Virus record (IMG/VR): IMGVR_UViG_3300037245_001213 | Location: 7,053-71,052 of that record | DNA length: 64,000 nt | Source of the DNA: a virus | Reading direction: 5' to 3' (one strand) | Shown: one piece after another, positions 1-64,000 of the stretch | Layout: every line of letters begins with the position of its first letter | Position numbering within the stretch: the first letter of the stretch is position 1 | Translations under genes and position numbers: made by a program | Notes under the pieces: generated by a model | What the model was told of the DNA's origin: nothing | The model's database searches: none | Seen by the model: only the letters and a program-made list of their open reading frames with translations

Positions 1-7
1 CGACATC

Positions 8-229
8 GTGATGCCGATAAACGCTGAGATAATCAGTGTGCTTCCTTGCGAACCTAGGTGGCCCACTATCAACATCTGGGCTGTTGTCAACCCAATGAAT
101 AAAACAGAGCATCGTCACCTACGTGTCACACTGACAGGTCAATCCCTGCCCGACAGGCCCCTGTTATTCCTGACCACGTTCTTGTTTCAGGGCGTAATCT
201 ACCACGTATTCGAGGACCCTAAGCGATGA
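8..229 (+). CDS. hypothetical protein
   Basis: First ORF of a tightly overlapping plus-strand gene chain (ATGA junction with next ORF at 226). Confidence 0.4.
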   Translation: MMPINAEIISVLPCEPRWPTINIWAVVNPMNKTEHRHLRVTLTGQSLPDRPLLFLTTFLFQGVIYHVFEDPKR

Positions 230-426
230 TCGCACTGCAACGAATGGCCCTAGTCACATGGGTCGGAAGCGGCTACCCTGAACTACAGGATAAGCTCAAG
301 TTGGCTAACACACCTGAAGAACAAGTAGCATTGGCCGAGGAATGTATGGAGCTTTCAATCAACTCTGACGGCGTGTCTAAGGATGTGTATTCCTGTATCG
401 CCAAAGCCATAAGGAGAAACCAATGA
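226..426 (+). CDS. hypothetical small protein
   Basis: ORF chained by overlapping start/stop to neighbours. Confidence 0.45.
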   Translation: MIALQRMALVTWVGSGYPELQDKLKLANTPEEQVALAEECMELSINSDGVSKDVYSCIAKAIRRNQ

Positions 427-701
427 GCGAAGCAAAAGAACTGAAGACAGTCGGGGAAGTGATAGACGCGTTGAGTGAGTTCCCGCGTAACCGACCTATC
501 CTCGGCACTTGGGAAGGCATCACTAGGTCCCTGCGAGTTTACAATACTCCTTCAGTTATTATTATCGACGCGGACGAGGGCGACTATCAAGCCAGTCTAC
601 AGGGTCTTCGGTGCGAATGTGGGGCTACTGCCAATGGTTTTCACAATGGTGAACCATACTGTTACACATGCTGGGAGAGGAAAGAAGATGAAAGTAATTA
701 A
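423..701 (+). CDS. hypothetical protein
   Basis: ORF ends 14 nt inside rtcB start; Cys-containing C-terminus (CECG...CYTCW). Confidence 0.45.
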   Translation: MSEAKELKTVGEVIDALSEFPRNRPILGTWEGITRSLRVYNTPSVIIIDADEGDYQASLQGLRCECGATANGFHNGEPYCYTCWERKEDESN

Positions 702-1833
702 CACTGAGAACCGACCGATTAAGATGTGGACTGACCTGGATGGTCCTGCGATGGCGCAGGCTAGGAATCTAGCCAACCTGCCCTTCACATTCAGTCACGT
801 AGCGATCATGCCTGACGCCCACATGGGCTATGGTATGCCTATCGGTGGTGTACTGGCCACTGAGGGCGTGGTCGTCCCTAACGCTGTTGGAGTGGACATT
901 GGGTGTGGCATGTGCGCGGTCAAGACCAACATTGGGCATGCGACCGAAGCACAGTTGAAGGAGACCGTGGCCGAGATTCGACGGCGTGTGCCGACAGGGT
1001 TCAAGAAGCATAAGTTCCCTCAGCACCCGGACTTGATGCCTGAGCCTTCTCCCTTCATGTTCGTGGCCACTAAGGAGTACGACAACGCCGCTAAGTCTCT
1101 CGGGACGTTAGGTGGCGGAAACCACTTCATCGAGATTCAGAATGATGGCGAGACTCTCTGGGTGATGATCCACTCAGGGTCCAGGAATCTTGGCAAGCAG
1201 GTCGCCGACCACTACAACAAGGTCGCCAAGAAAATGAATGAACGATGGTACTCTGAGGTGCCTAGTAAGTGGGACCTGGCATTCCTACCTACTACGAGTA
1301 TGGAGTACGTCAGCTACATTGACGAGATGAACTACTGCGTGAACTTCGCGATGGCCAATCGCAAGGCCATGATGGGTGAGGTTCTCCATTGCCTATCCGA
1401 GGTCTTCGGTCTTGTTTACCGTGAGGAACCGATCGACATTGCTCACAATTATGCAACCGTGGAGAATCACTTCGGGAAGAACGTCATAGTGCATCGTAAA
1501 GGTGCGACCAGGGCACGTGAAGGGGAGATCGGTATCATCCCTGGCTCGCAGGGCACATCGTCGTATATCGTCCAGGGTCTAGGTAACCCGCAGAGCTTCA
1601 ACTCCTGTTCGCACGGGGCCGGGCGCCGCATGGGACGTAAGGAAGCACAGCGTTCCCTGTCTCTCGAAGGCGAGCAGGACAAGCTGAAAGGTATCGTCCA
1701 CTCTGTGAGAGGCAGTAAGGACCTTGACGAAGCCCCTGGAGCCTACAAGGACATTGATACCGTCATGGCGAACCAGGAAGACCTGGTCGAAATTACCACC
1801 AAACTTACACCCTTAGCCGTAGTGAAAGGTTGA
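688..1833 (+). CDS. rtcB: RNA 3'-phosphate/2',3'-cyclic phosphate ligase RtcB
   Basis: Motifs HMGYGMPIGGV, GGGNHFIEIQ, GSRNLGKQVADHY, IAHNYATVENH, CSHGAGRRMGR. Start at ATG 688 (MKVINTEN) behind a GGAGAGGAAAG RBS; the track's ATG at 475 looks like upstream read-through. Confidence 0.9.
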   Translation: MKVINTENRPIKMWTDLDGPAMAQARNLANLPFTFSHVAIMPDAHMGYGMPIGGVLATEGVVVPNAVGVDIGCGMCAVKTNIGHATEAQLKETVAEIRRRVPTGFKKHKFPQHPDLMPEPSPFMFVATKEYDNAAKSLGTLGGGNHFIEIQNDGETLWVMIHSGSRNLGKQVADHYNKVAKKMNERWYSEVPSKWDLAFLPTTSMEYVSYIDEMNYCVNFAMANRKAMMGEVLHCLSEVFGLVYREEPIDIAHNYATVENHFGKNVIVHRKGATRAREGEIGIIPGSQGTSSYIVQGLGNPQSFNSCSHGAGRRMGRKEAQRSLSLEGEQDKLKGIVHSVRGSKDLDEAPGAYKDIDTVMANQEDLVEITTKLTPLAVVKG

Positions 1834-2246
1834 TTATGAAACACCCTGAAACCCATATGGTCACAGCCGAGCATGGGCCACGCCAAGCCAATCCCAACCG
1901 CTGCCTGTACTGTAAACAGCCTATCGGCTCGCTACATCTAGAGGACTGCGTGTGCCGTGATCGCACTGTGATGGTGAGAATGACCATAGACATTTGCATC
2001 AAAGCATGTGAGTCTGACACGGTCGAGGACATTAAGTTCTTCTTGAATGAGGGGAGCTGGTGTTCCAGTAACATCATCGACGACTTACAACGCGTCGAGT
2101 GTATCTGCCCTCATACGGAGTTCGAGTATATCGGGGAAGCTACCGAAGAGGACGAAGAGAATTGGAATCTTAGAATTCGCCGTGAATGCGCTTCAAAAGG
2201 ATCTGAAATGAAAAGTGAAAGTAAGAAACGCGGGGTAACATTTTAA
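1830..2246 (+). CDS. Cys-rich hypothetical protein (CLYC..IGSLHLEDC domain)
   Basis: N-terminal C-x-Y-C-x3-IG-x-LH-x-EDC motif shared with next ORF; acidic C-terminus. Confidence 0.5.
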   Translation: MIMKHPETHMVTAEHGPRQANPNRCLYCKQPIGSLHLEDCVCRDRTVMVRMTIDICIKACESDTVEDIKFFLNEGSWCSSNIIDDLQRVECICPHTEFEYIGEATEEDEENWNLRIRRECASKGSEMKSESKKRGVTF

Positions 2247-2276
2247 CACACTTCTACCTCCTTTGAATACTGGGAT

Positions 2277-2579
2277 GTGTGCGTCTATTGTAATCGCCGT
2301 ATTGGGCGTCTTCATACAGAAGACTGCCCATATTTTAATGACCGGTCTTATACACAGGAGTTGATTATGAAAGTCAAAGTACGAATCGCCGTAGCCGTTG
2401 ACGCCGATGGCAAATGGGCCGCCAGTGGTTGGGGAACCCAGGCTTACTCCACTACAAGAGACCTTCCAATGGAAATTGCTATTGAGGGTGTAGAGGCAGG
2501 CGAGAATAGATACTGGGTCGAGGCTGAGTTGGAAATTCCGGAAACGAAAACCATTCAAGGTGAGGTCCAGGAAGCATGA
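2277..2579 (+). CDS. hypothetical protein, paralog of previous (CVYC..IGRLHTEDC)
   Basis: Shares the CxYCx3IGxLHxEDC N-terminal motif with ORF 1830-2246. Confidence 0.5.
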   Translation: MCVYCNRRIGRLHTEDCPYFNDRSYTQELIMKVKVRIAVAVDADGKWAASGWGTQAYSTTRDLPMEIAIEGVEAGENRYWVEAELEIPETKTIQGEVQEA

Positions 2580-2812
2580 AAATCATTAGAACGTTCCTTC
2601 ATCTTGCGATCATAATGATTGCTATACTTGGTCTTGGTTATGCCATGCAGCAAGAAGCAGCCGAGAGTCGGTCCCGGCACGCCCGAGGCGAAAGCATTAC
2701 CATGGCCGAAGTGTTACAGATGGAGAAGGATATAATCAAAGAGAACCGGGCCTTGGTCAGAGCCAGGACCGAATGGTATAAAACCCACACCAAGGCAGAG
2801 GACCCACAATGA
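2576..2812 (+). CDS. small membrane protein (1 TM) with ARTEWYK motif
   Basis: N-terminal hydrophobic helix; C-terminal RARTEWYKTHTK. Confidence 0.5.
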   Translation: MKIIRTFLHLAIIMIAILGLGYAMQQEAAESRSRHARGESITMAEVLQMEKDIIKENRALVRARTEWYKTHTKAEDPQ

Positions 2813-3003
2813 TAAAAGATAATTGGCCTTTAATATTAATCCTCGCTGTGATATTAGGCATCGCGGTGTTCGGTTGTATAACGGACCATGAGCGGGCGGT
2901 GATTGAGCGCGATTGGCGCGCAGCCGAGAGACAGGCCGCCCTGGATATGACCAAAGCACGTACCGAATGGTACAAATCCACACCAAGGAAGAAGACCCAA
3001 TGA
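2809..3003 (+). CDS. small membrane protein, tandem paralog (KARTEWYKS)
   Basis: TM helix LILILAVILGIAVFGCI and the same ARTEWYK motif as the previous ORF. Confidence 0.5.
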   Translation: MIKDNWPLILILAVILGIAVFGCITDHERAVIERDWRAAERQAALDMTKARTEWYKSTPRKKTQ

Positions 3004-3377
3004 GCATCTTGAAACGAGTGTCCGATTTCGCAGGGGATTTCATAAGGCTCCCTAAAGACTTAGAGGCTAAATCCCTAGAGGCTAATACCATGCGTGAAGA
3101 ATGGGCAAAGGTAGACGAGCCCCTTATCCCTGGGGATGTGCTGAAGTCAATGCGCACTCTCTCATATATTAGTGAAGACAAGGTACGTGTGAAGATTCCT
3201 TGTAACTACAGGTGTGGTGAGTACCAAGGCGTTTTTAGCCTCACGTTACTGGAGACCCTTTTGTACTGGCACAACGCCACTGGTTACTTCTGCTCTGAAG
3301 GTAAAACCGAGACTGTGAAGTTTGCACTGAAGAGGGCATTCATTCAGTTGGCGCAAGAACGACTTGACAAGTCTTGA
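3000..3377 (+). CDS. hypothetical protein
   Basis: In-frame ATG at 3000 overlapping the upstream stop (ATGA); track ORF 2913-3377. Confidence 0.45.
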   Translation: MSILKRVSDFAGDFIRLPKDLEAKSLEANTMREEWAKVDEPLIPGDVLKSMRTLSYISEDKVRVKIPCNYRCGEYQGVFSLTLLETLLYWHNATGYFCSEGKTETVKFALKRAFIQLAQERLDKS

Positions 3378-3391
3378 AAGTGTGGTATAGT
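3364..3391 (+). promoter_or_regulatory. sigma70-like promoter TTGACA-N16-TATAGT with AAAGTGTGG element
   Basis: TTGACA 3364-3369, TATAGT 3386-3391, RBS AGGAGAAAAC before ATG 3412. Confidence 0.5.
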
Positions 3392-3411
3392 TAAGTTGAA
3401 AGGAGAAAACG

Positions 3412-3720
3412 ATGAACTTCGCACACTACGCCTACGTCGATCTCGGGGACATCTATGTTGAGATCGACGTAGACTTTGATTACTGGCCTGAGGAGGCTAT
3501 GGTTCGGTATTCCCCGGAAGGGGGTTATCCTGGCAGCCCGCCAGCTGTAGAGATCACTAACGTGCGGGTGACCTATGTTAATGCCAAGACCTGGTGCCGT
3601 TATCGTGAAGATCTACGGGGCTGGGAAGTGGACCTGGATCGCATCGCTCTTGAAGCGATTGAGGGCGACATTTACTCTGACCTTTTGGAGACAGCCGATG
3701 TTTGGCTGAAAGAACAATGA
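3412..3720 (+). CDS. hypothetical acidic protein
   Basis: ORF with RBS; follows promoter. Confidence 0.55.
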   Translation: MNFAHYAYVDLGDIYVEIDVDFDYWPEEAMVRYSPEGGYPGSPPAVEITNVRVTYVNAKTWCRYREDLRGWEVDLDRIALEAIEGDIYSDLLETADVWLKEQ

Positions 3721-3950
3721 AATTTGCACTTAATCCTTTGGGGTTCACTATTGTCCCTGAGACAATTGAGGACGCATACTCGATCGGAAAACTGGCCGTT
3801 TGGATGAAAGACGACGAAAGTATCCAGCATAACGGACCTTGCACCCTCTTGGTGAACACAGCGCAGCTCAAAGCCGTAGACAAGGTTCTTCCATGGGAAG
3901 GGTCGGGGCTCGGCCGAACAGGCTACATCAAGAAACTTTTGGAGAAATAA
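3717..3950 (+). CDS. hypothetical protein
   Basis: ATG 3717 overlaps the upstream TGA (ATGA). Confidence 0.45.
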   Translation: MKFALNPLGFTIVPETIEDAYSIGKLAVWMKDDESIQHNGPCTLLVNTAQLKAVDKVLPWEGSGLGRTGYIKKLLEK

Positions 3951-4183
3951 TGGACACAGTTTACATGCTTAGTTTTGGTTATGATACCGCCAACCTTATC
4001 AGGGAGTTCGCCACTGATGAACAGGGACTGTTGAACCTGGCCAGTAAGGAGGTGCAACTTTTGACGGAAGTCGAAGAGGTGTGGTTTGTCGCCAGCGAGG
4101 GGGTAAATCGCAACATAGTCGTTGTCGATTGTAAAGGCGCCCATTATAACTTTTCCATTCACACTATTCCGAGGGTAGAATGA
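3950..4183 (+). CDS. hypothetical protein
   Basis: Internal ATG at 3950 forms TAATG overlap with the upstream stop; track ORF 3839-4183. Confidence 0.4.
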   Translation: MDTVYMLSFGYDTANLIREFATDEQGLLNLASKEVQLLTEVEEVWFVASEGVNRNIVVVDCKGAHYNFSIHTIPRVE

Positions 4184-4413
4184 GAGCCGTGAACATCGCT
4201 ATTGACGTCCTGGATCACCTTGACCCGATCCTGGGCTACGATCTAAAGAACATCTTGGAAGAGCCTGGGGACGACCCTAGGCAGGCTATCTGCGACGTGC
4301 TTACACAGTGTCAATGTCGCAAGGTAATCCTAAGGGACGGGCCGCTGAAACAACTTTGGGACTGTGCCATTGAGGCGCTAGATCTCGCAATCGAAAGGAT
4401 ACCGGCATGTTGA
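4180..4413 (+). CDS. hypothetical protein
   Basis: ORF overlapping the upstream stop. Confidence 0.45.
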   Translation: MRAVNIAIDVLDHLDPILGYDLKNILEEPGDDPRQAICDVLTQCQCRKVILRDGPLKQLWDCAIEALDLAIERIPAC

Positions 4414-4637
4414 GAAAAGAGGTTTGGGAGTGTATTGATGGCTCGCATTTCGACACGCAGCAGGACGCCGGGGAGCATGAAGAACAATTGTTGGCAAGGT
4501 GGATGTGTACTGCCAAGGTGACTCCGCAGGATATCATCGACGCGTGCGATAATACCGAAAACGCCGAATTCTTCGGTACTATGAGACACATGGCCGAGAC
4601 TATCTTCCAAGAAGCCGCCGAACGAATATACAGGTGA
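4407..4637 (+). CDS. hypothetical protein
   Basis: ORF, 7-nt overlap with upstream. Confidence 0.45.
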   Translation: MLRKEVWECIDGSHFDTQQDAGEHEEQLLARWMCTAKVTPQDIIDACDNTENAEFFGTMRHMAETIFQEAAERIYR

Positions 4638-4641
4638 GAAA

Positions 4642-5010
4642 ATGGAAAGCATTAAAAGTGTGAAACCTTTATCAACGGAGTTTTCTGTGAGTAAACTTAC
4701 AATTATCAAGTGGGTAGCGGGGTTTAACATGGAAGGCAGACTCGTCGCTGGCACCCTTAGTGTCCGTGAGACTCCTAAGACGTACATCGTAATTGACCCT
4801 CAGAGCGATGAATACGAAGCCCTACGGTGGGCAGTCAATTTCCGTACTAATTTCTTCAAAGATAAGATGTACGACACTGAGCGCGAGGCTATTATGGCTT
4901 GCGTTGAAAAGTATGATGCTGCGGCATGTGTCGCCAAGGTGGATTATGACCGAGCCATTAATAAGTTTGAGACCGCTAGAGATGGCTTAGCTGCGTGTGA
5001 CGCGTCATAG
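4642..5010 (+). CDS. hypothetical protein
   Basis: ORF with RBS GGTGAGAAAATG. Confidence 0.5.
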   Translation: MESIKSVKPLSTEFSVSKLTIIKWVAGFNMEGRLVAGTLSVRETPKTYIVIDPQSDEYEALRWAVNFRTNFFKDKMYDTEREAIMACVEKYDAAACVAKVDYDRAINKFETARDGLAACDAS

Positions 5011-5044
5011 AAAACGGCCACCTCGCTCCGCGTTTTTTAACTTG

Positions 5045-5072
5045 CTTGACTTCACTCAGTTATGGTGTATAC
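5045..5072 (+). promoter_or_regulatory. sigma70-like promoter TTGACT-N16-TATACT
   Basis: TTGACT 5045-5050, TATACT 5067-5072, then RBS AGGAGACAAAACG and ATG 5104; preceded by A-tract/G+C-rich/T6 segment 5018-5040. Confidence 0.5.
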
Positions 5073-5103
5073 TTAGGGTGAACACTAACCAGGAGACAAA
5101 ACG

Positions 5104-6474
5104 ATGTACCTTATGATTCAGAACAAGGGTGTGGCACCAGAAGGTGCTTACACTATCCTTGGCGCCAGCGGTAACCGCGATGCTGACAACACCATCGGGC
5201 AGTTCGGCACTGGCAACAAGCATGCCATCAACTGCTGCCTCCGAGAGGGCCTTGAGGTTCGAGTCTACTGTGGCGCCGACCGCCTCAGTTTCGGGTACAC
5301 GGAAGAAAAGTTCGAGGATAAGATTGTCCATCGTATCACCCTGACGAAGAACGGTAAGAAGCCTGTGGAACGCGACTGGACGCTCGACTGGGGTTCCCTG
5401 GACTGGACCGACATTGGTATGGGTCTCAGGGAGTTCATCTCGAACGCGATCGACCGCTCTGAGCGGAACGGTGGCGTCCAGGAAGCCTTCGACACCGGAG
5501 ACCTGGTCGTGACTCTGACTGAGAAAATCCAGGCTAAGAGTGGATACACTCGGGTGTACATCGAAGTCAACGACGAAGTATTAAGTTACGTGGCAGAACT
5601 GAAGCAACGTTTTCTACACTTCAGTGGGTCTCCGAAGGGAACTATCCTCCTGAAGGCTAATCGAGGGATGGGCACCGACCGGGCTATGATTTACCGAGAA
5701 GGCGTGTACGTCCGTAGGGCTGGGCTCCAGTCGTTATTTGACTACAACTTTTCTGCCTCTGAATTGGAACTCGACGACTGTCGGAACAGTTCCGGCTATA
5801 CTGTTATGCTACGGGTCGGACATACCTTGCGGGACGCACCCGTGGACAAACTTATCATGGTCCTGGAGTCCCTCAGCCGGGGGGAGAAGACGCTGGAAGG
5901 CTCCTTGGACTCTACATGCCTGTCTCCTACCTGGACCGATCCTACGGACGCACAGAAGGAAACGTGGCAGACCGCCTGGAAGGCCTGTTTTGGGGATGCT
6001 ATCCTCACCGAAGGCAATGAGATGATCGATGGGTTCGTCAAGAGGAAAGGACACACCACTAAGGCCATCACCCAGGAGGGCTGGAGGACCGCGCTAGCGT
6101 ACTTCGGCGTCAAGACCCACCGAGAGGTCTTGTCTGACAACGAACGCCAGGGGAGGGTCACTGTGGCCTCCACAGAGGCCGCTGAGAAGGCAGTAGACCA
6201 GGTGTGGGAGTGGGTCAAGGCCGCTGGCATGGACTTCGGCATGGCTCGCCCACCTGTTAAGTGCTTCACCAACATTATGGACGCAGGATGCACGACCTTT
6301 GGATACTACGATGGCGGGACCGTGTACCTGAACCAGACTATCGCCGACGAATGTAACAAGATGACTCTGAAGGTGGCCCTCGAAGAGGTCGCCCACTATG
6401 TGACTGGTGCCGAGGACAATTCACGCGACTTCCAAGATTTCGCTTTTGGGTTCGCTGTCGAGTTCCTGGCCTAA
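5104..6474 (+). CDS. hypothetical protein (IGQFGTGNK glycine-rich motif)
   Basis: 456-aa ORF. N-terminal ILGASGNRDADNTIGQFGTGNKHAI resembles an Hsp90/GHKL G-box, but spacing is atypical. Confidence 0.6.
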   Translation: MYLMIQNKGVAPEGAYTILGASGNRDADNTIGQFGTGNKHAINCCLREGLEVRVYCGADRLSFGYTEEKFEDKIVHRITLTKNGKKPVERDWTLDWGSLDWTDIGMGLREFISNAIDRSERNGGVQEAFDTGDLVVTLTEKIQAKSGYTRVYIEVNDEVLSYVAELKQRFLHFSGSPKGTILLKANRGMGTDRAMIYREGVYVRRAGLQSLFDYNFSASELELDDCRNSSGYTVMLRVGHTLRDAPVDKLIMVLESLSRGEKTLEGSLDSTCLSPTWTDPTDAQKETWQTAWKACFGDAILTEGNEMIDGFVKRKGHTTKAITQEGWRTALAYFGVKTHREVLSDNERQGRVTVASTEAAEKAVDQVWEWVKAAGMDFGMARPPVKCFTNIMDAGCTTFGYYDGGTVYLNQTIADECNKMTLKVALEEVAHYVTGAEDNSRDFQDFAFGFAVEFLA

Positions 6475-6514
6475 CCAACCAAACCCACGAGATTAGCCTG
6501 GTACCGGGCTAGGA

Positions 6515-6591
6515 GAAGAGGGACGACTGAGCATACCCGCTCGGCGTTGGTAATGGGCACAGCCCTTGTAGGTTCAAATCCTGCCTCTTCA
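6515..6591 (+). tRNA. tRNA-like gene, class II-like (GGGC-aca-GCCC variable-arm hairpin), isotype undetermined
   Basis: Acceptor GAAGAGG/CCTCTTC, T-loop GGTTCAAATCC at 6571-6581. Anticodon arm not resolved by eye. Confidence 0.45.
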
Positions 6592-6592
6592 C

Positions 6593-6620
6593 TTGACAAG
6601 TACGTTTTACATGGTATACT
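6593..6620 (+). promoter_or_regulatory. sigma70-like promoter TTGACA-N16-TATACT
   Basis: Immediately 3' of the tRNA; TTGACA 6593-6598, TATACT 6615-6620, RBS AGGAGATAACAA before ATG 6639. Confidence 0.5.
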
Positions 6621-6638
6621 GTAAGTAGGAGATAACAA

Positions 6639-6911
6639 ATGCTGATCAAAGTACAAGATGGTTTTGAAACCCGTTTCGCGGACCCAGAACTTGCAGAGTG
6701 TTCTTGGCCTAGTAGGGTCAAGTGGTTCACCGCAATCGTACTGTATAAGACACACTCAAGGAAGTATTGGGTGCATTACCGGAGAGGGACTAGAATCCCC
6801 GATGACACCAGGTTCCTGAGCGACAAGAAAGCGGCCCAGTGGCTGCTTGAACATGGTTATGAAGTGCCAAAGGATCTGAAGTACCAATTGAAGGGGTTAG
6901 TTGAAGTGTAG
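6639..6911 (+). CDS. hypothetical protein
   Basis: ORF with RBS. Confidence 0.5.
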   Translation: MLIKVQDGFETRFADPELAECSWPSRVKWFTAIVLYKTHSRKYWVHYRRGTRIPDDTRFLSDKKAAQWLLEHGYEVPKDLKYQLKGLVEV

Positions 6912-7017
6912 TAGGAGAGGACTCGCTGGGCTGTATACTGCCCTAACCAAGGATACTTGAGGAAGGTTGCCTTGGCCTCAACCAGATATGGTGAAGGGGA
7001 CCTCAAGAGCGAGTGAC

Positions 7018-7087
7018 TGTGTGGTAGCTCAGAATGGTTAGAGCAGCGTTGATCGCGAAGAGGCGGGTTCGACTCCCGCCCGCACAG
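7018..7087 (+). tRNA. tRNA-like gene, canonical D- and T-arms, anticodon arm non-canonical
   Basis: Acceptor TGTGTGG/CCGCACA, D-arm TAGCTCAGAATGGTTAGAGC, T-arm GCGGGTTCGACTCCCGC. Only 17 nt separate D- and T-stems and no 5-bp/7-nt anticodon arm was found. Confidence 0.45.
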
Positions 7088-7120
7088 CTGGTTTACTTTT
7101 TTAACATGTAAGGAGAAACA

Positions 7121-7378
7121 ATGGTTACCGCTTACTGTGTAAAATATGCCCTTACTCAAGGAATCTTCAAAATTGAAGGGGAGATTAATGGATTGCGTTT
7201 TATGTGGCACACTCAAAGACAGAGTTACATGAGCCTATCAAAGTTAGAATGGGCTATCACTTTGGAGTGTGCCAAGGAATTGGCAAAGTCTAACGTGGAG
7301 AAGAAAATCAAGTCGCTGACTAAGCAAATCACAAAGCTCGAAAAGATTGAAATCGAGGTGCATGAAAAACTCGTATAA
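7121..7378 (+). CDS. hypothetical coiled-coil protein
   Basis: ORF with RBS AAGGAGAAACA. Confidence 0.5.
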   Translation: MVTAYCVKYALTQGIFKIEGEINGLRFMWHTQRQSYMSLSKLEWAITLECAKELAKSNVEKKIKSLTKQITKLEKIEIEVHEKLV

Positions 7379-7387
7379 CTGATATAT

Positions 7388-7460
7388 AGGGGAGGATTCA
7401 TGGCCCTCGGGGTGCCTGGAGGCAACGCTAGCATGGCAGGTTCAATTCCTGTTGCCCTTA
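7388..7460 (+). tRNA. tRNA-like element, low confidence
   Basis: T-arm-like GCAGGTTCAATTCCTGT within extended hairpin GGCAAC...GTTGCC; acceptor pairing imperfect. Confidence 0.3.
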
Positions 7461-7470
7461 CCCTATGAAA

Positions 7471-7554
7471 TGCGTGGTAGTTTAACTAGTCTAAAATTCC
7501 AGGCAGGTATTGGCCTGCCACCTGGAGTCGGGGGTTCGAGTCCTCCTCACGCGC
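7471..7554 (+). tRNA. tRNA-like gene (84 nt), isotype undetermined
   Basis: Acceptor TGCGTGG/TCACGCG (2 G-U pairs), T-arm GGGGGTTCGAGTCCTCC, internal hairpin GGCAGG-tattgg-CCTGCC. Confidence 0.4.
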
Positions 7555-7555
7555 T

Positions 7556-7627
7556 GCGGAGATAACTCAGTTCGGTAGAGCACCTCAGAAATGAGGAGGG
7601 TCACGGGTTCAAATCCCGTTCACGCAG
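7556..7627 (+). tRNA. tRNA-like gene with GAAA tetraloop in place of anticodon loop
   Basis: U8A9 + D-arm ACTCAGTTCGGTAGAGC and T-arm ACGGGTTCAAATCCCGT are canonical. The anticodon region folds as CCTCA-GAAA-TGAGG; acceptor pairing is imperfect. Confidence 0.45.
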
Positions 7628-7628
7628 T

Positions 7629-7656
7629 TTGACTTTGACTATTTACGGCGTATACT
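7629..7656 (+). promoter_or_regulatory. sigma70-like promoter TTGACT-N16-TATACT
   Basis: Directly after the tRNA cluster; RBS AGGAAG before ATG 7684. Confidence 0.45.
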
Positions 7657-7683
7657 TGCAGTAGAAGGAAGTAAGTGAACGAA

Positions 7684-7920
7684 ATGCTTAAAGCTGCGAT
7701 TTATGTTTTGGTTTACAACGGTGTCCATGACGACATACCTTTGCCTTGTTACGCCGAGAGTTTTAGTGACGCTGGAGAAATGGCTCTCGACTTCGTCCGT
7801 AGGGAATTTGCGAATGGGGACCGAAAGTTGAAGGCTACCAGGACGGATAGGAAAATCAAAGTGGTGGACACTATCCGGTGCATGGTATATGTCTTCGACA
7901 TTATCCTGTACACCTCTTAG
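7684..7920 (+). CDS. hypothetical protein
   Basis: Track ORF starts at GTG 7675; ATG 7684 (MLKAAIY) has the better RBS spacing. Confidence 0.45.
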   Translation: MLKAAIYVLVYNGVHDDIPLPCYAESFSDAGEMALDFVRREFANGDRKLKATRTDRKIKVVDTIRCMVYVFDIILYTS

Positions 7921-7928
7921 GAGAGACG

Positions 7929-8141
7929 ATGACTAACACTGAGAAACTTGGCGCAGAACTGTTCGACAAGGTCTGTATGACCATCCTCAAGGACGAAGAA
8001 TTTAAGGACCCGGCTGCCTATGACATTGCAGCAGCAGTCCAGGATGCTTACTTTAAGGCTAAGTTGAAGTATGGGACAAAATCGCCACGTCCCGCATGTG
8101 AAGGCATAGAGAAGCCCCTCGACTGGGAAGTTGGAGTGTAA
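7929..8141 (+). CDS. small protein with AAAVQDAYF motif
   Basis: Internal ATG with RBS GGAGAGACG; paralog of 11303-11458 (AAAVQDAF). Confidence 0.45.
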   Translation: MTNTEKLGAELFDKVCMTILKDEEFKDPAAYDIAAAVQDAYFKAKLKYGTKSPRPACEGIEKPLDWEVGV

Positions 8142-8165
8142 GTAAACCTTGGAAATGGAGATAAG

Positions 8166-8546
8166 ATGAACGATCAGATTACAGAACGTATCGTAGGTAG
8201 CCTTGACAAGGTCCAGCAGTACATCGAGTCCGCTGAAGGGTTTGTGCTTGAGCAAGCGCCTCAGGTGGCCCAAGAGATTGTGCTGTCAGGTAGGATTCAA
8301 GCGGCCTTCACCATAGTTGTTGTGACCTTACTGACACTTATTGTGCTTACATTTGCAGGCATCTGTTGGCGAGTCCATATTAAACTGGGGTGCCCTGATG
8401 ATAGCGGATGGCTTTTGCTAACATTGATAAGCCTAGTGGTAAGTGTTTGCATGTCCATGATGCCTATAACCGCATCGTACAGCGCCATAATCCCGTTCTT
8501 TGCCCCGCGTCTGTATCTGTTGCAGGAGATTGCGAAACTAGTATGA
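8166..8546 (+). CDS. membrane protein (multi-TM), paralog A
   Basis: N-term MNDQITERIVGSLDKVQQYIESAEGFVLEQAPQVAQEIV, C-term FFAPRLYLLQEIAKL. Paralog of 9230-9604. Confidence 0.55.
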   Translation: MNDQITERIVGSLDKVQQYIESAEGFVLEQAPQVAQEIVLSGRIQAAFTIVVVTLLTLIVLTFAGICWRVHIKLGCPDDSGWLLLTLISLVVSVCMSMMPITASYSAIIPFFAPRLYLLQEIAKLV

Positions 8547-8758
8547 TAGTATCTGAATTCATTGGGCTGTTAAAGAGTTTGAACCCAGATGCCACGGTAC
8601 GTGTCATGGCAACGTACATCGCAGGTTACAGCACTGCGGTGAAGTATGTTGACTTTGAACCTTTGTTCCATTGCTGTTACTACGTCCATGATGGGCAGGC
8701 TATGATTGATTTAGGGGAGGAACAATTGTCACACGCTGGAGGCTTGCCCCGCAGATAG
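8543..8758 (+). CDS. hypothetical protein
   Basis: ATGA overlap with upstream stop. Confidence 0.4.
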   Translation: MIVSEFIGLLKSLNPDATVRVMATYIAGYSTAVKYVDFEPLFHCCYYVHDGQAMIDLGEEQLSHAGGLPRR

Positions 8759-8844
8759 GATTCTGCCTTGGTGAGGAACACACAGCCGCATGTGGTGCAG
8801 CAGCGCGCCCAGCCCGCACAGGCCTGGGGTGTGACAACTTATGA

Positions 8845-8927
8845 GTGTGGGTAGGGTTGGTTGATCACCGCCCTTGGTTAGGTCGTGCCACAAGTGCTCG
8901 GCTGTAGGTTCGAGTCCTACACTCACA
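8845..8927 (+). tRNA. tRNA-like gene (about 83 nt, class II-like), isotype undetermined
   Basis: Acceptor TGTGGGT/ACTCACA, T-arm GTAGGTTCGAGTCCTAC. Confidence 0.4.
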
Positions 8928-9010
8928 CCTATCGACTAGAGCCGCTGTTATAAGCGGGTGGTGTGCATCTACCGGGTCGCACCCGGGAGCCGCATCAATC
9001 TCTAGTTGAG

Positions 9011-9087
9011 CGTGATAGTGGCGGTCGACGGGCCGTCATGGTTAATGGGGGTTCCACCCCCTGCGGGTTCGAGTCCTGCAATCACGT
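9011..9087 (+). tRNA. tRNA-like gene; possible TCC (Gly) anticodon loop gUTCCAc
   Basis: Acceptor CGTGATA/AATCACG, T-arm GCGGGTTCGAGTCCTGC, GGGGG-TTCCA-CCCCC hairpin; geometry not fully canonical. Confidence 0.4.
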
Positions 9088-9095
9088 TTATTTAC

Positions 9096-9183
9096 AGCGA
9101 GGCGGGGAATCTTACGACCTCCCATGGAATGAAGTCTGGCGTCCGTAAGCCCGGACTTGTGGGTTCGAGACCCACTCTCGCTG
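9096..9183 (+). tRNA. tRNA-like gene (88 nt, class II-like long arm)
   Basis: Acceptor AGCGAGG/TCTCGCT, T-arm GTGGGTTCGAGACCCAC. Confidence 0.4.
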
Positions 9184-9184
9184 C

Positions 9185-9212
9185 TTGACTTTTCGTGTTT
9201 ACGTAGTATACT
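9185..9212 (+). promoter_or_regulatory. sigma70-like promoter TTGACT-N16-TATACT
   Basis: Starts 2 nt after the tRNA-like gene; RBS AGGAGAGAACA before ATG 9230. Confidence 0.5.
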
Positions 9213-9229
9213 GTTAATAGGAGAGAACA

Positions 9230-9604
9230 ATGAACGACAAAGTCGCAGAACATATCGTAGATAGCATGGACAAGATTCAGCAGTACATTGACTCAACTGA
9301 GGAGTTTGTTCTTGAACAAGCGCCGCTAGTGGCTCAAGAGATTGTGACGCTGGGGCAGATGCAGGGAGCCCTGACTGTCGTTTGCTTTGTCATCGCTACC
9401 CTTCTAATGTCCACTTTGTGTATGTACTGCATCTTCAAAAACAAAGACTCGGGCCCTTTATCAGATTGGGAGCTACCGATGGTCTTTTCAGGAATCGCCA
9501 CTGCCGGCGCTGCTTTAGGGGTTATGGTGTCTTTTAGTTGTGCCTTGGTGCCTTTCTTCGCTCCAAGGCTGTATCTGTTGCGAGAGGTTTCAAAACTGTT
9601 ATGA
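9230..9604 (+). CDS. membrane protein (multi-TM), paralog B
   Basis: MNDKVAEHIVDSMDKIQQYIDSTEEFVLEQAPLVAQEIV ... FFAPRLYLLREVSKL. Confidence 0.55.
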   Translation: MNDKVAEHIVDSMDKIQQYIDSTEEFVLEQAPLVAQEIVTLGQMQGALTVVCFVIATLLMSTLCMYCIFKNKDSGPLSDWELPMVFSGIATAGAALGVMVSFSCALVPFFAPRLYLLREVSKLL

Positions 9605-9825
9605 TCTACATCTTAGCCCTGGACGACTACATGGAAAACACCTTGGAGGGTTACGCGACCAACGAGAACGAGATCATTAAGATCGCCGAGAACTATGTGC
9701 GTATGTACTCTTACTTTGAAGATGGTCCGCTGTGCATCGTAATCGAAAACGACAAAGTATTGATCACTGAGCGAGATGGTTGGCGGTACGACTACACCAT
9801 TCACACAGTTGAGAGGGTGAAATGA
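9601..9825 (+). CDS. hypothetical protein
   Basis: ATGA overlap. Confidence 0.4.
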   Translation: MIYILALDDYMENTLEGYATNENEIIKIAENYVRMYSYFEDGPLCIVIENDKVLITERDGWRYDYTIHTVERVK

Positions 9826-10019
9826 GCACTGACTACACTGTCCACAAACAAGGCACTAAGGAAGTCGTCATAATTGAAAGCTCGGCGAGGTACAACCTGG
9901 ACCTGGACGAGTACGGGCCAGATGACGGTTACGTGCTGGGCCCTCAAGGTATGACAGCCGAAGAGGCGCACGCGATTCAAAGGAGACGTAATGAGCAGTA
10001 TAGTAGAGAAACTCACTAA
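9822..10019 (+). CDS. hypothetical protein
   Basis: ORF chained by overlap. Confidence 0.4.
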   Translation: MSTDYTVHKQGTKEVVIIESSARYNLDLDEYGPDDGYVLGPQGMTAEEAHAIQRRRNEQYSRETH

Positions 10020-10923
10020 ACGAGGCCTGATCGACCCACCGAACTTCGTTAAGTCCAACACCATGTATGAATGCGTAGTAGGGTCCGTAGCCTATGGCAC
10101 GTCGGATGATCTGTCGGACTTCGATGTGAATGGGTTCTGTATCCCGCCGCGCGACGTGGTCTTCCCACATCTGAAAGGTGAGATCGAGGGCTTTGGTCGT
10201 AACAAGAAGAAGTTCGGCGGGTGGCAACAGCACCATATCAAGGACGAGGATGCGCTCAACGGTCTCGGCAGAGAATATGACCTCAATATCTACAACATCG
10301 TCAAGTACATGCAACTGTGCATGGAAAACAATCCGAACATGGTGACGACGTTGTTCGTGCCCAGGGATTGTGTGTTGTGGAGCACAGCCATTTCGGAGAT
10401 GGTACGTGAAAAGCGGAACATATTCCTGCACAAGGGCGCATGGCACAAGTACAAAGGCTACGCGTACGCCCAACGTCATAAGATGCAGGGAAAAAACCCT
10501 GAGCCTGGCTCTAAGCGGGACCTCCTACGTCAGAAGTATGGGTACGACGTAAAGTTCGCTATGCACACTGTGAGGCTTCTGTATGAGGCTGAGCAGATCC
10601 TGAACGAACTCACGATAGACATACGACGCCACAAAGAACACTTGAAAGCCATCCGGCACGGTGAGGTGCCAATGGACGACGTTCTGTCCTGGTGTGATTC
10701 TAAGGAAATAGCACTGGAGCGAGCCTATGAATCGTCCTCACTAAGGCATGGGCCAGATATCAAGGGCGTGAAGACCTTGCTCCTAGATTGCCTAGAGCAC
10801 CACTATGGCTCCCTGTCGAAGGTAGTGGCGCGCCCTGACGAACTCGCAGACATACTTGAGCAAATAGCTCTACAGACAGATAGGTACAAGCAAATTCAAA
10901 ACCGTAAGGGAAGCGTACAGTAA
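9991..10923 (+). CDS. nucleotidyltransferase (Pol-beta/minimal NTase superfamily)
   Basis: GSVAYGTSDDLSDFDV = hG[GS]x9-13Dh[DE]h NTase signature; RBS AAAGGAGACGTAATG. Confidence 0.55.
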   Translation: MSSIVEKLTKRGLIDPPNFVKSNTMYECVVGSVAYGTSDDLSDFDVNGFCIPPRDVVFPHLKGEIEGFGRNKKKFGGWQQHHIKDEDALNGLGREYDLNIYNIVKYMQLCMENNPNMVTTLFVPRDCVLWSTAISEMVREKRNIFLHKGAWHKYKGYAYAQRHKMQGKNPEPGSKRDLLRQKYGYDVKFAMHTVRLLYEAEQILNELTIDIRRHKEHLKAIRHGEVPMDDVLSWCDSKEIALERAYESSSLRHGPDIKGVKTLLLDCLEHHYGSLSKVVARPDELADILEQIALQTDRYKQIQNRKGSVQ

Positions 10924-10948
10924 AGAAACGGCCGATAATCATATGTAA

Positions 10949-11043
10949 GGCCGGGCAGGTAGTATAATGGAAGTACACCCTCGGGACTGGGTTTAGCAAT
11001 GGCCCATACGAGGAAGATGCGGGTTCGAGTCCCGCCCAGCCAC
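10949..11043 (+). tRNA. tRNA-like gene (unusually long, about 95 nt)
   Basis: T-arm GCGGGTTCGAGTCCCGC, D-loop-like GGTAGTATAATGG; acceptor GGCCGGG/CCCAGCC with one mismatch. Confidence 0.35.
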
Positions 11044-11076
11044 TTTAGATGGAAGACTGTTTAAGACGCACTTTAA

Positions 11077-11313
11077 TTGGAGGGAACAATGAGCGTACTA
11101 GCATGTAACCGAACCAACTGCACACAGATTATGTGTGGCAGGTATTCCTTTATGTACGGACATATCTGCTATGAGTGTTTCGACGAGTTGGTAAGTAGAG
11201 GTCCTGCGACCAGCATATCGAAGTTCATGGCAAGTAGCAAGCCGGACCGCCGGGACAAGGAACACTCTTACCATTTCTTTGACAACGCATTCAGGAGTCT
11301 AGATGACGGATGA
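11077..11313 (+). CDS. Cys-rich small protein
   Basis: CNRTNCTQIMC...CYEC zinc-ribbon-like. Confidence 0.45.
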   Translation: MEGTMSVLACNRTNCTQIMCGRYSFMYGHICYECFDELVSRGPATSISKFMASSKPDRRDKEHSYHFFDNAFRSLDDG

Positions 11314-11458
11314 AGTATTTCAAATGCCTCTGACGCTGTTCAAGCTTGTGTTTGACGCAGTGGTAAAGGACCCAGCCTATTCTGGGAACGACCCGCACTT
11401 CGTCGCAGCCGCCGTACAGGACGCGTTCTGCGATGCTATCATCAAGGTAACACAATGA
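11303..11458 (+). CDS. small protein (51 aa) with AAAVQDAF motif
   Basis: Not in the track (<60 aa); hand translation MTDEVFQMPLTLFKLVFDAVVKDPAYSGNDPHFVAAAVQDAFCDAIIKVTQ; paralog of 7929-8141. Confidence 0.35.
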   Translation: MTDEVFQMPLTLFKLVFDAVVKDPAYSGNDPHFVAAAVQDAFCDAIIKVTQ

Positions 11459-11958
11459 CAACTCTTTACTGCGTAGGGCACGGCGACTACTCGGACTATG
11501 GTATCCAAGGCATCTTTGATGACAAAAAGAAGGCTAAGAAGTACCAGGCTTTCTATCAGTACGATCATCTCGAAGAGTATGATCTCAACCCTGAGACGCC
11601 GAGCGCCCCTCGTGGCGACTGCTATTGCTTGACGTACAAGTGGGCCGAGAACACGTCGCTAAACCGGGTAAGCAACAAGAGCAACGTTGTAGGCTGGGAG
11701 GCTTACACCAGGGTGACACAAGGCGAAACTCCACAGGATATTCGTTGTTACTTCTTTGCGCGTGACGTCAAGCATTCGTGGAAAATCGCCGGGGACAAGT
11801 TGTCCGCATTGAAGGCCGGGTCTACTCACTTTACTTCTTTTTCCCATACAAGGGCCGACCAGGGTATGCCTTACTCGTCGTGGGTTGAGAACATGCACAC
11901 CTGGAGGCTCGACGGAAAGAACGCCATCCTCCTTCACACTGTAGAGGTAGACGAATGA
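11455..11958 (+). CDS. hypothetical protein
   Basis: ATGA overlap with upstream. Confidence 0.5.
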   Translation: MTTLYCVGHGDYSDYGIQGIFDDKKKAKKYQAFYQYDHLEEYDLNPETPSAPRGDCYCLTYKWAENTSLNRVSNKSNVVGWEAYTRVTQGETPQDIRCYFFARDVKHSWKIAGDKLSALKAGSTHFTSFSHTRADQGMPYSSWVENMHTWRLDGKNAILLHTVEVDE

Positions 11959-12179
11959 AAGACGGAAGAATGATCGATGCCATGTATGAATTGAGAATGG
12001 CTGTCGAGAGCCGCGACGCATCGTGTATCGCCCACCGGGCGTCTGAGATTACTCGCCTGGCTTCAGAGATGACCAGCGAGGCATTGGACCTGGTTTCCTA
12101 TGCGAAGTGCCGTCAGCCTGACCGCACATACCGAAGATGCCAACAGGGATGGGAGAGGGTTCCTGGTTGCGGTCTATGA
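11955..12179 (+). CDS. small protein with ITRLASEMTSEALD..AKC motif
   Basis: Paralog of minus-strand ORF 15114-15311. Confidence 0.45.
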   Translation: MKDGRMIDAMYELRMAVESRDASCIAHRASEITRLASEMTSEALDLVSYAKCRQPDRTYRRCQQGWERVPGCGL

Positions 12180-12208
12180 ATGACATGAAAGGGCGTCTAG
12201 TGATGATT

Positions 12209-12793
12209 CTATATCACGTCACTGTGTGCGCCTCTCTCACGCAATCCATGGCCAGGGCGGCCATCTAAGAACCCAAGAACTTCTTCTGTTGCAAATGGGC
12301 GATAATCGCCTAGCCTTCTCTTCGCAGCATCCACACCAACGTCCATGGAACGGCGAGCAGGGAAAGCCAAGTCCATGGCGGCCTCGTGCTCAAGGTTGTC
12401 ATGGATGTGTCCAAAGCAGTGAAACGCCCCATAATGTGATTGTGGCCAATAGGCTGTAGGGTAATGAAAAGCCCACAGCAACTTCCCTCCCGTCTTCACC
12501 ATATAGTGGTCCCACACCCTTCCAAAGACTGCTTCAGTCTGGGCTCTTTTATCATGGTTCCCCATGCAAAAGAAGATGTGCCTACACTTAATCTTTGGTC
12601 GGTAGTGTCCGGGCTTGCGCAGGCAGAAATCCCCGGCAATAACCAGATGGTCATGTCGTCCAACGGTGCTGTTGATACCGTCAAGGATGGTTTCGTCGTG
12701 TTCTTCGACAGTGGAGAACTCTTTACGAGTCTGCTCCACTAGATTAACGCATCCGAAATGAGTGTCAGCCGTAAAGTACCAGTCAGGTTTCAT
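12209..12793 (-). CDS. calcineurin-like metallophosphoesterase
   Basis: Motifs VIAGDFC, GNHD, GHIHD. Confidence 0.7.
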   Translation of the reverse strand: MKPDWYFTADTHFGCVNLVEQTRKEFSTVEEHDETILDGINSTVGRHDHLVIAGDFCLRKPGHYRPKIKCRHIFFCMGNHDKRAQTEAVFGRVWDHYMVKTGGKLLWAFHYPTAYWPQSHYGAFHCFGHIHDNLEHEAAMDLAFPARRSMDVGVDAAKRRLGDYRPFATEEVLGFLDGRPGHGLRERGAHSDVI

Positions 12794-12915
12794 GTCAACT
12801 CGTTCAAGTTAGCGAAGTCTTTGTGTAATATCAAGGCAGCTTCATTGTATGCTGCCGCGTCCACCACAAACTCAGTGGCGTGCCGGACAATACGTTCCAT
12901 CCATTTGGATTTCAT
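12790..12915 (-). CDS. small protein (MKSKWMERIVRHATEFVV)
   Basis: Internal start of track ORF 12790-12999; paralog of 14070-14333. Confidence 0.35.
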   Translation of the reverse strand: MKSKWMERIVRHATEFVVDAAAYNEAALILHKDFANLNELT

Positions 12916-12919
12916 CGTT

Positions 12920-13324
12920 TCACACATCCTCAAATACGGGCGTGTAGCCATAGTTCTCGGCCAGGTCGTAGGCGGCCTGGAGTTTAGCGTCGGTGACAAG
13001 AGAAGCCCTTCCCTCGAAGTGCATAGTATCAGCGCTAGGAATTGAGCCCACTCGCATACACCCTGCTTCCAGGAGTAGATTGCGGATCTCCACTGAAATG
13101 TCCATCTCAGCCAACGCGTAGTTATGCCAACAAGGGTGCTCGTCGTCTTCTCCAGCCTGGCAACAGATGGTGTCGATATCTTCCAGACGTACCTTGTAGT
13201 CTTCCAGGTAAGGCACGAAGCGGCCTAGTTCAGGTACAGTGGACACCGTCGTGATATGGTCAAACATACCACACTCGAAGAACTTGCCTTCCGGTGTCAT
13301 CCAACCTGTTACATATTTGTTCAT
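12920..13324 (-). CDS. hypothetical protein
   Basis: 134-aa ORF. Confidence 0.5.
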   Translation of the reverse strand: MNKYVTGWMTPEGKFFECGMFDHITTVSTVPELGRFVPYLEDYKVRLEDIDTICCQAGEDDEHPCWHNYALAEMDISVEIRNLLLEAGCMRVGSIPSADTMHFEGRASLVTDAKLQAAYDLAENYGYTPVFEDV

Positions 13325-13548
13325 AGTTCACCTAGTAAAAGTGTGCGATCGTTTTCGTAGGGTTTCCCCTTTGCGAAACGGTTGTCTCGCATGTCAGCGT
13401 AGTCGGCGTGTTCAGCGGGGTCAAAGTCTACATTACGTATGTCTGGGCCATTACCGTAACCATAGCATGGGTGTGTGACGGTCAGGACCTCGACTGTGGC
13501 GCCCTGGTCTTGAGTTTTCAACCATTCGATGAAATCAGATACAATCAC
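13321..13548 (-). CDS. hypothetical protein
   Basis: 75-aa ORF. Confidence 0.45.
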   Translation of the reverse strand: MIVSDFIEWLKTQDQGATVEVLTVTHPCYGYGNGPDIRNVDFDPAEHADYADMRDNRFAKGKPYENDRTLLLGEL

Positions 13549-13567
13549 AGTACACTCCTATAAAGTG

Positions 13568-13663
13568 GACGGGCGGGAGTTGAACCCGCATCTCAGCCTG
13601 AGCACCCAACTAGTTTTCAAGGTGCATAATCGGCCTATTGCGCTCTACCATTAAGCTACCGCC
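13568..13663 (-). tRNA. tRNA-like gene with about 30-nt insertion between D- and T-arms
   Basis: Minus-strand D-arm TAGCTTAATGGTAGAGC and T-arm GCGGGTTCAACTCCCGC; acceptor AGGGCGG/CCGTCCA with A1-A72 mismatch. Confidence 0.4.
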
Positions 13664-13677
13664 CTGTAGGTCGTCAC

Positions 13678-13863
13678 CTAACAGTAGTGGTCAATGGTGA
13701 CGAAGTTGAGATAGAAGGGCAGGTGATCTGCCTTCACGATACAATCGTTAAAGTAGCCTGTGGTCTCGTCAGGGATCATCACAGTGATCTCAGTCCCATC
13801 AGGGCGCCGCAGCGTCACTGAGTAATCTTGCCCAGACTTGTGGCTTGATACTAATTCAATCAT
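13678..13863 (-). CDS. hypothetical small protein
   Basis: Track ORF begins at GTG; internal ATG has RBS AAAGGAAAG (MIELVSSHK...). Confidence 0.4.
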   Translation of the reverse strand: MIELVSSHKSGQDYSVTLRRPDGTEITVMIPDETTGYFNDCIVKADHLPFYLNFVTIDHYC

Positions 13864-14069
13864 TTCTTTCCTTTCAGGTAAAATATCATTCCGCCCCAGT
13901 GAGGTTTCCCGCCTCCGGCATCGCAAACAGGGTACACTTCCCACGAATAAGAATCGGTTCGATAATCTGCGGATTGAATGTCAGTCAACTCCGATTGCTT
14001 TGCTACCGCCACTGATCCACACTTGTTGCATTTGCCCTCCCATTCTCGTTCGGATGGCAGGGTGCCCGC

Positions 14070-14333
14070 TTAGTCACGCGCATTATTTACCTTCCTTCGT
14101 AGCCGTTTGATCTCTTGCAACATGGCCACGGCCAGGTCGACAGACACATTTCGATTGTTGTAAGGTAGCCGTAAGCGATAACGCTCCAGCATCGTTTCAT
14201 ACTGCATTATTTCTGTGTCGTCGCTCACCACATACTCAGTGGCGTGACGCACGATACGCTCCATCCACTTAGGCTTCATGGGGAGTTCCTTTGGGCGTGC
14301 TCGGACTTCGTTTACCCATTCACTGCAATTCAT
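14070..14333 (-). CDS. small protein (KWMERIVRHATEYVV family)
   Basis: Paralog of 12790-12915. Confidence 0.45.
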   Translation of the reverse strand: MNCSEWVNEVRARPKELPMKPKWMERIVRHATEYVVSDDTEIMQYETMLERYRLRLPYNNRNVSVDLAVAMLQEIKRLRRKVNNARD

Positions 14334-14529
14334 CGGCTAACTCCGATGTGAATTTCTTAATGTTAGTTATCGGGAAATAAGTAAACTTGCCTTCAGGGTG
14401 CTCTACACGTAGGCAGCCTTCTTCGATCCTAGGTCGAGAGAGGACATTCTTGAAAATGACGCAGGGATGGACAGTGTCCAAACGTGATGGCAACAGGTAA
14501 ATGTTAAGATTAATCATCGTCTCTCCCAC
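14320..14529 (-). CDS. hypothetical protein
   Basis: ORF. Confidence 0.45.
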   Translation of the reverse strand: MGETMINLNIYLLPSRLDTVHPCVIFKNVLSRPRIEEGCLRVEHPEGKFTYFPITNIKKFTSELADELQ

Positions 14530-14816
14530 ATAATGTAACCATTCATTAACTTGTCAGCGAACGACGCTGACACACCTCGCAACCAGAGTTCAATGAACAA
14601 GGCGGCCGTTCTACGGGCCAAGCCTTCCTCTCCGAGACTGAGCCCGATGCTCATTGTACCATGTTCCCACACGAGAGACCAGGTATCATACTGGTCTTCA
14701 TGCACTACCCGAGCCTCATGCGCCTTTAGCACGGCCTCGTAGTCCCAGGCGTCAGGGTTTCCGTCCACCCAGTCGTCTAGGCTGTGCATTAGGCAACCGC
14801 ATTCTTTGCAATTCAT
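14514..14816 (-). CDS. hypothetical protein (N-terminal CKECGC)
   Basis: ORF. Confidence 0.45.
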   Translation of the reverse strand: MNCKECGCLMHSLDDWVDGNPDAWDYEAVLKAHEARVVHEDQYDTWSLVWEHGTMSIGLSLGEEGLARRTAALFIELWLRGVSASFADKLMNGYIMWERR

Positions 14817-15113
14817 AGCCGGTCCTCTAACGTGTCATAGATGTACTCTACGTCCCACATATCACCATCCAGCCCGTGCGTGGTCTCTATATACCACCGG
14901 GCCACAGGCTTCCCTTCCCAGATCAATTCTACTGAGCACCTCATATGCCCGATGACATTCATATCATGTCCTTTTCAGCTATCTCGAAAGATATTACCGT
15001 ATTCCCTTTCGTACCCTTCTGCACCTCGACATGGTACAAGTTGATCAGCGTCCCGTCTTCGCGGTCCCGACCAGTCATAGCCGCCATTAGTCCATCTTCC
15101 GTGATAGTCACAA

Positions 15114-15311
15114 TTACGTGCATACATCACCCCCAGGTTGTCGTCGCGACTTGCACTTACCATCGATGATCATATCTAAGGCCTCTCCGGTAATCTCTGC
15201 TGCGATGCGCGTCACTGCGCCAACAAGGTAAGCAATCTGTATAGCATCTTTCTGTTCCTTTGCCTTGTATAATGCTAAGACGACCGTTATCATTTCCTCT
15301 AACTTAATCAT
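15114..15311 (-). CDS. small protein with VTRIAAEITGEALD..GKC motif
   Basis: Paralog of plus-strand 11955-12179. Confidence 0.45.
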   Translation of the reverse strand: MIKLEEMITVVLALYKAKEQKDAIQIAYLVGAVTRIAAEITGEALDMIIDGKCKSRRQPGGDVCT

Positions 15312-15326
15312 ACCACCTCCCCCACT

Positions 15327-15554
15327 TCATTCGATCACGTTCCCTTCCTGCTTCTTAAACTTGCCACGCTGTCCACGCATATGTCTAGGGTGCATCAAGC
15401 TGAGACGAGAATGGAAGGGTGGCGCAAAGACTACCTTCTTTCCCTTGGCGCCACACAACGGACAGCAATGCAACTCGGCCGCATACTCTTTGTACGTGAG
15501 CATCTTCTCATATCGCTCGTCACACTCAGCACAATTATACACATAGTTTGGCAT
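15327..15554 (-). CDS. zinc-ribbon small protein
   Basis: CAEC...CPLC. Confidence 0.45.
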   Translation of the reverse strand: MPNYVYNCAECDERYEKMLTYKEYAAELHCCPLCGAKGKKVVFAPPFHSRLSLMHPRHMRGQRGKFKKQEGNVIE

Positions 15555-15726
15555 GATAATCTCCTAGGATTCTTCTCGGGCACAGGTGATGAAGTTGAGC
15601 GGGTACCAGTTCATTACCTTACCATTTAGTGAACTGACCGTAACATAGTGCGCACTTAACTCCCATCTGTTTTCATCGCTCTTCACTATTCGGATTGACC
15701 TATCACGGAACTCAATAGTAAGGGTC

Positions 15727-15981
15727 CTAATCGTCCTCTTCATCTTCGCATTCCTCGTTAAGATTAATCTTGTTGAACTGAATCTTGTTCATGGCATTGG
15801 AGAACTTACACAGATCCTCCATATCGGCGTCGTACAGCACAGTGCTGAGTCGATCCGACAACCACACCATCCAACAGGTAGGACACTTGTTTCGGGGCAC
15901 TGTGCTCCGGGTCTTGAATGTACGTCCACGATCGTGCGTCGAGCAACCGATTAAGGCCCCGTGCATAATTCTAGCATCCAT
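15727..15981 (-). CDS. hypothetical protein
   Basis: ORF (CPTCW). Confidence 0.4.
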   Translation of the reverse strand: MDARIMHGALIGCSTHDRGRTFKTRSTVPRNKCPTCWMVWLSDRLSTVLYDADMEDLCKFSNAMNKIQFNKINLNEECEDEEDD

Positions 15982-16201
15982 CGTCTTCCACCAGTTTGAA
16001 GGAAATTACCCGAAGTTCAAGTACGGCCTTATCGTTCCACCGCTTTCCTCGCGACGCCTTACACTTTGCTCCAATGGGCCCACGCATCGAAGGCCATATC
16101 GACCCCTTCTCAAAGTCCACCCATTTCGGAACTGTGCCAGGTCCGCGAAGATAATACTTACCCTTCCCATCACTCAGCATGTAAACTGTACTAGATGCCA
16201 T
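15971..16201 (-). CDS. hypothetical protein
   Basis: ORF. Confidence 0.4.
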   Translation of the reverse strand: MASSTVYMLSDGKGKYYLRGPGTVPKWVDFEKGSIWPSMRGPIGAKCKASRGKRWNDKAVLELRVISFKLVEDDGC

Positions 16202-16403
16202 CTATCACCGCAAGCCTTTCTGGGTGTGTCAGAACCACGGTCCTACCATTATCCTTAACCCCGTGGATCTCGTTTGATGTGATTACCGTCACGATAGCCT
16301 TCTCTAACGATAAGGTAGAGCGTCTTCGCACAGGGTATACCACAGTCTTCCCTACTTTAATGATCTTGTTCAGGGAGCACCTAGGAGCATAAATCTTAGT
16401 CAT
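16191..16403 (-). CDS. hypothetical protein
   Basis: Internal start (MTKIYAPR) overlapping the MTase stop. Confidence 0.4.
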   Translation of the reverse strand: MTKIYAPRCSLNKIIKVGKTVVYPVRRRSTLSLEKAIVTVITSNEIHGVKDNGRTVVLTHPERLAVIDGI

Positions 16404-17127
16404 CGAACCACTCCAGTTTATGTTCCTTTGCGATCCGATCACAGTAATCAGAATCCACATCCACAAGAATAGTATTTACGTCACACTGGTCGGCCACCCG
16501 AGCCAGAGTTCCGCTGCCTGCGAACAGGTCGCACACAGTATCACCAGGCTCACAGCAGGACTTGATACAGCGGGTGTACAGGTCCTCGTTCAGTTGCGTA
16601 GGCATCCAAGCGCGACGCTGCTTGCTGTTACCCGTCACACGAGGAATATCGAACACGTCGCCCGGCACCTTGCCTCGCTTGTCTGCTCTCTTGTCGCCAT
16701 TCAACTGTCGCCACGAAGCCACCCGAATGTCATCAGTGAACACCGGGGTTCCCTTCCGCATTACTCTGGCCAGTGGCCGGTGGGCGTTGCCGAAATCACG
16801 GTGATTATGCTGGTAGAAAGTGAAGGTCTGTACGCAAGGCTTCGCTTCCCAATCATCATGGGTGGTAAGGAAGTTGTCGAGGATGGAACCTACCATGTAA
16901 GTATACTTGGCATTGTAAGACAGCCACATAACCTTACATTTATCAGATGCCTCCTGAATCAAATCCTTAATGAACACCCTATAGTCTTTGCTAGACATAT
17001 TGTCTTTGTACGAATTGTACTTCAGTCCGATAGCATCGGGAGGGTCCATGAAAATACATTGCACAGGTTTCATTTGACTGAGTACCTCGAAGCAACTCAA
17101 ATTTAACAGTGTCATGCGTCTAGTCAT
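16396..17127 (-). CDS. DNA methyltransferase, beta-class (N6A/N4C type)
   Basis: N-terminal FMDPPD (DPPY-like motif IV) followed by C-terminal FAGSGT (motif I), the beta-class order. Confidence 0.55.
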   Translation of the reverse strand: MTRRMTLLNLSCFEVLSQMKPVQCIFMDPPDAIGLKYNSYKDNMSSKDYRVFIKDLIQEASDKCKVMWLSYNAKYTYMVGSILDNFLTTHDDWEAKPCVQTFTFYQHNHRDFGNAHRPLARVMRKGTPVFTDDIRVASWRQLNGDKRADKRGKVPGDVFDIPRVTGNSKQRRAWMPTQLNEDLYTRCIKSCCEPGDTVCDLFAGSGTLARVADQCDVNTILVDVDSDYCDRIAKEHKLEWFDD

Positions 17128-17377
17128 TTGCTGCCATTGCCTCCACCCATGCTACTGTTTCCATGTCTCCGATGATGTGGTTCAGAGTCCCGTTCAACTT
17201 GAACAGTATCGAGTGTGTCCAAGTCACTTGTTCTGGGATATCCTGCCGACACAGTTCGGATTCGTGCATTGGCCCGTCCTCAACTACCTGGTAACGATGA
17301 ACCATTTTCAATGTGTCCCCAGGTTGCAAGGTCAAGGGACAATTAAACTCAGAGATGGCTACTATTTCGACAAACAT
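17120..17377 (-). CDS. hypothetical protein
   Basis: ORF. Confidence 0.45.
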   Translation of the reverse strand: MFVEIVAISEFNCPLTLQPGDTLKMVHRYQVVEDGPMHESELCRQDIPEQVTWTHSILFKLNGTLNHIIGDMETVAWVEAMAAND

Positions 17378-17631
17378 ACTTTCTCCAATTTCGCCTCTTG
17401 AGGGACACGCTTCAGGTTGAAGCGTTCTTTCAACAAAGCACGCGCTTCACTACGCGTGAATGATTCCAGCGTCCCCGACTCCCCGAACAACTCCCATACC
17501 CACTGCGAAGGCTTCTTACGTTCCTTCGGGTGAAGTTTACGCTCCACGTACTTACGGTACCTGGCCAAACGTTTGGCGTTCCGCTCTGGAGCCATCTTTA
17601 CATCTTGTCGGGTGTTGATTACCTGCCTCAT
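17362..17631 (-). CDS. basic small protein
   Basis: Lys/Arg-rich ORF. Confidence 0.45.
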   Translation of the reverse strand: MRQVINTRQDVKMAPERNAKRLARYRKYVERKLHPKERKKPSQWVWELFGESGTLESFTRSEARALLKERFNLKRVPQEAKLEKVCLSK

Positions 17632-18086
17632 ATTTTCCTCTCAAATCTAAAGCCATCGATCTTGTCACCATACATGTAGTAGATGTCCCGAAGGACCTTG
17701 GTAGCCCTGAATCCTTTCCACTTCAACCACAGACTGACGTCGTCAGGATCTCCGGGCAGGCAGTGGATCTCAGGTATCGTTATCGACAAGGTGGTTACAT
17801 GCAAATCCTGTGCCAAACCGACCATCTTGTCCACTAAGGCCGTTCCGACGCCGTGGTGGCGGAAGTTTGGCCTGACACACAGTCGCATGATCAGCAGGGT
17901 ATCAGCCTGCTCGGCCAGAGCGAACCCGACCATCACCTTCCCAATTGTAGCTCCGTAGTTCGCACAGTGCCCATCCACAACAGCGTAAACCCACGCGTCA
18001 TCCTCTAGCGGGTAGAAGTTCGACCTGGTGTCAATATCCTTCAAGACGTTCAGATCCTTCACCGATACCTCATGTATCTTAATCAC
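17628..18086 (-). CDS. GNAT-family N-acetyltransferase
   Basis: Acetyl-CoA motif RHHGVGTALVDKMVGLAQ. Confidence 0.65.
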   Translation of the reverse strand: MIKIHEVSVKDLNVLKDIDTRSNFYPLEDDAWVYAVVDGHCANYGATIGKVMVGFALAEQADTLLIMRLCVRPNFRHHGVGTALVDKMVGLAQDLHVTTLSITIPEIHCLPGDPDDVSLWLKWKGFRATKVLRDIYYMYGDKIDGFRFERKI

Positions 18087-27766: not shown

Positions 27767-27839
27767 CTCCGTGGCCAGGACTCGAACCTGGGACATTTTG
27801 ATTAACAGTCAAACACTCTACCGACTGAGTTACCACGGA
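27767..27839 (-). tRNA. tRNA-Asn (GTT)
   Basis: Full cloverleaf on minus strand: acceptor TCCGTGG/CCACGGA, D-stem ACTC/GAGT, anticodon arm TTTGA-CTGTTAA-TCAAA, variable ATGTC, T-arm CCAGGTTCGAGTCCTGG, discriminator G. Confidence 0.8.
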
Positions 27840-27845
27840 GTGGTC

Positions 27846-28256
27846 TCAGTTGGCTTTCCTCACACGAGGATATAGCACATACACAGACCCATCAGGGCTT
27901 GAGACACGGATTGTGACTCGCTCAGGCCAAGGCTCTGACACCTTAGTGATAGGCGAGTCAATGTAAGGATTGTACACGGTCTCAGAACCATCCGGGTTCC
28001 TTACGCGTCGGGCAGGTTTGATACCTAGCGACTCGTAATCAGCCGGAGCGACCTCACGGTAGTTCTTGTACGCTTTGCCTGCCGCCGAGCCTTCGGTTAC
28101 TATAACCTGCTTGCGAGGCGTGTGTCGTCGACCCCATTCTGCCGACGTCTCTCGGCCTTCAGAGCGAGCATAGTACGAGTAAGCGTGATAAGGAACGGTG
28201 AAACAAGCAGCGGACGCCGACGAGGCGAGCAGCAAAACGATAGCAACGATTTTCAT
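27846..28256 (-). CDS. secreted lipoprotein (lipobox SAAC)
   Basis: RBS CAGGAGAGAAAACTTATG; MKIVAIVLLLASSASAAC signal. Confidence 0.55.
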   Translation of the reverse strand: MKIVAIVLLLASSASAACFTVPYHAYSYYARSEGRETSAEWGRRHTPRKQVIVTEGSAAGKAYKNYREVAPADYESLGIKPARRVRNPDGSETVYNPYIDSPITKVSEPWPERVTIRVSSPDGSVYVLYPRVRKAN

Positions 28257-28473
28257 AAGTTTTCTCTCCTGTATTAAAATGAACCGCCAGTCCTGCCGCG
28301 CTCCCATATCCATTGGCTGCTGTAGCCCTCGACCTTGGGCGTCGGGAGCGCGGTAACAGTCGGCAAGGGGGCGAACTGCCTGACCCTCTTACCATCTTTA
28401 TGCGAATACCAGCCGGCATGAAGATTGCCAAAGCCAGTACGAATCTTAGTTTCTCCATTCTCTCCTTACTTAC

Positions 28474-28501
28474 ATTATACCACACTTCTGGGGGTTGTCA
28501 A
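28474..28501 (-). promoter_or_regulatory. consensus sigma70 promoter TTGACA-N16-TATAAT (minus strand)
   Basis: rc reads TTGACAacccccagaagtgtggTATAAT followed by gtaaGGAGAgaATGG. Confidence 0.5.
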
Positions 28502-28704
28502 ATCGAACTGGTCAAATCGTTGATCTCGTCCTTCATCTCCGCGATTTCTTCCCTTGCATTAGAATAGTCGGCATTCAGAGAATCAATCTCGTCTTTAGCG
28601 TCTTCTAACTGACTCTCCAGGTCGTCCCTCTCTGCTTGTAGGTCATCTGCAAGGGCCTCAAGGGCACTGATAGCATCACCAATATCATGTACTTGGTACA
28701 TCAT
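28498..28704 (-). CDS. acidic coiled-coil small protein
   Basis: ORF. Confidence 0.4.
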   Translation of the reverse strand: MMYQVHDIGDAISALEALADDLQAERDDLESQLEDAKDEIDSLNADYSNAREEIAEMKDEINDLTSSI

Positions 28705-28952
28705 GTCTTCACCTTCACCTTCACCTTCAAGATGCCTGCGAAGGGCGAACACTCTTTGAGGTACGGGAATGACTCATAATCTGTGAGTTCCTTATCAGTG
28801 TAAGGGGTGAGTTCATCAGGCTCATTGATACCAACGATTCCGTCGAAGCAGCGGAGATAGAGGTCCCCATCTTCGTCAGTAAACATTTCGTTCACACCGA
28901 AATCGTTCGCAGGCTGAACTTTTGTCTTCTCTTTGATCTTAATATTCAACAT
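28701..28952 (-). CDS. hypothetical protein
   Basis: ORF. Confidence 0.45.
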   Translation of the reverse strand: MLNIKIKEKTKVQPANDFGVNEMFTDEDGDLYLRCFDGIVGINEPDELTPYTDKELTDYESFPYLKECSPFAGILKVKVKVKT

Positions 28953-28970
28953 TGTAGACTCCAGGTTAGG

Positions 28971-29144
28971 TTAGGCTTGAACAGGTACATCGACGTCTTT
29001 GATACCACACAGTGCGTCTAGGTGGTCCTCACGGGTTTCGTTGATTACTTTTCCATACTTAGTCTCCTTGTCCTTCTGCGTACGCAGCGCGATAAGTTGC
29101 TGGTCGGTCAGACCTTCTAACCACTTATACGTCGTCATCGTCAT
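28971..29144 (-). CDS. hypothetical small protein
   Basis: Internal start MTMTTYKW; overlaps DNAP stop. Confidence 0.35.
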   Translation of the reverse strand: MTMTTYKWLEGLTDQQLIALRTQKDKETKYGKVINETREDHLDALCGIKDVDVPVQA

Positions 29145-31641
29145 CTCCCTTTTCTTCCCAATCAGTAGAAGACAACTCCAGGCTGGGAAGGTCAGCCTCA
29201 GGGTCATCACGATCGTCAATTACCATATCAGGTTGGATGTGGATGCGGCGATCATCGTCGTCCTTGAAGGAATCGTCTCCCCACGATGCCAGCCCAGTGT
29301 CCCACTTCAGGGCTATCAGAGGCACCTTGTCCCTGTAACTCTCGACGCTCGCCCTGACCACCTTGGCCAGTTCGTCGGTGACACTGGGGTCGGCTACCAC
29401 ATTCACTTCGTCATGCACCTGGAACGGCGCCACCACCCAGTCTGACACTCCCCAAGGCTGCAGCGTCCACACAGCGACCTGCAAGGCCTTAGTGATCATC
29501 GCTCCAGGGCTCTGGATCAGGTGGTTATTCGCTGCCCGTACGTTGGCGGCCTGTAACTGGAAGGCGGCCCCATAGATTGCGGACGATGATGCGCCCGACA
29601 ATGTCTGGGTTCGATCCCTACGGTTACATGTCCATTCAACGAACTCTCCTGTTACACTATCCTTGTGACCTAGTTTCCAGTCTTTTGGCGGCGCTTGGCC
29701 CAGTTCAAACAGTATCTTGCATATTGTGTTCTCTAGGACGAAGTATCGCCGGAAGCCCAGGAAGGTCTCACAGTAGTCCTTAGGGTCGTTCCAGAGTATC
29801 TTGGTCCCTATGCCCCCGGTTTGCTCCATCGCCCCGAAGAGTTTCTGGTTTAGTTCGCGGGCTTCCCTGATACCAGGATACCTGGTCTGGAAGCCGTCGA
29901 ACGCCGCCACAGCAATCTTCATTTTGATCGAAAGCTTCTTGTTGATTGTAGTCTCGTCGCCTCCGTACAGCATGGCAAACACGGCTTGCTTGCCTCTGGT
30001 GTACATGTCGATTATGCTACCATCCGCATGAGCCTTACTTGCCAGGACTTGCTCAAAGGTCTTGTCCGGATACAACTGCTGAGCCATGACCGTGTGAATG
30101 GACAGTCCACTCAGCAAGTCCTTGCGCAGCCTCTCGTCGCCGAACACAGCATCCGCCAGCGTCACCTCGAACGAGTCGAAGTCCCCGCCGCACAGAACCA
30201 TACCAGGCCAAGAGAGTGTAAAGGCCTGCCGAACTTCGGCGGACTTCTTAATGCCTTGAGCGTTGAGACCATCACCACCAGACATACGACTTGATAGAGT
30301 CCCGATGACATTCAGACTTACATGGAACCTACCAGCAATCAACAGCTTACGATGTTGGTCTACTTCCTTCACAGCGGCCTTGATCTTCAGAATCTCACTA
30401 GCGCGTCGGCTAGCCTCAGTAGGCCCCGGCTTCATCCAGCCGAGGTTATCGCATCTTACACAGCCTTCGCCGAAGCACTTTATGCACTGCTCTGTCTCTT
30501 CATCTTCTAGGTACTCTTCAATCACCATACGCGAGGCGATCTTCTCCAGATTAGCTTTCTTCGTGCTCTTGTCAAGCAGGATACATTCGGTCTCGTCCAT
30601 TGACTCTCGGATGTAGGCCCGAACATCCGTAGGTTTATTTACGTTAATGGGAGAGGATGCGAGCAACGCTTCGGATTTTGCAAGTAATTCGGTAGTCTTT
30701 GCAGTGTCAATTTCAAACCCATGCCATCTGACTGCTGCGACCATGGCGGCGAGGACGGAATCATTGTCGTTCGCTTCAGGATATCCGAAGTATTCGTCGA
30801 GTAGTCTTGTGTACGTAACATCATCCCTGGCATATCGTCGGGCTTCTTCATTCGTGCTCCAGTGTTTGATATCAGTATGAATATGATGGGGCCAACAGTA
30901 ACCTAACAACTTTCCACGTTTGTCTTTGATCATCCATTCATCGTTACCACATGAAAGGGCATATGGAGCCCACTTCAATTCTGCAAACTTGTCCTTACGG
31001 TCAGCCCAAACTTCCTTAAACGAATGGAACTCAGGCTCTAAGCCTAGGCAATGCTTCGCCAGACTCTTCAGTCCTTTGTTAGGTTTGAACTTTAGCACGA
31101 CGTCTTTGAACTCAGTTGATACTTCGCCTTTGTGCGTTTTATGCTCATACACGCCCCAGCGAGCATGTAGGATCGGGTCCAATTCCATCGTAGACTCTAA
31201 CTCGTCGCGCACGTACTCAGCCAGATGGAGCGGGATCTTCTTCACTCTAACATCGTGACGACTCATTAAAGTCTGATGCTTACCTTGTCTCGAATGGAGC
31301 ATGAGATCCATAACGCCTTTAGGCTTCAAGCACGGGCCGTCACGACCTGCCTTCTCCGCTATCGCCACTTCCATTACTGGAAGATTAGCAGGGAGTTCGT
31401 TCTTGTCTAAAAGCCGGAATGTGGTGTAAATCTTACAGTAGTGAAAATGATCGAAAGCGAGGTTGAAGCCAACGAGAGTGTGGTCCATCATACTCTCAAG
31501 CAACTCTAAACTCTCGCGGGCCGGACGTGTCCAAGGCTCAAACAGATGTATCTCTCCATCGTCATAAGCATACTGAATCAATACCGCCATGCCGGCGAAC
31601 CCACAACTCTCAACGTCGGCGTATACGCAATCAGTTCTCAT
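29125..31641 (-). CDS. DNA polymerase, family A (T7-like), with 3'-5' exonuclease domain
   Basis: Exo I YADVESCG; motif A GGDFDSFEVTLA, motif B RGKQAVFAMLYGG, motif C QVHDEVNVV. Confidence 0.9.
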   Translation of the reverse strand: MRTDCVYADVESCGFAGMAVLIQYAYDDGEIHLFEPWTRPARESLELLESMMDHTLVGFNLAFDHFHYCKIYTTFRLLDKNELPANLPVMEVAIAEKAGRDGPCLKPKGVMDLMLHSRQGKHQTLMSRHDVRVKKIPLHLAEYVRDELESTMELDPILHARWGVYEHKTHKGEVSTEFKDVVLKFKPNKGLKSLAKHCLGLEPEFHSFKEVWADRKDKFAELKWAPYALSCGNDEWMIKDKRGKLLGYCWPHHIHTDIKHWSTNEEARRYARDDVTYTRLLDEYFGYPEANDNDSVLAAMVAAVRWHGFEIDTAKTTELLAKSEALLASSPINVNKPTDVRAYIRESMDETECILLDKSTKKANLEKIASRMVIEEYLEDEETEQCIKCFGEGCVRCDNLGWMKPGPTEASRRASEILKIKAAVKEVDQHRKLLIAGRFHVSLNVIGTLSSRMSGGDGLNAQGIKKSAEVRQAFTLSWPGMVLCGGDFDSFEVTLADAVFGDERLRKDLLSGLSIHTVMAQQLYPDKTFEQVLASKAHADGSIIDMYTRGKQAVFAMLYGGDETTINKKLSIKMKIAVAAFDGFQTRYPGIREARELNQKLFGAMEQTGGIGTKILWNDPKDYCETFLGFRRYFVLENTICKILFELGQAPPKDWKLGHKDSVTGEFVEWTCNRRDRTQTLSGASSSAIYGAAFQLQAANVRAANNHLIQSPGAMITKALQVAVWTLQPWGVSDWVVAPFQVHDEVNVVADPSVTDELAKVVRASVESYRDKVPLIALKWDTGLASWGDDSFKDDDDRRIHIQPDMVIDDRDDPEADLPSLELSSTDWEEKGDDDDDV

Positions 31642-31729
31642 ACCAATTTCTCCCTGGTCAGATAAGGCGCCACATCAGGCCTTAGGTGTCCTTTCTTGTC
31701 AACCTTAACCCAGAAACGTTCTTGCTCAG

Positions 31730-31888
31730 TCATTCTTGTTCCAGTTTGTATTCCCGAACATCCAAATCCTTGCCAGGGTCTATCAGACTCAATTCGTCGA
31801 CCGCGTTCCACGCCAATTCTTCAGTGGCATGGAGGCTCACCAATTCATCTAACTCGGCGTGAAGAGACAACAGTGCCCAAACTAACAT
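31730..31888 (-). CDS. small acidic protein (MLVWALLSLHAELDEL...)
   Basis: Start placed 4 nt downstream of the (GA)11 tract; track ORF 31730-32008. Confidence 0.4.
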   Translation of the reverse strand: MLVWALLSLHAELDELVSLHATEELAWNAVDELSLIDPGKDLDVREYKLEQE

Positions 31889-31892
31889 ACTA

Positions 31893-31914
31893 CTCTCTCT
31901 CTCTCTCTCTCTCT
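31893..31914. repeat. (CT)11 / (GA)11 dinucleotide microsatellite
   Basis: ctctctctctctctctctctct read directly. Confidence 0.95.
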
Positions 31915-31934
31915 CCAGTGCAAATGGTGTGCCA

Positions 31935-31976
31935 AAAAGTAAAAAACCCAGGAAGCCTGGCGCCTGGCTTCCTGGG
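31935..31976 (-). terminator. rho-independent terminator (minus strand)
   Basis: 11-bp perfect stem CCCAGGAAGCC/GGCTTCCTGGG with 8-nt loop, followed on the minus strand by TTTTTTACTTTTT. Lies 3' of gene 32023-32415. Confidence 0.7.
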
Positions 31977-32022
31977 ATTATCGGACAAACACGCTTCTTC
32001 ACGTCCACGCCCTTGTCGTCAC

Positions 32023-32415
32023 TTAACTTTCATCCGCTGCGAGATACGTACCGTAAATGTCACCCTCTTTTTCCAGGCTCACGGCATGGTTCCATGAGGT
32101 GACCTTGAGACAGATCACATCCTGGGCCATCTTGTACTTCCAGAACACGGTCAACCCTGGATACATTGCCTTCCCGTCCATTGTTTTAGGTGTGACCTTT
32201 AACAAGGGAATCGACTCGCCAAGATACTGCTTGGTCTCAGCCATAAGGTCGACGGCCTCCTCGATCCATTCCACCTGGTCTGTCAGTTTTTTAGCTACTT
32301 TAGTCAGAAGGATCTTAGATGTGGCCAATTCCCCCTCGACCTCGGCCAACTTCCCACTTCCGTACCTATACCCCTTGGTGTAGCCCTTCATGTACCTGTC
32401 AATATGCTCTGTCAT
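32023..32415 (-). CDS. hypothetical protein
   Basis: Start at MTEHIDRY overlapping dut stop (ATGA). Confidence 0.45.
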   Translation of the reverse strand: MTEHIDRYMKGYTKGYRYGSGKLAEVEGELATSKILLTKVAKKLTDQVEWIEEAVDLMAETKQYLGESIPLLKVTPKTMDGKAMYPGLTVFWKYKMAQDVICLKVTSWNHAVSLEKEGDIYGTYLAADES

Positions 32416-32846
32416 AGTCCTGTACTCCCAATTCCGCCCGATCCACGGACTGAGTCTTGCAACTCGTCCACAATGTTTACAGGAAGCGACAAGGCGTGCA
32501 TAAACACCACCTGTGCTATCCTGTTGCCTGCCTGGAACGATCGCGACACTGTGCCCATGTTCCGAAGTAGGACTTTCCACTCGCCTCGGTAATCATTATC
32601 CATCACCCCAGCCGAGGTTACAATATCTGACTTCCAGGCCATGCTCGACCGGTCCAGGATCTTGCCATAAACGCCGTAAGGCATCTCAGTAGAAAAACCC
32701 AGACCTACCATCACCTGCTCGTCAGGATCGATTACTATATCATAATAGGTGGTCAGATCATACCCCGCCGCTCCAAAGCTGCTTCGTTCAGGCGGCTTTG
32801 CACTAGGATTGAGCAATACCACACGTAATCCAGAGAAATCGACCAT
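32412..32846 (-). CDS. dut: dUTP diphosphatase (dUTPase)
   Basis: Motifs AAGYDL, GVMDNDYRGEW, RGSGGIGSTG. Confidence 0.85.
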   Translation of the reverse strand: MVDFSGLRVVLLNPSAKPPERSSFGAAGYDLTTYYDIVIDPDEQVMVGLGFSTEMPYGVYGKILDRSSMAWKSDIVTSAGVMDNDYRGEWKVLLRNMGTVSRSFQAGNRIAQVVFMHALSLPVNIVDELQDSVRGSGGIGSTGL

Positions 32847-33029
32847 TCCGGTCTCCTTATGTTAATTTTGGACCTCGTAATCTTCGATCCAAAGTGTTCC
32901 AAATGAGGTCTTTGAAGGTAAAGTTTGAAAGAAGGCGAAGGCTGAATCTTCAGAGGCAAAGATGCCTTTTAGATCATAGTAGTCCTCACCTTGCCGAAAA
33001 ACGAGCCATACTACGTCCATTCCGGTCTC

Positions 33030-33800
33030 CTATTCTATTATACCATGTTTTTTTAACATAGCAAGTGAAAGTCCAAAGAAAACTTCGTTGCTTACTTCTC
33101 CCATGCACCACCTCATGGCCTCCCAGCCTGAAGGGGACTTGCCGAGAGCCTCAAGAACCTTGACGGCCTTCAGAATCTCGCGCTTCCCCCTTACTCTAGT
33201 CCGCAGCTTCAGTTCCCGGGCCACCGACTTGGTGCTGCGTCCGATGGCGTGAGCCGCCTTCAGACGCTCCACAATGTCCCACCGGTGGTCAGGGTGGGAA
33301 ACTATCAGTAGTGAGACGTCCAGGGCTGTAAGGGCCTTAGAGTCAATCTCACGCTGTATTCGTTCCTCCAGTTTCCGGATGGACAGCCGTTCGTTTACCC
33401 ACTTCCTGCTCCTGCCCAACTCCGCTGCCACATGCCCGGCGTCAGGCTCCTTTCCATATATCTTTAGAATGCTCCGCATCTCCTGAGAAGGAGTCATATC
33501 CTTTCTGTCTAGGTTTTCTCTGAAGTTGGCCCGCTGCGCGCCGAGGTCATCAATCTCGATAACCCCACATGTCACCTCGTCCCAACCCAAGAGTGTCACA
33601 GCAATGAACCGCCTATGCCCGGCAACGATATGCCAGGGCTGCGGGCCGACTGTGTTCACTCTGATCACCAAGGGCTGCAACAGTCCTTCCTTCTCGATCG
33701 ATGCGGCCAAGTCTCGGCATGACTCAGGGTCAATGACCCCTCTACAATTGAACTCCTGGTCGTATCGAAGATCCTCCAGTTTTACTTTCAAGGTAGCCAT
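33030..33800 (-). CDS. ParB-like nuclease domain protein
   Basis: LLQPLVIRV...HIVAGHRRFIA ParB N-terminal motif. Confidence 0.6.
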   Translation of the reverse strand: MATLKVKLEDLRYDQEFNCRGVIDPESCRDLAASIEKEGLLQPLVIRVNTVGPQPWHIVAGHRRFIAVTLLGWDEVTCGVIEIDDLGAQRANFRENLDRKDMTPSQEMRSILKIYGKEPDAGHVAAELGRSRKWVNERLSIRKLEERIQREIDSKALTALDVSLLIVSHPDHRWDIVERLKAAHAIGRSTKSVARELKLRTRVRGKREILKAVKVLEALGKSPSGWEAMRWCMGEVSNEVFFGLSLAMLKKHGIIE

Positions 33801-34288
33801 ACCTCCCCATTAAAGAGGTTATTGCAGTGCCCGATCTTAGCATCAAGCAGATAATATTCTACCTCGCCTGCCTTCAAGATTCGCATCCCTTCCTCGTTCG
33901 GTTCACGCCATCGCTCAGGGGTTTTATCCAAAGCCTGCTTGTGCGCCACGACCAGTACGATCCCTGACATGACAATAGCCCGAGCACACTCTCCACAGCA
34001 AGCCCACGGGCAGTACATTATTGCCCCATTAGTATTGACACCGCTCTTGGCGGCTTTGTAAATCACGTTCCGTTCGGCGTGCTCAATGTATTTGAGTTTC
34101 TCAGTTCGATCCTCAAGCAACTCAGCGCACTTCAACCCCGGAGGGAAACGATTAGTTCCATATACAGCTATCGAGCCCCCGGAGATTATCAAAGCACCGT
34201 TCCTAGTGCTTAGATCATCGCTGTGATCATGGGCAAACAGGTAGGCCTCACGAATAAGCCTTATAGAGCCGATAGGTATTGAGGTCAT
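33788..34288 (-). CDS. dCMP/cytidine deaminase-family zinc deaminase
   Basis: HAERNVIYKAAK (HAE) and CPWACCGECARAI (PCxxC). Confidence 0.7.
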   Translation of the reverse strand: MTSIPIGSIRLIREAYLFAHDHSDDLSTRNGALIISGGSIAVYGTNRFPPGLKCAELLEDRTEKLKYIEHAERNVIYKAAKSGVNTNGAIMYCPWACCGECARAIVMSGIVLVVAHKQALDKTPERWREPNEEGMRILKAGEVEYYLLDAKIGHCNNLFNGEVWLP

Positions 34289-34470
34289 TCTTTACTCCAC
34301 TTGTCAAGTTGATCCTTATAAACATGATATCTGTCCAAGGAAGTATAAAGGAACTCCCCGGACTCATAGGACACGAAGACACCCATCGCCCCAAGGTCGT
34401 CGTCATGCTTAATGTCAATCAAGCGATAACACTTGTTGTCCCAACTACGTACGTCTAAACTAATCCCCAC
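34285..34470 (-). CDS. hypothetical small protein
   Basis: ORF. Confidence 0.4.
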   Translation of the reverse strand: MGISLDVRSWDNKCYRLIDIKHDDDLGAMGVFVSYESGEFLYTSLDRYHVYKDQLDKWSKE

Positions 34471-34481
34471 AATAACCTCCT

Positions 34482-34754
34482 TTATTCTTTGTACAAAAGA
34501 ACACGAATCTTACCGATAGGACTTTCGGACAGTCGACCTTCGTGGTCCATCAGTATGGCATAGCTCCAAGCCCCGCTGCTAGTGAACGCGACAAGATCGT
34601 AGAACTTGCCTGTGCCTTTGCCGTCCTCCTCGACAGTCACTCGCAACATGCCCTCGTTCACTGAGTCCCTGACCTTAGGCTCAGGCCCTACCTGTTCACA
34701 GGTCACGCTAATTTGTTTGTCAGTCACCACACGATCCTCCTTTAGTAATGTCAC
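34482..34754 (-). CDS. hypothetical protein
   Basis: ORF. Confidence 0.45.
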   Translation of the reverse strand: MTLLKEDRVVTDKQISVTCEQVGPEPKVRDSVNEGMLRVTVEEDGKGTGKFYDLVAFTSSGAWSYAILMDHEGRLSESPIGKIRVLLYKE

Positions 34755-37332
34755 AGATGTCAGTTGCTTCTTCTACAAGTTCCTTGCCAGAATGCTTCAT
34801 CGCTTCCTTGTACGCTACAGGTGTCAAGGGCTGCCCGTCGCGGGCCCCGTCAGGGTAGACTGTGATTCCCCTCAGTTTCGGTAGATGCTTCATCAGCATG
34901 GTACCAAAAGGCCTGACGGTGCTCTCGTTGTTCTGCTCCGACCCCCAGTGGGGAAGATTCACTGTACTGCTAATGCCATGGTCGACTGCTTGCTGCATCC
35001 AAGATTGGAACTCTACCCGACGCTCAACATCAACAGACAGGTCATAGGCGTCCTCAATCATTGCAAGGTCGATGCCTCCAGCGATAAGCCTGGCCGCTGT
35101 CGGGTCAACGACGTACTGGTAGTGCCAAGTGTTATGCTTCAAATAACGTCGTTTATAAGCGACACAGAAGATTGGCTCAATACCACTGGTCGTTTCTGCA
35201 ACGATGGATGTAGTTCCTGTTGGCGCAATCGCTCGCGTCTTAACGGGTCGGCTGACCCCAAGTTCATCCGCCCACTCGTGAGCAAACTTAGTTGACTTCT
35301 GGTAAACTTCGAGCCATTTCCAAAGTTCATGGTCTGGAGCGTATGGTTTACCTCTCTTGAGTAGCCATTCGTGAACTCCCATGAGGCCCAGGCCGAGTCG
35401 TCGGTTCTTTGTACGTGTCCGGTCGATTGCGGAGTATGGGACGTCGGAATAGAGGCTACCGGCGAGCAGATAGATCGTTCCCATTTCGACAAGACTCTCG
35501 AACTCATCAAGCGAATCGACCCTGGCAAGATTGATGGACCCGAGATTGCAAATGTCATCGGTATCCTTACTTGATACTTCAGTGCAGTTGGCAATTATCA
35601 CCCCCTCTGCGCAAAATGAATGTTCAGGAACTTTCACATCACAACAATAAACATCTGCCGGAGAACCTTCGACAACTTCCAACACTTTCACAGGACTAGG
35701 GCGGTAAGGCACATAGTCTTCACACCTTAATTGAAGCCTCTTTGTAGGTATTAGACGTAGAAAGTTTTGGACACTCTCGGCCCTGATGCTTAGGTTGCTG
35801 CAATCTGCCCCTCCAAACCCAGATTTGATTCCTCCAGAAATGGTCGATAAGATACCAAATCTAAATAGTTCGCCTTGAACATCCCCCAAGAAACCCTCGT
35901 CGCTTTGGCTCAATCTTACTCGTTGACCTTCCTCTTGATAACTGCCATCAGCGTCAAACATGCCAGCCAACCATGATGCAGACTCTTCAAGAGTCATACT
36001 AGGTACCATGGATTTGACAAATCCTTGAAAGATTCCCGCCTTGAAGTACGTCCTTGTATAACCCCCCGGCGTGTCCATGTTAATAGAGGTCATCATTGAA
36101 CAATCCATGAAATCTAAGCAATGCTTCTTCTCAGAGGTGCATAGCGTTAGTTCACCTCCACCATATTTATTGATTGAACCATCGCCAAACACGAAGCCAT
36201 TAGTGTACCATCGAGAAGAAAACTTTTGAGGGCTTACCAATGGCAAGGACCAACGTAAATCATCTCCAGGCTTCAGATTTGAGGCGGCCGTGCGGCGAAT
36301 CTCTTTCAGTCCCCGTTCCTTCCCATGTCCTTCGTACACTTCTAATAGGAATTCATGTGATGGGTCGCAAGTGATACTACCTAATGAGAACATCACTGTG
36401 ACTGTCGGAACATTCTCACCTGTCTGCTTAAACACCGTAGGTGCCCATTGTTCCCCTGTCCACACTGTTATTGGTTTATCTACGACGTCGCCTACACACA
36501 CATGTCCATCAGGAGTAAGAACTTTAGTGCCCCCGACCACAGGTGCATTACGATAAATCTCCAGTGAATCTCTTCCAAGGTTAATCGAGAACCCAGGCTC
36601 CCCTGTCTTCAGCATCTGGCGTATAGTCTCCCAGTACACGGACTGTGCCAGCGTATGCTTAGGATGTTCGTCGTCATGGTAGGCCTTGAAGAACTCGTCA
36701 TTCAACCCGACCGATATATTCGTACAGTCCAAGGTGGCTGGGAAGTTGAAGTCCTTGGCCTTCAATTCACGCACACCTTGAGGCCAGTCCTTGATGTGAA
36801 TGAACTTCATAATGTCAGGGTGGTCCCATCGGAGACCTGCCCAGATGGCTGAACGTCGACTCCCTCCTTGCATGATCCCTCGACCGCATTCGTTCAGCAT
36901 CTGCATCAGCGCAATAGGCCCCGTTGCAAACCCGCCTGTTCGTCGAATCTTGGCGCCTTCGCCACGAATGTCACTGTACTCTACTCCGATTCCAGCCCCG
37001 GTCATCAGAGCCATGCTCGACTTATGCAACAGGTCAGACCACCCCTCGCGTGAGTCATGGACTCCGAGCAAGACGCAGTTCTGCACCTGGTGATAAGATC
37101 TTCCCGACGCGTACAAGTAGCGACCGGCTGGAACAAACTTCCTTTCGGTAATGGTTTTGCAGATATCTTGAGAGAGACCATCACGCATCGTGTAACCAAT
37201 AGCCTTCATTGGGTGCTTGGTCGCGCGGTACGCAATGTTACCCCATCCTTCTGGCCCATCCGCCAACTGATGGGAATACTTCTGGTGCATGATAGTCCGC
37301 GCAAAGTCGGACATAGGTACATCCTTAATCAT
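34720..37332 (-). CDS. ribonucleotide reductase catalytic subunit (probably class II, B12-dependent) interrupted by an intein
   Basis: Extein motifs QNCVLLG, ...YRNA|CTEV (N-x-C-x-E), CNLGSINL. No NrdB-like gene in the window. Confidence 0.8.
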   Translation of the reverse strand: MIKDVPMSDFARTIMHQKYSHQLADGPEGWGNIAYRATKHPMKAIGYTMRDGLSQDICKTITERKFVPAGRYLYASGRSYHQVQNCVLLGVHDSREGWSDLLHKSSMALMTGAGIGVEYSDIRGEGAKIRRTGGFATGPIALMQMLNECGRGIMQGGSRRSAIWAGLRWDHPDIMKFIHIKDWPQGVRELKAKDFNFPATLDCTNISVGLNDEFFKAYHDDEHPKHTLAQSVYWETIRQMLKTGEPGFSINLGRDSLEIYRNAPVVGGTKVLTPDGHVCVGDVVDKPITVWTGEQWAPTVFKQTGENVPTVTVMFSLGSITCDPSHEFLLEVYEGHGKERGLKEIRRTAASNLKPGDDLRWSLPLVSPQKFSSRWYTNGFVFGDGSINKYGGGELTLCTSEKKHCLDFMDCSMMTSINMDTPGGYTRTYFKAGIFQGFVKSMVPSMTLEESASWLAGMFDADGSYQEEGQRVRLSQSDEGFLGDVQGELFRFGILSTISGGIKSGFGGADCSNLSIRAESVQNFLRLIPTKRLQLRCEDYVPYRPSPVKVLEVVEGSPADVYCCDVKVPEHSFCAEGVIIANCTEVSSKDTDDICNLGSINLARVDSLDEFESLVEMGTIYLLAGSLYSDVPYSAIDRTRTKNRRLGLGLMGVHEWLLKRGKPYAPDHELWKWLEVYQKSTKFAHEWADELGVSRPVKTRAIAPTGTTSIVAETTSGIEPIFCVAYKRRYLKHNTWHYQYVVDPTAARLIAGGIDLAMIEDAYDLSVDVERRVEFQSWMQQAVDHGISSTVNLPHWGSEQNNESTVRPFGTMLMKHLPKLRGITVYPDGARDGQPLTPVAYKEAMKHSGKELVEEATDICDITKGGSCGD
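35587..36543 (-). mobile_element. intein with LAGLIDADG homing-endonuclease domain inside RNR (about aa 264-582; boundaries approximate)
   Basis: Block A-like GGTKVLTPDGHV, block B SLGSITCDPSHEF, LAGLIDADG pair NGFVFGDGSI and LAGMFDADGSY, C-terminal ..GVIIAN followed by extein Cys. Confidence 0.7.
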
Positions 37333-37725
37333 CTACTTCTCAATCCTTGTAATAGGTGATCCGTACTATTTCGCCCTCTGTGACCGTGACACATTCAGGA
37401 AAACTCAACTCAGTGTAGCGGTCACTGACAGCGACCACTTCTACTTTGAACACTTTCCTGCACACGTCCGATCGGGTACAATAAATTCTTATCTCGGCTT
37501 TCATTTGATCAGCCTAACTGCGCACGCAAATAAACCGAGAACCACAGCGGCAAGGATGACGCACCCGATATAAAGAAGGGGCTGCAAACAGAGTTCAATT
37601 TCGCTCATAAATACCTCAGAAAAGTAATGCCCCGGCTGTAAATGCGAGGGACGCTATAGCGAACACCAGCAATAATGCCAGCACAATGTAAAATTTGATG
37701 ACGATTGATATAGTATCTTCGACGC

Positions 37726-37968
37726 TCATTGCAGTTTCCTCTCGATCACACGGATGCTGTCGCCCTCATTAGAATAGCAACAATAGTATACCCAGCCTTC
37801 CTTTTCCATTGGATCGGTCAATTCTTCGGTTGTGCCCTCCCCGCGCCCATAACGCTCAATCATCTCTCCGGCCTCTTTCTTAGCATAGACGAGGGCGTCC
37901 TTCTTAAAGAAGAACGGGGTTACCTCGACGTCCGCGTGCCGATCCTCCCAAACAACAATGTAAATCAT
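37726..37968 (-). CDS. hypothetical protein
   Basis: Internal start with RBS AAGGGAG. Confidence 0.35.
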   Translation of the reverse strand: MIYIVVWEDRHADVEVTPFFFKKDALVYAKKEAGEMIERYGRGEGTTEELTDPMEKEGWVYYCCYSNEGDSIRVIERKLQ

Positions 37969-38147
37969 CACTGCTCCCTTGAATCGAAGAACTCGGACAG
38001 CATTCCACCGAATGTGAAACACCCCAGCAGTAAAAGTGGCAAAAGGAAAAAGCCGACCCAAAAAGAAACTCCAAACATTAAATGCTCCAATCATTGTATT
38101 TCACTAACGCGACAATCAAACAGGACACACAAACCACCCATGTACAT

Positions 38148-38366
38148 TCAAGAACAGGCCACCCCATTCACGTACTCGGGTTCGGATTTCCTGTGAGAGC
38201 CAAGGTGCATGTCGAGTGTCATCTGTGCATATGGAGAGAAGATATCATCCACATGAATCATGTTGAGGCGAAAACCCTCACGTTCAGAAAAATAACGTAT
38301 CAGTTTCCTATCGAAAGAGTCCTCAGGTATCAACAGGACACAATCACCTTCAGGTTTAAGTATCAT
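38148..38366 (-). CDS. hypothetical protein
   Basis: ORF. Confidence 0.35.
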   Translation of the reverse strand: MILKPEGDCVLLIPEDSFDRKLIRYFSEREGFRLNMIHVDDIFSPYAQMTLDMHLGSHRKSEPEYVNGVACS

Positions 38367-38430
38367 TTCGCCACCCTATACAAGAGAAAGATAATTGCCA
38401 TACCGATAAAAATACACACTAGAGTAGTAG

Positions 38431-38955
38431 TCATACTTTCTCCTTGTGTGCTAGGACAACGACCAAGCCGATCAGCACCATGCCGACCAAAACCAGGATG
38501 AACGTGCTTGGCTCTGGTACGCACAGTACACTCCAAGCTGACACATGGCTCACGCCCTTCCATCCCAGCATCTCCGTGCTCCAAGCCCCGCTGCTAGTGA
38601 ACGATGAAGCCAGGAAGTGACGCTTGCTAAACTCAATAGTCTCACATGGGTCGCGCACGCAGAAGGCTGCCCACTCATTACCGGCCTTAATGGTGATTAA
38701 GTTGACCTGGCCCGGGTAGTACCAGCCACCGGTCACCCAACCGTCTGGCGTGAACAAACTGCCCCCTACTGCGAAATCGTTGTCAACGCCAGGGACCTCG
38801 GTGCTACCCAGAAGAGTTGCGTCAATCCCCAGTAGGGTGTCCACGATACCCGGCAGATCGTTCCCGGGGAACGTTCCGAGGTAGGTGTCTGCCCGCACTA
38901 ATTGGGTAGGCATAACTAGTATCAATAGCGCCAGTGTCAATTTCTTAACCATCAT
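38431..38955 (-). CDS. secreted PEP-CTERM protein B
   Basis: Signal peptide MVKKLTLALLILVMPTQLVRA; C-terminal VPEPSTFILVLVGMVLIGLVVVLAHKEKV (PEP + TM + basic). Confidence 0.55.
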   Translation of the reverse strand: MMVKKLTLALLILVMPTQLVRADTYLGTFPGNDLPGIVDTLLGIDATLLGSTEVPGVDNDFAVGGSLFTPDGWVTGGWYYPGQVNLITIKAGNEWAAFCVRDPCETIEFSKRHFLASSFTSSGAWSTEMLGWKGVSHVSAWSVLCVPEPSTFILVLVGMVLIGLVVVLAHKEKV

Positions 38956-39619
38956 GCGTCCTCTCGCCTCCCCAAGCCATGCCGAGGAAAGCAAGGGCCA
39001 CCACCAGCAGTACGATGGTTGTTGGCTCAGGGGCTTGCATGAAGATCTGGTCCTGTCGATGGCCATCGCCCTGGAACAAGTTCAAGACACGGACCCGACC
39101 AATCCCAGTAGGGTTTGCGTTCACCGCTTGCAGGTGGAAAGCGGCCCCAAGTGTGAGATCAGATACCTCGTCCTCGATATACCAGATAGCGTTCTGCAAA
39201 GCCCTCGCTGACGCGCCTCGCCCAGAACCGTAGTCATAACCGATCAGTGTCCCTTCGACGAAGCTTTGGTACAACCAGGCTGTCAGAGGACTAAGCGGGT
39301 CGAAGCCCCCTGTAGCCCCTCCTACGCCGCCTAGCACGGCACCAGTATTTACCTCGAAACGATAGGTTCCGCCGATAGACACATTCTCGTTATGCTCCAG
39401 GCAGAAAGATTGAAAAGACACGCCGTCAAGGGCAGGGACACCACCCACAAAGTCCAGGTCATCGGTGCTCAACTTGAACTCACCTCCATCTCCAGCGAAG
39501 GTCCCTTGCACGCGTGTCAAGGATAATTCCCCAGCATGGCAGAAAGCAGTGAACAAGGCCGCGATGGCAACAACAGTCAGCAGTGCCTTGAAAATCTTCA
39601 TCTTCATCTTAATATCCAA
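38945..39619 (-). CDS. secreted PEP-CTERM protein A (Gly-rich)
   Basis: Signal peptide MKIFKALLTVVAIAALFTAFCHA; C-terminal APEPTTIVLLVVALAFLGMAWGGER. Confidence 0.55.
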   Translation of the reverse strand: MDIKMKMKIFKALLTVVAIAALFTAFCHAGELSLTRVQGTFAGDGGEFKLSTDDLDFVGGVPALDGVSFQSFCLEHNENVSIGGTYRFEVNTGAVLGGVGGATGGFDPLSPLTAWLYQSFVEGTLIGYDYGSGRGASARALQNAIWYIEDEVSDLTLGAAFHLQAVNANPTGIGRVRVLNLFQGDGHRQDQIFMQAPEPTTIVLLVVALAFLGMAWGGERTHDG

Positions 39620-40076
39620 TTTCTTCTAGGTAAGTAAGGAACATCATGTCAAGCACCTTAAACTCGCTCAACTTTCTTTCGTCCGGCACGTCAGGGTTAG
39701 GGTCTCTTACTACAGACCCATCCCAAAACACGTAGTGTGTCCAATCCTTTCTTGTCTCCGAGTGTACTGTAACAATGGCAGGAAGTGACATTTCGACTAC
39801 TAAGGTAAAGGAGTCGTCAGGCTCAAGTAGAGACAGATCTTCATCAGAGTTTTCCTGAGTTATCAGTATACCTGAATAGATTCCATGGTTACCGAGGTAA
39901 GTCAATATGGACCGAGTCTTGATAAAATGTTTCTTCTCCTTCTGGCTCCATTGAAAAGGCAGGCAACGCAGCGCGTATGCCAACTCTTCCCCTGTCGCCA
40001 TGGCTGCCACGGCGGCGCCACAGAACATAGAGTCTTTGGGTTGCTTCACGGTCGAGAAACTTTCAGGCATTAACAT
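39609..40076 (-). CDS. C39-like (papain-fold) cysteine peptidase, tentative
   Basis: MFCGAAVAAMATG resembles the C39 active-site motif CG(P/A)AALAM; downstream THYVFWDG carries a candidate catalytic His. Confidence 0.4.
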   Translation of the reverse strand: MLMPESFSTVKQPKDSMFCGAAVAAMATGEELAYALRCLPFQWSQKEKKHFIKTRSILTYLGNHGIYSGILITQENSDEDLSLLEPDDSFTLVVEMSLPAIVTVHSETRKDWTHYVFWDGSVVRDPNPDVPDERKLSEFKVLDMMFLTYLEEIGY

Positions 40077-40402
40077 TACGTCGATACCTCTGGACGCCGG
40101 ATCAACGGGATCTCTTTCGTTTCCCCGTCAATAATAACACAGTTGAAATGAGTCTCACAGTCGCTACGATCTCCCATCGTCCGTAAGAGTTCCTTCTTCT
40201 CTTTTGGAGAGAGGAACTTAGGTCGGAAGGAAAAGGCTTGTACTTCCTCCGGGGCAAACCCGGCTTCCTCAGTGTGCTCCCACAGTTTTAACGTTCGCAG
40301 GAGCACACTCTGCTCGTTATGGAGTTTCACTACTTTGTCTGTCATACTTTGCATTTCAGAATCCGAACGCCAGGTCCAAGAGGGCCCGCACACAATATGC
40401 AA
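40076..40402 (-). CDS. hypothetical protein
   Basis: ORF. Confidence 0.45.
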   Translation of the reverse strand: MHIVCGPSWTWRSDSEMQSMTDKVVKLHNEQSVLLRTLKLWEHTEEAGFAPEEVQAFSFRPKFLSPKEKKELLRTMGDRSDCETHFNCVIIDGETKEIPLIRRPEVST

Positions 40403-40459
40403 AGCCCCAGAAACAGAAGAAACCTAACACGAAGAAGGTCCACAACTTCAAGCAGTCTT

Positions 40460-40684
40460 TCATGTCTTCGCTCCGCACACAAGATTGCGAATCAGGTTGA
40501 GGCCAAATGCCATGAGACTGAACTGCCACCACAGGATAGCCGGAAGAGTCGGCCAAATAGCTAGAACAGAGTAAGTGTAAATCAGGGACAAGACTGCACC
40601 AATCGCTGCCAGGATTCCGACAAAAAGAATAAGGTAAGCAAAGATGCCACAGATGGCGACGCAACAAAGAGCAATGCCCTTCAT
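40460..40684 (-). CDS. small integral membrane protein (2-3 TM)
   Basis: RBS AGGAGGTTGATTATG; MKGIALCCVAICGIFAYLILFVGILAAIGAV... Confidence 0.45.
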   Translation of the reverse strand: MKGIALCCVAICGIFAYLILFVGILAAIGAVLSLIYTYSVLAIWPTLPAILWWQFSLMAFGLNLIRNLVCGAKT

Positions 40685-40835
40685 AATCAACCTCCTAAAA
40701 GAACTGAACTCCGGTAAACTAGTACAAACAGTACATACACGCTGGTCACATGCCAACGTGATTGAAGCATACCATGCTTCCTGACTTCTAACACATTCAC
40801 GGTTTTACGAATCATTGTTTCTCCCTTCTACCTAC

Positions 40836-40863
40836 AGTATATCACACTTTCGGTAGATGTCAA
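40836..40863 (-). promoter_or_regulatory. sigma70-like promoter TTGACA-N16-TATACT (33-bp repeat copy 1)
   Basis: rc reads TTGACAtctaccgaaagtgtgaTATACT. Confidence 0.45.
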
Positions 40864-41243
40864 GTCAACTTTTCCATTTGAAACGAGGGTCGAAACAGAA
40901 TACGGATGCAGCGCCCACAATTATGATAGGCACAGGGAGTGACTTCGCATTTCAATCCGTAGACAATGCAGAAACAGTCCAGACCTGTCACACCGTAAGG
41001 CTCACTGACAAAACATTCCTCTCCGTCAACGATTGTTGTGCCCCAGTGGTCGATCCAATAAGAGCCAAAGCTGTGATCGTTCACCGGATTAGGGAACATA
41101 TGTTTGTAACTTGAAGTGGCTGCGCGTTGGATAGCCCACTCGTCAAGTGTCTCAGCAACAGGGTTACTGAAAACAATATCTTGAAACCACTTAGGAATCT
41201 CGTGCAAAGTCACTTCGGACGCTTCTTGTGTCATAATACTCAT
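40860..41243 (-). CDS. Cys-rich hypothetical protein
   Basis: ORF with RBS GGAGAAGCTATG. Confidence 0.5.
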   Translation of the reverse strand: MSIMTQEASEVTLHEIPKWFQDIVFSNPVAETLDEWAIQRAATSSYKHMFPNPVNDHSFGSYWIDHWGTTIVDGEECFVSEPYGVTGLDCFCIVYGLKCEVTPCAYHNCGRCIRILFRPSFQMEKLT

Positions 41244-41270
41244 AGCTTCTCCAAGGTACTAAGTGAAAGA

Positions 41271-41292
41271 CGGCGGGGTTTACGCGCCCCGC
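41271..41292 (-). other. GC-rich hairpin GGCGGGG-n8-CCCCGCC
   Basis: 7-bp perfect stem, 3 nt after the stop of 41296-41622. Confidence 0.4.
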
Positions 41293-41295
41293 CAT

Positions 41296-41622
41296 CTACA
41301 GTATATCACACTTTCGGTAGATGTCAAATCGAAATGGAGAAAGTTTTCTACCACAAGTCGAAGTATCTGTGTCAATAAACACACCCGGCACGTACGTCAG
41401 AGCCTCGGCCACTGCGTACGAGCCATCAGGGTTGCGTTGTTGTGTAGTCACTTGGACTACACACCCGCCAGTTACTTGCATTGCCTTCGTGCTCTTCATC
41501 CAGCCTTCCTTCTCGCTGGACGCCTTACACAGAAGCTGGAACATGTCACCGTCCCCGAATACCTTTACGTCTGGGACGTTCTCTTTTGTCCCTGAGATAT
41601 CGTTGTTACCTAGTGTCTTCAT
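41296..41622 (-). CDS. hypothetical protein
   Basis: Start MKTLGNND with RBS AGGAGTAG. Confidence 0.5.
   Translation of the reverse strand: MKTLGNNDISGTKENVPDVKVFGDGDMFQLLCKASSEKEGWMKSTKAMQVTGGCVVQVTTQQRNPDGSYAVAEALTYVPGVFIDTDTSTCGRKLSPFRFDIYRKCDIL
41300..41327 (-). promoter_or_regulatory. sigma70-like promoter-like repeat copy 2
   Basis: Near-identical 33-bp repeat of the 40833-40865 element; overlaps the last codons of the upstream CDS. Confidence 0.35.
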
Positions 41623-41635
41623 CTTGTCTACTCCT

Positions 41636-41663
41636 AGTATACCACACTTTTGTTCCAAGTCAA
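41636..41663 (-). promoter_or_regulatory. sigma70-like promoter TTGACT-N16-TATACT with AAAGTGTGG element
   Basis: rc reads TTGACTtggaacaaaagtgtggTATACT. Confidence 0.45.
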
Positions 41664-41727
41664 ATGGATTGCTCCAAAAGCACGGAAATAATCAAGGCCA
41701 GAAACATACAGGACCAAACCGTGGCCA

Positions 41728-42987
41728 TCAGCATGACACGTCATCCATCATGTCGATCTTGTACCGCTTCGGACCCTTCTTCTCGTAGGGGCAACGCAGC
41801 TTGACAGGTAGCCGCCAGGTGATGCCATACTTCTTGTTGACGCCGTGAAGGAGTTGGGAGGGCTCTGTGTAGCCCGTCAACGCGTTGAAGGCGAAGGCAT
41901 CCGTAGCAGGCCATGCTCCATTGATAAGCATCTCACCGTTAAGCTCGGTCGTGCTACCAGGGCGATGGAAGTGACCGCAGCAATGGTACCGAACCGGGAC
42001 GCCCTTCTGGACAGTGTTCAGGGCAAGGATCTTGTACCGACGCTTCTCCAGGCCATACCAGGGCACGCCCAGGCTGGAACGGATATCATCACCATGAAAG
42101 ATGTGGAACCCGACACCGTCAATGTCCACGTTCACTGAGTAACTGTTCGGGATCACGAAGGTTACATTCTCCATGTCCGCACAGTACATCTCCGCTGTCT
42201 TGGCGATCAAATAGTCCCAGTTGTCATGCGCTCCATGGTAGTCCTTCTTCATGCTGCGACGCCCGTGGTTGCCCGGGACGTAGATGATGTTGACCTGATC
42301 GAAATACGGGGCCAGGTCGCGGAACATCAGACTGTGCAACTGACCGATCGCCAGGCTGTTCTTGAAGGCGTTCCGGAAATAGGACCGGCTGGTGTGGCCA
42401 TGGATCTCACCTGACGTATGGTCGCCATAGGCCAGGACAGTGAGCGACTGGAACCGGTACTGAGGCGCCAGCGTCCGCTGAGTCCACTTCAGGATCGTGT
42501 CCACGTATCGCTCAGCCCTACACATGCTGATCGGGAAGTCATAGGTCTCCAGCCCACCTGTGTCCGAAGGCGTCACAATCTGGTCATGGTGGCCATCTGA
42601 CAGGTGCATGACCAAATGCTCATTGATCTGGTCACCGCCTGTGTAAACAGGCCTGGCGTCCGGCAATGCCAACATAGGCTGTACCCGTCGATCCATCTCG
42701 TCCACGATGGCAGAGAACAGACCTTGAGTCTTGGCCGCCGACTTCAACTTACGCCTTGAGTCGTTGCGCTCTTCACGGAGATGCTCAATCTCGCCACGCA
42801 TCTTCAAGAACTCAGTGTCCTCAATCATTTCAGGCGTAGGGACGTCCTTGTGAACTCGCCCCGTAGCAATGTCAGAGATGACTGACCGGCTGATCTCAAA
42901 TTTCTCGCCAATCTCTGCCTGGGTCAAGCGCTTCTCCGACAGCATTGTCTTAATGTCGACCACTTGATCCTTATTTAGCTTCGTCAT
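41728..42987 (-). CDS. HTH-domain-containing metallophosphoesterase
   Basis: N-terminal LTQAEIGEKFEISRSVISDI HTH; MPP motifs LSDGHHD, YGDH, PGNHGRR, FHGDD, CGHFH. Confidence 0.55.
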   Translation of the reverse strand: MTKLNKDQVVDIKTMLSEKRLTQAEIGEKFEISRSVISDIATGRVHKDVPTPEMIEDTEFLKMRGEIEHLREERNDSRRKLKSAAKTQGLFSAIVDEMDRRVQPMLALPDARPVYTGGDQINEHLVMHLSDGHHDQIVTPSDTGGLETYDFPISMCRAERYVDTILKWTQRTLAPQYRFQSLTVLAYGDHTSGEIHGHTSRSYFRNAFKNSLAIGQLHSLMFRDLAPYFDQVNIIYVPGNHGRRSMKKDYHGAHDNWDYLIAKTAEMYCADMENVTFVIPNSYSVNVDIDGVGFHIFHGDDIRSSLGVPWYGLEKRRYKILALNTVQKGVPVRYHCCGHFHRPGSTTELNGEMLINGAWPATDAFAFNALTGYTEPSQLLHGVNKKYGITWRLPVKLRCPYEKKGPKRYKIDMMDDVSC

Positions 42988-44896
42988 TCAACTCTCCAAT
43001 TAGAACAGGGTTACCGCGCTCAGTTGTATCAGCAATCATGTACTCGACAGCCTTCAGGAAGTTCCCATCAGGCGGCGAGAACATTATCTTCTTTAGATCA
43101 AGTCCTTCTAGTTCAATACGGTGCTCAGACCGATATGTTTCATTATCAATCATCTCGATGCAGATATCGACAAACTTCTCCGCGTCCTTGGTTGTCAACT
43201 CCGGCATACCTATCTGACGAAGCAAATGTGATGCCGCTTTATTGTAGAACCGGTCTCCTTCCAGAGTCACAACAGGTAGTCCAAGGTAGAAAGCCTCGAC
43301 GATAGTGTTGTAACCCCCGAAGGGGAAAGAGTTTACAGCGAAATCACCCTTCTCTGACCTTTCCATATATTCTGCATAATGCAAGCTATGATGAATGACA
43401 GAGTTAGGAAGTAGTTGCGAAATCACCTCACTGAAGGGCACAAAGCCCCCATACCTGTTTATAGCAGGTGAAGGGTAGAAATGCCACTCATGCTCAGTAG
43501 TAGCCCGCCGACTGATCTCGCGAAGAACTTCAAGCATCATCACGTTGTACTTATCGGGGCCCCACACGCAGTTGATCTCGACCGGGGACTTCTCCACCCA
43601 ATTGTTCTTTTTCTCATAGGAGGGCCACGCAGGGTGCTGAGCCAAGCCTGGCAGAAGAATCATCTGCTCCGAGTATTGGTCTCCACAGTCCTTTTCGACA
43701 TCCCCACCTACAAAGTAGTCAATGCAATTGTTGTGGCCCGTCGTGGCCGGGTGACCATACCCAACGGCCTGTACTGGAGCAAGACGGCAATTCGAGAGCC
43801 AGATGGATTCCTCAAGCATCCCAATGTCAGGGAAGTAGGCCAACTGGAAATCGTTGTCCTTCACCTCAGGAGGAAAGGCCAGGTTCCCATCTTTGAACTT
43901 CACATTGCAGACATTATCAAATCCATCTATCATCAGGTCCTCAGGTACGTGTTCGCCCAGGTGAATTAAGGTGAGTTTGTACTTGCCTTTCAGTTCTTCG
44001 ACCAAAGGAGATGCCGACTTGTATACAGCATGATTACGGTGCCACTTACCAGAGATTATCGCGATGCTCTTGGGATCAGGTTTGTTGTTAATCTTCACGT
44101 TGAGCACTTTGGAGCACGCCTTGTTGATCCGGCTCTTCACTTCCAGGTCGAGTTTAGGCGCGAAGTAAGTGGTGGTAAAGTACAACGCGGAGATCTGAGG
44201 ACAAGGTGGCGCCCATCGGTCATCCATGTTCTCCAAATGGTGGAGGTAGGAATAGTGTAGGAATCGAGTAGGGTTACTGGTACCCAATACGAAAGAGTTG
44301 AACCAGATGGAAGCCATCTCGGGATTCACGTCAAACAACTTCGATTGCTCGATCTCGACCTCGCAACGCGCGTTCAATAGGAACAACAGGCGTTGGTAGT
44401 TATTCTGCTGACGAAGGACGTGCTTCACAACAGGAGTGGTTACATGGTAGTTTGAGGTGGCCACCAGGTTGGAAAAGACATGACCCATAGAGATCAGCAT
44501 CTTGGCATCCATATCGGCGAACTTGATGTCCCCAGTCATCACGATGAAAACCATCATCACAAAGTCATCAATGTTCCTCCGGTCCTGTGAACTGTATGTT
44601 GTATACGAATTACGTTCAAAGAAGATAAGAATCGAGATGATCGCCTGCGCTACCTTGTGAGGGTCGCCGTTGATGATGGCTTTCAGGTACTTAATACGCT
44701 TAACTACCGGAAGACCTTCTTTTGGTGCGCCCGGCATAATGTTCAGATGGTTCTTAGACATTTCTTTACTCCTATTAGGGCGTTCGGCCGACCATAAAGT
44801 TGTGGACAGCGATAAGCCATGTGAAAATACTTCCTTCTGGGCAACAGATTTACTGCTATCAAACATTGCTTTCCTCGTAACGTTGCAGTAATCCAT
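42971..44896 (-). CDS. GT41-family (O-GlcNAc-transferase-like) glycosyltransferase, no TPRs
   Basis: C-terminal FPFGGYNTIVEAFYLGLPVVTLEGDRFYNKAASHLLRQIGMPEL resembles OGT NGHTT..LWMGVPVVT..ASRVAAS..G..EL. Confidence 0.5.
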   Translation of the reverse strand: MDYCNVTRKAMFDSSKSVAQKEVFSHGLSLSTTLWSAERPNRSKEMSKNHLNIMPGAPKEGLPVVKRIKYLKAIINGDPHKVAQAIISILIFFERNSYTTYSSQDRRNIDDFVMMVFIVMTGDIKFADMDAKMLISMGHVFSNLVATSNYHVTTPVVKHVLRQQNNYQRLLFLLNARCEVEIEQSKLFDVNPEMASIWFNSFVLGTSNPTRFLHYSYLHHLENMDDRWAPPCPQISALYFTTTYFAPKLDLEVKSRINKACSKVLNVKINNKPDPKSIAIISGKWHRNHAVYKSASPLVEELKGKYKLTLIHLGEHVPEDLMIDGFDNVCNVKFKDGNLAFPPEVKDNDFQLAYFPDIGMLEESIWLSNCRLAPVQAVGYGHPATTGHNNCIDYFVGGDVEKDCGDQYSEQMILLPGLAQHPAWPSYEKKNNWVEKSPVEINCVWGPDKYNVMMLEVLREISRRATTEHEWHFYPSPAINRYGGFVPFSEVISQLLPNSVIHHSLHYAEYMERSEKGDFAVNSFPFGGYNTIVEAFYLGLPVVTLEGDRFYNKAASHLLRQIGMPELTTKDAEKFVDICIEMIDNETYRSEHRIELEGLDLKKIMFSPPDGNFLKAVEYMIADTTERGNPVLIGELNDEAK

Positions 44897-45983
44897 CTAC
44901 CAAAATTAAGATGGTGATTGATAGTCCCATCGATTTGATCTCAGCGGCTATGTCAGCGGCTCGCCAGGTCGTAGTCACGATGATTTCACTTGGTTTCAGA
45001 TCTCTCAGTGTCTCCGGAGAGTGAATCTCGAAGTCCGTCCCAGGAACGTAACTTCCCCACTTACGGCTGTCCGAGTCTATGACCATTGCGGCTTTTAGAT
45101 TGAGCATGTTGATAGTGTTCGCGCACTTTCCCGCGCCTCCCCAGAACACAGGTGTCTCCAGGCAGTTCAGGTGAGCCCCAGTGGCTAGAAGGTTGTCGTA
45201 GGCCAGGGCGATGCGTGTGGTGACAGGACACTTGGTGTCGGCCAGGCTGGCGGTGGCCAATAGAACCTCGTCGTTGTAGAGTTGCTCTACCTCGTAGGTG
45301 TTCCACCCCGACAAGTCCAGTAGGGTCGTTAGGCTATCCGGCGTGAAGTGTTGAGGGTGCTCATACACCCAGTCTTCCAGTCGGCCTGCCTCAAAGGCAG
45401 GTAGGATATTAGGCACCTCGATAATCAGGTAAGGAGTCAGGTGGCAGCGGTGAGCGTTGTACGACAGGTCTTCTAGAAAGCTCCTAGGGCTGGCGAAGTG
45501 CTCAAGCACATGACGCATTATGATAGCATCAGGCTTATCCATTTCCATAGAAATACCATCGAAGTACGTATTATGTGACTCGGTGACTTCCGAGCAAAAC
45601 ACATAATCATCTGAAGGCTCGTAGGCGACATAATTATGGCCGTTGAACAGGGCTGCAAACTCACCACGTCCTGCCCCAATCTCAACAATAATACCATTGC
45701 AGTCCTGGCACAGGTCTTTGACAACCCAGGCCACGTCTTGCATGTGCGTGGCCCACTCTTCGCCTTTGTTGTACATCGTACATCCGCCAGCATGACACTG
45801 GTCGAAGTCAGGGTCGTAGGATGCGTTGAAAGTGTGGGTGCATTGCAAGCACTGCCTGATACTTACCGGGAATCGACGTGCATAAGCATTAGGCTGAGTA
45901 GGTAAATCAAGTACACTGAGAGGCAGTAGATCGAGATCCGCCACTCGGTATGTGAGAGCAGAATTACAAACTGGGCACTTCAT
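44859..45983 (-). CDS. Zn-ribbon SAM-dependent methyltransferase (TylCIII/NDP-hexose C-methyltransferase-like architecture)
   Basis: N-terminal CPVC...CLQC, motif I VEIGAGRGEF, extended C-terminal domain. Confidence 0.55.
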   Translation of the reverse strand: MKCPVCNSALTYRVADLDLLPLSVLDLPTQPNAYARRFPVSIRQCLQCTHTFNASYDPDFDQCHAGGCTMYNKGEEWATHMQDVAWVVKDLCQDCNGIIVEIGAGRGEFAALFNGHNYVAYEPSDDYVFCSEVTESHNTYFDGISMEMDKPDAIIMRHVLEHFASPRSFLEDLSYNAHRCHLTPYLIIEVPNILPAFEAGRLEDWVYEHPQHFTPDSLTTLLDLSGWNTYEVEQLYNDEVLLATASLADTKCPVTTRIALAYDNLLATGAHLNCLETPVFWGGAGKCANTINMLNLKAAMVIDSDSRKWGSYVPGTDFEIHSPETLRDLKPSEIIVTTTWRAADIAAEIKSMGLSITILILVDGLLQRYEESNV

Positions 45984-46143
45984 TCCATTCCTCCTGGTCT
46001 TGTGCGTACTGATCAGCTACCAAATAGACGCCTTGAGAGTCATCCTCTACTCGGCAAATCCGCTGGTACTCTCCAGAGTCTAAGAATATCTCAGAGTCAG
46101 GAGGCATCGAACTCAATTCATTTACGAGGTCTTCTACTGTCAT
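45964..46143 (-). CDS. hypothetical small protein
   Basis: Internal start MTVEDLVNEL overlapping the ligase stop. Confidence 0.35.
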   Translation of the reverse strand: MTVEDLVNELSSMPPDSEIFLDSGEYQRICRVEDDSQGVYLVADQYAQDQEEWNEVPSL

Positions 46144-47177
46144 CCTAGATCCTTTGCTCCTTTTCGCTGATAGTAGTCCACCGAGACCGACTTGAGAATC
46201 AAGCGACCTCCGAGGATATCTGAATGCCGTTCGCAAAGTGGCTTGATAACCACCCCTTCGCGACCTTTGAACTTGCAGCGGATGTTATCATCAAGGGTCA
46301 TGGTAGTTGCGCCATTAGTAGCCGTCTCTACAATCTTCTGATCAAACGGTCCACAATACATTGAATTGACAATTGGTACATTATGCTTATCAGTCCAGAT
46401 GCGGAAGTTCACATCCGACATGTACTGGCCGTCTATTGAAATATCGAAGGCCCTGAACCCGGGCACAGGTTGACCATAGTCCATGTCCTGGATGCCCTGC
46501 CCGAAGATCTCACCGAACACGATTACATTACTGCGCTTGAGGCCTGACAGTTCGCGGAGAATCGGCTCAACAATCTCCATCGGCTTCCAGTACATTGTCC
46601 GAGGGTCGCCTTCTACTCGTCTGGTCTTGTGAGAGCCCGCAACGAGTTCCCCGTCGATAATCCCAAGGCGCACGTTCGTGCCATGTATCTTTTCCGTGAT
46701 ACGCACCATTTCATCCGTGAAGACGCCTGGGTGGTTACGGATATTCTCGATTGAAGTGTACTGGTGAAAGGCATCAAGAGGCGGCAGGCAGTCGCCGCCA
46801 AGTACCCTCACAGGGGGGTGGTACTTCCTACCATCATACTGATCCGTTACATCCAAGCCATATTTACCATTTATAGGTCCTTGCAGGAACCCAAAGCTCG
46901 GGACTCCCCGCAGGCGACAGGCGCTGACCCGGCACTGGGTCTTCATCCCGTCCCCAGGGTAGACAGCGTGCTTCAGGTACTGCTTCACCCCCAGGCGCAC
47001 GGCCACATCTTCAGGGAGAAGCATATCGGGTGGGAAGTAGATGCCAGCATCACCTACCTTATATGCCCCCTTCTGGACGACTACAGTGTAGCCGAGCACC
47101 TGGACCACTTCCAGGCGATCAGCGTTAGGATGGTCCTCGACGCTGTTGATACGTTCGATGGTTATGGCAGTCTTCAC
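46140..47177 (-). CDS. ATP-dependent RNA ligase (Rnl2-like) fused to N-terminal tRNA-binding OB domain
   Basis: N-term IERINSVEDHPNADRLEVVQV...YKVGD (CsaA/Trbp111-like tRNA_bind). Ligase motifs EKIHGTN, VIVFGEIFG, RAFDISIDG, REGVVIKP. Confidence 0.65.
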   Translation of the reverse strand: MKTAITIERINSVEDHPNADRLEVVQVLGYTVVVQKGAYKVGDAGIYFPPDMLLPEDVAVRLGVKQYLKHAVYPGDGMKTQCRVSACRLRGVPSFGFLQGPINGKYGLDVTDQYDGRKYHPPVRVLGGDCLPPLDAFHQYTSIENIRNHPGVFTDEMVRITEKIHGTNVRLGIIDGELVAGSHKTRRVEGDPRTMYWKPMEIVEPILRELSGLKRSNVIVFGEIFGQGIQDMDYGQPVPGFRAFDISIDGQYMSDVNFRIWTDKHNVPIVNSMYCGPFDQKIVETATNGATTMTLDDNIRCKFKGREGVVIKPLCERHSDILGGRLILKSVSVDYYQRKGAKDLG

Positions 47178-48925
47178 GGCATTTCTCCAAGTGTCATTAG
47201 TTCAAGTCGTCGATTAGCATCTAAGATGCTGCGAATGTAAGCATCCGTAGGCAGATGGTCAATGTCCACGATAGTTGCGCCTAGGTTGTAGTCCATCCCA
47301 GGACGATGGATACGCCCCTTGGCCTGATACCGAGACTCAGGATTGAAGTCATTACTGTAGAACACAGCCATACGCGATTCAGTCAGCGTCAGCCCCATAC
47401 CACCAGACTGTGGGTGGGCTACAAACGCCACGCGTGCCGCGTCACTAGCCCAGTGGTCGAGGACTTCCACGCCATTCTTAATTCCATCCTGTCCGTACAC
47501 CTTCCAACCCCGTCCATCTACCTGCGCGACGTCCCAGCCTTGTCCAATACACAACTCACGGACACGGTCAATCGAGCCAGTGAAGCCGGCAAAGATAACG
47601 ATGCGACCTTGCTCTTCGACTTCCTCCAGCAGTTCCTTCACCACCTGGTCCTTGGGGCAAGGGATCTGGTTGGCTTCGCTCTTCATCACGTCAACGACGC
47701 CTTCTCCCTCGCAGCCATCGCAGTCTTCGTCCGTTCCGTCACACACAGGACAGGGCTTCGTCCCTACCTTGACCTGCCGGTATTGAAACCCATCAGAGAG
47801 TTCCCGTAGCCAGGTGAGAGCCTGGATAGCCGTAGGAGCAATGTCCTTCAGCGTCTTCGCCACGCGCGTTATCGTGCGCGTAGGCTTACACTCAATCACG
47901 CGGTGCTGTAACTCAGGGAGATCCAGAACGTCTTTCTTTAGGAAGGGCAACACCAGACCGTGCATACGTTCGTAAAGGTAAGACACTTCGTTAATGCTCT
48001 TTACAAAATCATGGTCCTCGGCACCGGTATGGTGCTGCCCACACACGTTACATTTGTCTTCGTCATCCAACCAAGTAACACGATCCCAATAGAATCCGTC
48101 GACCTTCATCTCTTTCTTGTATAACCCAAGCCGGAACTCAAAGGCTTTAGGTGAACCTTCACGAATGAATCCAGGGCAGGCTATTTCGCATTGACTGAAC
48201 CAGCCAAGTGGAGACTTCGGGCTTGGGGCGCCAGACATGAGCACAATGTAAGAATCATATTCCCATTCTAATCGCATGGCATCGGCCAGCCCCATTGCTG
48301 CTTGTGTTCGCTGGGATGTAGGGCCCTTTAAGCGGCTACTTTCGTCGAAGATAACGCCGTGCGGAGCCGGGTCGCCTGACTTCCAGTTCTTCATTACCTT
48401 TACAAGTCCCTGGTAGGTAAGCATCCGGGGTGTGACTTTGCAGTCCCACTTGACGAACTCACGCTCCACGGCTTTGAGAGCTGACTTAGGGCCCACCCAC
48501 CAGAAGTCATCCTGACTTGAGCGTTCCATAATCTCGATTCCGGCCACAGTTTTACCCACGCCGAGGTCAGCCGCTAAGATAAGGTGATTGTAAGTGAGGA
48601 CATGCCTGACCATGGTCTTCTGGTGTTCAAAGAGAGGGCGATCGAATTCAATATCCAGTAAGGGCTTATCAAAATGCGCATAAGGGTTTCCGCCTGTAAG
48701 GTATTCCAGTTGGAACTTGTTCCGCGCGCAGTCAGTGACCGACCACATCTTAATAGGTGGGTCTTCGCGCCCATGCCACTTCGCGCCTTTCATAGCCTTG
48801 ATCTCGTCTTTAAGCTCGTAAGGAGCTTTGAGAAACCAGATGCGACCATTACGGCGTTCAAGGATCACCGGGTACAGGTAAGTGCGCCCGTTGCTCTCCT
48901 TCATCATTTTGGTGTGTTCAACCAT
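47174..48925 (-). CDS. SNF2/DEAD-like helicase with Zn-finger inserts
   Basis: Walker A DLGVGKT, DESS box, motif VI QAKGRIHRPG; CNVCGQHH and CPVCDGTDEDCDGCEG. Confidence 0.7.
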   Translation of the reverse strand: MVEHTKMMKESNGRTYLYPVILERRNGRIWFLKAPYELKDEIKAMKGAKWHGREDPPIKMWSVTDCARNKFQLEYLTGGNPYAHFDKPLLDIEFDRPLFEHQKTMVRHVLTYNHLILAADLGVGKTVAGIEIMERSSQDDFWWVGPKSALKAVEREFVKWDCKVTPRMLTYQGLVKVMKNWKSGDPAPHGVIFDESSRLKGPTSQRTQAAMGLADAMRLEWEYDSYIVLMSGAPSPKSPLGWFSQCEIACPGFIREGSPKAFEFRLGLYKKEMKVDGFYWDRVTWLDDEDKCNVCGQHHTGAEDHDFVKSINEVSYLYERMHGLVLPFLKKDVLDLPELQHRVIECKPTRTITRVAKTLKDIAPTAIQALTWLRELSDGFQYRQVKVGTKPCPVCDGTDEDCDGCEGEGVVDVMKSEANQIPCPKDQVVKELLEEVEEQGRIVIFAGFTGSIDRVRELCIGQGWDVAQVDGRGWKVYGQDGIKNGVEVLDHWASDAARVAFVAHPQSGGMGLTLTESRMAVFYSNDFNPESRYQAKGRIHRPGMDYNLGATIVDIDHLPTDAYIRSILDANRRLELMTLGEMP

Positions 48926-49394
48926 GGTATTCCAAAAGAAAGGTTCCGTCGTCTGTAGCCTTACGTTCAAGTGTACCATTCAGGCCACGTTTGTCAAGGT
49001 CAGTGTATATCATATTGAAGATCTTCCTGGCCTCTGGGCTGGCCGAAGCCCTACAACCCCGCTTAACAGCATGGTGCCACTCTGAGAGTGGTCCGGTTAT
49101 AATCATTGCCAGGATGCCCCGAGCCACAGTGTCAGTCACAATATGGGGCATCCCCGCCAACTGCACGATCTCAGGTACGTCGCGTTCATCAACCGCGATT
49201 AGGTAGGCTAATGTGTAGAATGCCTCTACATCATCCATGCCACCTTCTACCAATCCCGCGATGCACAACATATTGTGGACCTCTTTGGTCAATGCTGTGT
49301 CATCCGAGATGCCCCTGCCCAGCGCCTTGCGGGCAATAGGCAGGAAGGTGTCAAGGTCAAATGCAGAGAACATGATTAACTGAACAGCGTTCAC
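48918..49394 (-). CDS. hypothetical protein
   Basis: ORF. Confidence 0.45.
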   Translation of the reverse strand: MNAVQLIMFSAFDLDTFLPIARKALGRGISDDTALTKEVHNMLCIAGLVEGGMDDVEAFYTLAYLIAVDERDVPEIVQLAGMPHIVTDTVARGILAMIITGPLSEWHHAVKRGCRASASPEARKIFNMIYTDLDKRGLNGTLERKATDDGTFLLEYHG

Positions 49395-49624
49395 TAATAC
49401 ACCTCTCGAATCATTGATGCGACCTCGGAAGCAGCGTTTGTTACGCGGCGAGCGTGCTCGTCCAAATCTCGCTCAAGAACACGCAGGGAGTTCTTAGACA
49501 GGTTGACCAAATCTTCTGCCAGAAGGTCGTCGGTCTTCAGCGCCCCGGAGACTGCCTGGAAGTGGGAGTCAGACAGGATGGTGAAGGACAGTTTTAGACG
49601 ATCACGGATCTCTTGAGTGTTCAT
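49394..49624 (-). CDS. hypothetical protein
   Basis: ORF. Confidence 0.45.
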   Translation of the reverse strand: MNTQEIRDRLKLSFTILSDSHFQAVSGALKTDDLLAEDLVNLSKNSLRVLERDLDEHARRVTNAASEVASMIREVY

Positions 49625-49977
49625 TTTACTTCCTGTGGGTTATTGGCCAAAATAGTTTTACCGTTGCAAGTCAAAGTTCCCATAGCTAGCTGTGTGATCT
49701 TAATTGATCCGATGCAGGTGCCTAAGACTTCACACTCAAGTGTCTGGCCTCTCAACGGTAAACCATACGAAAGTACCAACTCGATCATATCATCATAAAC
49801 AAGATTCACATCGCAGGTTAATGCAGGTGGTTTAGTAAACTCATGTCGACAACGCTCTTCGAGTTTATTAACCACTTCGCTGTCCACGGGACGCCCAATA
49901 AATAGCCTTGACCAAGAAGACTGCTTGCCTACTTTGATTTCGACCGAATATATAAGAGTTCTCGCTTGTTTACTCAT
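49621..49977 (-). CDS. hypothetical protein
   Basis: Internal start MSKQARTLIY. Confidence 0.4.
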   Translation of the reverse strand: MSKQARTLIYSVEIKVGKQSSWSRLFIGRPVDSEVVNKLEERCRHEFTKPPALTCDVNLVYDDMIELVLSYGLPLRGQTLECEVLGTCIGSIKITQLAMGTLTCNGKTILANNPQEVK

Positions 49978-50294
49978 TTTGGCTCCAATAATGTATCCAT
50001 ATGTTTTACGACTTCGGCAAACACACAACAGCCCCTGGTCAATTCCTTCATATCAATCGATATAGGAACTCCGGCTTCGCGCAACTTAATGATGGCCCCT
50101 AGACGTGTAGCCACATCATGGCAGTAATCAATGTACAGAGTGTAGTCTACTTTAAGGAAGTCACCTGTATCCGGAGTTTCCAGATTAGTTAAACCTCTAC
50201 CAAGGACGGTGTTTATCAGTGCGATGTTCTTAGGGTACTCTTTTGCGGGTACTTCCATGCGCATCAATACCTGCTCTTTCAATCTCTCAGCCAT
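49974..50294 (-). CDS. hypothetical protein
   Basis: ORF. Confidence 0.45.
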   Translation of the reverse strand: MAERLKEQVLMRMEVPAKEYPKNIALINTVLGRGLTNLETPDTGDFLKVDYTLYIDYCHDVATRLGAIIKLREAGVPISIDMKELTRGCCVFAEVVKHMDTLLEPK

Positions 50295-50490
50295 TTACCC
50301 ACTTTCTCCAATTCCAAAACGCAATTATCAGCATAACACCATCGATGAACACCACAGCCCACAACCCATTAGACACACCATACCAAGTCCAGCAGACATT
50401 GCCTGCTATGCTCCAGGCCCAACCGTCGTGGTGCTTACCACCAAGGCGGTACATGGAGGTTATCAGTAAGGCATTTCCCAACCAGGCCAT
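50287..50490 (-). CDS. small membrane protein
   Basis: Trp-rich hydrophobic ORF. Confidence 0.4.
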   Translation of the reverse strand: MAWLGNALLITSMYRLGGKHHDGWAWSIAGNVCWTWYGVSNGLWAVVFIDGVMLIIAFWNWRKWVNG

Positions 50491-50807
50491 TAGGCTGTCA
50501 CTTTCTCTTTGTTGTCACCTTCAACGTTCCCTAACCACATTGCGTCGAACGCTACCATGGCGGCCGAGGGGGACTCCCCACACCCTACAGCGTCTTCACA
50601 GATACCTGAGGTGCAAACCCATTGGAGTCCATCGTGTGTCAAGTTGATCGGATACATGTGACAAGGACGAAGCTTGTTCATCTCGACGATCCACTTTGCT
50701 TCGGCGAGTTTCAACTGCGCCTGCATCTCTTGATTCTTGAGAATCTGGAGTTGAACATCTGTGTCAATAGAGTCACCCTGATTAGTAAGAAATTTCATTA
50801 AGCTCAT
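50490..50807 (-). CDS. hypothetical protein
   Basis: ORF. Confidence 0.45.
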   Translation of the reverse strand: MSLMKFLTNQGDSIDTDVQLQILKNQEMQAQLKLAEAKWIVEMNKLRPCHMYPINLTHDGLQWVCTSGICEDAVGCGESPSAAMVAFDAMWLGNVEGDNKEKVTA

Positions 50808-50863
50808 TTTATGTACCTATAGAAAATGAGGGCGCGACATCCCTGCCGCACCCTCTATACTCC

Positions 50864-51532
50864 CTAGCGTGCCCGTTTGGTCGCAGGTTCTTCTGCGACT
50901 TCCGGACCTTCATCAGGGTTATTGAACTTGTCAATCTGCTTGACAACCTCGTCCATGTCGGGGCCACCAGTGAGGGGCTCCGAACAAGCAACAACTACCG
51001 GCACATGCCAGGAGAAGTCTTTACCCTTCTTGTACTTAATCTTCAGAGTCAACGCCGAGGCGGGGCTCTTCGGACGAGGCAAGAAAGGTTCGACCTTACC
51101 GGCTTCGGCGCGACCAGAGGCGTTGCCGAAGTACAGTTCGTACAACTTCTCAGTCTTGCGTTCAAGAACCAAGAACGAACGGCCCCACATACATCCAGTG
51201 TTCTTAGGGGCATCCTTAATCCGCTTGAACTCGTCCGACTCTTTGTCGTATACCGAGATGATGTTGTCACGATCAGACACATCCAGTGCCTTATCGCGGA
51301 CAGCAAGCGGAATGATGTCGACCTCAGGTCCAAGGTCAGCGCACTCGTCGCCAGTAGGAACTCCCCAACGACCTGGGGGAACCTTACCAGTATCAACATA
51401 CTTACCCTTTGAGATAAGTTGGAGGCGAGGCAGGAAGTTAGCGTTCGTTGAGACTTTCTCAAGAGCGTTAATCTGCTCGTCGCTGACTACTGGAAGTTGG
51501 GCGGCGGTGAAAGGTACGATTGCATTACCCAT
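50864..51532 (-). CDS. hypothetical protein
   Basis: 222-aa ORF with RBS. Confidence 0.5.
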   Translation of the reverse strand: MGNAIVPFTAAQLPVVSDEQINALEKVSTNANFLPRLQLISKGKYVDTGKVPPGRWGVPTGDECADLGPEVDIIPLAVRDKALDVSDRDNIISVYDKESDEFKRIKDAPKNTGCMWGRSFLVLERKTEKLYELYFGNASGRAEAGKVEPFLPRPKSPASALTLKIKYKKGKDFSWHVPVVVACSEPLTGGPDMDEVVKQIDKFNNPDEGPEVAEEPATKRAR

Positions 51533-52433
51533 TGGTAATCTCCGTGGTTAAGTTTTCTAAAAGCGTTCGATTGTCTTTCCTACGCTGCACGTAAGAAATT
51601 TTACGTTTGCCCGCACGGGCACTTTTCACATTCTGCTCTTCCAGTGATTCTGGGTCAAGGTGATAGAGCCACGCCATGCAGCAACGCCACCCATCTGAGG
51701 GCGTCACTGCTTCCAAGCGTTTCAGAACCTTCACTTCATTGTGATGCGTCCTGACTTCCTCTTTAAGCTCTTTCCATCCTCTAAAATATCCTGTCGTGTT
51801 ATAGGAACTATGTTCACTCCATTTAGTCCTATCTTGCTGACTACACATGCGCCAATCCCTCAGCGCTTTCCTTGTCATGTCTTGGAACTCAATGACCTTA
51901 CAGGTGACGGCAAAGGTTAAGAAATTAGGCTGCAACTCTCTCGGCAGCTTTGACAATGCTACCGCGTTACATAATGTTATCTCATTCCTGTCTACCATCT
52001 CCCGGGCCGTCTTTGACAGACGGCTAAGGCCCATGACTCTCCTGACCCATTGAACGTTCTTGTTAATGTGTACGGACAGTTCTACGAGAGACATACTTTT
52101 GCTATCCAGTATGGCGTTAATCCTCGTTGAGTATTCGACCATCGAAGTCTCGGGACGCAGAGCCTGCGTCTTTAACTGAATGACCATTACTTCCTCGTCT
52201 GTGAACTCTCGCAACAGACAAGGAATCTCAACCAGGCCCGCATCCTTCGCGGCATGGTATCGCCAGTTTCCCTCTACGACTACATAACGTCCCTCCTTCT
52301 GACGAATCAGAATTGGTTGGAGTATGCCATCTCTCTTGATGGAGTCTACAAGCTCGTAGTAGTCGACGCTGTGTCTACGCACCGGTCGAAGTTGAATCTT
52401 TGGTGCATCGATGTCGGCGAGTTTTACAAGCAT
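51525..52433 (-). CDS. ParB-like nuclease domain protein (second copy)
   Basis: DGILQPILIRQKEGRYVVVEGNWRYHAAKDAG. Confidence 0.55.
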   Translation of the reverse strand: MLVKLADIDAPKIQLRPVRRHSVDYYELVDSIKRDGILQPILIRQKEGRYVVVEGNWRYHAAKDAGLVEIPCLLREFTDEEVMVIQLKTQALRPETSMVEYSTRINAILDSKSMSLVELSVHINKNVQWVRRVMGLSRLSKTAREMVDRNEITLCNAVALSKLPRELQPNFLTFAVTCKVIEFQDMTRKALRDWRMCSQQDRTKWSEHSSYNTTGYFRGWKELKEEVRTHHNEVKVLKRLEAVTPSDGWRCCMAWLYHLDPESLEEQNVKSARAGKRKISYVQRRKDNRTLLENLTTEITNG

Positions 52434-52535
52434 TGCTTCCCCTTACATATTACATGTCCTGAAGCAAACCCGGTTCTGTGCCGACAATCTTGAGGAATAG
52501 TGAGGAAAGTTTAATGAGGTTTATTTGCAACGCCC

Positions 52536-52964
52536 GGTTAGAAACAGGTTTAGTTCTGCGCTAGAACTAACCCGTGTCAAGTACAGGTAAGGTAAGGACT
52601 TACGCGAAGGGTTAGAAACAGGGTTAGTTCTAGATTCTAAAACTAACCCAGTTAAGTTCAGGGCAGATAAAGACTTAGATGCCCCAGGTTAGTTCTAGCC
52701 TCCAAAATCCAAAAGAGTTCCTCCGATGAAGTCTCTCTAAAATATTTCTGATCGCATGTGTAGTTTTCGGAAAAAGGGGCAAAACTAACCTCAAAAGTCG
52801 TAAGTCTGTGTTTGCCTTGCACTTATCGATTTTCAAAACTAACCCTGTTTCTAACCCTATAATCGAACCTTTGGCGTAAGCCCTTTGAGGTCCCCACTTA
52901 GCTGGGTTAGTTTTAGCACTTGGGCGACCGGCTAGAACTAACCTCAAAAGGCTAAAACTAACCC
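52536..52964. repeat. iteron array: 10 or more copies of AACTAACC(C)/GGGTTAGTT in both orientations, including three 22-bp units GGTTAGAAACAGGKTTAGTTCT
   Basis: 22-bp units at 52536-52557 and 52610-52631, inverted copy at 52837-52856. Palindrome GTTAGTTCTgcgctAGAACTAAC at 52549-52571. Further cores near 52641, 52688, 52781, 52906, 52932, 52954. Confidence 0.85.
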
Positions 52965-53173
52965 GAACCCGTACCTATGGGGGGTTTTGATGACTTTAAT
53001 CAACGACATCTGTATCGTGTATCCTTTTGACTACACCCCTCACTATGAGGTACTAGACCCCCAGAGGTGGGACGACACAGATGTCGTATGTTACATTTCA
53101 CCTCATTCACTTTGCCGAGAATTTCCGACCGAAACCGGAAATGCTTCAGGAGAGGGAATGTAGGAGGAAACTT

Positions 53174-55933
53174 ATGAGCAATTCGACTATCTGGGAAGCG
53201 TGTAAGTTGTATGGCACGCATCTACTGAAGACACACAATAACCCTGCCTTGTTCTCGGCCTGGCTCGACGACTATGATGATCTTGAGACTCAACTTCTGT
53301 GCGACTCGAACGGAGACAAGGTAGAAGGTACAGCACGATTCACGGACGGAGAACAGGAGTGGGGTCCAATCAGATGGCCCTACAAGGCCCGCACGCCTAA
53401 TCCGGAGTGGAGGGACCGTCCACGCAAGTTCCTGTTTGATGAACACCTGACGGCCATCGGGTCCACTGGATGGAACTGGGTGACAAAGGAGTCCTGGTGG
53501 CTGGGGTATGACTTCGACGAGTTGACCGGTCACGCAGAGGGAGTAGGGGTTTCGGACGAGGATCTAGAGAAGGTGGTGCGCGCCGCACCCGACTTCGTTG
53601 ATGTGATCCGGTCCACTCGCGGGGGCGGGAAACACCTTTATATCCGCTTCAAAGATCCCTTTCCTAAGACCGAAACGCACGTCGAACACGCCGCGCTGGC
53701 GCGAGCCTTCCTGCCCGTAATGTCTGCTGCCGCTGGGTTTGACTTCTCGGCCAAGATGGATGTGTGCGGGATGATTCTTTGGGTCTGGCACAAGGATGCC
53801 ACGGCTGAGAACAAGGGCTTCACCCCCATTAGGCCTGCTACACGTACCCTCACAATCGCTGACGTGCCTCCTAACTGGAGGGACCACCTAGAGGTCGTCA
53901 CTGGGAAGCGTACACGCGTGAAGGTCAGAGGATGGACACCAGAGGGCCAGACGGACGGGGACGAACTTGACGACGAGACCCTGTCCTATGCTGTTATCCC
54001 GCTGGACGACGTCCACCAGAGGATTCTGGATGACCTGGAGACCAGTGGGTACAGTTTCTCATGGGTATTTGATCACCATTTGGCACAGACCCACACCCAG
54101 GCCTTGAAGAAGGTCCACACGGATTGGGCCGAAGCCGGGTATCCGATGAAGGGACCGTTCGATACAACCTCTCCGGGAGATGATGCGAAATACAACGCCT
54201 ATATGAGGCCAAGATCCAATGGTGGCTGGGACGTGTTCCGGTTCGGCAAGGTAGCTGAGCACCCACTGTGGGACGATTTCAACGGAAAGACCCACGTCAC
54301 CTTCAATTGCCCACCTTCCCTGAGACAGGGAATCCTGGCGGCCGGAGGCATTGAATGTGCAGACCTGAAGGCAGGGTTCCAGTTGAACTCGGCCGAGGAC
54401 CTGCATCAGGCTCTGGCCCACCTGGGCTCTGACTTTGTACTACCTGAGCGCGGGGAGCGAGATAGAACGTACTCGTTGAAGAGTCGCCCGGGGGATCGCC
54501 GCCTGGTGGTCACCATGTGCCGCTTGAAGAGTGACAGGGATGATGAGTTCCCAGGGTGGGAGCGGAAAACTAATCAGTGGGTCAAGTTGCTGGATGACTG
54601 CTCGGAGAGCCCTCAAGACGAAGACAGGCTGATGGCCTACTGGGATAACCGTGTACGAGTCATCAAATCGTCCACTATGGCTGAGACTGGGAACGTGTCA
54701 GGAGAGTTTGAGAATTGGTTGCTTCGCGACGCGTCGAACAAGTGGGTACGTCACCCTAAGGACCACGTTGGGCTTATCATTGGAGGGGGTGGGGTGCAAG
54801 TGAATATCGCCGCCCAGATCCTTGGGTGGGCCATCAATAATGCGTGGAGCAGAGTGAACAAACCTTTTGAGCCCGAGTATCCAGGAGGACGGGAATGGAA
54901 CTACGCGGCTGCTCAGTTGGCCTTTGATCCCTCTATTATGCGTGATGGCGAGTTCCCTAACCACCCTCACTGGGATGCGGTGTTCAATCATTGTGGCGCA
55001 GATCTTGACCATTATATAAAAGAGTTAGAGTGGTGTAAAGAGTGGCAAATCCAACGGGGTGGGGATTACCTGCGAGCGTGGACTGCTGCTCTGCTCCGCT
55101 TCCCTTACTCTCGGCTCCCTTACCTGTTCATGTACAGTGCTGAGCAAAACACTGGTAAGAGTACCTTCCATGAAGCGATAACCCTGCTCATTACAACCGG
55201 GGTAGTCAAAGCCGATCAGGCGTTGGTCAGTAGTGGTGACTTCAATGGCGAGTTGGCAAACGCCGTTCTAGGTATCATAGACGAGACTGACATTGCAAAG
55301 CAAGGGATGACGGCTTATAACAAGGTGAAGGAATGGACAACCGGACTTAATCTGTCTATCCATGCTAAGTATGGGCAGGTCTACGATCAGCCTAATACGT
55401 TACACTTGATTCAGACTTCAAATAATCGTAGCGCACTGCCGGTGTTTGAAGGCGACTCAAGAATCACTGCTTTAGAGGTGCCAACTATCAAAGAGGAAAT
55501 TGGAAAGGATGAACTAAGAGCCAAGCTGATTGAGGAAGCACCTCACTTCATGCGAACTCTGATGGACACACCTCTTCCAAAGATGCCTAGTCGTTTACGA
55601 GTGCCTGTGATTGAGACGGATACTAAAACTGAGGCTGTGGCGGCTCGTCGAGATGCCTTAGAGGATTTTGTTGCTACGCACTGTTCCTACGCACCTGGAG
55701 AGGCACTTACCTTCAAGGAGTTTCAGGAAGCCTTTGTGGACACCTTGGATAAGCATGAACTTAAAGAATGGGGCAAACACAATATCAAACAGAGCATGGC
55801 TCTCAAATACCCGATCGGAGTATGGAGTAAGAACACCAGATATGTTGGAAACATTGTGCTGGGCGACCCAGTAAAAGAGACGGGCGAAATCTTCACCCTC
55901 AGTGGAACTAAACTTATCAAGGAGAAGAAATGA
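53174..55933 (+). CDS. bifunctional AEP primase-polymerase / SF3 (D5-like) helicase
   Basis: WLGYDFDE (DxD), RSTRGGGKHLY (sGxH), Walker A NTGKST, Walker B IIDETD. Start at ATG 53174 with RBS GGAGGAAACTT (track ORF 53081). Confidence 0.75.
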   Translation: MSNSTIWEACKLYGTHLLKTHNNPALFSAWLDDYDDLETQLLCDSNGDKVEGTARFTDGEQEWGPIRWPYKARTPNPEWRDRPRKFLFDEHLTAIGSTGWNWVTKESWWLGYDFDELTGHAEGVGVSDEDLEKVVRAAPDFVDVIRSTRGGGKHLYIRFKDPFPKTETHVEHAALARAFLPVMSAAAGFDFSAKMDVCGMILWVWHKDATAENKGFTPIRPATRTLTIADVPPNWRDHLEVVTGKRTRVKVRGWTPEGQTDGDELDDETLSYAVIPLDDVHQRILDDLETSGYSFSWVFDHHLAQTHTQALKKVHTDWAEAGYPMKGPFDTTSPGDDAKYNAYMRPRSNGGWDVFRFGKVAEHPLWDDFNGKTHVTFNCPPSLRQGILAAGGIECADLKAGFQLNSAEDLHQALAHLGSDFVLPERGERDRTYSLKSRPGDRRLVVTMCRLKSDRDDEFPGWERKTNQWVKLLDDCSESPQDEDRLMAYWDNRVRVIKSSTMAETGNVSGEFENWLLRDASNKWVRHPKDHVGLIIGGGGVQVNIAAQILGWAINNAWSRVNKPFEPEYPGGREWNYAAAQLAFDPSIMRDGEFPNHPHWDAVFNHCGADLDHYIKELEWCKEWQIQRGGDYLRAWTAALLRFPYSRLPYLFMYSAEQNTGKSTFHEAITLLITTGVVKADQALVSSGDFNGELANAVLGIIDETDIAKQGMTAYNKVKEWTTGLNLSIHAKYGQVYDQPNTLHLIQTSNNRSALPVFEGDSRITALEVPTIKEEIGKDELRAKLIEEAPHFMRTLMDTPLPKMPSRLRVPVIETDTKTEAVAARRDALEDFVATHCSYAPGEALTFKEFQEAFVDTLDKHELKEWGKHNIKQSMALKYPIGVWSKNTRYVGNIVLGDPVKETGEIFTLSGTKLIKEKK

Positions 55934-56823
55934 TTAAAGACAGCGGCGAACGAACAGACTTTGATTCAGGGGCGCAGCGTGATTGCGCCGAGGGGAAGGG
56001 CAGGTTAGATCTTATGCCTTTCAGAGCCATGATGGAACTGGCTAAGATATATGAGGAAGGCGCAAAGAAATACGACGCCAACAACTGGCGTCGTGGGATA
56101 CCCTTATCAAGATATTTGGACTCAGGGCTTAGGCATCTATCTAAGTGGGCAGCAGGGATGCGGGATGAACCTCACCTTGAGCAGGCTGCCTGGAACATCA
56201 TGGGTTTGATCGAGACTCAGGTGCTGATAAGTGAAGGCTGCTTGCCAGAATCTTTGAACGACCTACCTTACAACAAGTTGGAGATCTCTGACAATCCTCA
56301 CAACATTCCGGAGTTGAAGATAGCTGATCCGGCTGTCAAGGATTTCCCTGAACGTAAAGTGAACTCTGACGGAATACCTACAATGGATTGTAAACTAACC
56401 GAAAGAAATAACTTTATTGCGCGGTGCGAGGCTCATAGCCTGGTTGCAGTCGACAAGAAGACATTGCAGATGGAATGCAAAGACTGGCAATGTATGGTGG
56501 CTAAGCAGACTCTGAAAGAGCAAGGTACCGAGGCCGAGCGCACTAAAGATGTAGTTAAGTTAAGCATACCTGAGAAAGAGGTAAATCTCCTGAGTCAAGA
56601 GACTGTTGAAGAGATTTACATGGCCCCGCCTACGAAACAGGTGAAAGAGTCTGACGACCTGTGCTTCGCCAAGGAAGAGGCATTCGTGGGCATCAAAGAC
56701 TGGGGCACGCCCATGACGCCTGAAGAGATCGCTGACACCTGGCGTAAGGCGCATGAGAAGGAGTACCCGGACGTCGACCCAGATGGGGACCTGTACATGA
56801 AACCGATTGGAGGTTTACTATGA
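55930..56823 (+). CDS. hypothetical protein (possible MazG-like/nucleotide pyrophosphohydrolase-related N-domain)
   Basis: N-term DFDSGAQRDCAEGKGRLDLMPFRAMMELAKIYEEGAKKYDANNWRRG; recalled family resemblance only. Confidence 0.45.
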   Translation: MIKDSGERTDFDSGAQRDCAEGKGRLDLMPFRAMMELAKIYEEGAKKYDANNWRRGIPLSRYLDSGLRHLSKWAAGMRDEPHLEQAAWNIMGLIETQVLISEGCLPESLNDLPYNKLEISDNPHNIPELKIADPAVKDFPERKVNSDGIPTMDCKLTERNNFIARCEAHSLVAVDKKTLQMECKDWQCMVAKQTLKEQGTEAERTKDVVKLSIPEKEVNLLSQETVEEIYMAPPTKQVKESDDLCFAKEEAFVGIKDWGTPMTPEEIADTWRKAHEKEYPDVDPDGDLYMKPIGGLL

Positions 56824-57440
56824 CAGTCCCGTCGAGTTTAATGAACCTGAATGGTAACATGATGGTGTCGATAGACGTCGAGACCACCGGGCTGCTGGCG
56901 GGTGTCCACGAGATTGTGCAAATCGCTGTGGTGCCCCTGGACGGGGATCTGGTGCCGTGTGAGAATCACAAGCCATTCTACCATCACATCGCTCCGCAGA
57001 GACCGGAGAATGTTCAGAAGAAAGCCTTTGCTATAAACGGCCTGGACCTTGACTGGCTGTTAGCCAATGGCTTAGATCCTTGGAGGGCTGCTGATCTCTT
57101 TGATGACTGGTTTCAAGCTTTGGAACTGCCATTCGGGAAGAGGCTAGTTGCTCTTGCACACAACTATCCATTCGAGCGGGGGTTCCTAATTAACTGGTTA
57201 GGCCCTGAATCGTTCGAGCAGTTTTTCTATATCCATCCGCGTGACACCCAGGCCTTTGGGGCCATGATAAACGATGCGGCTGTGTATCATGGGAAGAAGA
57301 TTCCGTTCAATAATTTGAGCTTGACTGCCATGACTAAAATTTTTGGTATAGATAATGAAAAAAGCCACGACGCGTTAGCCGACGCCTTGGCCGGGGCTAA
57401 GCTCTACCGCGAGCTTATTCTCAGTTTTGGCCGCAATTAG
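56820..57440 (+). CDS. DEDDh 3'-5' exonuclease (DnaQ-like)
   Basis: Exo I IDVETTG, Exo III SHDALADALAGAKLY. Confidence 0.7.
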   Translation: MTVPSSLMNLNGNMMVSIDVETTGLLAGVHEIVQIAVVPLDGDLVPCENHKPFYHHIAPQRPENVQKKAFAINGLDLDWLLANGLDPWRAADLFDDWFQALELPFGKRLVALAHNYPFERGFLINWLGPESFEQFFYIHPRDTQAFGAMINDAAVYHGKKIPFNNLSLTAMTKIFGIDNEKSHDALADALAGAKLYRELILSFGRN

Positions 57441-57513
57441 TTGTTTTCGTTTATCTCGCTCTGCTCGCCTCCTATCTGCGCGGCGGGGTGGACGAGGACG
57501 CACTGTGTTGACG

Positions 57514-57550
57514 GGACGAGGTCCTTGTGGCCTCGTCCGGTTTTCTCTGC
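57514..57550 (+). terminator. rho-independent terminator (plus strand)
   Basis: GGACGAGG-n9-CCTCGTCC followed by GGTTTTCTCT, at the end of the plus block. Confidence 0.65.
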
Positions 57551-57591
57551 ATTTCTTGCACTTGGACATAATATGAATATCATAGAGGAAG

Positions 57592-58134
57592 CTATTCAAT
57601 GCTTAGATTCACACCTAGAAGGTTGATGGCCTTACAGGAACTGAAGTCCGTTAAGGCGGCTCTGTGGATGTACACGCCATACTTGTGCATCTCTCGTCGG
57701 CAAGACTCTGTGAGTTGATCCTCGACCTCTCCGCTGATCTCAGCCAAGAGGGAATCAAAGTCCCAGGCGGTGATCACCTCGACTATCGCGGCTTGAGATA
57801 TATCGTTGATTGTGTCATCAACGTCATAGTTCCGCTCGCCGATGGCTTTCACAATATCGTTAATCGAATAGACAACGACCCCGCCTGCGACAACTTGTTT
57901 GCCGTCTTTCGACATTAAGGCTTGAGTGTCCGTGTTTAAGGTTTGTCTAGCAACTGGTGTAATTTCTGTTGTGCTAATTAAAGGCCAATACCACCGCCAC
58001 CCAGGTTTCATTTCTACGGGGTTTCCTCGTAACCCCCATTTCACTCCTCGGTGGGTTGCAGGAATTATCACCCTGCGTGGAATGAATTCCAGCAGCGCGG
58101 TTATGATATCACTTAGCCATTGAAACATTACCAT
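57592..58134 (-). CDS. hypothetical protein
   Basis: ORF. Confidence 0.5.
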   Translation of the reverse strand: MVMFQWLSDIITALLEFIPRRVIIPATHRGVKWGLRGNPVEMKPGWRWYWPLISTTEITPVARQTLNTDTQALMSKDGKQVVAGGVVVYSINDIVKAIGERNYDVDDTINDISQAAIVEVITAWDFDSLLAEISGEVEDQLTESCRREMHKYGVYIHRAALTDFSSCKAINLLGVNLSIE

Positions 58135-58697
58135 TTCTCCAGGGGACAGTGCTCTGTCGCCATCTTGATCTTGTTGAAGATGGCCATCCCACCTTCACTT
58201 ACCCTACACCCACAGCCCTTGCATCTAGACTTCTCCTTGTCATACCAATCGCAGCCCTTGCAATGGGTCTCAAGGATATCCTTAATCTCTTCAGGGCTTC
58301 TAACCGGTCTTCCGCCCGCTTGCCATTTCCGTAAGGCATTCTGGTAGTTCATCAACTGCACAGTAAGAGCAGGGTATTCCTTACCATCTTCGGCCATCAC
58401 TTTCAAATTCAGAGCTTGGGTCACTTCATTCGATGAAATCTTCCCACTAAACACGTCCGCGATGTCAATGCCGGCATTTTCAAGATCTTTAGATGTGAAC
58501 GTTTCGCTTGTTTCGCTGCTTACTTTTACTTTCTCAGCCTCACAGTTGGTACATTTCTTAGCATTAGTGACTTTGAATGGGCAGCCAGAGCACAAATCTG
58601 ACTCGACTATTTCTAGAAAAGAATCACACTTCTTGTTCACACACCTTACCTTCTCGGTCTCTTTAGCCTTCTCTCTCTGTGCAAATTTACATATCAT
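58128..58697 (-). CDS. multi-CxxC zinc-binding protein
   Basis: CVNKKC, CSGC, CTNC, CKGC, CKGCGC. Confidence 0.45.
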   Translation of the reverse strand: MICKFAQREKAKETEKVRCVNKKCDSFLEIVESDLCSGCPFKVTNAKKCTNCEAEKVKVSSETSETFTSKDLENAGIDIADVFSGKISSNEVTQALNLKVMAEDGKEYPALTVQLMNYQNALRKWQAGGRPVRSPEEIKDILETHCKGCDWYDKEKSRCKGCGCRVSEGGMAIFNKIKMATEHCPLEKW

Positions 58698-61600
58698 CCT
58701 AAATCTCCTGATGGCGTCCCGACTCCAGCCCCTACAGAAGGAATGTTCGGATTTGTCCAATAGGGGTCATCAGCGTCACTGACATGTGCATTGTCAATCA
58801 TTCCATTAGTCGGAACATTAGGTTCCAGGGCCGCATCTGAATCGGCTGTTTGTGTGCAGGGTCTTCCTGTGTTTGCATCGACTGCACGGCAATTTCTTAT
58901 TGAGGGAGGTGTACTTACCCCTGTCTCCATGCAATCCCAATGGTCTCCGTGTACTGGGTTTGCCCTTGCATATGCTAATGCGCCAGCGTATGAAGAGTAT
59001 GTCCTCCTCTTCCAATAAAAGGTACCATAGCATGAGGGACACCCTCCTTGACAGCCACAAGGACCTCCACACCCTTTGAAAGTGTTCAAGTTCGTGCCTT
59101 GGCCCTCACTAGTGTGCATCAAAATCTCAACGCACCAGGCGCAAGCACCTGTATCGTTGTCGCAGCATTTATCGCTAGCGCTTTTATCATCATCAGAGTC
59201 TTCTGAATCTTCCTCGTCATCTCCGTCATCTTCATCGTCCGCTATGCTGGCGGTAGTTCTGGGCAGGGATTGCGCTTCTTCTTGATGAGATAAAAGATTA
59301 CTTTTCGCACGTTTCCAAGCTTTTAATTCGACCGACTCTTCAAAGGCCAGATCGTTAAGTTCATCCGACACCAGGCAAAGAACGGAAGGGGTCACATCAT
59401 CAAGGTCCGATGGATGCTTATCACCTAGACTCATTTCCCTGTTATCATCGGTGTGAAACCCCCCGGCCAGCAAGTGGCCAGCAGGTGGCTTCATTATTGA
59501 GTTATACCCATTGGACCCGTTAGTGTCCCCATATAAGGGCCATTCCCTTAGTCCTGGCTTGTCGGCAGGCCAAGCCCAGTAATACTCGTCACTTTCGCCA
59601 GAGCGTATGGGTGTCCAACATTCTATCTCTATAGTGTAATCTTTAGACGAATAGTCTACTTTAGTAATGATACACTTGATAGACGAGGACAAAAACTGAG
59701 GGAAATCCAGCGTAATACAATCCGTCACATCCAGGGTCATATATTTCATCGGTACCTTGAATTTCAACATTCTCCATGAATTAGCTTCACGTATTAACCA
59801 GAATGTAGCGCTCTTTAGAATGGTCGAATAGGTATTTTGAGAGAAATAGTCAGTGTCTTTCTCATGGTCCCCATACTTTTCTACATTGTATTTCAAATCA
59901 ATTGTGAACTCGTTGTCGCCTCCATTTATGTCGGCACCAGATTTGATATACTTTATCAAGTGGTGAGTATAAATATCCGCAGAGGCAGACAGGCTTTCTT
60001 CAAAACTATTGTGCAATATATCAGACGCACTTAATTGCAAAACAGGAGTAGGCTCTTTAGATAGATAAACCAGAAAGATGGTTTTGTCTCTCACATATAT
60101 GGAGCACCTTCCTTGATATGCGATGTCCTGAATTAGGCTATAAACATTAGGACGATCCAGTATGAACATATTACAAGGATATTTTTCCATGTCCAACTTT
60201 ACCGAAGCAAAAGAATCTGTATCAATTGAAAGGTCAGTGTATTGCTCTACCAACCATGTTATGACATCGGCAATGTTGGGGCCTATCTCGGACACAAAAG
60301 ATACGTATAACTGGGATTCAAAATTATCATCTAAAAGGTTTAGATCTTTTTCCATATGAATTTCTACAACCTGATAAGTGCCATAATCCACTGTCTCAAC
60401 TTCGTAGTAATCTGTTGGGACCACGGTCAGTAATTGTTTTCCATTAGGAAGTGTTTTGTATGCTGCCACGCCTGTCACTACCCCGGGCATTAAACTGACT
60501 ACGTATATACTTTCTGCTTCGGTGCTTAGAAACACATCAGTCCCAGGAGGATGCCAATCGAAGGACTCCCCATCCATGTCATTGTAAACTTTCCACGAGT
60601 CCACCGTTCCGCCTGTCGGGCCCACATCACGACTCCACACTGCGTCACATGCCCTGAGTGTGTCTCCGGTCCATTTTATACTTGACTCAGAACCAGAATG
60701 CGTAGAGTATACTCCAGGTGCTCCTGATCCCCGCCAATTGTCAAATGACCCGTCATCTAATAGCCTTTGTCTTGTCCCATCAGAAGGCATCAGTATGCTC
60801 TGGAATCTCCTTCGGCCTTGACCCTTACATTCATAAGGTACCCAGTCAGCTAATTGCGAATGCTGCCTCTCATTTATTGTGAACGTGTTACCTGAGAACG
60901 TGCCTTTTATTGCCGCCCCGTCGATATAAAGGGTGAGAGTTTCGTCTTGAGGGAACTCAGAACCATTGAAAATATCTACAGTGGTAGCCTCATGGGCCAG
61001 TTGATCATCTAACATCAATTTCAAGTGGCAAATTTCCGCGTGCCTATCTAGCCTACATTGTTTCTCCGCTGTCTTAGCCTGCACCCACCTTTCAGAGTGG
61101 GTAGGATTCAGAGACTCGTCCAGGCACAATTTCTGTGCTTTGAAGCTGGTGTAGAGTTTGTAGCACAATACCTTAGTGTCCGCTCCCCTATCTACATACT
61201 CGTTCATAGTGCTCGTGAGCGGGCATCTTATTTTCTGTGCTTGGCACAACCTAATGTTTAAGGTCCAATCGTGGATTCCCACACCGCCCATTAAATAACC
61301 TTGGCGTGGCGCCCGCACTTTGACGGCGGGTATATGACATACCTCACCAAATACGAGCGGCCACGCCTGTCCCAGCGCCTCCTCTGGGATATCTGGAAAG
61401 TCACCTTCTTCCATTGAGAAGCCGACTGTTCTACCTTCTAGTTTAGACAACACATCAAATGAAAGAGTTCTGTCTCCCTCCCCCCATTCGACGGGTGTAA
61501 CTAACTCCCCATCAAACAAAAGAACTTTCTCTGAGAGGGACATACCATTAAACATGAGGTATATCTTCACACGGGATTTGTGTATGTCGAGTGTTTTACT

Positions 61601-61858
61601 TATAGTTTTCAATGATCCGTCAGTATCATCTAAAACAATTTTCGCATTCAAGCTATCGCTGGTGCCCCTGACAGTCATTGAAGTATCGAAGTTACCTATT
61701 GAAAGTATCTTCGGGTAGGGGTAGTCTGCACCCGCTATCTTGCGGTCAGAGTAGAGCGTTTCGTCGCCTTCCCCCCATTGCACCCCGACCACAAGCACCG
61801 GCTCGGTTCCCGTTGGGGAGTTGAGTTTAGAATCTATACCGGATGAAAAAGACTTCAT
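58694..61858 (-). CDS. large virion structural protein (tail/baseplate-like), Cys/Gly-rich C-terminus
   Basis: 1054 aa; duplicated VQWGEGDETL / VEWGEGDRTL segments; function guessed from size and position only. Confidence 0.5.
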   Translation of the reverse strand: MKSFSSGIDSKLNSPTGTEPVLVVGVQWGEGDETLYSDRKIAGADYPYPKILSIGNFDTSMTVRGTSDSLNAKIVLDDTDGSLKTISKTLDIHKSRVKIYLMFNGMSLSEKVLLFDGELVTPVEWGEGDRTLSFDVLSKLEGRTVGFSMEEGDFPDIPEEALGQAWPLVFGEVCHIPAVKVRAPRQGYLMGGVGIHDWTLNIRLCQAQKIRCPLTSTMNEYVDRGADTKVLCYKLYTSFKAQKLCLDESLNPTHSERWVQAKTAEKQCRLDRHAEICHLKLMLDDQLAHEATTVDIFNGSEFPQDETLTLYIDGAAIKGTFSGNTFTINERQHSQLADWVPYECKGQGRRRFQSILMPSDGTRQRLLDDGSFDNWRGSGAPGVYSTHSGSESSIKWTGDTLRACDAVWSRDVGPTGGTVDSWKVYNDMDGESFDWHPPGTDVFLSTEAESIYVVSLMPGVVTGVAAYKTLPNGKQLLTVVPTDYYEVETVDYGTYQVVEIHMEKDLNLLDDNFESQLYVSFVSEIGPNIADVITWLVEQYTDLSIDTDSFASVKLDMEKYPCNMFILDRPNVYSLIQDIAYQGRCSIYVRDKTIFLVYLSKEPTPVLQLSASDILHNSFEESLSASADIYTHHLIKYIKSGADINGGDNEFTIDLKYNVEKYGDHEKDTDYFSQNTYSTILKSATFWLIREANSWRMLKFKVPMKYMTLDVTDCITLDFPQFLSSSIKCIITKVDYSSKDYTIEIECWTPIRSGESDEYYWAWPADKPGLREWPLYGDTNGSNGYNSIMKPPAGHLLAGGFHTDDNREMSLGDKHPSDLDDVTPSVLCLVSDELNDLAFEESVELKAWKRAKSNLLSHQEEAQSLPRTTASIADDEDDGDDEEDSEDSDDDKSASDKCCDNDTGACAWCVEILMHTSEGQGTNLNTFKGCGGPCGCQGGCPSCYGTFYWKRRTYSSYAGALAYARANPVHGDHWDCMETGVSTPPSIRNCRAVDANTGRPCTQTADSDAALEPNVPTNGMIDNAHVSDADDPYWTNPNIPSVGAGVGTPSGDLG

Positions 61859-62238
61859 TGTGTTTCCTCTAATTCTAGAGTGATGTTCACGGTCTCTTCA
61901 CCTGGCCAACCAAAGGCACGGCTCTTCCCAACAAAATCTACAGGGTTATTTTTCAAGTACCCTATATGTACATTGTTGTCGTGGTCGGTTATTTTGATCT
62001 TTGAGGCGAAATAAGTGTCGATAAAATCGCTGAGTTCTTTTGACTTGTTAAGACTCAATGTGAAATCCCACCTAAGCTTTTTCAAGTTATCTCTGCTGAC
62101 CACGTAGGTATAGAGAGTACCATCTGTGGCTCTCATTGTTTTTACGGAAGATCTCAAGAGTGAATTGTTTCCAAAGTTAGGTGAGGGAAGCAAAGTCGTC
62201 ACGCTGTATTTAGGATAAGGAGCCATAAGTATAAACAT
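61855..62238 (-). CDS. hypothetical virion-associated protein
   Basis: ORF. Confidence 0.45.
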   Translation of the reverse strand: MFILMAPYPKYSVTTLLPSPNFGNNSLLRSSVKTMRATDGTLYTYVVSRDNLKKLRWDFTLSLNKSKELSDFIDTYFASKIKITDHDNNVHIGYLKNNPVDFVGKSRAFGWPGEETVNITLELEETQ

Positions 62239-63845
62239 TAGACTGTTACTCCGGAGGCGATGTGTGTCAAAGCCATGCTAGTGTCTCCTGTGTCGTCAGG
62301 CCATGCGCCTCCGACCTCGTCACTAAGGTCTGTGTCGCTGGTCAAGTCGCGCTCGTGCAAAATAATTTTTGTGGTCGATAAGGTGAAGGCCAAGTCATTA
62401 GAAGATACTCCATCACTGTTCACACTCGCGGCAGCATTATGTATTAAGGACAGCCCACTACCTTGAATTCCGTCTCTCCATGCACCTCCTACCTCGTCTA
62501 CAAACGTAAGGTCAGTGTTTGCCCCTGGGTCTTTATGTATGCCTGCCCCCTGGGCGGCGTCTAGTACATTACCAGGTGAATAGCCGTCTATCTTCTCGCC
62601 TTCAAAAGTCAAGTGTATCGTCCACTTGTCCTTACCATCATGGGTCATTGCGTCGTTGGGCTTTTCAATTATGCCTTCCCATTCATGTCCTTCCCAGTCG
62701 GTGAGACCTATAACCTGCCCAAGGTAGGTGGACATGAAATCTTGCAAGTCGTCGATGTCTGAAGTCGTCAACCCAGTTATTGTGATTCTCAGCCTTTTCA
62801 CTGTAGGCCACTCAGGATCGTTGAAGACTATCAGTTCCCCTCCACGTGTCTCCCTGTTGATTCTTGAGTGTTTGTTACTGTGGATATCTCCCCACTCAGG
62901 GGCCCTTAAAACTACTTCAGAGACGCGTCCTCCTCTCGGAGGGTAGTAGAGACTGAACCTGTTGGCGCCGCCATACTGGGGGGTCGTCATAACAGTAGGC
63001 ATAGACAGGGTATCAGATGTATTATCCCCGGAGAAGGGGGAGTAATTCTTGCGATTGCATGGGGAGTCCTCGAAGTAAGTGAGAGAGTGCCCGATGCCCA
63101 AGTCTGTGGCTACAGGTAACCTGAATGTCCCTCTAACGTGTAAGGTATGAGAGATTCCGAGATGCTGAACCTCTACCCCTATTCCCTTTGCGTGCGTGGC
63201 CTCGTGCGTGAATACCAAGGTATCTGTTACAAAAGACATCCTACCTAATCCATAGAAATCTATCCAATCTTCTATATTGAGATCAATGGGAACTGTGCCC
63301 CTATCAGAGATAGGTAGGGTGGTCTCGGCGTATACGTACTTATTTAGGCTTCTGGGAGTGTTAGTAAACCACAGTAATGAGTGCGCTAGCACATTTATAG
63401 GTCCTCGTACATCGACTTCGTGCGTGAGTGTAAAAAGTTGCGAAGGATCTAGATTTCCCTGGCTTTTCGCCGACTGTGTAAAGCCAAGAACATTTGTAGG
63501 TACTTCTCGGTCCCCTACGAAATTAAAACTGATTTCGTAAGAGTCAAAAACCAAGGTATCGGAGACGGGAAGGTGAGGACCTTTGGTCACCTTCCCTGCG
63601 ATGCCTAATGAGTTGGATGCAGATATATAATTATGGTAGCCTGCGCCGCTTTGTAAGTTTAGCGTTTGCTCGACAAACATGTTTATCGAGGCTTTGTACA
63701 ATACATTTACGTACTGACGGGTTACACGAAGTTTGCCATCTGAGGCTTCATTAAGTGATTGAACATACTGACGTGTTACACGTAACTTACCACTGGTTAC
63801 TGGGCCACCAGTTGTGATGTAATGCTGGGTGAGGCGTATTGACAT
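62238..63845 (-). CDS. structural protein with internal tandem repeats
   Basis: SGKLRVTRQYVQSLNEASDGKLRVTRQYVNVLYKAS and SDEVGGAWRDG/SDEVGGAWPDD repeats. Confidence 0.5.
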   Translation of the reverse strand: MSIRLTQHYITTGGPVTSGKLRVTRQYVQSLNEASDGKLRVTRQYVNVLYKASINMFVEQTLNLQSGAGYHNYISASNSLGIAGKVTKGPHLPVSDTLVFDSYEISFNFVGDREVPTNVLGFTQSAKSQGNLDPSQLFTLTHEVDVRGPINVLAHSLLWFTNTPRSLNKYVYAETTLPISDRGTVPIDLNIEDWIDFYGLGRMSFVTDTLVFTHEATHAKGIGVEVQHLGISHTLHVRGTFRLPVATDLGIGHSLTYFEDSPCNRKNYSPFSGDNTSDTLSMPTVMTTPQYGGANRFSLYYPPRGGRVSEVVLRAPEWGDIHSNKHSRINRETRGGELIVFNDPEWPTVKRLRITITGLTTSDIDDLQDFMSTYLGQVIGLTDWEGHEWEGIIEKPNDAMTHDGKDKWTIHLTFEGEKIDGYSPGNVLDAAQGAGIHKDPGANTDLTFVDEVGGAWRDGIQGSGLSLIHNAAASVNSDGVSSNDLAFTLSTTKIILHERDLTSDTDLSDEVGGAWPDDTGDTSMALTHIASGVTV

Positions 63846-64000
63846 TATTGCAACTCTATTCCGAATGTGGCTGCGTTGACACCGCTAACGGTCCATGCGG
63901 CGGAGGTATCAGGATCTTTTTCAAAGGCATAGGTGTAGGTTTGAAAGGTCACCACATTAGTAGTGACACTGCTAGAGTTTTCCACCGTGCTGCCAGATTC
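63846..64000 (-). CDS. 3' end of a minus-strand gene running off the window
   Basis: Open frame continues to the window edge. Confidence 0.3.

What the first reader, a model, noticed from the sequence alone, without database searches (positions are those of the whole stretch)
688..47177. Phage RNA-repair toolkit next to a large tRNA set: RtcB, an Rnl2-type ligase fused to a tRNA-binding domain, a minimal NTase and a metallophosphoesterase
Two RNA ligases with different end chemistry are encoded:
- RtcB (688-1833) joins 3'-P/2',3'-cyclic-P ends to 5'-OH ends.
- An Rnl2-like ATP-dependent ligase (46140-47177) joins 3'-OH/5'-P ends.

The Rnl2-like ligase carries an N-terminal OB-fold tRNA-binding domain of the CsaA/Trbp111 type. 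I do not recall this fusion in described phage ligases.

Also present are a Pol-beta-type nucleotidyltransferase (9991-10923) that could re-add CCA or heal ends, a calcineurin-like phosphoesterase (12209-12793) that could act as an end phosphatase, and about 11 tRNA or tRNA-like genes.

This looks like a multi-route tRNA break-repair system. It would plausibly counter host anticodon nucleases such as PrrC, RloC, colicin-like enzymes or VapC.
Basis: partly seen in the sequence, partly recalled or inferred. Interest (0 to 1): 0.7.

Follow-up and report, generated by a model that had tools for sequence, protein, structure and literature searches.

The report
Phage RNA-repair genes with tRNA mimics
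An uncultured phage carries a known type of RNA-repair gene set (RtcB, an RlaP nucleotidyltransferase, a DraRnl/Rnl5-type RNA ligase and a small phosphoesterase); the supposedly new ligase fusion is that family's normal architecture, and the "large tRNA set" is one real tRNA plus about nine conserved tRNA-shaped RNAs that cannot decode.

Summary
All four proteins are present at the stated coordinates.
- 688-1833 is an intact RtcB.
- 9991-10923 is an RlaP nucleotidyltransferase (PF10127), not a toxin-antitoxin MNT.
- 12209-12793 is a small metallophosphoesterase: all signature motifs, PHROG 547, but below the Pfam cut-offs.
- 46140-47177 is an ATP-dependent RNA ligase of the Rnl5 (DraRnl/NgrRnl, TIGR02306) family, not Rnl2.

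The ligase N-domain does fold like Trbp111/CsaA/PheRS-B2. However, OB plus nucleotidyltransferase is the defining, long-described Rnl5 architecture, with phage members known since 2007. At least 3646 homologues were found, and all but two of the 120 listed carry both domains.

Phage RNA-repair toolkits of RtcB, ATP-dependent ligases, RlaP, phosphoesterases and tRNAs are already described. No 5'-kinase was found, and Rnl5 enzymes seal duplex nicks rather than loop breaks.

The tRNA set is the unexpected part. Eleven T-arm elements exist, but only tRNA-Asn is canonical. About nine others keep the acceptor stem, T-arm and often the D-arm, while the anticodon arm is replaced by mini-hairpins, a GAAA tetraloop or long two-tier stems.

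Elements matching five or six of them in two related phage contigs keep the structures through compensatory changes. They are conserved non-decoding tRNA mimics of unknown function.

The parts
688..1833 (+). RtcB, a 3'-phosphate/5'-OH RNA ligase (381 aa from the ATG at 688; the ORF is open from a GTG at 475)
   Evidence: Pfam RtcB E = 2e-112. PHROG 1075 E = 1e-122. Active-site motifs align with PH1602 RtcB, including the GMP-attachment His in SHGAGR.
5104..6474 (+). Conserved 456-aa protein of unknown function. It lies between RtcB and the tRNA-like cluster, so it is possibly part of the module.
   Evidence: No Pfam, NCBIfam or PDB match. PHROG 8203 is of unknown function. At least 797 homologues of about 475 aa exist. 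Homologues sit in the same block in L001/L083, L082, L163 and L164. Homologues at 63-70% identity are followed directly by related tRNA-like elements in L165/L166/L167.
6514..6592 (+). tRNA-like RNA t1: acceptor stem, long hairpin, single-stranded UGGUAAU, short hairpin, T-arm. It has no anticodon arm.
   Evidence: Matching elements at L166 2141-2223 and L167 3509-3593 show compensatory changes in the T-stem and hairpins.
7018..7087 (+). tRNA-like RNA t2: canonical acceptor, D- and T-arms, with the 'anticodon arm' reduced to a 3-bp stem and a 5-nt loop.
   Evidence: Rfam tRNA 40.4 bits, with 7 nt where the model has 11. The related element at L167 4113-4184 has a 4-bp stem and 6-nt loop, with 5 compensatory pairs and none broken.
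7388..7460 (+). Doubtful element t3: T-arm plus a 6/7 acceptor stem. It overlaps an RBS + ATG that could open a 22-codon ORF.
   Evidence: fold z-score +0.3. Read directly from the sequence.
7471..7554 (+). tRNA-like RNA t4: the anticodon arm is replaced by a 13-bp two-tier hairpin with a 3-nt bulge, containing AUUGGCC.
   Evidence: Read by eye, its arm resembles that of L167 4029-4112; this pair was not aligned or pair-counted (sequences).
7556..7626 (+). tRNA-like RNA t5: D- and T-arms are kept, and a 5-bp stem is capped by a GAAA tetraloop instead of a 7-nt anticodon loop.
   Evidence: Rfam tRNA 32.1 bits, with 4 nt where the model has 7. Fold.
8846..8928 (+). tRNA-like RNA t6. ARAGORN calls it 'tRNA-Thr(GGU)' at 8840-8929, with mismatches and a long extra arm.
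   Evidence: ARAGORN. The Rfam tRNA model does not reach threshold; the only hit is tRNA-Sec at 24 bits against a cut-off of 47.
9011..9087 (+). tRNA-like RNA t7: acceptor stem, 9-bp hairpin with a GACG loop (GGUCGACGGGCC), linker AUGGUUAAU, second hairpin, T-arm.
   Evidence: Against L166 2369-2443, 22 pairs are predicted: 9 compensatory, 5 one-sided, 0 broken. The same CGACGGG hairpin occurs in the element after RlaP in L001.
9096..9183 (+). tRNA-like RNA t8: same layout as t1, t6 and t7. Its acceptor resembles that of the double-T-arm element of L166/L167.
9991..10923 (+). RlaP-family Pol-beta nucleotidyltransferase
   Evidence: PF10127 E = 1e-18. PHROG 388 E = 2e-43. GS-x10-DFD motif. 79 viral and more than 350 metagenome loci encode relatives at 40-78% identity.
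10953..11043 (+). tRNA-like RNA t9, directly after RlaP: D- and T-arms are kept, and the anticodon arm is replaced by a two-tier stem containing AAUGGCC.
   Evidence: Rfam tRNA 32.4 bits, with 32 nt where the model has 13. The related element at L167 4029-4112 has a swapped-strand lower stem.
12209..12793 (-). Small calcineurin-type metallophosphoesterase (194 aa)
   Evidence: PHROG 547 E = 7e-38. Motifs DTH, GDF, GNHD, H and GHIH. PDB 1xm7. Homologues lie next to RlaP in 11 of 77 loci. Pfam scores are below the cut-offs.
13565..13665 (-). tRNA-like RNA t10: canonical acceptor, D- and T-arms, with a 43-nt two-tier arm (4 bp, a 6/3 internal loop, 6 bp, 12-nt loop).
   Evidence: Rfam tRNA 39.2 bits. 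The related element at L166 1923-2016 has the same architecture but entirely different stem sequences, plus a compensatory acceptor change.
27767..27839 (-). The only canonical tRNA: tRNA-Asn(GUU)
   Evidence: Rfam 71.8 bits. ARAGORN.
46140..47177 (-). Rnl5 (DraRnl/NgrRnl, DRB0094) family ATP-dependent RNA ligase: N-terminal OB domain plus C-terminal nucleotidyltransferase domain. Its start overlaps the helicase stop by 4 nt.
   Evidence: Invariant in 28 homologues: T161, E162, K163, H165, G166 (motif I), E223 (III), R306, E307, G308 (IV), K329 (V) and K118 in the OB domain.
42971..45983 (-). Methyltransferase (44859-45983) and GT41-like glycosyltransferase (42971-44896), conserved neighbours of the ligase
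   Evidence: Pfam. The same pair flanks Rnl5 in L161 and in L002, there in a different order and fused to RlaP-MPE.
47174..48979 (-). Helicase directly upstream of, and overlapping, the ligase gene
   Evidence: Helicase_C. ORF coordinates.
6593..6620 (+). Strong sigma-70-type promoter (TTGACA-16-TATACT) starting 1 nt after t1. Equivalent sites lie at 7629-7656 (after t5), 9185-9212 (after t8) and 5046-5073.
   Evidence: These are the four best matches of the scan, at 10-11 of 12 positions.

Best explanation
**What the window is.** It is most of a contig of at least 71 kb from an uncultured tailed phage.

**The protein part.** The phage carries a member of the already described class of phage RNA-repair gene sets.
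[quoted passage not shown] The family and active site are shown here; the substrate is inferred.
- RlaP adds one or two nucleotides to a trimmed 3'-OH end, so that a tRNA that lost a base (RloC-type damage) can be rebuilt. The family and motif are shown here; the activity is taken from Pseudomonas RlaP biochemistry.
- The small metallophosphoesterase probably removes 3'- or 2',3'-cyclic phosphates (inferred).
- The Rnl5 ligase seals 3'-OH/5'-P nicks where the 3' strand is RNA within a duplex (inferred from DraRnl/NgrRnl). This would serve broken stems of structured RNAs, or RNA-DNA junctions, rather than loop breaks.
- In this phage the ligase has moved into the replication block, together with its conserved methyltransferase and glycosyltransferase partners.

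**The RNA part.** The rightward block holding RtcB and RlaP is punctuated by about nine tRNA-shaped genes (a tenth, t3, is doubtful; t10 lies just outside the block on the other strand).
- These genes keep the parts of tRNA read by RNase P, RNase Z, the CCA-adding enzyme and elbow-binding proteins.
- They lack a decoding anticodon loop.
- They sit at the ends of transcription units, immediately before the next promoter.
- The most likely reading is that they are cut out as stable tRNA mimics that act in trans, as decoys or partners in the same RNA-damage conflict. This step is inferred and is the weakest of the explanation.
For: **Family assignments**
-.

**Published activities**
- RlaP: PMC12776372.
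- Rnl5: PMC1807946, PMC7261155 and the abstract of PMC4408790.
- Phage RNA-repair toolkits: PMC7824862.

**Gene linkage in other phages**
- Among 77 distinct RlaP loci of at least 15 kb, RtcB lies within 10 kb in 6, Rnl5 in 8 and the phosphoesterase in 11.
- L002 has an overlapping RlaP-MPE-MTase-GT41-Rnl5 gene row; five further loci show the same RlaP/MPE/ligase order. L117 has Rnl5-RtcB-RlaP.
- Relatives of this phage carry further RNA-surveillance parts at the corresponding places: Ro60 with Y RNAs, and tmRNA.

**tRNA-like RNAs**
- Twelve-fold excess of T-loops.
- All elements lie in gaps left by an independent gene caller.
- The aberrations are concentrated in the anticodon arm.
- Elements matching t1, t2, t7, t9 and t10 in L166 and L167 keep the predicted helices: in the three pairs that aligned well, 3-9 compensatory pairs per family, with none broken for t2 and t7 and 5 broken for t1. 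The arms of t9 and t10 are iso-structural with their counterparts when folded separately.
- Promoters start 1-3 nt after t1, t5 and t8.
Against: - The four protein genes are not one operon here. The ligase is 33 kb from RtcB/RlaP, on the other strand, coupled to a helicase.
- No polynucleotide kinase was found, so anticodon-nuclease products could not enter the ATP-ligase route.
- No host, no anticodon nuclease and no expression data are known.
- The phosphoesterase has no demonstrated RNA substrate in any member.
- The closest RlaP relatives (L081, L082, L001) lack the tRNA-like cluster, so the RNAs are not obligatory partners of RlaP or RtcB.
- Covariation rests on only 2-3 sequences per family.
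Confidence: 0.6

Rival explanations
1. There are two unrelated modules. RtcB + RlaP (+ phosphoesterase) serve RNA repair. The Rnl5 ligase, with the helicase, methyltransferase and GT41-like glycosyltransferase, belongs to DNA replication, repair or modification, for example sealing nicks whose 3' end is ribonucleotide. It would have nothing to do with tRNA.
For: - The ligase start overlaps the helicase stop.
- The Rnl5-MTase-GT41(-419 aa) block is conserved beside replication genes in L161.
- Rnl5 enzymes need a duplex nick, and DraRnl protects against ionising radiation.
- The OB domain contacts the ATP gamma-phosphate in NgrRnl. No tRNA binding has been shown for it.
Against: - In L002 the same ligase-MTase-GT41 block is translationally coupled to RlaP-MPE; L088, L091, L099, L109 and L124 show the same RlaP/MPE/ligase order. 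In L117 the ligase abuts RtcB-RlaP.
- RlaP is by definition an RNA-ligase-associated enzyme.
Confidence: 0.3
2. The tRNA-like elements are Y-RNA-type partners of a Ro60 (Rsr) protein encoded outside the window. This would mirror the bacterial rsr-yrlA-rtcBA operon, with the altered 'anticodon' arm as the Ro60-binding helix.
For: - Relatives encode Ro60 with adjacent Y RNAs (L163).
- Other RlaP phages have Ro60 preceded by tRNA-shaped RNAs that carry a capped Ro-binding helix with the GNCGAA motif (L095, L109, L124).
- RtcB occupies in the window the position Ro60 has in L163.
- t10 has GGCCGAUU on a two-tier stem.
- About 7 kb of the source contig is unseen (contig length 71,052).
Against: - No TROVE or Ro60 gene is in the 64 kb (tblastn; Pfam scans).
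- The GNCGA-like string of t10 is absent from the matching element in L166.
- Most elements (t1, t2, t5, t6, t7, t8) have no Y-like helix.
- Rfam YrlA and Y_RNA models give nothing significant in the window.
Confidence: 0.12
3. The tRNA-like elements are decaying tRNA pseudogenes, or merely structured mRNA 3' ends and processing punctuation, with no trans function.
For: - Only 2-3 related sequences per family are available.
- The closest RlaP relatives lack them.
- They sit at transcript ends just before promoters, with no terminators. This fits a processing or stabilising role.
- t3 is weak.
Against: - Damage is confined to the anticodon arm, while acceptor, T- and mostly D-arms stay near consensus.
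- The replacement arms are stable designed-looking helices: a GAAA tetraloop and 13-bp stems.
- They are iso-structural in matching elements despite complete sequence turnover, with compensatory changes.
Confidence: 0.2
4. Some elements are intron-containing tRNAs (Gly-GCC in t4, Phe-GAA in t10) whose short inserts are excised and whose exons are joined by the phage RtcB.
For: - ARAGORN with introns allowed and thresholds lowered finds canonical-looking 7-nt loops: CUGCCAC in t4 and UUGAAAA in t10.
- RtcB is the tRNA-splicing ligase of archaea and animals.
Against: - The inferred introns sit at non-canonical positions (31/32, 32/33).
- There is no bulge-helix-bulge motif and no splicing endonuclease.
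- The loop readings are not conserved in the matching elements. The L166 counterpart of t10 has a UCGCU loop, and the L167 element resembling t4/t9 has no U33 loop.
Confidence: 0.04

Closest known systems
Rnl5 family of RNA ligases (Deinococcus DraRnl / DR_B0094, Naegleria NgrRnl; TIGR02306, Pfam PF21189 + PF09414, NCBI PHA02142 from Aeromonas phage 44RR2.8t)
   Same: - N-terminal OB domain plus C-terminal nucleotidyltransferase domain, ending about 16 residues after motif V.
- Motif I is T-E-K-x-H-G, as in DraRnl; motifs III, IV (EGVV) and V are present.
- The fold matches NgrRnl over its whole length.
   Different: - Only 22-29% identical to NgrRnl and to cultured-phage members.
- TIGR02306 score is 143.9 bits, just under the 151.15 cut-off.
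- Activity is untested.
- Here the gene is coupled to a helicase, a methyltransferase and a GT41-like glycosyltransferase.
Phage RNA-repair toolkits described for jumbo phages (Iyer et al. 2021, PMC7824862) and the RNA-repair systems survey of Burroughs & Aravind (ref. 178 of that paper)
   Same: A combination of RtcB and an ATP-dependent ligase, with RlaP, phosphoesterases and phage tRNA genes. These are proposed to counter host attacks on tRNAs.
   Different: - This contig is at least 71 kb, so the phage is probably not jumbo.
- The ATP ligase is Rnl5 rather than the usual Rnl1/Rnl2.
- No kinase, HAD or 2H phosphoesterase was found.
- The tRNA genes are almost all non-decoding mimics.
Bacterial RtcB operons: RtcB-RlaP-RtcA of Pseudomonas (PMC12776372) and rsr-yrlBA-rtcBA of Salmonella (PMC4201824, PMC7790460)
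   Same: - RtcB is linked to RlaP.
- RtcB is linked to tRNA-like non-coding RNAs.
   Different: - No RtcA, RtcR or Ro60 is present in the window.
- The RNAs are not circularly permuted like YrlA, and most lack a Ro-binding helix.
T4 Pnkp + Rnl1 repair of PrrC-cleaved tRNA-Lys, and T4 NrdC.11 (an RlaP)
   Same: The logic is the same: the phage reverses host anticodon-nuclease damage. T4 also carries an RlaP.
   Different: RtcB needs no end healing. No Pnkp or Rnl1 homologue was seen in this window.
T4 RNA C and RNA D: small stable RNAs from the T4 tRNA gene region, function unknown (PMC3014915)
   Same: Small non-tRNA RNAs encoded among phage tRNA-type genes, with no known role.
   Different: No sequence relationship was tested. 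Here there are about nine such genes against one real tRNA, and they fall into several structural families.

Membership tests
Rnl5 (DraRnl/NgrRnl) RNA ligase | N-terminal OB module fused to a C-terminal nucleotidyltransferase domain, with no C-terminal appendage | tested here: met
   - PF21189 at residues 5-98 and PF09414 at 158-329.
- The model matches NgrRnl over about 360 columns, E = 1e-21.
- The protein ends at residue 345; motif V Lys is at 329.
Rnl5 (DraRnl/NgrRnl) RNA ligase | Covalent nucleotidyltransferase motifs I (KxHG/KxDG lysine), III, IV and V, and the OB-domain lysine that contacts the ATP gamma-phosphate | tested here: met
   - Invariant in 28 homologues: T161, E162, K163, H165, G166; E223; R306, E307, G308; K329; K118.
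- K163 and K118 align with the NgrRnl motif I lysine and the TKWEPP lysine.
Rnl5 (DraRnl/NgrRnl) RNA ligase | Passes the curated family model TIGR02306 | tested here: inconclusive
   143.9 bits over the full length (residues 7-337 against model positions 5-340 of 341), but the cut-off is 151.15. JGI names several listed homologues, including close ones, 'RNA ligase (TIGR02306 family)'.
Rnl5 (DraRnl/NgrRnl) RNA ligase | Seals 3'-OH(RNA)/5'-PO4 nicks in duplexes, Mn-dependent | not testable with these tools
   This needs a biochemical assay.
   TIGR02307 scores 36 bits against a cut-off of 197, covering the nucleotidyltransferase part only. Foldseek aligns T4 Rnl2 over only 236 columns, E = 7e-10. 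There is no C-domain.
Trbp111/CsaA/EMAPII/PheRS-B2 tRNA-binding OB fold (for the ligase N-domain) | Fold similarity to this OB subclass | tested here: met
RtcB | RtcB domain with metal-binding Cys/His/Asp residues and the GMP-accepting histidine | tested here: met
   PF01139 scores 376.8 bits. All motifs align with PH1602.
RlaP (PF10127) nucleotidyltransferase | Passes PF10127; Pol-beta GS...DxD catalytic motif; genomic linkage to RNA ligases | tested here: met
   - 68.4 bits against a cut-off of 23.
- The sequence VGSVAYGTSDDLSDFD carries the motif.
- RtcB lies 8 kb upstream here, and ligases lie adjacent in other loci.
   The protein is 310 aa and its only Pfam hit is RlaP. The neighbouring ORFs are short and were not identified as HEPN, but they were not scanned individually.
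Calcineurin-like metallophosphoesterase | Motifs DxH, GD, GNH[DE], H and GHxH; passes the Pfam Metallophos models | tested here: inconclusive
   All five motifs are present, PHROG 547 gives E = 7e-38 and PDB 1xm7 matches. PF00149 and PF12850 score only about 17 bits, below their cut-offs. An RNA-end substrate is untested.
Decoding tRNA (for the 11 elements) | Cloverleaf with a 5-bp anticodon stem and a 7-nt loop (U33, purine 37); passes the Rfam and ARAGORN models | tested here: not met
   - Only 27767-27839 passes cleanly, at 71.8 bits.
- t2, t5, t9 and t10 reach 32-40 bits only by skipping the anticodon arm.
- t1, t3, t4, t7 and t8 are called by neither tool at default settings.
- t6 is a strained ARAGORN call.
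- Sources.
Y RNA / YrlA | Ro60 gene nearby; Ro-binding helix with the GNCGAA motif; tRNA-like module | tested here: not met
   - No Ro60 is in the window.
- Rfam YrlA gives only a 24-bit artefact spanning t4/t5.
- The tRNA-like module is present.
- Ro60 and Y RNAs do occur in relatives.
tmRNA | tRNA-like domain with G3:U70 and a tag reading frame | tested here: not met
   ARAGORN and Rfam find none in the window. Relatives L163 and L164 do have tmRNA. t7 shares only the UCGACGGG string with the tmRNA 5' region.

The most novel reading that the evidence does not exclude
The roughly nine aberrant elements (t1, t2, t4-t10) would be a new class of phage-encoded, non-decoding tRNA mimics.
- They keep the acceptor/T-arm/elbow 'top half' of tRNA as a scaffold.
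- The anticodon arm is exchanged for family-specific modules: a mini-hairpin, a GNRA tetraloop, two-tier stems with AAUGGCC, or a GACG hairpin.
- They would be released from the 3' ends of early transcripts.
- They would act in trans with, or alongside, RtcB and RlaP. Possible roles are decoys that soak up host tRNA-targeting nucleases or toxins, or scaffolds and cofactors for repair, as Y RNAs are for Ro60.
Probability: 0.3. Interest if true: 0.75.

Novelty: new variant of a known kind. Interest (0 to 1): 0.42.

Why it matters
**The finding as written.** It matters little.
- It adds one more divergent phage to the known list of phages carrying RtcB, RlaP and an ATP-dependent RNA ligase.
- It corrects the ligase assignment to Rnl5.
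- One useful by-product: in several phages Rnl5, the small phosphoesterase and RlaP lie close together in a conserved order (one overlapping gene row in L002), often with a methyltransferase and a GT41-like glycosyltransferase. This gives a genomic hint to the still-uncharted physiological role of Rnl5 ligases.

**The tRNA-shaped genes.** These are the part worth following.
- A phage that keeps about nine tRNA look-alikes, with conserved structures but no anticodon, is not explained by the usual ideas of codon-usage compensation or replacement of cleaved tRNAs.
- If they prove to be decoys or cofactors in the conflict over tRNA integrity, they would be a new kind of player in phage counter-defence.
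- They might also shed light on other unexplained small phage RNAs, such as T4 RNA C and RNA D.

Tried and rejected
- **Megablast of 12 kb against 50,697 phage records:** no match. The phage is very divergent; its PolA is at most 27.6% identical to any cultured phage over partial alignments.
- **Intron-containing tRNA reading:** rejected. ARAGORN with introns allowed and relaxed thresholds places the introns at non-canonical positions, and the 'anticodon loops' are not conserved in matching elements.
- **Ro60 in the window:** not found by tblastn with two phage Ro60 proteins or by Pfam scans.
- **tmRNA in the window:** not found.
- **Closest RlaP relatives as comparators for the RNAs:** L001, L081 and L082 lack the cluster. 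The T-loop hits in L082 are chance matches inside genes.
- **Pattern scans of IMG/VR.**
  - The t1-family pattern gave one hit, which was not analysed.
  - The CGACGGG...T-arm pattern was too loose. It returned ordinary tRNAs, uncalled elements, and several short elements with tmRNA-like 5' and 3' ends.
- **Look-ups that failed.**
  - P0002 is not on record.
  - The 71-kb JGI contig could not be fetched, so the remaining 7 kb was not seen; only short Logan contigs came back.
- **Alignment limits.**
  - MAFFT misaligned the t1 family, so no covariance model was built.
  - Covariation counts come from my own script on 2-3 sequences per family. The central arms of the t9 and t10 pairs were misaligned there and had to be compared by separate folding.
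- **456-aa protein:** a profile search against the PDB found nothing.
- **Polynucleotide kinase, HAD/2H phosphoesterase, RtcA, CCA-adding enzyme:** none among the roughly 55 window ORFs scanned. ORFs under about 120 aa were mostly not scanned.

Full report
**1. What the window is**

The window carries the following phage genes (except where noted):
- a family A DNA polymerase (29125-31641, -);
- a class II ribonucleotide reductase interrupted by a LAGLIDADG intein (34720-37332, -);
- a helicase (47174-48979, -);
- a DUF5906 primase-like protein (53081-55933, +);
- a tail protein (58694-61858, -);
- an ATP-dependent DNA ligase (19728-20813, -);
- ThyX, dCMP deaminase, a DNA methylase and ParB-like proteins.

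It has no nucleotide-level relative among 50,697 phage records. Its polymerase is at most 27.6% identical to that of any cultured phage, over partial alignments.

Identical proteins occur on a JGI contig of 71,052 nt and on Logan contigs of run SRR11832402. This is therefore an uncultured tailed phage, and about 7 kb of its contig was not seen.

**2. The four proteins**

*RtcB (688-1833).* This is an intact RtcB. Pfam gives E = 2e-112. All metal-binding motifs and the GMP-histidine motif align with Pyrococcus RtcB.

*RlaP (9991-10923).* This belongs to PF10127, at 68 bits against a cut-off of 23, and has the Pol-beta GS...DFD motif. The family is named for its linkage to RNA ligases and includes T4 NrdC.11. 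Two Pseudomonas members add one or two NMP to RNA 3'-OH ends and are needed to restore aminoacylation of over-damaged tRNA (PMC12776372). It is not a minimal MNT antitoxin.

*Phosphoesterase (12209-12793).* This scores below the Pfam cut-offs. Three other lines of evidence support it:
- it belongs to PHROG 547 'phosphoesterase', E = 7e-38;
- it has all five metallophosphoesterase motifs;
- it resembles Aquifex aq_1665, PDB 1xm7.
Its substrate is unknown.

*Ligase (46140-47177).* This is an ATP-dependent RNA ligase of the Rnl5 family, not Rnl2.
- Pfam finds the PHA02142 OB-fold domain plus RNA_ligase.
- TIGR02306 (RNA ligase, DRB0094 family) aligns end to end at 143.9 bits, against 36 bits for Rnl2.
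- The best solved relative is Naegleria NgrRnl.
- An AlphaFold model (pLDDT 88.6) superposes on NgrRnl over its whole length (E = 1e-21, TM 0.70). T4 Rnl2 matches the nucleotidyltransferase domain only.
- In 28 homologues the motif I T-E-K163-x-H-G (the DraRnl form), E223, R306-E-G308, K329 and the OB-domain K118 are invariant.

**3. The 'new fusion'**

This is the defining architecture of the DraRnl/NgrRnl clade. Raymond and Shuman (2007) described the N-module as a putative homologue of the PheRS OB fold and aligned the Aeromonas phage 44RR2.8t protein. Rnl5 members are listed in bacteriophages.

Here, at least 3646 homologues were found, and all but two of the 120 listed carry both domains. 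Cultured Aeromonas, Caulobacter, Brevundimonas and Pseudomonas phages have full-length copies annotated 'RNA ligase'.

In NgrRnl the OB domain contacts the ATP gamma-phosphate and is needed for adenylylation. tRNA binding has not been shown.

**4. Is it one system?**

Within this window it is not one physical cluster. RtcB, RlaP and the phosphoesterase lie within 12 kb. The ligase is 33 kb away on the other strand, its start overlapping the helicase stop. It is followed by a Methyltransf_23/14 methyltransferase and a GT41-like glycosyltransferase.

Linkage in other phages nevertheless supports a functional tie. Among 77 distinct RlaP-centred loci of at least 15 kb:
- RtcB is within 10 kb in 6, the Rnl5 ligase in 8 and the phosphoesterase in 11;
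- L002 has an overlapping gene row RlaP-MPE-methyltransferase-GT41-Rnl5-exonuclease, and L088, L091, L099, L109 and L124 show the same RlaP/MPE/ligase order with about 3 kb between MPE and ligase;
- L117 has Rnl5-RtcB-RlaP.

The same ligase-methyltransferase-GT41 trio sits beside replication genes in L161.

- Characterised Rnl5 enzymes seal nicks in duplexes whose 3'-OH strand is RNA. That is not the single-stranded loop break made by anticodon nucleases.
- No 5'-kinase was found in any ORF scanned.

RtcB alone is a complete route for 2',3'-cyclic-P/5'-OH breaks.

The concept itself is published for jumbo phages: phage RtcB and ATP ligases with RlaP, phosphoesterases and tRNAs as a counter to tRNA-cutting defences (PMC7824862).

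**5. The 'tRNA set'**

The T-loop motif occurs 12 times against 0.98 expected. Eleven occurrences have a matching acceptor stem and fall in gaps left by an independent gene caller.

However, ARAGORN calls two tRNAs and the Rfam tRNA model five. Only tRNA-Asn(GUU) at 27767-27839 is canonical.

The others keep the acceptor stem and T-arm, and often a textbook D-arm. They differ precisely where the anticodon arm should be:
- t2 has a 3-bp stem and a 5-nt loop.
- t5 has a 5-bp stem with a GAAA tetraloop.
- t4, t9 and t10 have 30-43-nt two-tier stems.
- t1, t6, t7 and t8 have a long hairpin, a single-stranded WGGWAAN linker and a second hairpin.
- t3 is weak and may be a small ORF.

In 2.2 Mb of other RlaP loci, ARAGORN recognises 72% of T-arm/acceptor elements as tRNAs. 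In the window it recognises 2 of 10.

**6. They are conserved, not decayed**

Two contigs encode homologues of the 456-aa protein 5104-6474: L165/L166 at 70% identity and L167 at 63%. Both carry related elements directly downstream.

| Window element | Related element | Evidence |
|---|---|---|
| t7 | L166 2369-2443 | 22 predicted pairs: 9 compensatory, 5 one-sided, 0 broken |
| t2 | L167 4113-4184 | 5 compensatory pairs, 0 broken; the mini-arm is kept |
| t1 | L166 2141-2223, L167 3509-3593 | 3 compensatory pairs, 5 broken in at least one sequence; a conserved UACCCGCUC string in t1 and L166 |
| t10 | L166 1923-2016 | same architecture of 4-5 bp, 6/3 internal loop, 5-6 bp, with no stem sequence in common |
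| t9 | L167 4029-4112 | two-tier arm with AAUGGCC and a strand-swapped lower stem; t4 looks similar by eye but was not aligned |

The intron readings that ARAGORN offers at relaxed settings, Gly-GCC in t4 and Phe-GAA in t10, are not conserved in these related elements. They lack any bulge-helix-bulge motif and are rejected.

The four strongest promoter matches of the region (TTGACN-16-TATACT) start 1-3 nt after t1, t5 and t8, and upstream of the 456-aa gene. No terminators intervene. The RNAs therefore lie at the 3' ends of transcription units.

**7. Context from relatives**

Relatives of this phage and other RlaP phages encode further RNA-surveillance parts at corresponding places:
- L163 has Ro60 with three small Y RNAs, and a tmRNA. 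L164 has a tmRNA next to the phosphoesterase.
- In L095, L109 and L124, Ro60 is preceded by 120-126-nt RNAs. These have normal acceptor, D- and T-arms plus an inserted capped helix carrying the Ro-binding GNCGAA motif (motif from PMC4201824).

The window has neither Ro60 nor tmRNA. RtcB sits where Ro60 sits in L163.

**8. Verdict**

- The best explanation is a member of the known class of phage RNA-repair gene sets. RtcB and RlaP form the core; the Rnl5 ligase and phosphoesterase are linked but mechanistically less certain parts.
- What departs from known cases is that the accompanying 'tRNA' genes are conserved, non-decoding tRNA mimics. Their function is unknown.
- I favour stable trans-acting mimics (decoys or cofactors) over pseudogenes, introns or Ro60 partners. 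This is inference.

Noticed in passing
window 5104-6474 (+): A 456-aa protein from a large family (at least 797 homologues of about 475 aa, roughly 40-50% identical) with no Pfam, NCBIfam or PDB match. Homologues sit between RtcB/Ro60 and RlaP in relatives (L001, L082, L163, L164). The consensus contains REFVSNAIDR, which resembles a GHKL ATPase N-box, and GQFGSGxK.
   Followed up: partly
window 42971-47177 (-); L002 10001-16567; L161 10001-15420: A conserved gene set: Rnl5 ligase + Methyltransf_23/14 (sugar C-methyltransferase-like) + GT41/HMW1C-like glycosyltransferase, sometimes with a 419-aa protein. The order differs between phages. In L002 it is translationally coupled to RlaP and the phosphoesterase. 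The reason for the link between an RNA ligase and a methyltransferase/glycosyltransferase pair is unknown.
   Followed up: partly
L109 2902-3155; L124 1943-2188; L095 5326-5530 and 6511-6582: RNAs of 120-126 nt with normal tRNA acceptor, D- and T-arms, plus an inserted capped helix carrying the Ro60-binding GNCGAA motif. Each lies immediately upstream of a phage Ro60 gene. They look like non-permuted counterparts of YrlA. Some retain plausible 7-nt anticodon loops (AUGUUAA, UUUAGGA).
   Followed up: partly
L163 13216-13535; L164 10805-11125; L163 1159-1501: Relatives of this phage encode full tmRNAs (tags AEANYALAA and AEVNYAIAA). L163 also has three small Y RNA-like genes upstream of Ro60.
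   Followed up: partly
L176 (about 3000-3115), L195, L199, L217, L219, L226, L241 (IMG/VR contigs): RNAs of about 80-90 nt that look like the tRNA-like domain of tmRNA alone. They have GGGG...UUCGACGGG at the 5' end, UUCGGAC + T-arm + ...CUCCACCA at the 3' end, and G3:U70. No room for a tag reading frame is apparent.
   Followed up: no
L009 6859-6929; L018 7571-7641: Otherwise canonical tRNA-like genes in other RlaP phages with a 6-nt 'anticodon' loop (GGUUGA / GGUUCA). ARAGORN reports a 2-nt anticodon. This is the loop size expected of a tRNA resealed after loss of one nucleotide.
   Followed up: no
window 6944-7014 (+) and 6488-6510 (+): A structured leader upstream of t2 (CCAAGG...CCUUGG and CUUGAGG...CCUCAAG pairings) and a hairpin just upstream of t1 (AGCCUGG...CCGGGCU). 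Both are conserved with changes in L166.
   Followed up: no
L166 2021-2117; L167 3387-3486: An element with one acceptor stem enclosing two T-arm-like hairpins, conserved between two contigs with compensatory changes. Window t8 has a similar acceptor but a different interior.
   Followed up: partly
window 55930-56823 (+); 25456-26148, 33788-34288, 22370-23029, 23589-24569 (-): A protein with a dATP/dGTP diphosphohydrolase N-terminal domain (MazZ-like, E = 1e-21), together with ThyX, dCMP deaminase, an NT5C-type nucleotidase and a radical SAM enzyme. This hints at altered nucleotide pools or a modified base. No PurZ-like gene was seen.
   Followed up: no
window 34720-37332 (-): A class II ribonucleotide reductase interrupted by a LAGLIDADG intein. 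The same arrangement occurs in relative L161.
   Followed up: no
L001 10926-11064: Directly after RlaP in the 73%-identical relative lies a 139-nt element with an acceptor stem, D-arm and T-arm and an insert of about 85 nt. An alternative 75-nt reading has a UUUCAAC loop, i.e. anticodon UCA.
   Followed up: partly
L167 893-2002: A Cas12f1-like/TnpB gene sits immediately upstream of the homologue of the 456-aa protein in a related contig.
   Followed up: no

What the first reader, a model, noticed from the sequence alone, without database searches (positions are those of the whole stretch)
38363..40684. Phage-encoded pair of PEP-CTERM proteins next to a C39-like cysteine peptidase and tiny membrane peptides
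Two adjacent secreted proteins (38431-38955 and 38945-39619) each have an N-terminal signal peptide and a C-terminal PEP + TM helix + basic tail (VPEPSTFILVLV...AHKEK and APEPTTIVLLVV...GGER).

This is the exosortase sorting signal of Gram-negative EPS-producing bacteria. I do not recall it being described as phage cargo.

Directly upstream in the same operon is a 155-aa protein whose N-terminal FCGAAVAAMA plus downstream HYVFWDG resembles the Cys/His active site of C39 (double-glycine leader) peptidases. Several 23-74-aa hydrophobic ORFs flank the block (37507-37730, 38363-38434, 40356-40684).

Possible roles are surface remodelling of the host such as superinfection exclusion or biofilm/EPS interference, hijack of the host exosortase, or a secreted peptide system.
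Basis: partly seen in the sequence, partly recalled or inferred. Interest (0 to 1): 0.75.

Follow-up and report, generated by a model that had tools for sequence, protein, structure and literature searches.

The report
Phage-borne covalent adhesin with PEP-CTERM anchor
A previously undescribed tailed phage, probably of Planctomycetota, carries two exported proteins with the exosortase (PEP-CTERM) sorting tail, and one of them has the fold and motifs of the thioester "covalent glue" domain so far described only in Gram-positive adhesins.

Summary
Two adjacent minus-strand genes, ORF A (38431-38955) and ORF B (38945-39607), each encode a signal peptide and a C-terminal PEP + TM + short tail. A passes the curated PEP-CTERM cut-offs. 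B falls just below them, but many of its homologues match the models.

The main new result concerns ORF B. It is a thioester domain (TED):
- All three TED motifs are invariant: FC69LE, LQ138NAIW and Q185D.

Cellular relatives are common in Planctomycetota, Verrucomicrobiota and other Gram-negatives. They always carry exosortase-type tails, and in four loci an exosortase gene lies within 6 kb.

The B-A pair is conserved in the same order in five related phages (dN/dS of B about 0.13). Phage copies form one clade nested in Planctomycetota.

ORF C (39609-40076) has a C39-like peptidase fold with invariant Gln/Cys/His/Asp. It is absent from the other four phages and never neighbours B elsewhere, so it is separate cargo.

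Likely mechanism: Sec export, host-exosortase processing, then covalent surface adhesion of infected cells. The biological role is inferred, not shown.

The parts
40836..40863 (-). Sigma-70-like extended -10 promoter candidate (TTGACA-N14-TGATATACT) heading the block
   Evidence: 11 of 12 consensus matches plus TG. It is one of 8 copies of TTGAC-N14-TGnTATACT in the window, against 0.06 expected. It lies inside a 44-nt direct repeat present three times. Function is inferred, not shown.
40460..40684 (-). 74-aa two-TM membrane protein, conserved upstream of ORF B
   Evidence: phmmer finds it in L008 (4e-27), L001 (3e-13), L065 (1e-5) and L066 (2e-3), always upstream of the B homologue. No family match.
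40076..40354 (-). 92-aa soluble protein of unknown function (the ORF listing ORF runs to a TTG at 40402)
   Evidence: Homologues in L008 (3e-46), L066 and L065 (about 1e-18), absent from L001. The L008 copy starts at the equivalent Met.
39609..40076 (-). ORF C: stand-alone C39-like cysteine peptidase domain (Gln12, Cys19, His114, Asp125). Separate cargo inserted between the 92-aa gene and ORF B
38945..39607 (-). ORF B: signal peptide + thioester domain (TED) + PEP-CTERM anchor, 220 aa
39401..39403 (-). Codon of Cys69 (F-C-L-E), the predicted thioester cysteine
   Evidence: Invariant in 42 sequences. A [YFLWM]C-phi-zeta motif is present in 73 of 77 family ORFs. It matches the TED motif [YFL]C-phi-zeta (PMC4450167). 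It sits at the end of strand 64-69 in the model.
39182..39196 (-). Codons Gln138-Trp142 (Q-N-A-I-W), equivalent to the TED TQxx-phi-W helix motif
   Evidence: Q138 and W142 are invariant. They lie in helix 130-144 of a three-helix bundle. QxxphiW is present in 76 of 77 family ORFs. Motif defined in PMC4450167 and PMC6194298.
39050..39055 (-). Codons Gln185-Asp186, the predicted thioester-forming glutamine (phi-Q-zeta-phi-phi) on the last beta-strand
   Evidence: Q185 and D186 are invariant. They lie in strand 182-191 of the model. In TEDs the bond-forming Gln lies on the C-terminal strand Q.
38948..39031 (-). PEP-CTERM sorting signal of ORF B (P193-E-P195, TM helix, tail GGERTHDG)
   Evidence: PF07589 18.9 bits, TIGR02595 14.5 bits, both just below cut-off. 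P193 is invariant and P195 is nearly invariant (at least 90%) across the 42-sequence family. The basic cluster is weak, with a single Arg.
38431..38955 (-). ORF A: signal peptide + about 120-aa ectodomain of unknown fold + PEP-CTERM anchor (PEP codons 38509-38517). Its start overlaps the end of ORF B by 11 nt
   Evidence: PF07589 22.6 bits (above GA 20.7) and TIGR02595 16.8 bits (above 16). Homologues lie downstream of B in L008, L001, L065 and L066 at 29-57% identity. Invariant: W95-A-A-x-C99, P103-C104, G123-x-W-x-T127, H137. An HMM finds no copy in 130 bacterial or metagenomic B-family loci.
37501..37608 (-). 35-aa single-TM mini-ORF downstream (possible gene)
   Evidence: Homologue in L008 at E 1e-7. 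The neighbouring 37-aa ORF (37616-37729) and 23-aa ORF (38363-38434) have no detectable homologue and are unverified.

Best explanation
The conserved unit is a phage accessory module: a 74-aa membrane protein, ORF B and ORF A. It sits in a variable cargo slot between the exonuclease/Lockin genes and the ribonucleotide reductase of a novel tailed phage. The host is most likely a member of the Planctomycetota.

**Proposed steps.**
1. The block is transcribed by host RNA polymerase from a sigma-70-like promoter at 40863-40836 (inferred).
2. A and B are exported by Sec through cleavable signal peptides (read from sequence).
3. B folds into a minimal class-I-like thioester domain. It autocatalytically forms a Cys69-Gln185 thioester (inferred from fold plus three invariant motifs).
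4. The C-terminal PEP + TM + tail of both proteins is recognised by the host exosortase, since the 64-kb window encodes none. The exosortase releases or transfers them to the cell surface or matrix (inferred from the exosortase model).
5. The exposed thioester reacts with an amine on a target, forming an isopeptide bond, as in Gram-positive TED adhesins.

**Net effect proposed.** Infected cells become covalently sticky. They stay attached to neighbouring host cells, aggregates or particles, which favours local phage transmission. This parallels the TED adhesin of plasmid pLS20, which promotes donor-recipient contact.

**ORF A and ORF C.** ORF A is a fast-evolving, phage-lineage-specific partner of unknown fold. 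ORF C is an unrelated, independently inserted C39-like cysteine peptidase.

**Sub-confidences.**
- B is a TED with an exosortase-type anchor: about 0.85.
- A thioester actually forms: about 0.7.
- Surface display depends on host exosortase: about 0.6.
- The adhesion/transmission role: about 0.3.

The overall confidence given (0.5) is for the molecular mechanism as a whole, not for the ecological role.

For: **Motifs.**
- F68-C69-x-E71, Q138...W142 and Q185-D186 are invariant over 42 sequences with 35% mean identity.
- They sit on the strand, helix and strand expected for TEDs.
- 73 of 77 and 76 of 77 family ORFs keep the Cys and QxxphiW motifs.

**Sorting signal.** PF07589 and TIGR02595 hits. 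Family tails are PEP, PAP, PLP, PVP or PDG followed by TM and RRR.

**Exosortase link.** PF09721 exosortase genes (E 1e-44 to 1e-62) lie about 1 kb from family members in a Pirellulales MAG and a Phycisphaerales MAG. They lie 4-5 kb away in two Verrucomicrobiota MAGs. The window has no polytopic membrane protein.

**Selection and ancestry.**
- The B-A pair is in the same order in five phages.
- dN/dS of B is 0.126.
- Phage copies form one NJ clade. Its sisters are P0019, named Planctomycetes bacterium RBG_16_64_10, and P0086, an unnamed protein on a 637-kb contig. The clade is nested among Planctomycetota, mainly Phycisphaerae.
- There is no GC anomaly.

**Expression.** A promoter family has 8 copies against 0.06 expected, one directly upstream of the block. 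A overlaps B by 11 nt.

**Precedent.** The pLS20 TED adhesin raises conjugation about 1000-fold in liquid (PMC8092201).
Against: - Sequence methods do not link B to TEDs. There is no PF08341 hit for B, and only 1 of 42 members hits it, at E 0.045.
- There is no PDB sequence hit. hhalign against the pLS20 TED finds nothing.
- B scores just below the PEP-CTERM cut-offs and its cytoplasmic tail is only weakly basic (GGERTHDG).
- Phage tails read PEP, whereas the closest Planctomycetota homologues mostly read PAPG or PTP. Host and exosortase specificity are therefore unresolved.
- The host is not identified.
- There are no expression data.
- Nothing bears directly on adhesion versus other surface roles.
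- The role of ORF A is unknown.
- The NJ tree has no support values.
Confidence: 0.5

Rival explanations
1. Superinfection exclusion or receptor masking. The surface-displayed TED covalently modifies or occludes the phage receptor, or another envelope protein, on the infected cell. ORF A acts as a specificity partner. This blocks adsorption by the same or competing phages.
For: - The molecular evidence is the same as for the main explanation: exported, surface-directed, reactive thioester.
- ORF A evolves fast, at 29-57% identity against 55-86% for B. That pattern is expected for a component in an arms race.
- The genes lie in an accessory slot under a host-type promoter.
- Phage-encoded envelope proteins that block reinfection are well known (own knowledge: T5 Llp, P22 SieA).
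Against: - No known exclusion protein uses a TED.
- Cellular homologues are abundant, stand-alone and often in tandem arrays, which suggests a generic adhesive or matrix role rather than receptor-specific masking.
- There are no data on adsorption.
Confidence: 0.2
2. ORF C, the two PEP-CTERM proteins and the small membrane peptides form one secretion or processing system. The C39-like peptidase would mature a double-glycine peptide or the PEP-CTERM proteins themselves.
For: - The genes are tightly packed on one strand behind one promoter candidate.
- ORF C has a C39-like fold and catalytic residues.
- B ends in ...WGG|ERTHDG, a Gly-Gly on the cytoplasmic side.
Against: - ORF C is absent next to the B-A pair in four of five phages. 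One of these is the 86%-identical L008, which keeps the same GGER tail.
- ORF C relatives in L003, L060-L064 and Microcystis phage Mvi-JY20 have no PEP-CTERM neighbours.
- No B-family locus out of about 130 has a C-family gene.
- The window has no ABC transporter or other polytopic membrane protein.
- ORF C has no signal peptide, so it cannot reach the periplasmic PEP motif.
Confidence: 0.05
3. Passenger genes. B and A are host-derived morons carried without a phage-specific function, or B is a TED-like fold that no longer forms a thioester and serves as an inert matrix or surface protein.
For: - B clearly derives from a cellular family.
- It sits in a slot whose content varies between related phages.
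- No function has been tested.
Against: - The pair is retained in the same order in five phages whose B proteins have diverged to 55% identity, with synonymous sites saturated.
- dN/dS is 0.13.
- Cys69, Gln138, Trp142 and Gln185 are strictly conserved in all phage copies.
- A has no cellular counterpart at all.
- GC content matches the phage.
Confidence: 0.15
4. Virion component. B and/or A decorate the phage particle and give it covalent attachment to the host surface.
For: - A covalent adhesin would be useful on a virion.
- A tail protein gene lies in the same window.
Against: - Both proteins have Sec signal peptides and C-terminal membrane anchors. Tailed-phage virions assemble in the cytoplasm.
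- The genes lie in the replication and nucleotide-metabolism region, not the structural module.
- BFVD holds no viral structure with a significant match to this model.
Confidence: 0.03

Closest known systems
Class I thioester domains (TEDs) of Gram-positive TIE adhesins (SfbI, CpTIE, PnTIE, Cpa/Spy0125, FNE)
   Same: - Same three motifs in the same structural places: [YFL]C-phi-zeta, TQxx-phi-W and phi-Q-zeta-phi-phi.
- Both are exported and attached through a C-terminal sorting signal cut by a dedicated transpeptidase-like enzyme.
   Different: - Sequence identity is only 9-13%, with no Pfam TED hit.
- There is no stalk of isopeptide or ester domains; the TED is followed directly by the anchor.
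- The anchor is PEP-CTERM/exosortase of diderm bacteria rather than LPXTG/sortase.
- It is found in Planctomycetota, Verrucomicrobiota, Desulfobacterota and Acidobacteriota, and in a phage. The literature read here describes TEDs as Gram-positive only.
- The thioester is not demonstrated.
TIE adhesin of conjugative plasmid pLS20 (gene 34; NC_015148 6477-8780)
   Same: A mobile genetic element encodes its own TED adhesin to make its host cell stick to other cells, which aids transfer of the element (PMC8092201).
   Different: - It is a class II TED on a long stalk, 767 aa, in a Gram-positive host, on a plasmid rather than a phage.
- hhalign finds no sequence similarity.
- A role in phage transmission is only an analogy.
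PEP-CTERM/exosortase substrates (TIGR02595/PF07589), e.g. NF038129-family proteins and floc-forming PepA of Zoogloea
   Same: - Signal peptide, PEP motif, TM helix and short tail at the extreme C-terminus.
- 25 of 42 B-family members match NF038129, best E 2.3e-9, and 10 match floc_PepA.
- Exosortase genes lie next to cellular relatives.
   Different: - The copies here are encoded by a phage that has no exosortase of its own in the window.
- B is below the curated cut-offs.
- The ectodomain is identified here as a TED, which the NCBIfam names do not state.
Peptidase C39 domains of PCAT1, ComA and LahT (double-glycine leader peptidases)
   Same: - It has the same ordered Gln, Cys, His, Asp residues, and the Cys is at a helix N-terminus.
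   Different: - It is a stand-alone 155-aa cytoplasmic protein with no ABC transporter.
- There is no Pfam C39 hit above threshold.
- No substrate peptide was identified.
- It belongs to a family of about 375 cluster representatives, six of the copies located here being on phage or viral contigs.
Bacterial alpha-2-macroglobulin / complement C3 thioester domains
   Same: They also use an internal Cys-Gln thioester for covalent capture, and they occur in Gram-negative bacteria (own knowledge).

Membership tests
PEP-CTERM / exosortase substrate (PF07589, TIGR02595) | HMM score at or above the curated cut-off | tested here: inconclusive
   ORF A passes: PF07589 22.6 against 20.7, TIGR02595 16.8 against 16. 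ORF B is just below: 18.9 and 14.5. 25 of 42 B homologues match PF07589 at E<0.1.
PEP-CTERM / exosortase substrate (PF07589, TIGR02595) | N-terminal signal peptide plus Pro-Glu-Pro, TM helix and basic cluster at the extreme C-terminus | tested here: met
   Read directly from the translations and hydropathy. A ends in AHKEKV. B has only one Arg (GGERTHDG), so its basic cluster is weak. The tails are conserved in five phages.
PEP-CTERM / exosortase substrate (PF07589, TIGR02595) | An exosortase (EpsH/Xrt, PF09721) is present in the same organism | tested here: inconclusive
   The host is unknown. The window has no polytopic membrane protein. Exosortase genes (E 1e-44 to 1e-62) lie 1-5 kb from cellular B homologues in Pirellulales, Phycisphaerales and Verrucomicrobiota MAGs.
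PEP-CTERM / exosortase substrate (PF07589, TIGR02595) | Cleavage or transfer at the PEP motif by exosortase | not testable with these tools
   Needs expression in an exosortase-positive host with mass spectrometry of the C-terminus.
Thioester domain (TED, PF08341; TIE adhesins) | TED fold: beta-barrel plus three-helix bundle | tested here: met
   [not shown]
Thioester domain (TED, PF08341; TIE adhesins) | [quoted passage not shown] | tested here: met
   F68-C69-L-E71. C69 is invariant in 42 sequences. The motif is present in 73 of 77 family ORFs. It sits at the end of strand 64-69. Motif definition from PMC4450167.
Thioester domain (TED, PF08341; TIE adhesins) | TQxx-phi-W motif on the central helix | tested here: met
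   A-L-Q138-N-A-I-W142 lies in helix 130-144. Q and W are invariant. Thr is replaced by Leu. The papers note that no residue of this motif is universally conserved.
Thioester domain (TED, PF08341; TIE adhesins) | Bond-forming Gln (phi-Q-zeta-phi-phi) on the C-terminal beta-strand | tested here: met
   Q185-D186 are invariant and lie in strand 182-191. Family variants such as AQDVLV fit the motif exactly.
Thioester domain (TED, PF08341; TIE adhesins) | Significant sequence match to the TED profile | tested here: not met
   There is no PF08341 hit for ORF B at E<=1. Only 1 of 42 members hits it, at E 0.045. There is no PDB sequence hit. hhalign against the pLS20 TED gives probability 0.25%. I therefore file it as a structurally and motif-defined TED-like family, not as a Pfam TED member.
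Thioester domain (TED, PF08341; TIE adhesins) | Physical Cys-Gln thioester (17-Da mass loss, amine reactivity) | not testable with these tools
   Model coordinates were not returned, so even the Cys-Gln distance could not be measured. It needs intact-mass MS of wild type against C69A and Q185A.
Peptidase C39 (PF03412 / C39-like) | Papain-like fold closest to C39 domains | tested here: met
   [not shown]
Peptidase C39 (PF03412 / C39-like) | Ordered catalytic Gln (oxyanion), Cys, His, Asp | tested here: met
   Q12, C19, H114 and D125 are the only invariant columns in 62 diverse family members. Cys19 starts helix 19-28 and His114 is in strand 113-118.
Peptidase C39 (PF03412 / C39-like) | Profile match above threshold | tested here: not met
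   ORF C has no Pfam or NCBIfam hit. Among 62 relatives, 1 hits PF03412 weakly (0.0077) and 3 hit PF09778.
Peptidase C39 (PF03412 / C39-like) | Fusion to, or pairing with, an ABC exporter and a double-glycine leader substrate | tested here: not met
   ORF C is a stand-alone 155-aa protein. The window has no polytopic membrane protein. No neighbour is conserved across loci. A systematic search for GG-leader peptides was not done.

The most novel reading that the evidence does not exclude
Thioester-domain covalent adhesins are not confined to Gram-positive bacteria. A large, unrecognised family exists in Planctomycetota, Verrucomicrobiota and other diderms, where exosortase/PEP-CTERM replaces sortase/LPXTG. 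A lineage of tailed phages has captured one copy and paired it with a phage-specific, fast-evolving PEP-CTERM partner (ORF A). The phage uses it to glue the infected cell covalently to neighbouring hosts or particles. That would be a virus-driven change of host social behaviour that promotes local transmission, analogous to mating-pair adhesins of conjugative plasmids.
Probability: 0.25. Interest if true: 0.85.

Novelty: new variant of a known kind. Interest (0 to 1): 0.66.

Why it matters
**For adhesin and envelope biology.**
- If the thioester is real, it extends a chemically unusual adhesion mechanism to diderm phyla. In this mechanism a spontaneous covalent bond forms to a target. It has been studied only in Firmicutes and Actinobacteria.
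- It links that mechanism to the still poorly understood exosortase pathway.
- It gives exosortase research a small (about 165-residue), well-folded, easily assayed cargo.
- It gives TED research a minimal stalk-less domain.

**For phage biology.**
- This is a candidate case of a virus equipping its host with a covalent adhesin.
- The consequences (aggregation, particle attachment or superinfection exclusion) are testable in environmentally abundant but little-studied Planctomycetota.

**For annotation.**
- ORF C marks a widespread family of stand-alone C39-like peptidases found on phage and viral contigs, with no known function.

Tried and rejected
**Searches that found nothing.**
- blastn of the block against 50,697 phage genomes: no match.
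- tblastn of ORF B against phages and plasmids: no match.
- PHROGs for A and B: none.
- PADLOC for eight proteins of the block: none.
- Profile searches of the B, C and A families against PDB sequences: only chance-level hits.
- hhalign of the B family against the pLS20 TED: no detection. The TED assignment therefore rests on fold and motifs, not sequence.
- Foldseek against BFVD: no viral structure matched the B model at E <= 0.001.

**Tools or look-ups that failed.**
- The afdb50 library was unavailable.
The narrow A2 patterns found nothing in IMG/VR.
- The look-up of P0006 was not on record.

**Ideas considered and rejected.**
- A and B are paralogues. Only the tails align.
- B is a lipoprotein. 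There is no lipobox, and the Cys in the signal peptide is not conserved.
- The phage carries its own exosortase. No polytopic membrane protein is present.
- ORF A is the conserved Lys donor for B. No Lys is invariant.
- ORF C is functionally coupled to the pair. The comparative data argue against it.

Full report
**1. What is in the sequence**

All genes of the region lie on the minus strand.

- **ORF A** (38431-38955, 174 aa) begins MMVKKLTLALLILVMPTQLVRA|DTY. It ends ...CVPEPSTFILVLVGMVLIGLVVVLAHKEKV.
- **ORF B** (38945-39607 from its ATG, 220 aa) begins MKMKIFKALLTVVAIAALFTAFCHA|GE. It ends ...QAPEPTTIVLLVVALAFLGMAWGGERTHDG.
- **Overlap.** The start of A overlaps the end of B by 11 nt.
- **ORF C** (39609-40076, 155 aa) fills the gap between a 92-aa gene (40076-40354) and B.

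A hydropathy scan gives each of A and B one N-terminal and one C-terminal hydrophobic segment.

PEP-CTERM model scores:

| Protein | PF07589 (gathering 20.7) | TIGR02595 (cut-off 16) | Result |
|---|---|---|---|
| ORF A | 22.6 bits | 16.8 bits | passes both |
| ORF B | 18.9 bits | 14.5 bits | just below both |

25 of 42 relatives of B match PF07589 at E<0.1, best 6.5e-10. A six-frame pattern scan finds no other such tail in the 64-kb window.

**2. The context is a phage of a new lineage**

- The window encodes RtcB, PolA, exonuclease, helicase and primase.
- It also encodes a Phage-tail_3 protein, DNA and RNA ligases, RlaP, ThyX, radical SAM, two ParB-like proteins, methylases, a dGTP-diphosphohydrolase-like protein and two tRNAs.
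- There is no nucleotide match to deposited phages. The nearest cultured PolA is 24% identical.
- A promoter-like motif, TTGAC-N14-TGnTATACT, occurs 8 times against 0.06 expected, and its strand follows gene direction.
- One copy, at 40863-40836, sits just upstream of a 74-aa membrane-protein gene. It probably drives the 74-aa, 92-aa, C, B and A genes.

**3. ORF B is a thioester domain**

B has 132 homologues. In a 42-sequence alignment with 35% mean identity, the invariant residues include F68, C69, E71, Q138, W142, Q185, D186 and P193; P195 is conserved in at least 90% of the sequences.

The AlphaFold model is confident (pLDDT 87.9, pTM 0.81). It shows beta-strands, then three helices, then a beta-hairpin before the anchor.

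- They are BaTIE, CpTIE-TED, FNE, SfbI-TED, Cpa, PnTIE-TED, SaTIE-TED and EfmTIE86-TED.

The TED literature defines three motifs (PMC4450167 and PMC6194298). B has all three, in the right structural places:

| TED motif | Location in TEDs | ORF B |
|---|---|---|
| [YFL]C-phi-zeta (bond Cys) | beta-strand | F-C69-L-E, end of strand 64-69 |
| TQxx-phi-W | central helix | L-Q138-N-A-I-W142, helix 130-144 |
| phi-Q-zeta-phi-phi (bond Gln) | C-terminal strand | Q185-D, strand 182-191 |

Across 77 family ORFs in fetched loci, 73 keep the Cys motif and 76 keep QxxphiW.

Sequence methods do not see the relationship:
- B gives no PF08341 hit. One of 42 members hits it, at E 0.045.
- hhalign against the pLS20 TED fails.

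This degree of divergence is usual for TEDs, which share 9-13% identity here. It means the assignment rests on fold plus motifs. The bond itself is not demonstrated.

**4. The family is cellular, diderm and tied to exosortase**

- A scan of one genome per species found 50 loci. They are in Planctomycetota (Pirellulales, Phycisphaerae, Sedimentisphaerales), Verrucomicrobiota, Desulfobacterota, Acidobacteriota and Sulfuritalea.
- 80 more loci came from metagenomes.
- Genes are often in tandem arrays and sit in ordinary chromosomal contexts.
- Tails read PEP, PAP, PLP, PVP or PDG, followed by a TM helix and RRR.
- Four loci have a PF09721 exosortase gene within 1-5 kb (E 1e-44 to 1e-62). In a Pirellulales MAG and a Phycisphaerales MAG it is directly adjacent.
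- The window has no polytopic membrane protein, so the phage proteins would depend on a host exosortase.

The papers read here describe TEDs as Gram-positive only:
- One says TEDs occur "exclusively in Gram-positive bacteria", LPXTG-anchored.
- An April 2026 preprint says "Firmicutes and Actinobacteria".

No held paper mentions thioester domains together with PEP-CTERM.

**5. The B-A pair is a conserved phage module, and ORF C is not part of it**

Four other related phage contigs carry B followed by A, in the same place between the exonuclease/Lockin genes and the RNR:
- L008 (IMG/VR; B 86% identical)
- L001 (53.6 kb)
- L065
- L066

Other evidence on the pair:
- **Selection on B.** dN/dS is 0.126 against L008. 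The other pairs are saturated at synonymous sites at 55-61% protein identity.
- **Divergence of A.** A diverges much faster, at 29-57% identity. It keeps its signal peptide, WAAxC, PC, GxWxT, His and the tail.
- **Distribution of A.** It has only two database homologues. It has no copy in 130 bacterial or metagenomic B-family loci. It is therefore specific to this phage lineage.
- **Ancestry of B.** In an NJ tree the phage B copies form one clade. Its sisters are P0019, named Planctomycetes bacterium RBG_16_64_10, and P0086, an unnamed protein on a 637-kb contig. The clade is nested among Planctomycetota, mainly Phycisphaerae (no support values).
- **Composition.** GC content shows no anomaly.
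- **The 74-aa membrane protein.** It is also conserved in all five phages.

ORF C is absent from all four other phages at this site. In L008 the 92-aa gene abuts B directly. ORF C relatives occur elsewhere without PEP-CTERM neighbours: in L003, in five IMG/VR contigs and in Microcystis phage Mvi-JY20.

**6. ORF C**

- It has no family hit. A profile search finds 375 cluster representatives, mostly about 150-aa stand-alone proteins.
- Only Gln12, Cys19, His114 and Asp125 are invariant in 62 of them.
- The model is moderate (pLDDT 67.7), with Cys19 at a helix N-terminus and His114 in a strand.
- It is still a transporter-less cytoplasmic protein with no identified substrate and no link to the pair.
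- Its function is open. It could process a peptide or remove a ubiquitin-like modifier; both are speculation.

**7. Mechanism proposed**

1. **Inferred.** Host RNA polymerase transcribes the block.
2. **Read from sequence.** Sec exports A and B.
3. **Inferred from fold and motifs.** B forms a Cys69-Gln185 thioester.
4. **Inferred from the exosortase model and the genomic linkage in cellular relatives.** Host exosortase processes the PEP-CTERM tails and places the proteins at the surface or in the matrix.
5. **By analogy with SfbI and Cpa.** The thioester captures an amine on a target.

The consequence I favour is covalent stickiness of infected cells that aids local spread. This parallels the pLS20 TED adhesin, which is needed for efficient conjugation. 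Receptor masking or superinfection exclusion is the main rival. A passenger role is unlikely given the conservation. A virion role is unlikely given the signal peptides and membrane anchors.

**8. Verdict**

- The real point of interest is a TED-type covalent adhesin with an exosortase anchor. Its family is widespread in diderm phyla, is not described in the literature I could search, and has been captured and maintained by a phage lineage.
- I rate this a new variant of a known kind. Confidence in the molecular identity is about 0.85, and in the biological role about 0.3.

Noticed in passing
window 3364-3391, 6593-6620, 9185-9212 (+); 28474-28501, 40836-40863, 41300-41327, 41636-41663, 48970-48997 (-): A family of near-identical promoter-like sites, TTGAC-N14-TGnTATACT (extended -10). 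There are 8 copies against 0.06 expected by shuffling, and their strand matches the local gene direction. Three of them lie in a 44-nt direct repeat (40823, 41287, 41623) that also holds a small inverted repeat around the -10 (TCTACC...GGTAGA), a possible operator.
   Followed up: partly
window 475-1833, 9991-10923, 46140-47177, 8840-8929, 27766-27839: An RNA-repair tool kit: RtcB ligase, an RlaP-family nucleotidyltransferase, an RNA ligase, and two tRNA genes (a 90-nt tRNA-Thr and a tRNA-Asn). This suggests a counter-measure to host tRNA-cleaving defences.
   Followed up: no
window 34720-37332 (-): The 870-aa ribonucleotide reductase carries an intein-like insert (VLTPDG...HN-C type). The homologue in L001 has a LAGLIDADG_3 hit in the same place. 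Pfam was not run on the window copy.
   Followed up: no
window 55930-56823 (+) and 56820-57440 (+): A protein with the dATP/dGTP diphosphohydrolase N-terminal domain (PF18909, E 1e-21) sits next to an RNase_T exonuclease. From my own knowledge, this domain is known from phages with modified (2-aminoadenine) DNA. No PurZ was looked for.
   Followed up: no
window 42971-44896 and 44859-45983 (-): A GT41-like (O-GlcNAc-transferase-like) 641-aa protein and a class I methyltransferase overlap. The GT41-like 596-aa protein is also present in L001 and L065 just upstream of the exonuclease, and the methyltransferase in L001. Possibly a protein or DNA modification pair.
   Followed up: no
L009 6001-6627 (IMGVR_UViG_3300031884_000002, 353,772 bp): A very large, AT-rich 'viral' contig encodes a 208-aa relative of ORF B (26% identity). 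It keeps FCID, LQNVIW and QSQ but ends in a TM helix without a PEP motif. It sits inside a cluster of sugar-nucleotide and glycosyltransferase genes. This may be an independent capture of a TED-like protein by a giant phage or virus, or a misclassified cellular contig.
   Followed up: partly
L054 3701-4693 / 5668-6393; L017 5887-6960 / 7899-8645; L019; L033; L042; L024; L016: In bacterial genomes the TED-like genes are often tandem arrays: four copies in L042 and L024, three in L016. In four MAGs they lie 1-5 kb from an exosortase gene (PF09721). Tail type varies by lineage: PAPG in many Planctomycetota, VPDGG in Verrucomicrobiota, PEP in Desulfobacterota and others.
   Followed up: partly
L150 5028-5519 (Microcystis phage Mvi-JY20, PP438412.1 30065-30556): The only deposited phage genome with a relative of ORF C (32% identity, annotated hypothetical). 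The C39-like stand-alone peptidase family has about 375 cluster representatives and no assigned function. It also occurs in 155-178-kb IMG/VR contigs (L062, L064).
   Followed up: partly
window 37726-38094 (-); L003 821-1246; L008 7450-7677: The C-terminal 75 residues of this ORF (MIYIVVWEDRHADVEV...) form a conserved small protein that follows the cargo slot in three phages. In L003 it comes right after the ORF C homologue, with no B-A pair. The slot's content is therefore swapped between relatives.
   Followed up: partly

Follow-up and report, generated by a model that had tools for sequence, protein, structure and literature searches.

A sugar C-methyltransferase and a GT41 glycosyltransferase form a putative accessory glycosylation cassette in a variable slot of an uncultivated phage lineage

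The analysed window, a 64,000-nucleotide stretch of a viral genome, encodes on its minus strand a sugar C-methyltransferase (MT) and a GT41 glycosyltransferase (GT), which on balance we read as a two-gene accessory glycosylation cassette in which a methyl-branched sugar would be made by MT and transferred by GT to a phage or host protein. The likely role of such a cassette is to modify a protein of either phage or host in the course of infection. The cassette occurs in a single sub-clade of an uncultivated phage lineage (roughly 70-175 kb) and is without counterpart in GenBank phages or BFVD: no GT homologue was found by tblastn in 50,697 GenBank phage records, and a search of BFVD with the GT model returned generic GT-B similarity only (best E 5e-7, TM 0.34).

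Both open reading frames are confirmed as genuine, with family similarities well above chance level, the longest-ORF coordinates being 42971-44896 (641 aa) for GT and 44859-45983 (374 aa) for MT, and the motifs quoted in a preliminary description of this DNA are all read in them (FPFGGYNTIVEAFYLGLPVVTLEGDRFYNKAASHLL in GT; VEIGAGRGEF and CPVC...CLQC in MT). Two details of that description are revised here. The coding strand runs MT first and then GT, the reverse of the order given, and the GT product is shortened from 641 to 596 aa, its true start almost certainly being the ATG at 44761, because an AGGAG lies 7 nt upstream (about 44769-44773, inside the MT-GT intergenic spacer), the database protein P0001, 100% identical to GT, is 596 aa long and the homologues are all of ~600 aa. 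The stretch 44762-44896 (minus strand) would then hold a spurious 45-codon N-terminal extension and the MT-GT spacer, and the 38-nt overlap of the two genes would be an artefact of the longest-ORF choice. For MT the 374-aa form is correct, since the homologue alignments extend over its N-terminal zinc ribbon; its start, the ATG at 45983, is preceded by an AGGAGG Shine-Dalgarno sequence.

MT (44859-45983, minus strand) has the full three-domain architecture of the TylCIII/TcaB9/MtmC-type NDP-hexose C-methyltransferases, comprising an N-terminal Cys4 zinc ribbon (C3, C6, C45, C48), a class I SAM domain with the motif VEIGAGRGEF and a C-terminal NDP-binding domain with the motif WGGAGK...DSDxRKxGxYVPGT. 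Pfam recognizes Methyltransf_23 (48.5 bits); Methyltransf_14 and Methyltransf_13 are sub-threshold in the protein itself, yet annotated in many homologues. The family profile matches MtmC (4rv9, E 1.6e-32), TcaB9 (4e-21) and KijD1 (1.5e-20) in the PDB over the full length, and with the AF2 model (pLDDT 93.3) all of the top 18 Foldseek matches in the PDB are sugar C3-methyltransferases, so that the zinc ribbon, SAM motif and sugar-methyltransferase C-terminal domain proposed earlier are borne out. An identity as an rRNA/tRNA-type methyltransferase was rejected: generic methyltransferases, a few of them acting on RNA, match the core domain alone (E at least 1e-7), whereas the sugar C3-methyltransferases match sequence and structure at full length. 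H162, E208 and H209 of MT align with TcaB9 H181, E224 and H225, the positions altered in the mutant structures 4e2w, 4e2y and 4e2z of the PDB, and together with the Cys4 site and the G103/G105 SAM motif they are invariant or nearly so among 48 homologues; from these conserved zinc, SAM and His/Glu-His residues MT is predicted to be catalytically competent. A homologue in phage S-SKS1 lies among genes for GDP-mannose 4,6-dehydratase, fucose synthase and a fucosyltransferase, a sugar context for this family in a phage.

GT (42971-44761, minus strand, 596 aa) is a TPR-less GT41 enzyme, more precisely one of HMW1C/NGT architecture, in which an all-alpha domain at the N-terminus (about aa 1-225) precedes the GT-B catalytic domain (about aa 226-596). 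The earlier assignment to TPR-less GT41 stands, as the AF2 model (pLDDT 90.6, pTM 0.89) shows a GT41-type GT-B fold devoid of TPRs, but the label OGT-like does not, because the profile reaches E 1e-40 with ApNGT (3q3e) against 1e-14 with SPINDLY. Pfam GT41 is matched at 31.7 bits (cutoff 25) and NCBIfam NGTferase at E 1.2e-33 and 116.6 bits (equivalog cutoff 1000), and Foldseek aligns the whole length of the model with ApNGT and AaNGT (TM 0.73-0.76). Among homologues the all-alpha domain shows pairwise identities of 0.30-0.43 with invariant polar and aromatic residues; it is mildly basic, with a charge of +6 (pI 9.2) in the window protein and a family median of +3, and the catalytic lobes are acidic. 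Neither in the sequence nor in the predicted model is there any visible sign of a membrane segment or signal peptide. In relatives of GT, fusions to GT4, class I methyltransferase, sulfotransferase or Core-2 branching domains occur, a glycan-building context for the family, and a second GT41 paralogue is present in seven phage loci.

Judged from aligned residues, the nucleotide-sugar site of GT is intact, with phosphate, ribose and sugar contacts as in NGTs: across 45 GT homologues there is no variation at the positions equivalent to AaNGT H276, G369-H370, K440, N520, D524 (a Glu here) and Y500. The uracil contacts His494 and Ser495 of AaNGT are not conserved in the family. AaNGT requires R177 and D215 to read the Thr at position +2 (PMC10507012). 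A profile-to-sequence alignment, which here runs through the less conserved all-alpha domain, finds this dyad absent in all 45 family members, the aligned positions being Leu159 and Gly/Ser/Cys/Ala192 and never Asp or Arg. With the dyad that reads Ser/Thr+2 missing, GT is predicted not to be a canonical NGT and probably does not read the canonical Asn-X-Ser/Thr sequon.

That MT and GT constitute one functional unit is strongly supported by their perfect co-occurrence. Across 80 related phage loci anchored on the neighbouring exonuclease, both genes are found in 35, where MT immediately precedes GT, only one in none and neither in 35, and in a separate GT-anchored set MT stands directly upstream of GT at every locus (22/22); a deltaproteobacterial MAG holds a further, distant GT-MT pair. 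The earlier suggestion that a methylated sugar is made and transferred is supported.

The cassette occupies a variable slot between an SNF2-family helicase (47174-48979, minus strand; Pfam Helicase_C and SNF2-rel_dom), which forms the upstream boundary and keeps its position whether or not a locus has the cassette, and an HTH and calcineurin-like (Mre11/SbcD-type) exonuclease (41728-42987, minus strand; phrog_284 exonuclease, E 1.7e-39), which forms the downstream boundary. A 17-nt overlap joins the end of GT to the start of the exonuclease gene, and in all related loci the exonuclease adjoins the cassette or lies within 3.7 kb downstream. An Rnl-type RNA ligase (46140-47177, minus strand; Pfam RNA_ligase and PHA02142 OB domain) is other slot cargo and not part of the cassette, its presence and position varying among relatives. 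In relatives with the common backbone the slot is empty or otherwise filled, with protease, DNA methylase (N6/N4 type, L078) or RNA-repair genes (L042 and L091). Of ten slot ORFs that were scanned, seven encode a trypsin-like protease, the commonest cargo. Because the cargo varies in this way, the position of the cassette says little about its target. The cassette is accessory and optional for replication, half of the close relatives replicating with the same module and no cassette.

NDP-sugar synthesis genes (dehydratase, reductase, nucleotidyltransferase), for which the preliminary description had proposed a search, were not found within the window, and the donor would therefore probably derive from a host 4-keto-6-deoxyhexose. 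As its family and catalytic residues suggest, MT would take a host-made NDP-4-keto-6-deoxyhexose, e.g., the product of RmlB or GMD, and transfer the SAM methyl group to the carbon beside the keto group, as TylCIII, TcaB9, KijD1 and MtmC do. A glycosyltransferase normally requires a reduced sugar rather than a 4-keto sugar, and no reductase for the latter is evident within the window; the keto group may be reduced by a host reductase or by MT itself, as in the bifunctional MtmC. The GT41 enzyme, given its family and its intact donor site, would then presumably bind the methylated NDP-sugar and pass the branched sugar to a macromolecule positioned as acceptor between the all-alpha domain and the catalytic lobes. 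The nature of this acceptor is the least certain step; it would be a phage or host protein, since to our knowledge all characterised GT41 enzymes modify proteins, and a protein is the most likely target of GT.

It is unlikely, though conceivable, that the methyl-branched sugar is instead placed on a phage DNA base or on RNA as a protection against host restriction, CRISPR or anticodon nucleases, in the manner of T4 glucosyl-hmC. Such a target would fit the operon-like run of the cassette with the SNF2 helicase, RNA ligase and overlapping exonuclease, the DNA methylase and RNA-repair genes that fill the same slot elsewhere, the richness of the window in nucleotide-metabolism and RNA-repair genes, the mildly basic all-alpha domain and the missing peptide-reading dyad. 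However, we know of no GT41 enzyme acting on nucleic acids (CAZy GT41 activities), and the GT model resembles phage DNA glucosyltransferases only in the generic GT-B fold (S-TIM5 DNA alpha-GT, E 2e-4, TM 0.28). The hydroxymethylated DNA suggested earlier as a target gains no support: dCMP deaminase, ThyX and a DNA methylase are all present as described, but ThyX and dCMP deaminase point to ordinary dTMP synthesis, and neither a base hydroxymethylase (ThyA-type dUMP/dCMP) nor any other source of hydroxylated bases was found within the window. Since the slot is a general accessory site holding mostly protease, position does not imply a DNA function, and relatives lacking the cassette replicate all the same.

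Remodelling of a non-protein host glycan or small molecule, such as a cell-envelope polysaccharide precursor, a lipid-linked intermediate or a metabolite, with superinfection block or an altered cell surface as possible outcomes, is likewise improbable. TylCIII-type methyltransferases normally feed polysaccharide or natural-product pathways, as the fucose/polysaccharide-like cluster of S-SKS1 illustrates; the GT4, sulfotransferase and branching-enzyme fusions of GT relatives are typical of glycan assembly, and PEP-CTERM proteins, a class associated with hosts that produce exopolysaccharide, are also encoded by the phage. Against this, GT has no visible membrane segment or signal peptide, its nearest structural relatives all use polypeptide acceptors, and the family has kept its all-alpha acceptor domain in conserved form. 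That GT is a canonical HMW1C-type N-glucosyltransferase placing UDP-glucose-derived glucose on Asn-X-Ser/Thr while MT acts elsewhere is very unlikely, for although its best sequence, profile and structure matches are ApNGT and AaNGT and the donor contacts through Lys, Asn, His and Gly-His are kept, the essential dyad and the uracil contacts are lost, the NCBIfam score is well short of the equivalog cutoff, no partner of the adhesin or two-partner-secretion type was found, and the perfect MT-GT linkage argues for one joint pathway.

Compared with known systems, MT shares with TylCIII, TcaB9, KijD1 and MtmC the zinc ribbon, class I SAM and NDP-binding domains, the His/Glu-His catalytic residues and the GxGAxxKG...D(S/T)xxxKxGxxxPG motif, but is only 15-18% identical and ~40 residues shorter, and stands outside any deoxysugar or antibiotic cluster, with no 4,6-dehydratase, aminotransferase or ketoreductase nearby. 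Foldseek aligns all three domains (TM 0.55), albeit with a global rmsd of ~26 A, which suggests that the predicted domain arrangement differs from the crystal structures. Like the HMW1C-like NGTs (ApNGT, AaNGT, H. influenzae HMW1C), GT is a soluble, cytoplasmic protein of ~600 aa in which an all-alpha domain replaces the TPRs before a GT-B fold, and it keeps the His, Gly-His, Lys and Asn of the donor site as well as the acidic ribose ligand; on the other hand, it is only about 20% identical to them, lacks the sequon-reading Arg177/Asp215(/His214) residues, differs in its uracil contacts and is phage-encoded beside a sugar C-methyltransferase, whereas NGTs lie beside a two-partner-secretion adhesin. 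The alpha-GT and beta-GT of T4 with their relatives and the mycobacteriophage virion glycosyltransferases are also virus-encoded GT-B enzymes decorating viral macromolecules with host nucleotide sugars, yet they belong to families other than GT41, and here there is no hydroxymethylase partner and the cassette lies outside the structural module. In enterobacterial flagellin glycosylation, GT41 enzymes are likewise tied to SAM methyltransferases, to whose domains they are usually fused, often in a setting with rhamnose-pathway sugars (PMC4875605). By description, those fusions join a generic AdoMet domain to the glycosyltransferase beside bacterial flagellin genes, whereas here a separate TylCIII-type C-methyltransferase accompanies GT in the early/replication region of a phage.

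Two adjoining genes on the minus strand of the window encode a sugar C-methyltransferase (MT) and a GT41 glycosyltransferase (GT), both apparently competent in catalysis, and the pair, referred to here as the cassette, is inherited as one unit. Both open reading frames of the preliminary description, 42971-44896 (longest ORF, 641 aa) and 44859-45983 (374 aa), are real, minus-strand genes, and all the motifs quoted for them are found there; the order of the genes and the length of GT have had to be revised. On the coding strand MT (44859-45983, minus) comes first and GT second, separated by 97 nt between the MT stop and the corrected GT start. This start is moved from ATG 44896, which has no ribosome-binding site, to ATG 44761, which follows an AGGAG after a spacer of 7 nt, and since the database protein identical to GT (P0001) is also 596 aa long and all homologues have about 600 aa, GT is placed at 42971-44761 (minus, 596 aa). 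For MT, AGGAGG can be read before the start at 45983 and the homologues cover the protein from residue 1 onwards, zinc ribbon included; the 374-aa form is therefore correct, and the JGI call of 305 aa (P0121) falls short of it.

By every computational criterion, MT is a TylCIII-type NDP-4-keto-hexose C-methyltransferase. Compared alone with Pfam, it has a solid match to Methyltransf_23 (PF13489, 48.5 bits) and sub-threshold matches to PF08484 (21.4 bits, cutoff 23.5) and PF08421 (13.9), two families that are annotated on many of its 82 homologues. A profile built from 48 of these homologues finds in the PDB MtmC (4rv9, the D-mycarose 3-C-methyltransferase; E 1.6e-32), TcaB9 (4e-21) and KijD1 (1.5e-20), and profile positions 2-345/359, nearly the whole length, align with them, including the CxxC...CxxC ribbon and the C-terminal nucleotide-binding motifs GxGAxxKG...D(S/T)xxxKxGxxxPG. 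The three-domain layout of the family consists of the PF08421 zinc ribbon, a class I SAM domain and the PF08484 C-terminal domain. In a Foldseek search of the PDB with the AF2 model (pLDDT 93.3), the best 18 matches are exclusively MtmC, TcaB9 and KijD1 (E 1e-23 to 1e-17, about 418 columns), and the next are generic single-domain methyltransferases at E >= 1e-7; the earlier assignment to the sugar C-methyltransferases rather than to those acting on rRNA or tRNA is borne out by these 18 structures and by the profile matches, which are all sugar C3-methyltransferases. The global rmsd to these enzymes is large (about 26 Å, TM 0.55), so the inter-domain arrangement of the model differs from the crystal forms. 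Across the homologues C45 and C48 of the Cys4 zinc site are invariant and C3 and C6 at least 90% conserved, all four aligning with the CxxC...CxxC of TcaB9 and MtmC, while G103 and G105 of the SAM motif are invariant or nearly so. Likewise, H162 and H209 do not vary, and E208 is conserved to at least 90%; these three align with H181, E224 and H225 of TcaB9, its catalytic residues, as the titles of the mutant PDB entries 4e2w, 4e2y and 4e2z indicate.

For GT, the Pfam GT41 family (PF13844) matches only the C-lobe (31.7 bits, cutoff 25, residues 509-593 of the 641-aa ORF), and residues 272-594 are recognised by the NCBIfam model for UDP-glucose:protein N-beta-glucosyltransferase (E 1.2e-33). In phmmer searches of the PDB the first matches are the HMW1C-like N-glycosyltransferases (NGTs) AaNGT and ApNGT, at about 1e-26, with SPINDLY, OGT and XcOGT at E 1e-9 to 1e-6, and a profile of 45 family members reaches ApNGT at 1e-40 in an alignment that extends into the all-alpha domain (AAD; from profile position 88-130). 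The AF2 model (pLDDT 90.6, pTM 0.89) predicts a GT-B fold with two Rossmann lobes and the conserved phosphate-binding Lys; the corresponding K404, in the motif GPDKYN, is invariant in 45/45 family sequences and aligns with AaNGT K440, and this Lys of GT41 enzymes is K842 in hOGT and K441 in ApNGT. All top PDB matches of the model are GT41 structures: ApNGT and AaNGT align over the full length (Foldseek TM 0.73-0.76, about 620 aligned columns), and TPR-bearing GT41s reach only about TM 0.5. Model and PDB matches thus agree with the TPR-less GT41 and the GT-B fold first proposed, and more precisely GT is predicted to have the HMW1C/NGT architecture, an AAD in place of the TPRs followed by GT-B.

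The residues of GT were compared with those of AaNGT through its structural paper (PMC10507012), a profile alignment and column counts over the 45 family sequences. Throughout the phage family the donor site is intact and does not vary, with H276, G369-H370, K440, N520, D524, Y500 and R280 of AaNGT matched by H244, G336-H337, K404, N485, E489, Y465 and K248, respectively. The position of AaNGT S277 is an invariant Ala, and the residues at its uracil contacts vary, with Glu/Asp/Gln in place of H494 and Gln/Trp/Lys in place of S495; perhaps the nucleotide carrier differs from that of NGTs. In AaNGT, R177 and D215 are each essential and read the Ser/Thr at +2 of Asn-X-Ser/Thr (PMC10507012). This dyad appears to be missing from all 45 family members, where Leu159 and Gly/Ser/Cys/Ala192 align instead, with never an Asp at 192, and no Lys or Arg is found among the residues listed at positions 156-165 of the same sequence alignment, which is anchored here by the conservation of the neighbouring xxYxxCxY motif. 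GT is accordingly regarded as an enzyme with NGT architecture and donor-site contacts that would lack the NGT acceptor code.

The strongest evidence that the product of MT is the donor of GT is the all-or-none pattern of the two genes. For GT, 326 homologues were found on metagenomic contigs, the longest of 117 kb, and those examined share 40-78% identity with it from end to end. MT lies immediately upstream in 22/22 loci anchored on GT, and in most of them the exonuclease gene follows GT directly, a few having an RNA ligase or AP2-domain gene in between. As a control for bias, the exonuclease (profile A4) was used as the anchor and 80 IMG/VR loci were scanned with local HMMs: 35 carry both genes, on the same strand and with MT directly upstream of the GT41 gene, none of the 80 carries MT or GT alone, and a further 35 loci, each with 6 kb or more of sequence upstream, have neither gene. 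Seven loci (L044, L045, L047, L049, L050, L054 and L055; about 3-7 kb in each) have a second GT41 paralogue beside the first, after MT, which hints at two sequential sugar additions or two acceptors. A scan of the GTDB species genomes gave only two loci, both distant. A deltaproteobacterial MAG encodes a distant GT (27% identical) with a TylCIII-type methyltransferase 0.8 kb away, and a search with the GT of locus L024 found only TPR-type GT41s, with C-lobe coverage and no informative context.

The preliminary description had suggested synthesis as well as transfer of a methylated sugar. Scans with Pfam or PHROGs of all window ORFs of at least 180 aa, plus 59 smaller ones, found no nucleotidyltransferase, 4,6-dehydratase, epimerase or reductase for NDP-sugars, and NDP-sugar biosynthesis genes, including NDP-hexose 4,6-dehydratase or deoxysugar neighbours of MT, were equally absent within 10 kb in the related loci L001 and L003. 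Since the window holds no donor-pathway genes, the phage probably draws on the NDP-4-keto-6-deoxyhexose of its host. A homologue of MT in phage S-SKS1 (24% identical) sits among genes for GDP-mannose 4,6-dehydratase, GDP-fucose synthase, a fucosyltransferase and an epimerase, a neighbourhood that supports a sugar-nucleotide role of the MT family in phages. In the mechanism we propose, MT would C-methylate the host sugar nucleotide with SAM, and the keto group would then be reduced by a host enzyme or by MT itself, in the manner of MtmC, its best PDB match, which is bifunctional in C-methylation and keto reduction. GT would finally transfer the branched sugar to its acceptor.

No cultured relative is usable, because comparisons with GenBank phages gave only nil or 24%-identity matches: a distant-mode blastn search with the DNA of the cassette and a tblastn search with GT (50,697 phage records) found nothing, MT matched only S-SKS1, and PolA of the window is at most 24% identical to any. 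The window belongs to an uncultivated phage, and its other genes include those for a tail protein, ParB, a primase, a class II ribonucleotide reductase with a LAGLIDADG insert, DNA ligase, RtcB and two tRNAs. The backbone common to all relatives runs from primase, ParB, two conserved unknowns and an SNF2 helicase through the slot that holds the cassette to an Mre11-like exonuclease and, further on, ParB and PolA. This slot between helicase and exonuclease (42987-47174 in the window; also loci L042 and L062-L104) is a hot spot for accessory cargo. In cassette-free relatives it is empty or contains a trypsin-like protease (7/10 slot ORFs scanned), an N6/N4 DNA methylase (L078), Ro60/TROVE with a phosphoesterase and an RNA ligase (L042) or an RNA ligase alone (L091), and endonuclease VII is further cargo across the lineage; the cassette is therefore optional cargo in a generic accessory slot. 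Inferring the target from the position of the slot was rejected, as trypsin-like proteases make up most of its cargo, with a DNA methylase in one case and RNA-repair genes in others, and the place of the cassette among replication genes does not in itself indicate a DNA target.

Several other features of the window were recorded. Two ParB-like genes (33030-33800 and 51525-52433, both minus) keep their position across the lineage. The ribonucleotide reductase (34720-37332, minus, 870 aa) has its barrel domain in three stretches and a LAGLIDADG_3 homing-endonuclease domain at aa 450-528, pointing to an intein or a comparable insertion. A full RNA-repair set comprises RtcB, an RlaP nucleotidyltransferase and an Rnl-type RNA ligase (475-1833, plus; 9991-10923, plus; 46140-47177, minus), to which the slot of relatives adds Ro60/TROVE and a phosphoesterase. 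The tRNAs are tRNA-Thr (8840-8929, plus) and tRNA-Asn (27766-27839, minus), the tRNA-Thr call being unusually long (90 nt, anticodon at position 37). A protein with a MazZ-like dATP/dGTP diphosphohydrolase N-terminal domain (55930-56823, plus) adjoins the primase and is kept in several relatives, with no PurZ-like gene seen beside it in the window, and a radical SAM protein of 326 aa (23589-24569, minus) has weak QueE-like similarity in PHROGs, with no other 7-deazaguanine pathway genes recognised beside it. Two tandem secreted PEP-CTERM proteins (38431-39066 and 38945-39619, both minus), with homologues only in the closest relatives (L005, L007), suggest a host with an exosortase system; as a conserved acceptor of GT they were rejected, given their restriction to close relatives and at most one N-X-S/T sequon by eye.

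The acceptor is reasonably likely to be a protein, which would be read by a code other than N-X-S/T; we favour this because every characterised GT41 enzyme known to us modifies polypeptides and because the AAD is retained and conserved. A non-protein glycan or a small molecule is an unlikely acceptor. In the wider family of GT, an exhaustive HMMER search (E <= 1e-30) gave 621 cluster representatives at 50% identity, of which more than 150 are full-length (about 600 aa), and the set includes fusions to domains of GT4-type glycosyltransferases, class I methyltransferases, sulfotransferases and Core-2/I-branching enzymes as well as two or three tandem copies of GT itself. The fusion partners all act on sugars, consistent with an enzyme that initiates or elongates a decorated glycan attached to a macromolecule. 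The fused and tandem relatives (P0237, P0238, P0239, P0251, P0271, P0272, P0316 and P0334) lie outside the phage clade. The GT41 enzymes encoded in the flagellin glycosylation islands of enterobacteria likewise tend to carry a fused methyltransferase domain (PMC4875605).

That a nucleic acid is the acceptor, as the preliminary description had also considered, is improbable. The charge of the AAD might have spoken for it, and this argument is weak: the +11 of a first ProtParam estimate was dropped, counts of K+R-D-E giving +6 for the window protein and a median of +3 across the family. Against it, BFVD gives GT only generic GT-B matches (the S-TIM5 DNA alpha-glucosyltransferase at E 2e-4, TM 0.28), and neither the window ORFs scanned nor the 10 kb covered in L001 and L003 include a ThyA-type (Thymidylat_synt) hydroxymethylase; ThyX and dCMP deaminase, noted from the outset, are both encoded in the window. 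A new hypermodification, in which a dyad-less NGT-type GT41 puts a C-methyl-branched deoxyhexose on phage DNA or RNA with no hydroxymethylpyrimidine intermediate, seems to us distinctly doubtful; the mark might then sit, for example, on an exocyclic amine, parallel to the amide-N chemistry of NGTs, and would act against restriction or nucleases. Finally, GT is not filed as a canonical NGT, since the dyad is absent, its score to NCBIfam NF049992 (116.6 bits) is far under the curated equivalog cutoff of 1000, and no two-partner-secretion or autotransporter adhesin lies beside it in any of the loci examined, its neighbours being SNF2 helicase, RNA ligase, exonuclease, ParB, primase and PolA.

In cells, glycosylation of proteins in the cytoplasm is mainly the work of GT41 enzymes (OGT, SPINDLY, NGT), and we know of none described in a virus of bacteria. 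BFVD contained no NGT-like match (the best was a generic GT-B, TM 0.34), and our literature searches found no prior description of a phage HMW1C/GT41 or of a phage C-methyltransferase/glycosyltransferase DNA modification. Both enzyme families are already known; what is new is the NGT-architecture GT41 in phages, the loss of the sequon dyad, the obligate pairing with a branched-sugar C-methyltransferase and the behaviour as a mobile cassette. The strict link of a dyad-less GT to a branched-sugar MT points to a previously unseen modification with an unusual sugar during infection, which might be directed at a protein of phage or host or, with lower probability, at a nucleic acid. Solid as the family assignments are, and striking as the association is, their significance depends on the biological target. 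Phages that are otherwise syntenic but differ in carrying the cassette form a natural experiment from which its function could be learned. NGTs are tools for N-glycoprotein production in bacteria, and a branch with a different acceptor and probably a different donor specificity could widen this toolbox.

Among known systems, the T4 alpha- and beta-glucosyltransferases differ from GT in that homology to known DNA glucosyltransferases and a partner hydroxymethylase are both missing for the latter. The HMW1C-like NGTs differ from it in the dyad, the equivalog-level score and the adhesin neighbour, and share with it the AAD joined to GT-B and the donor contacts.
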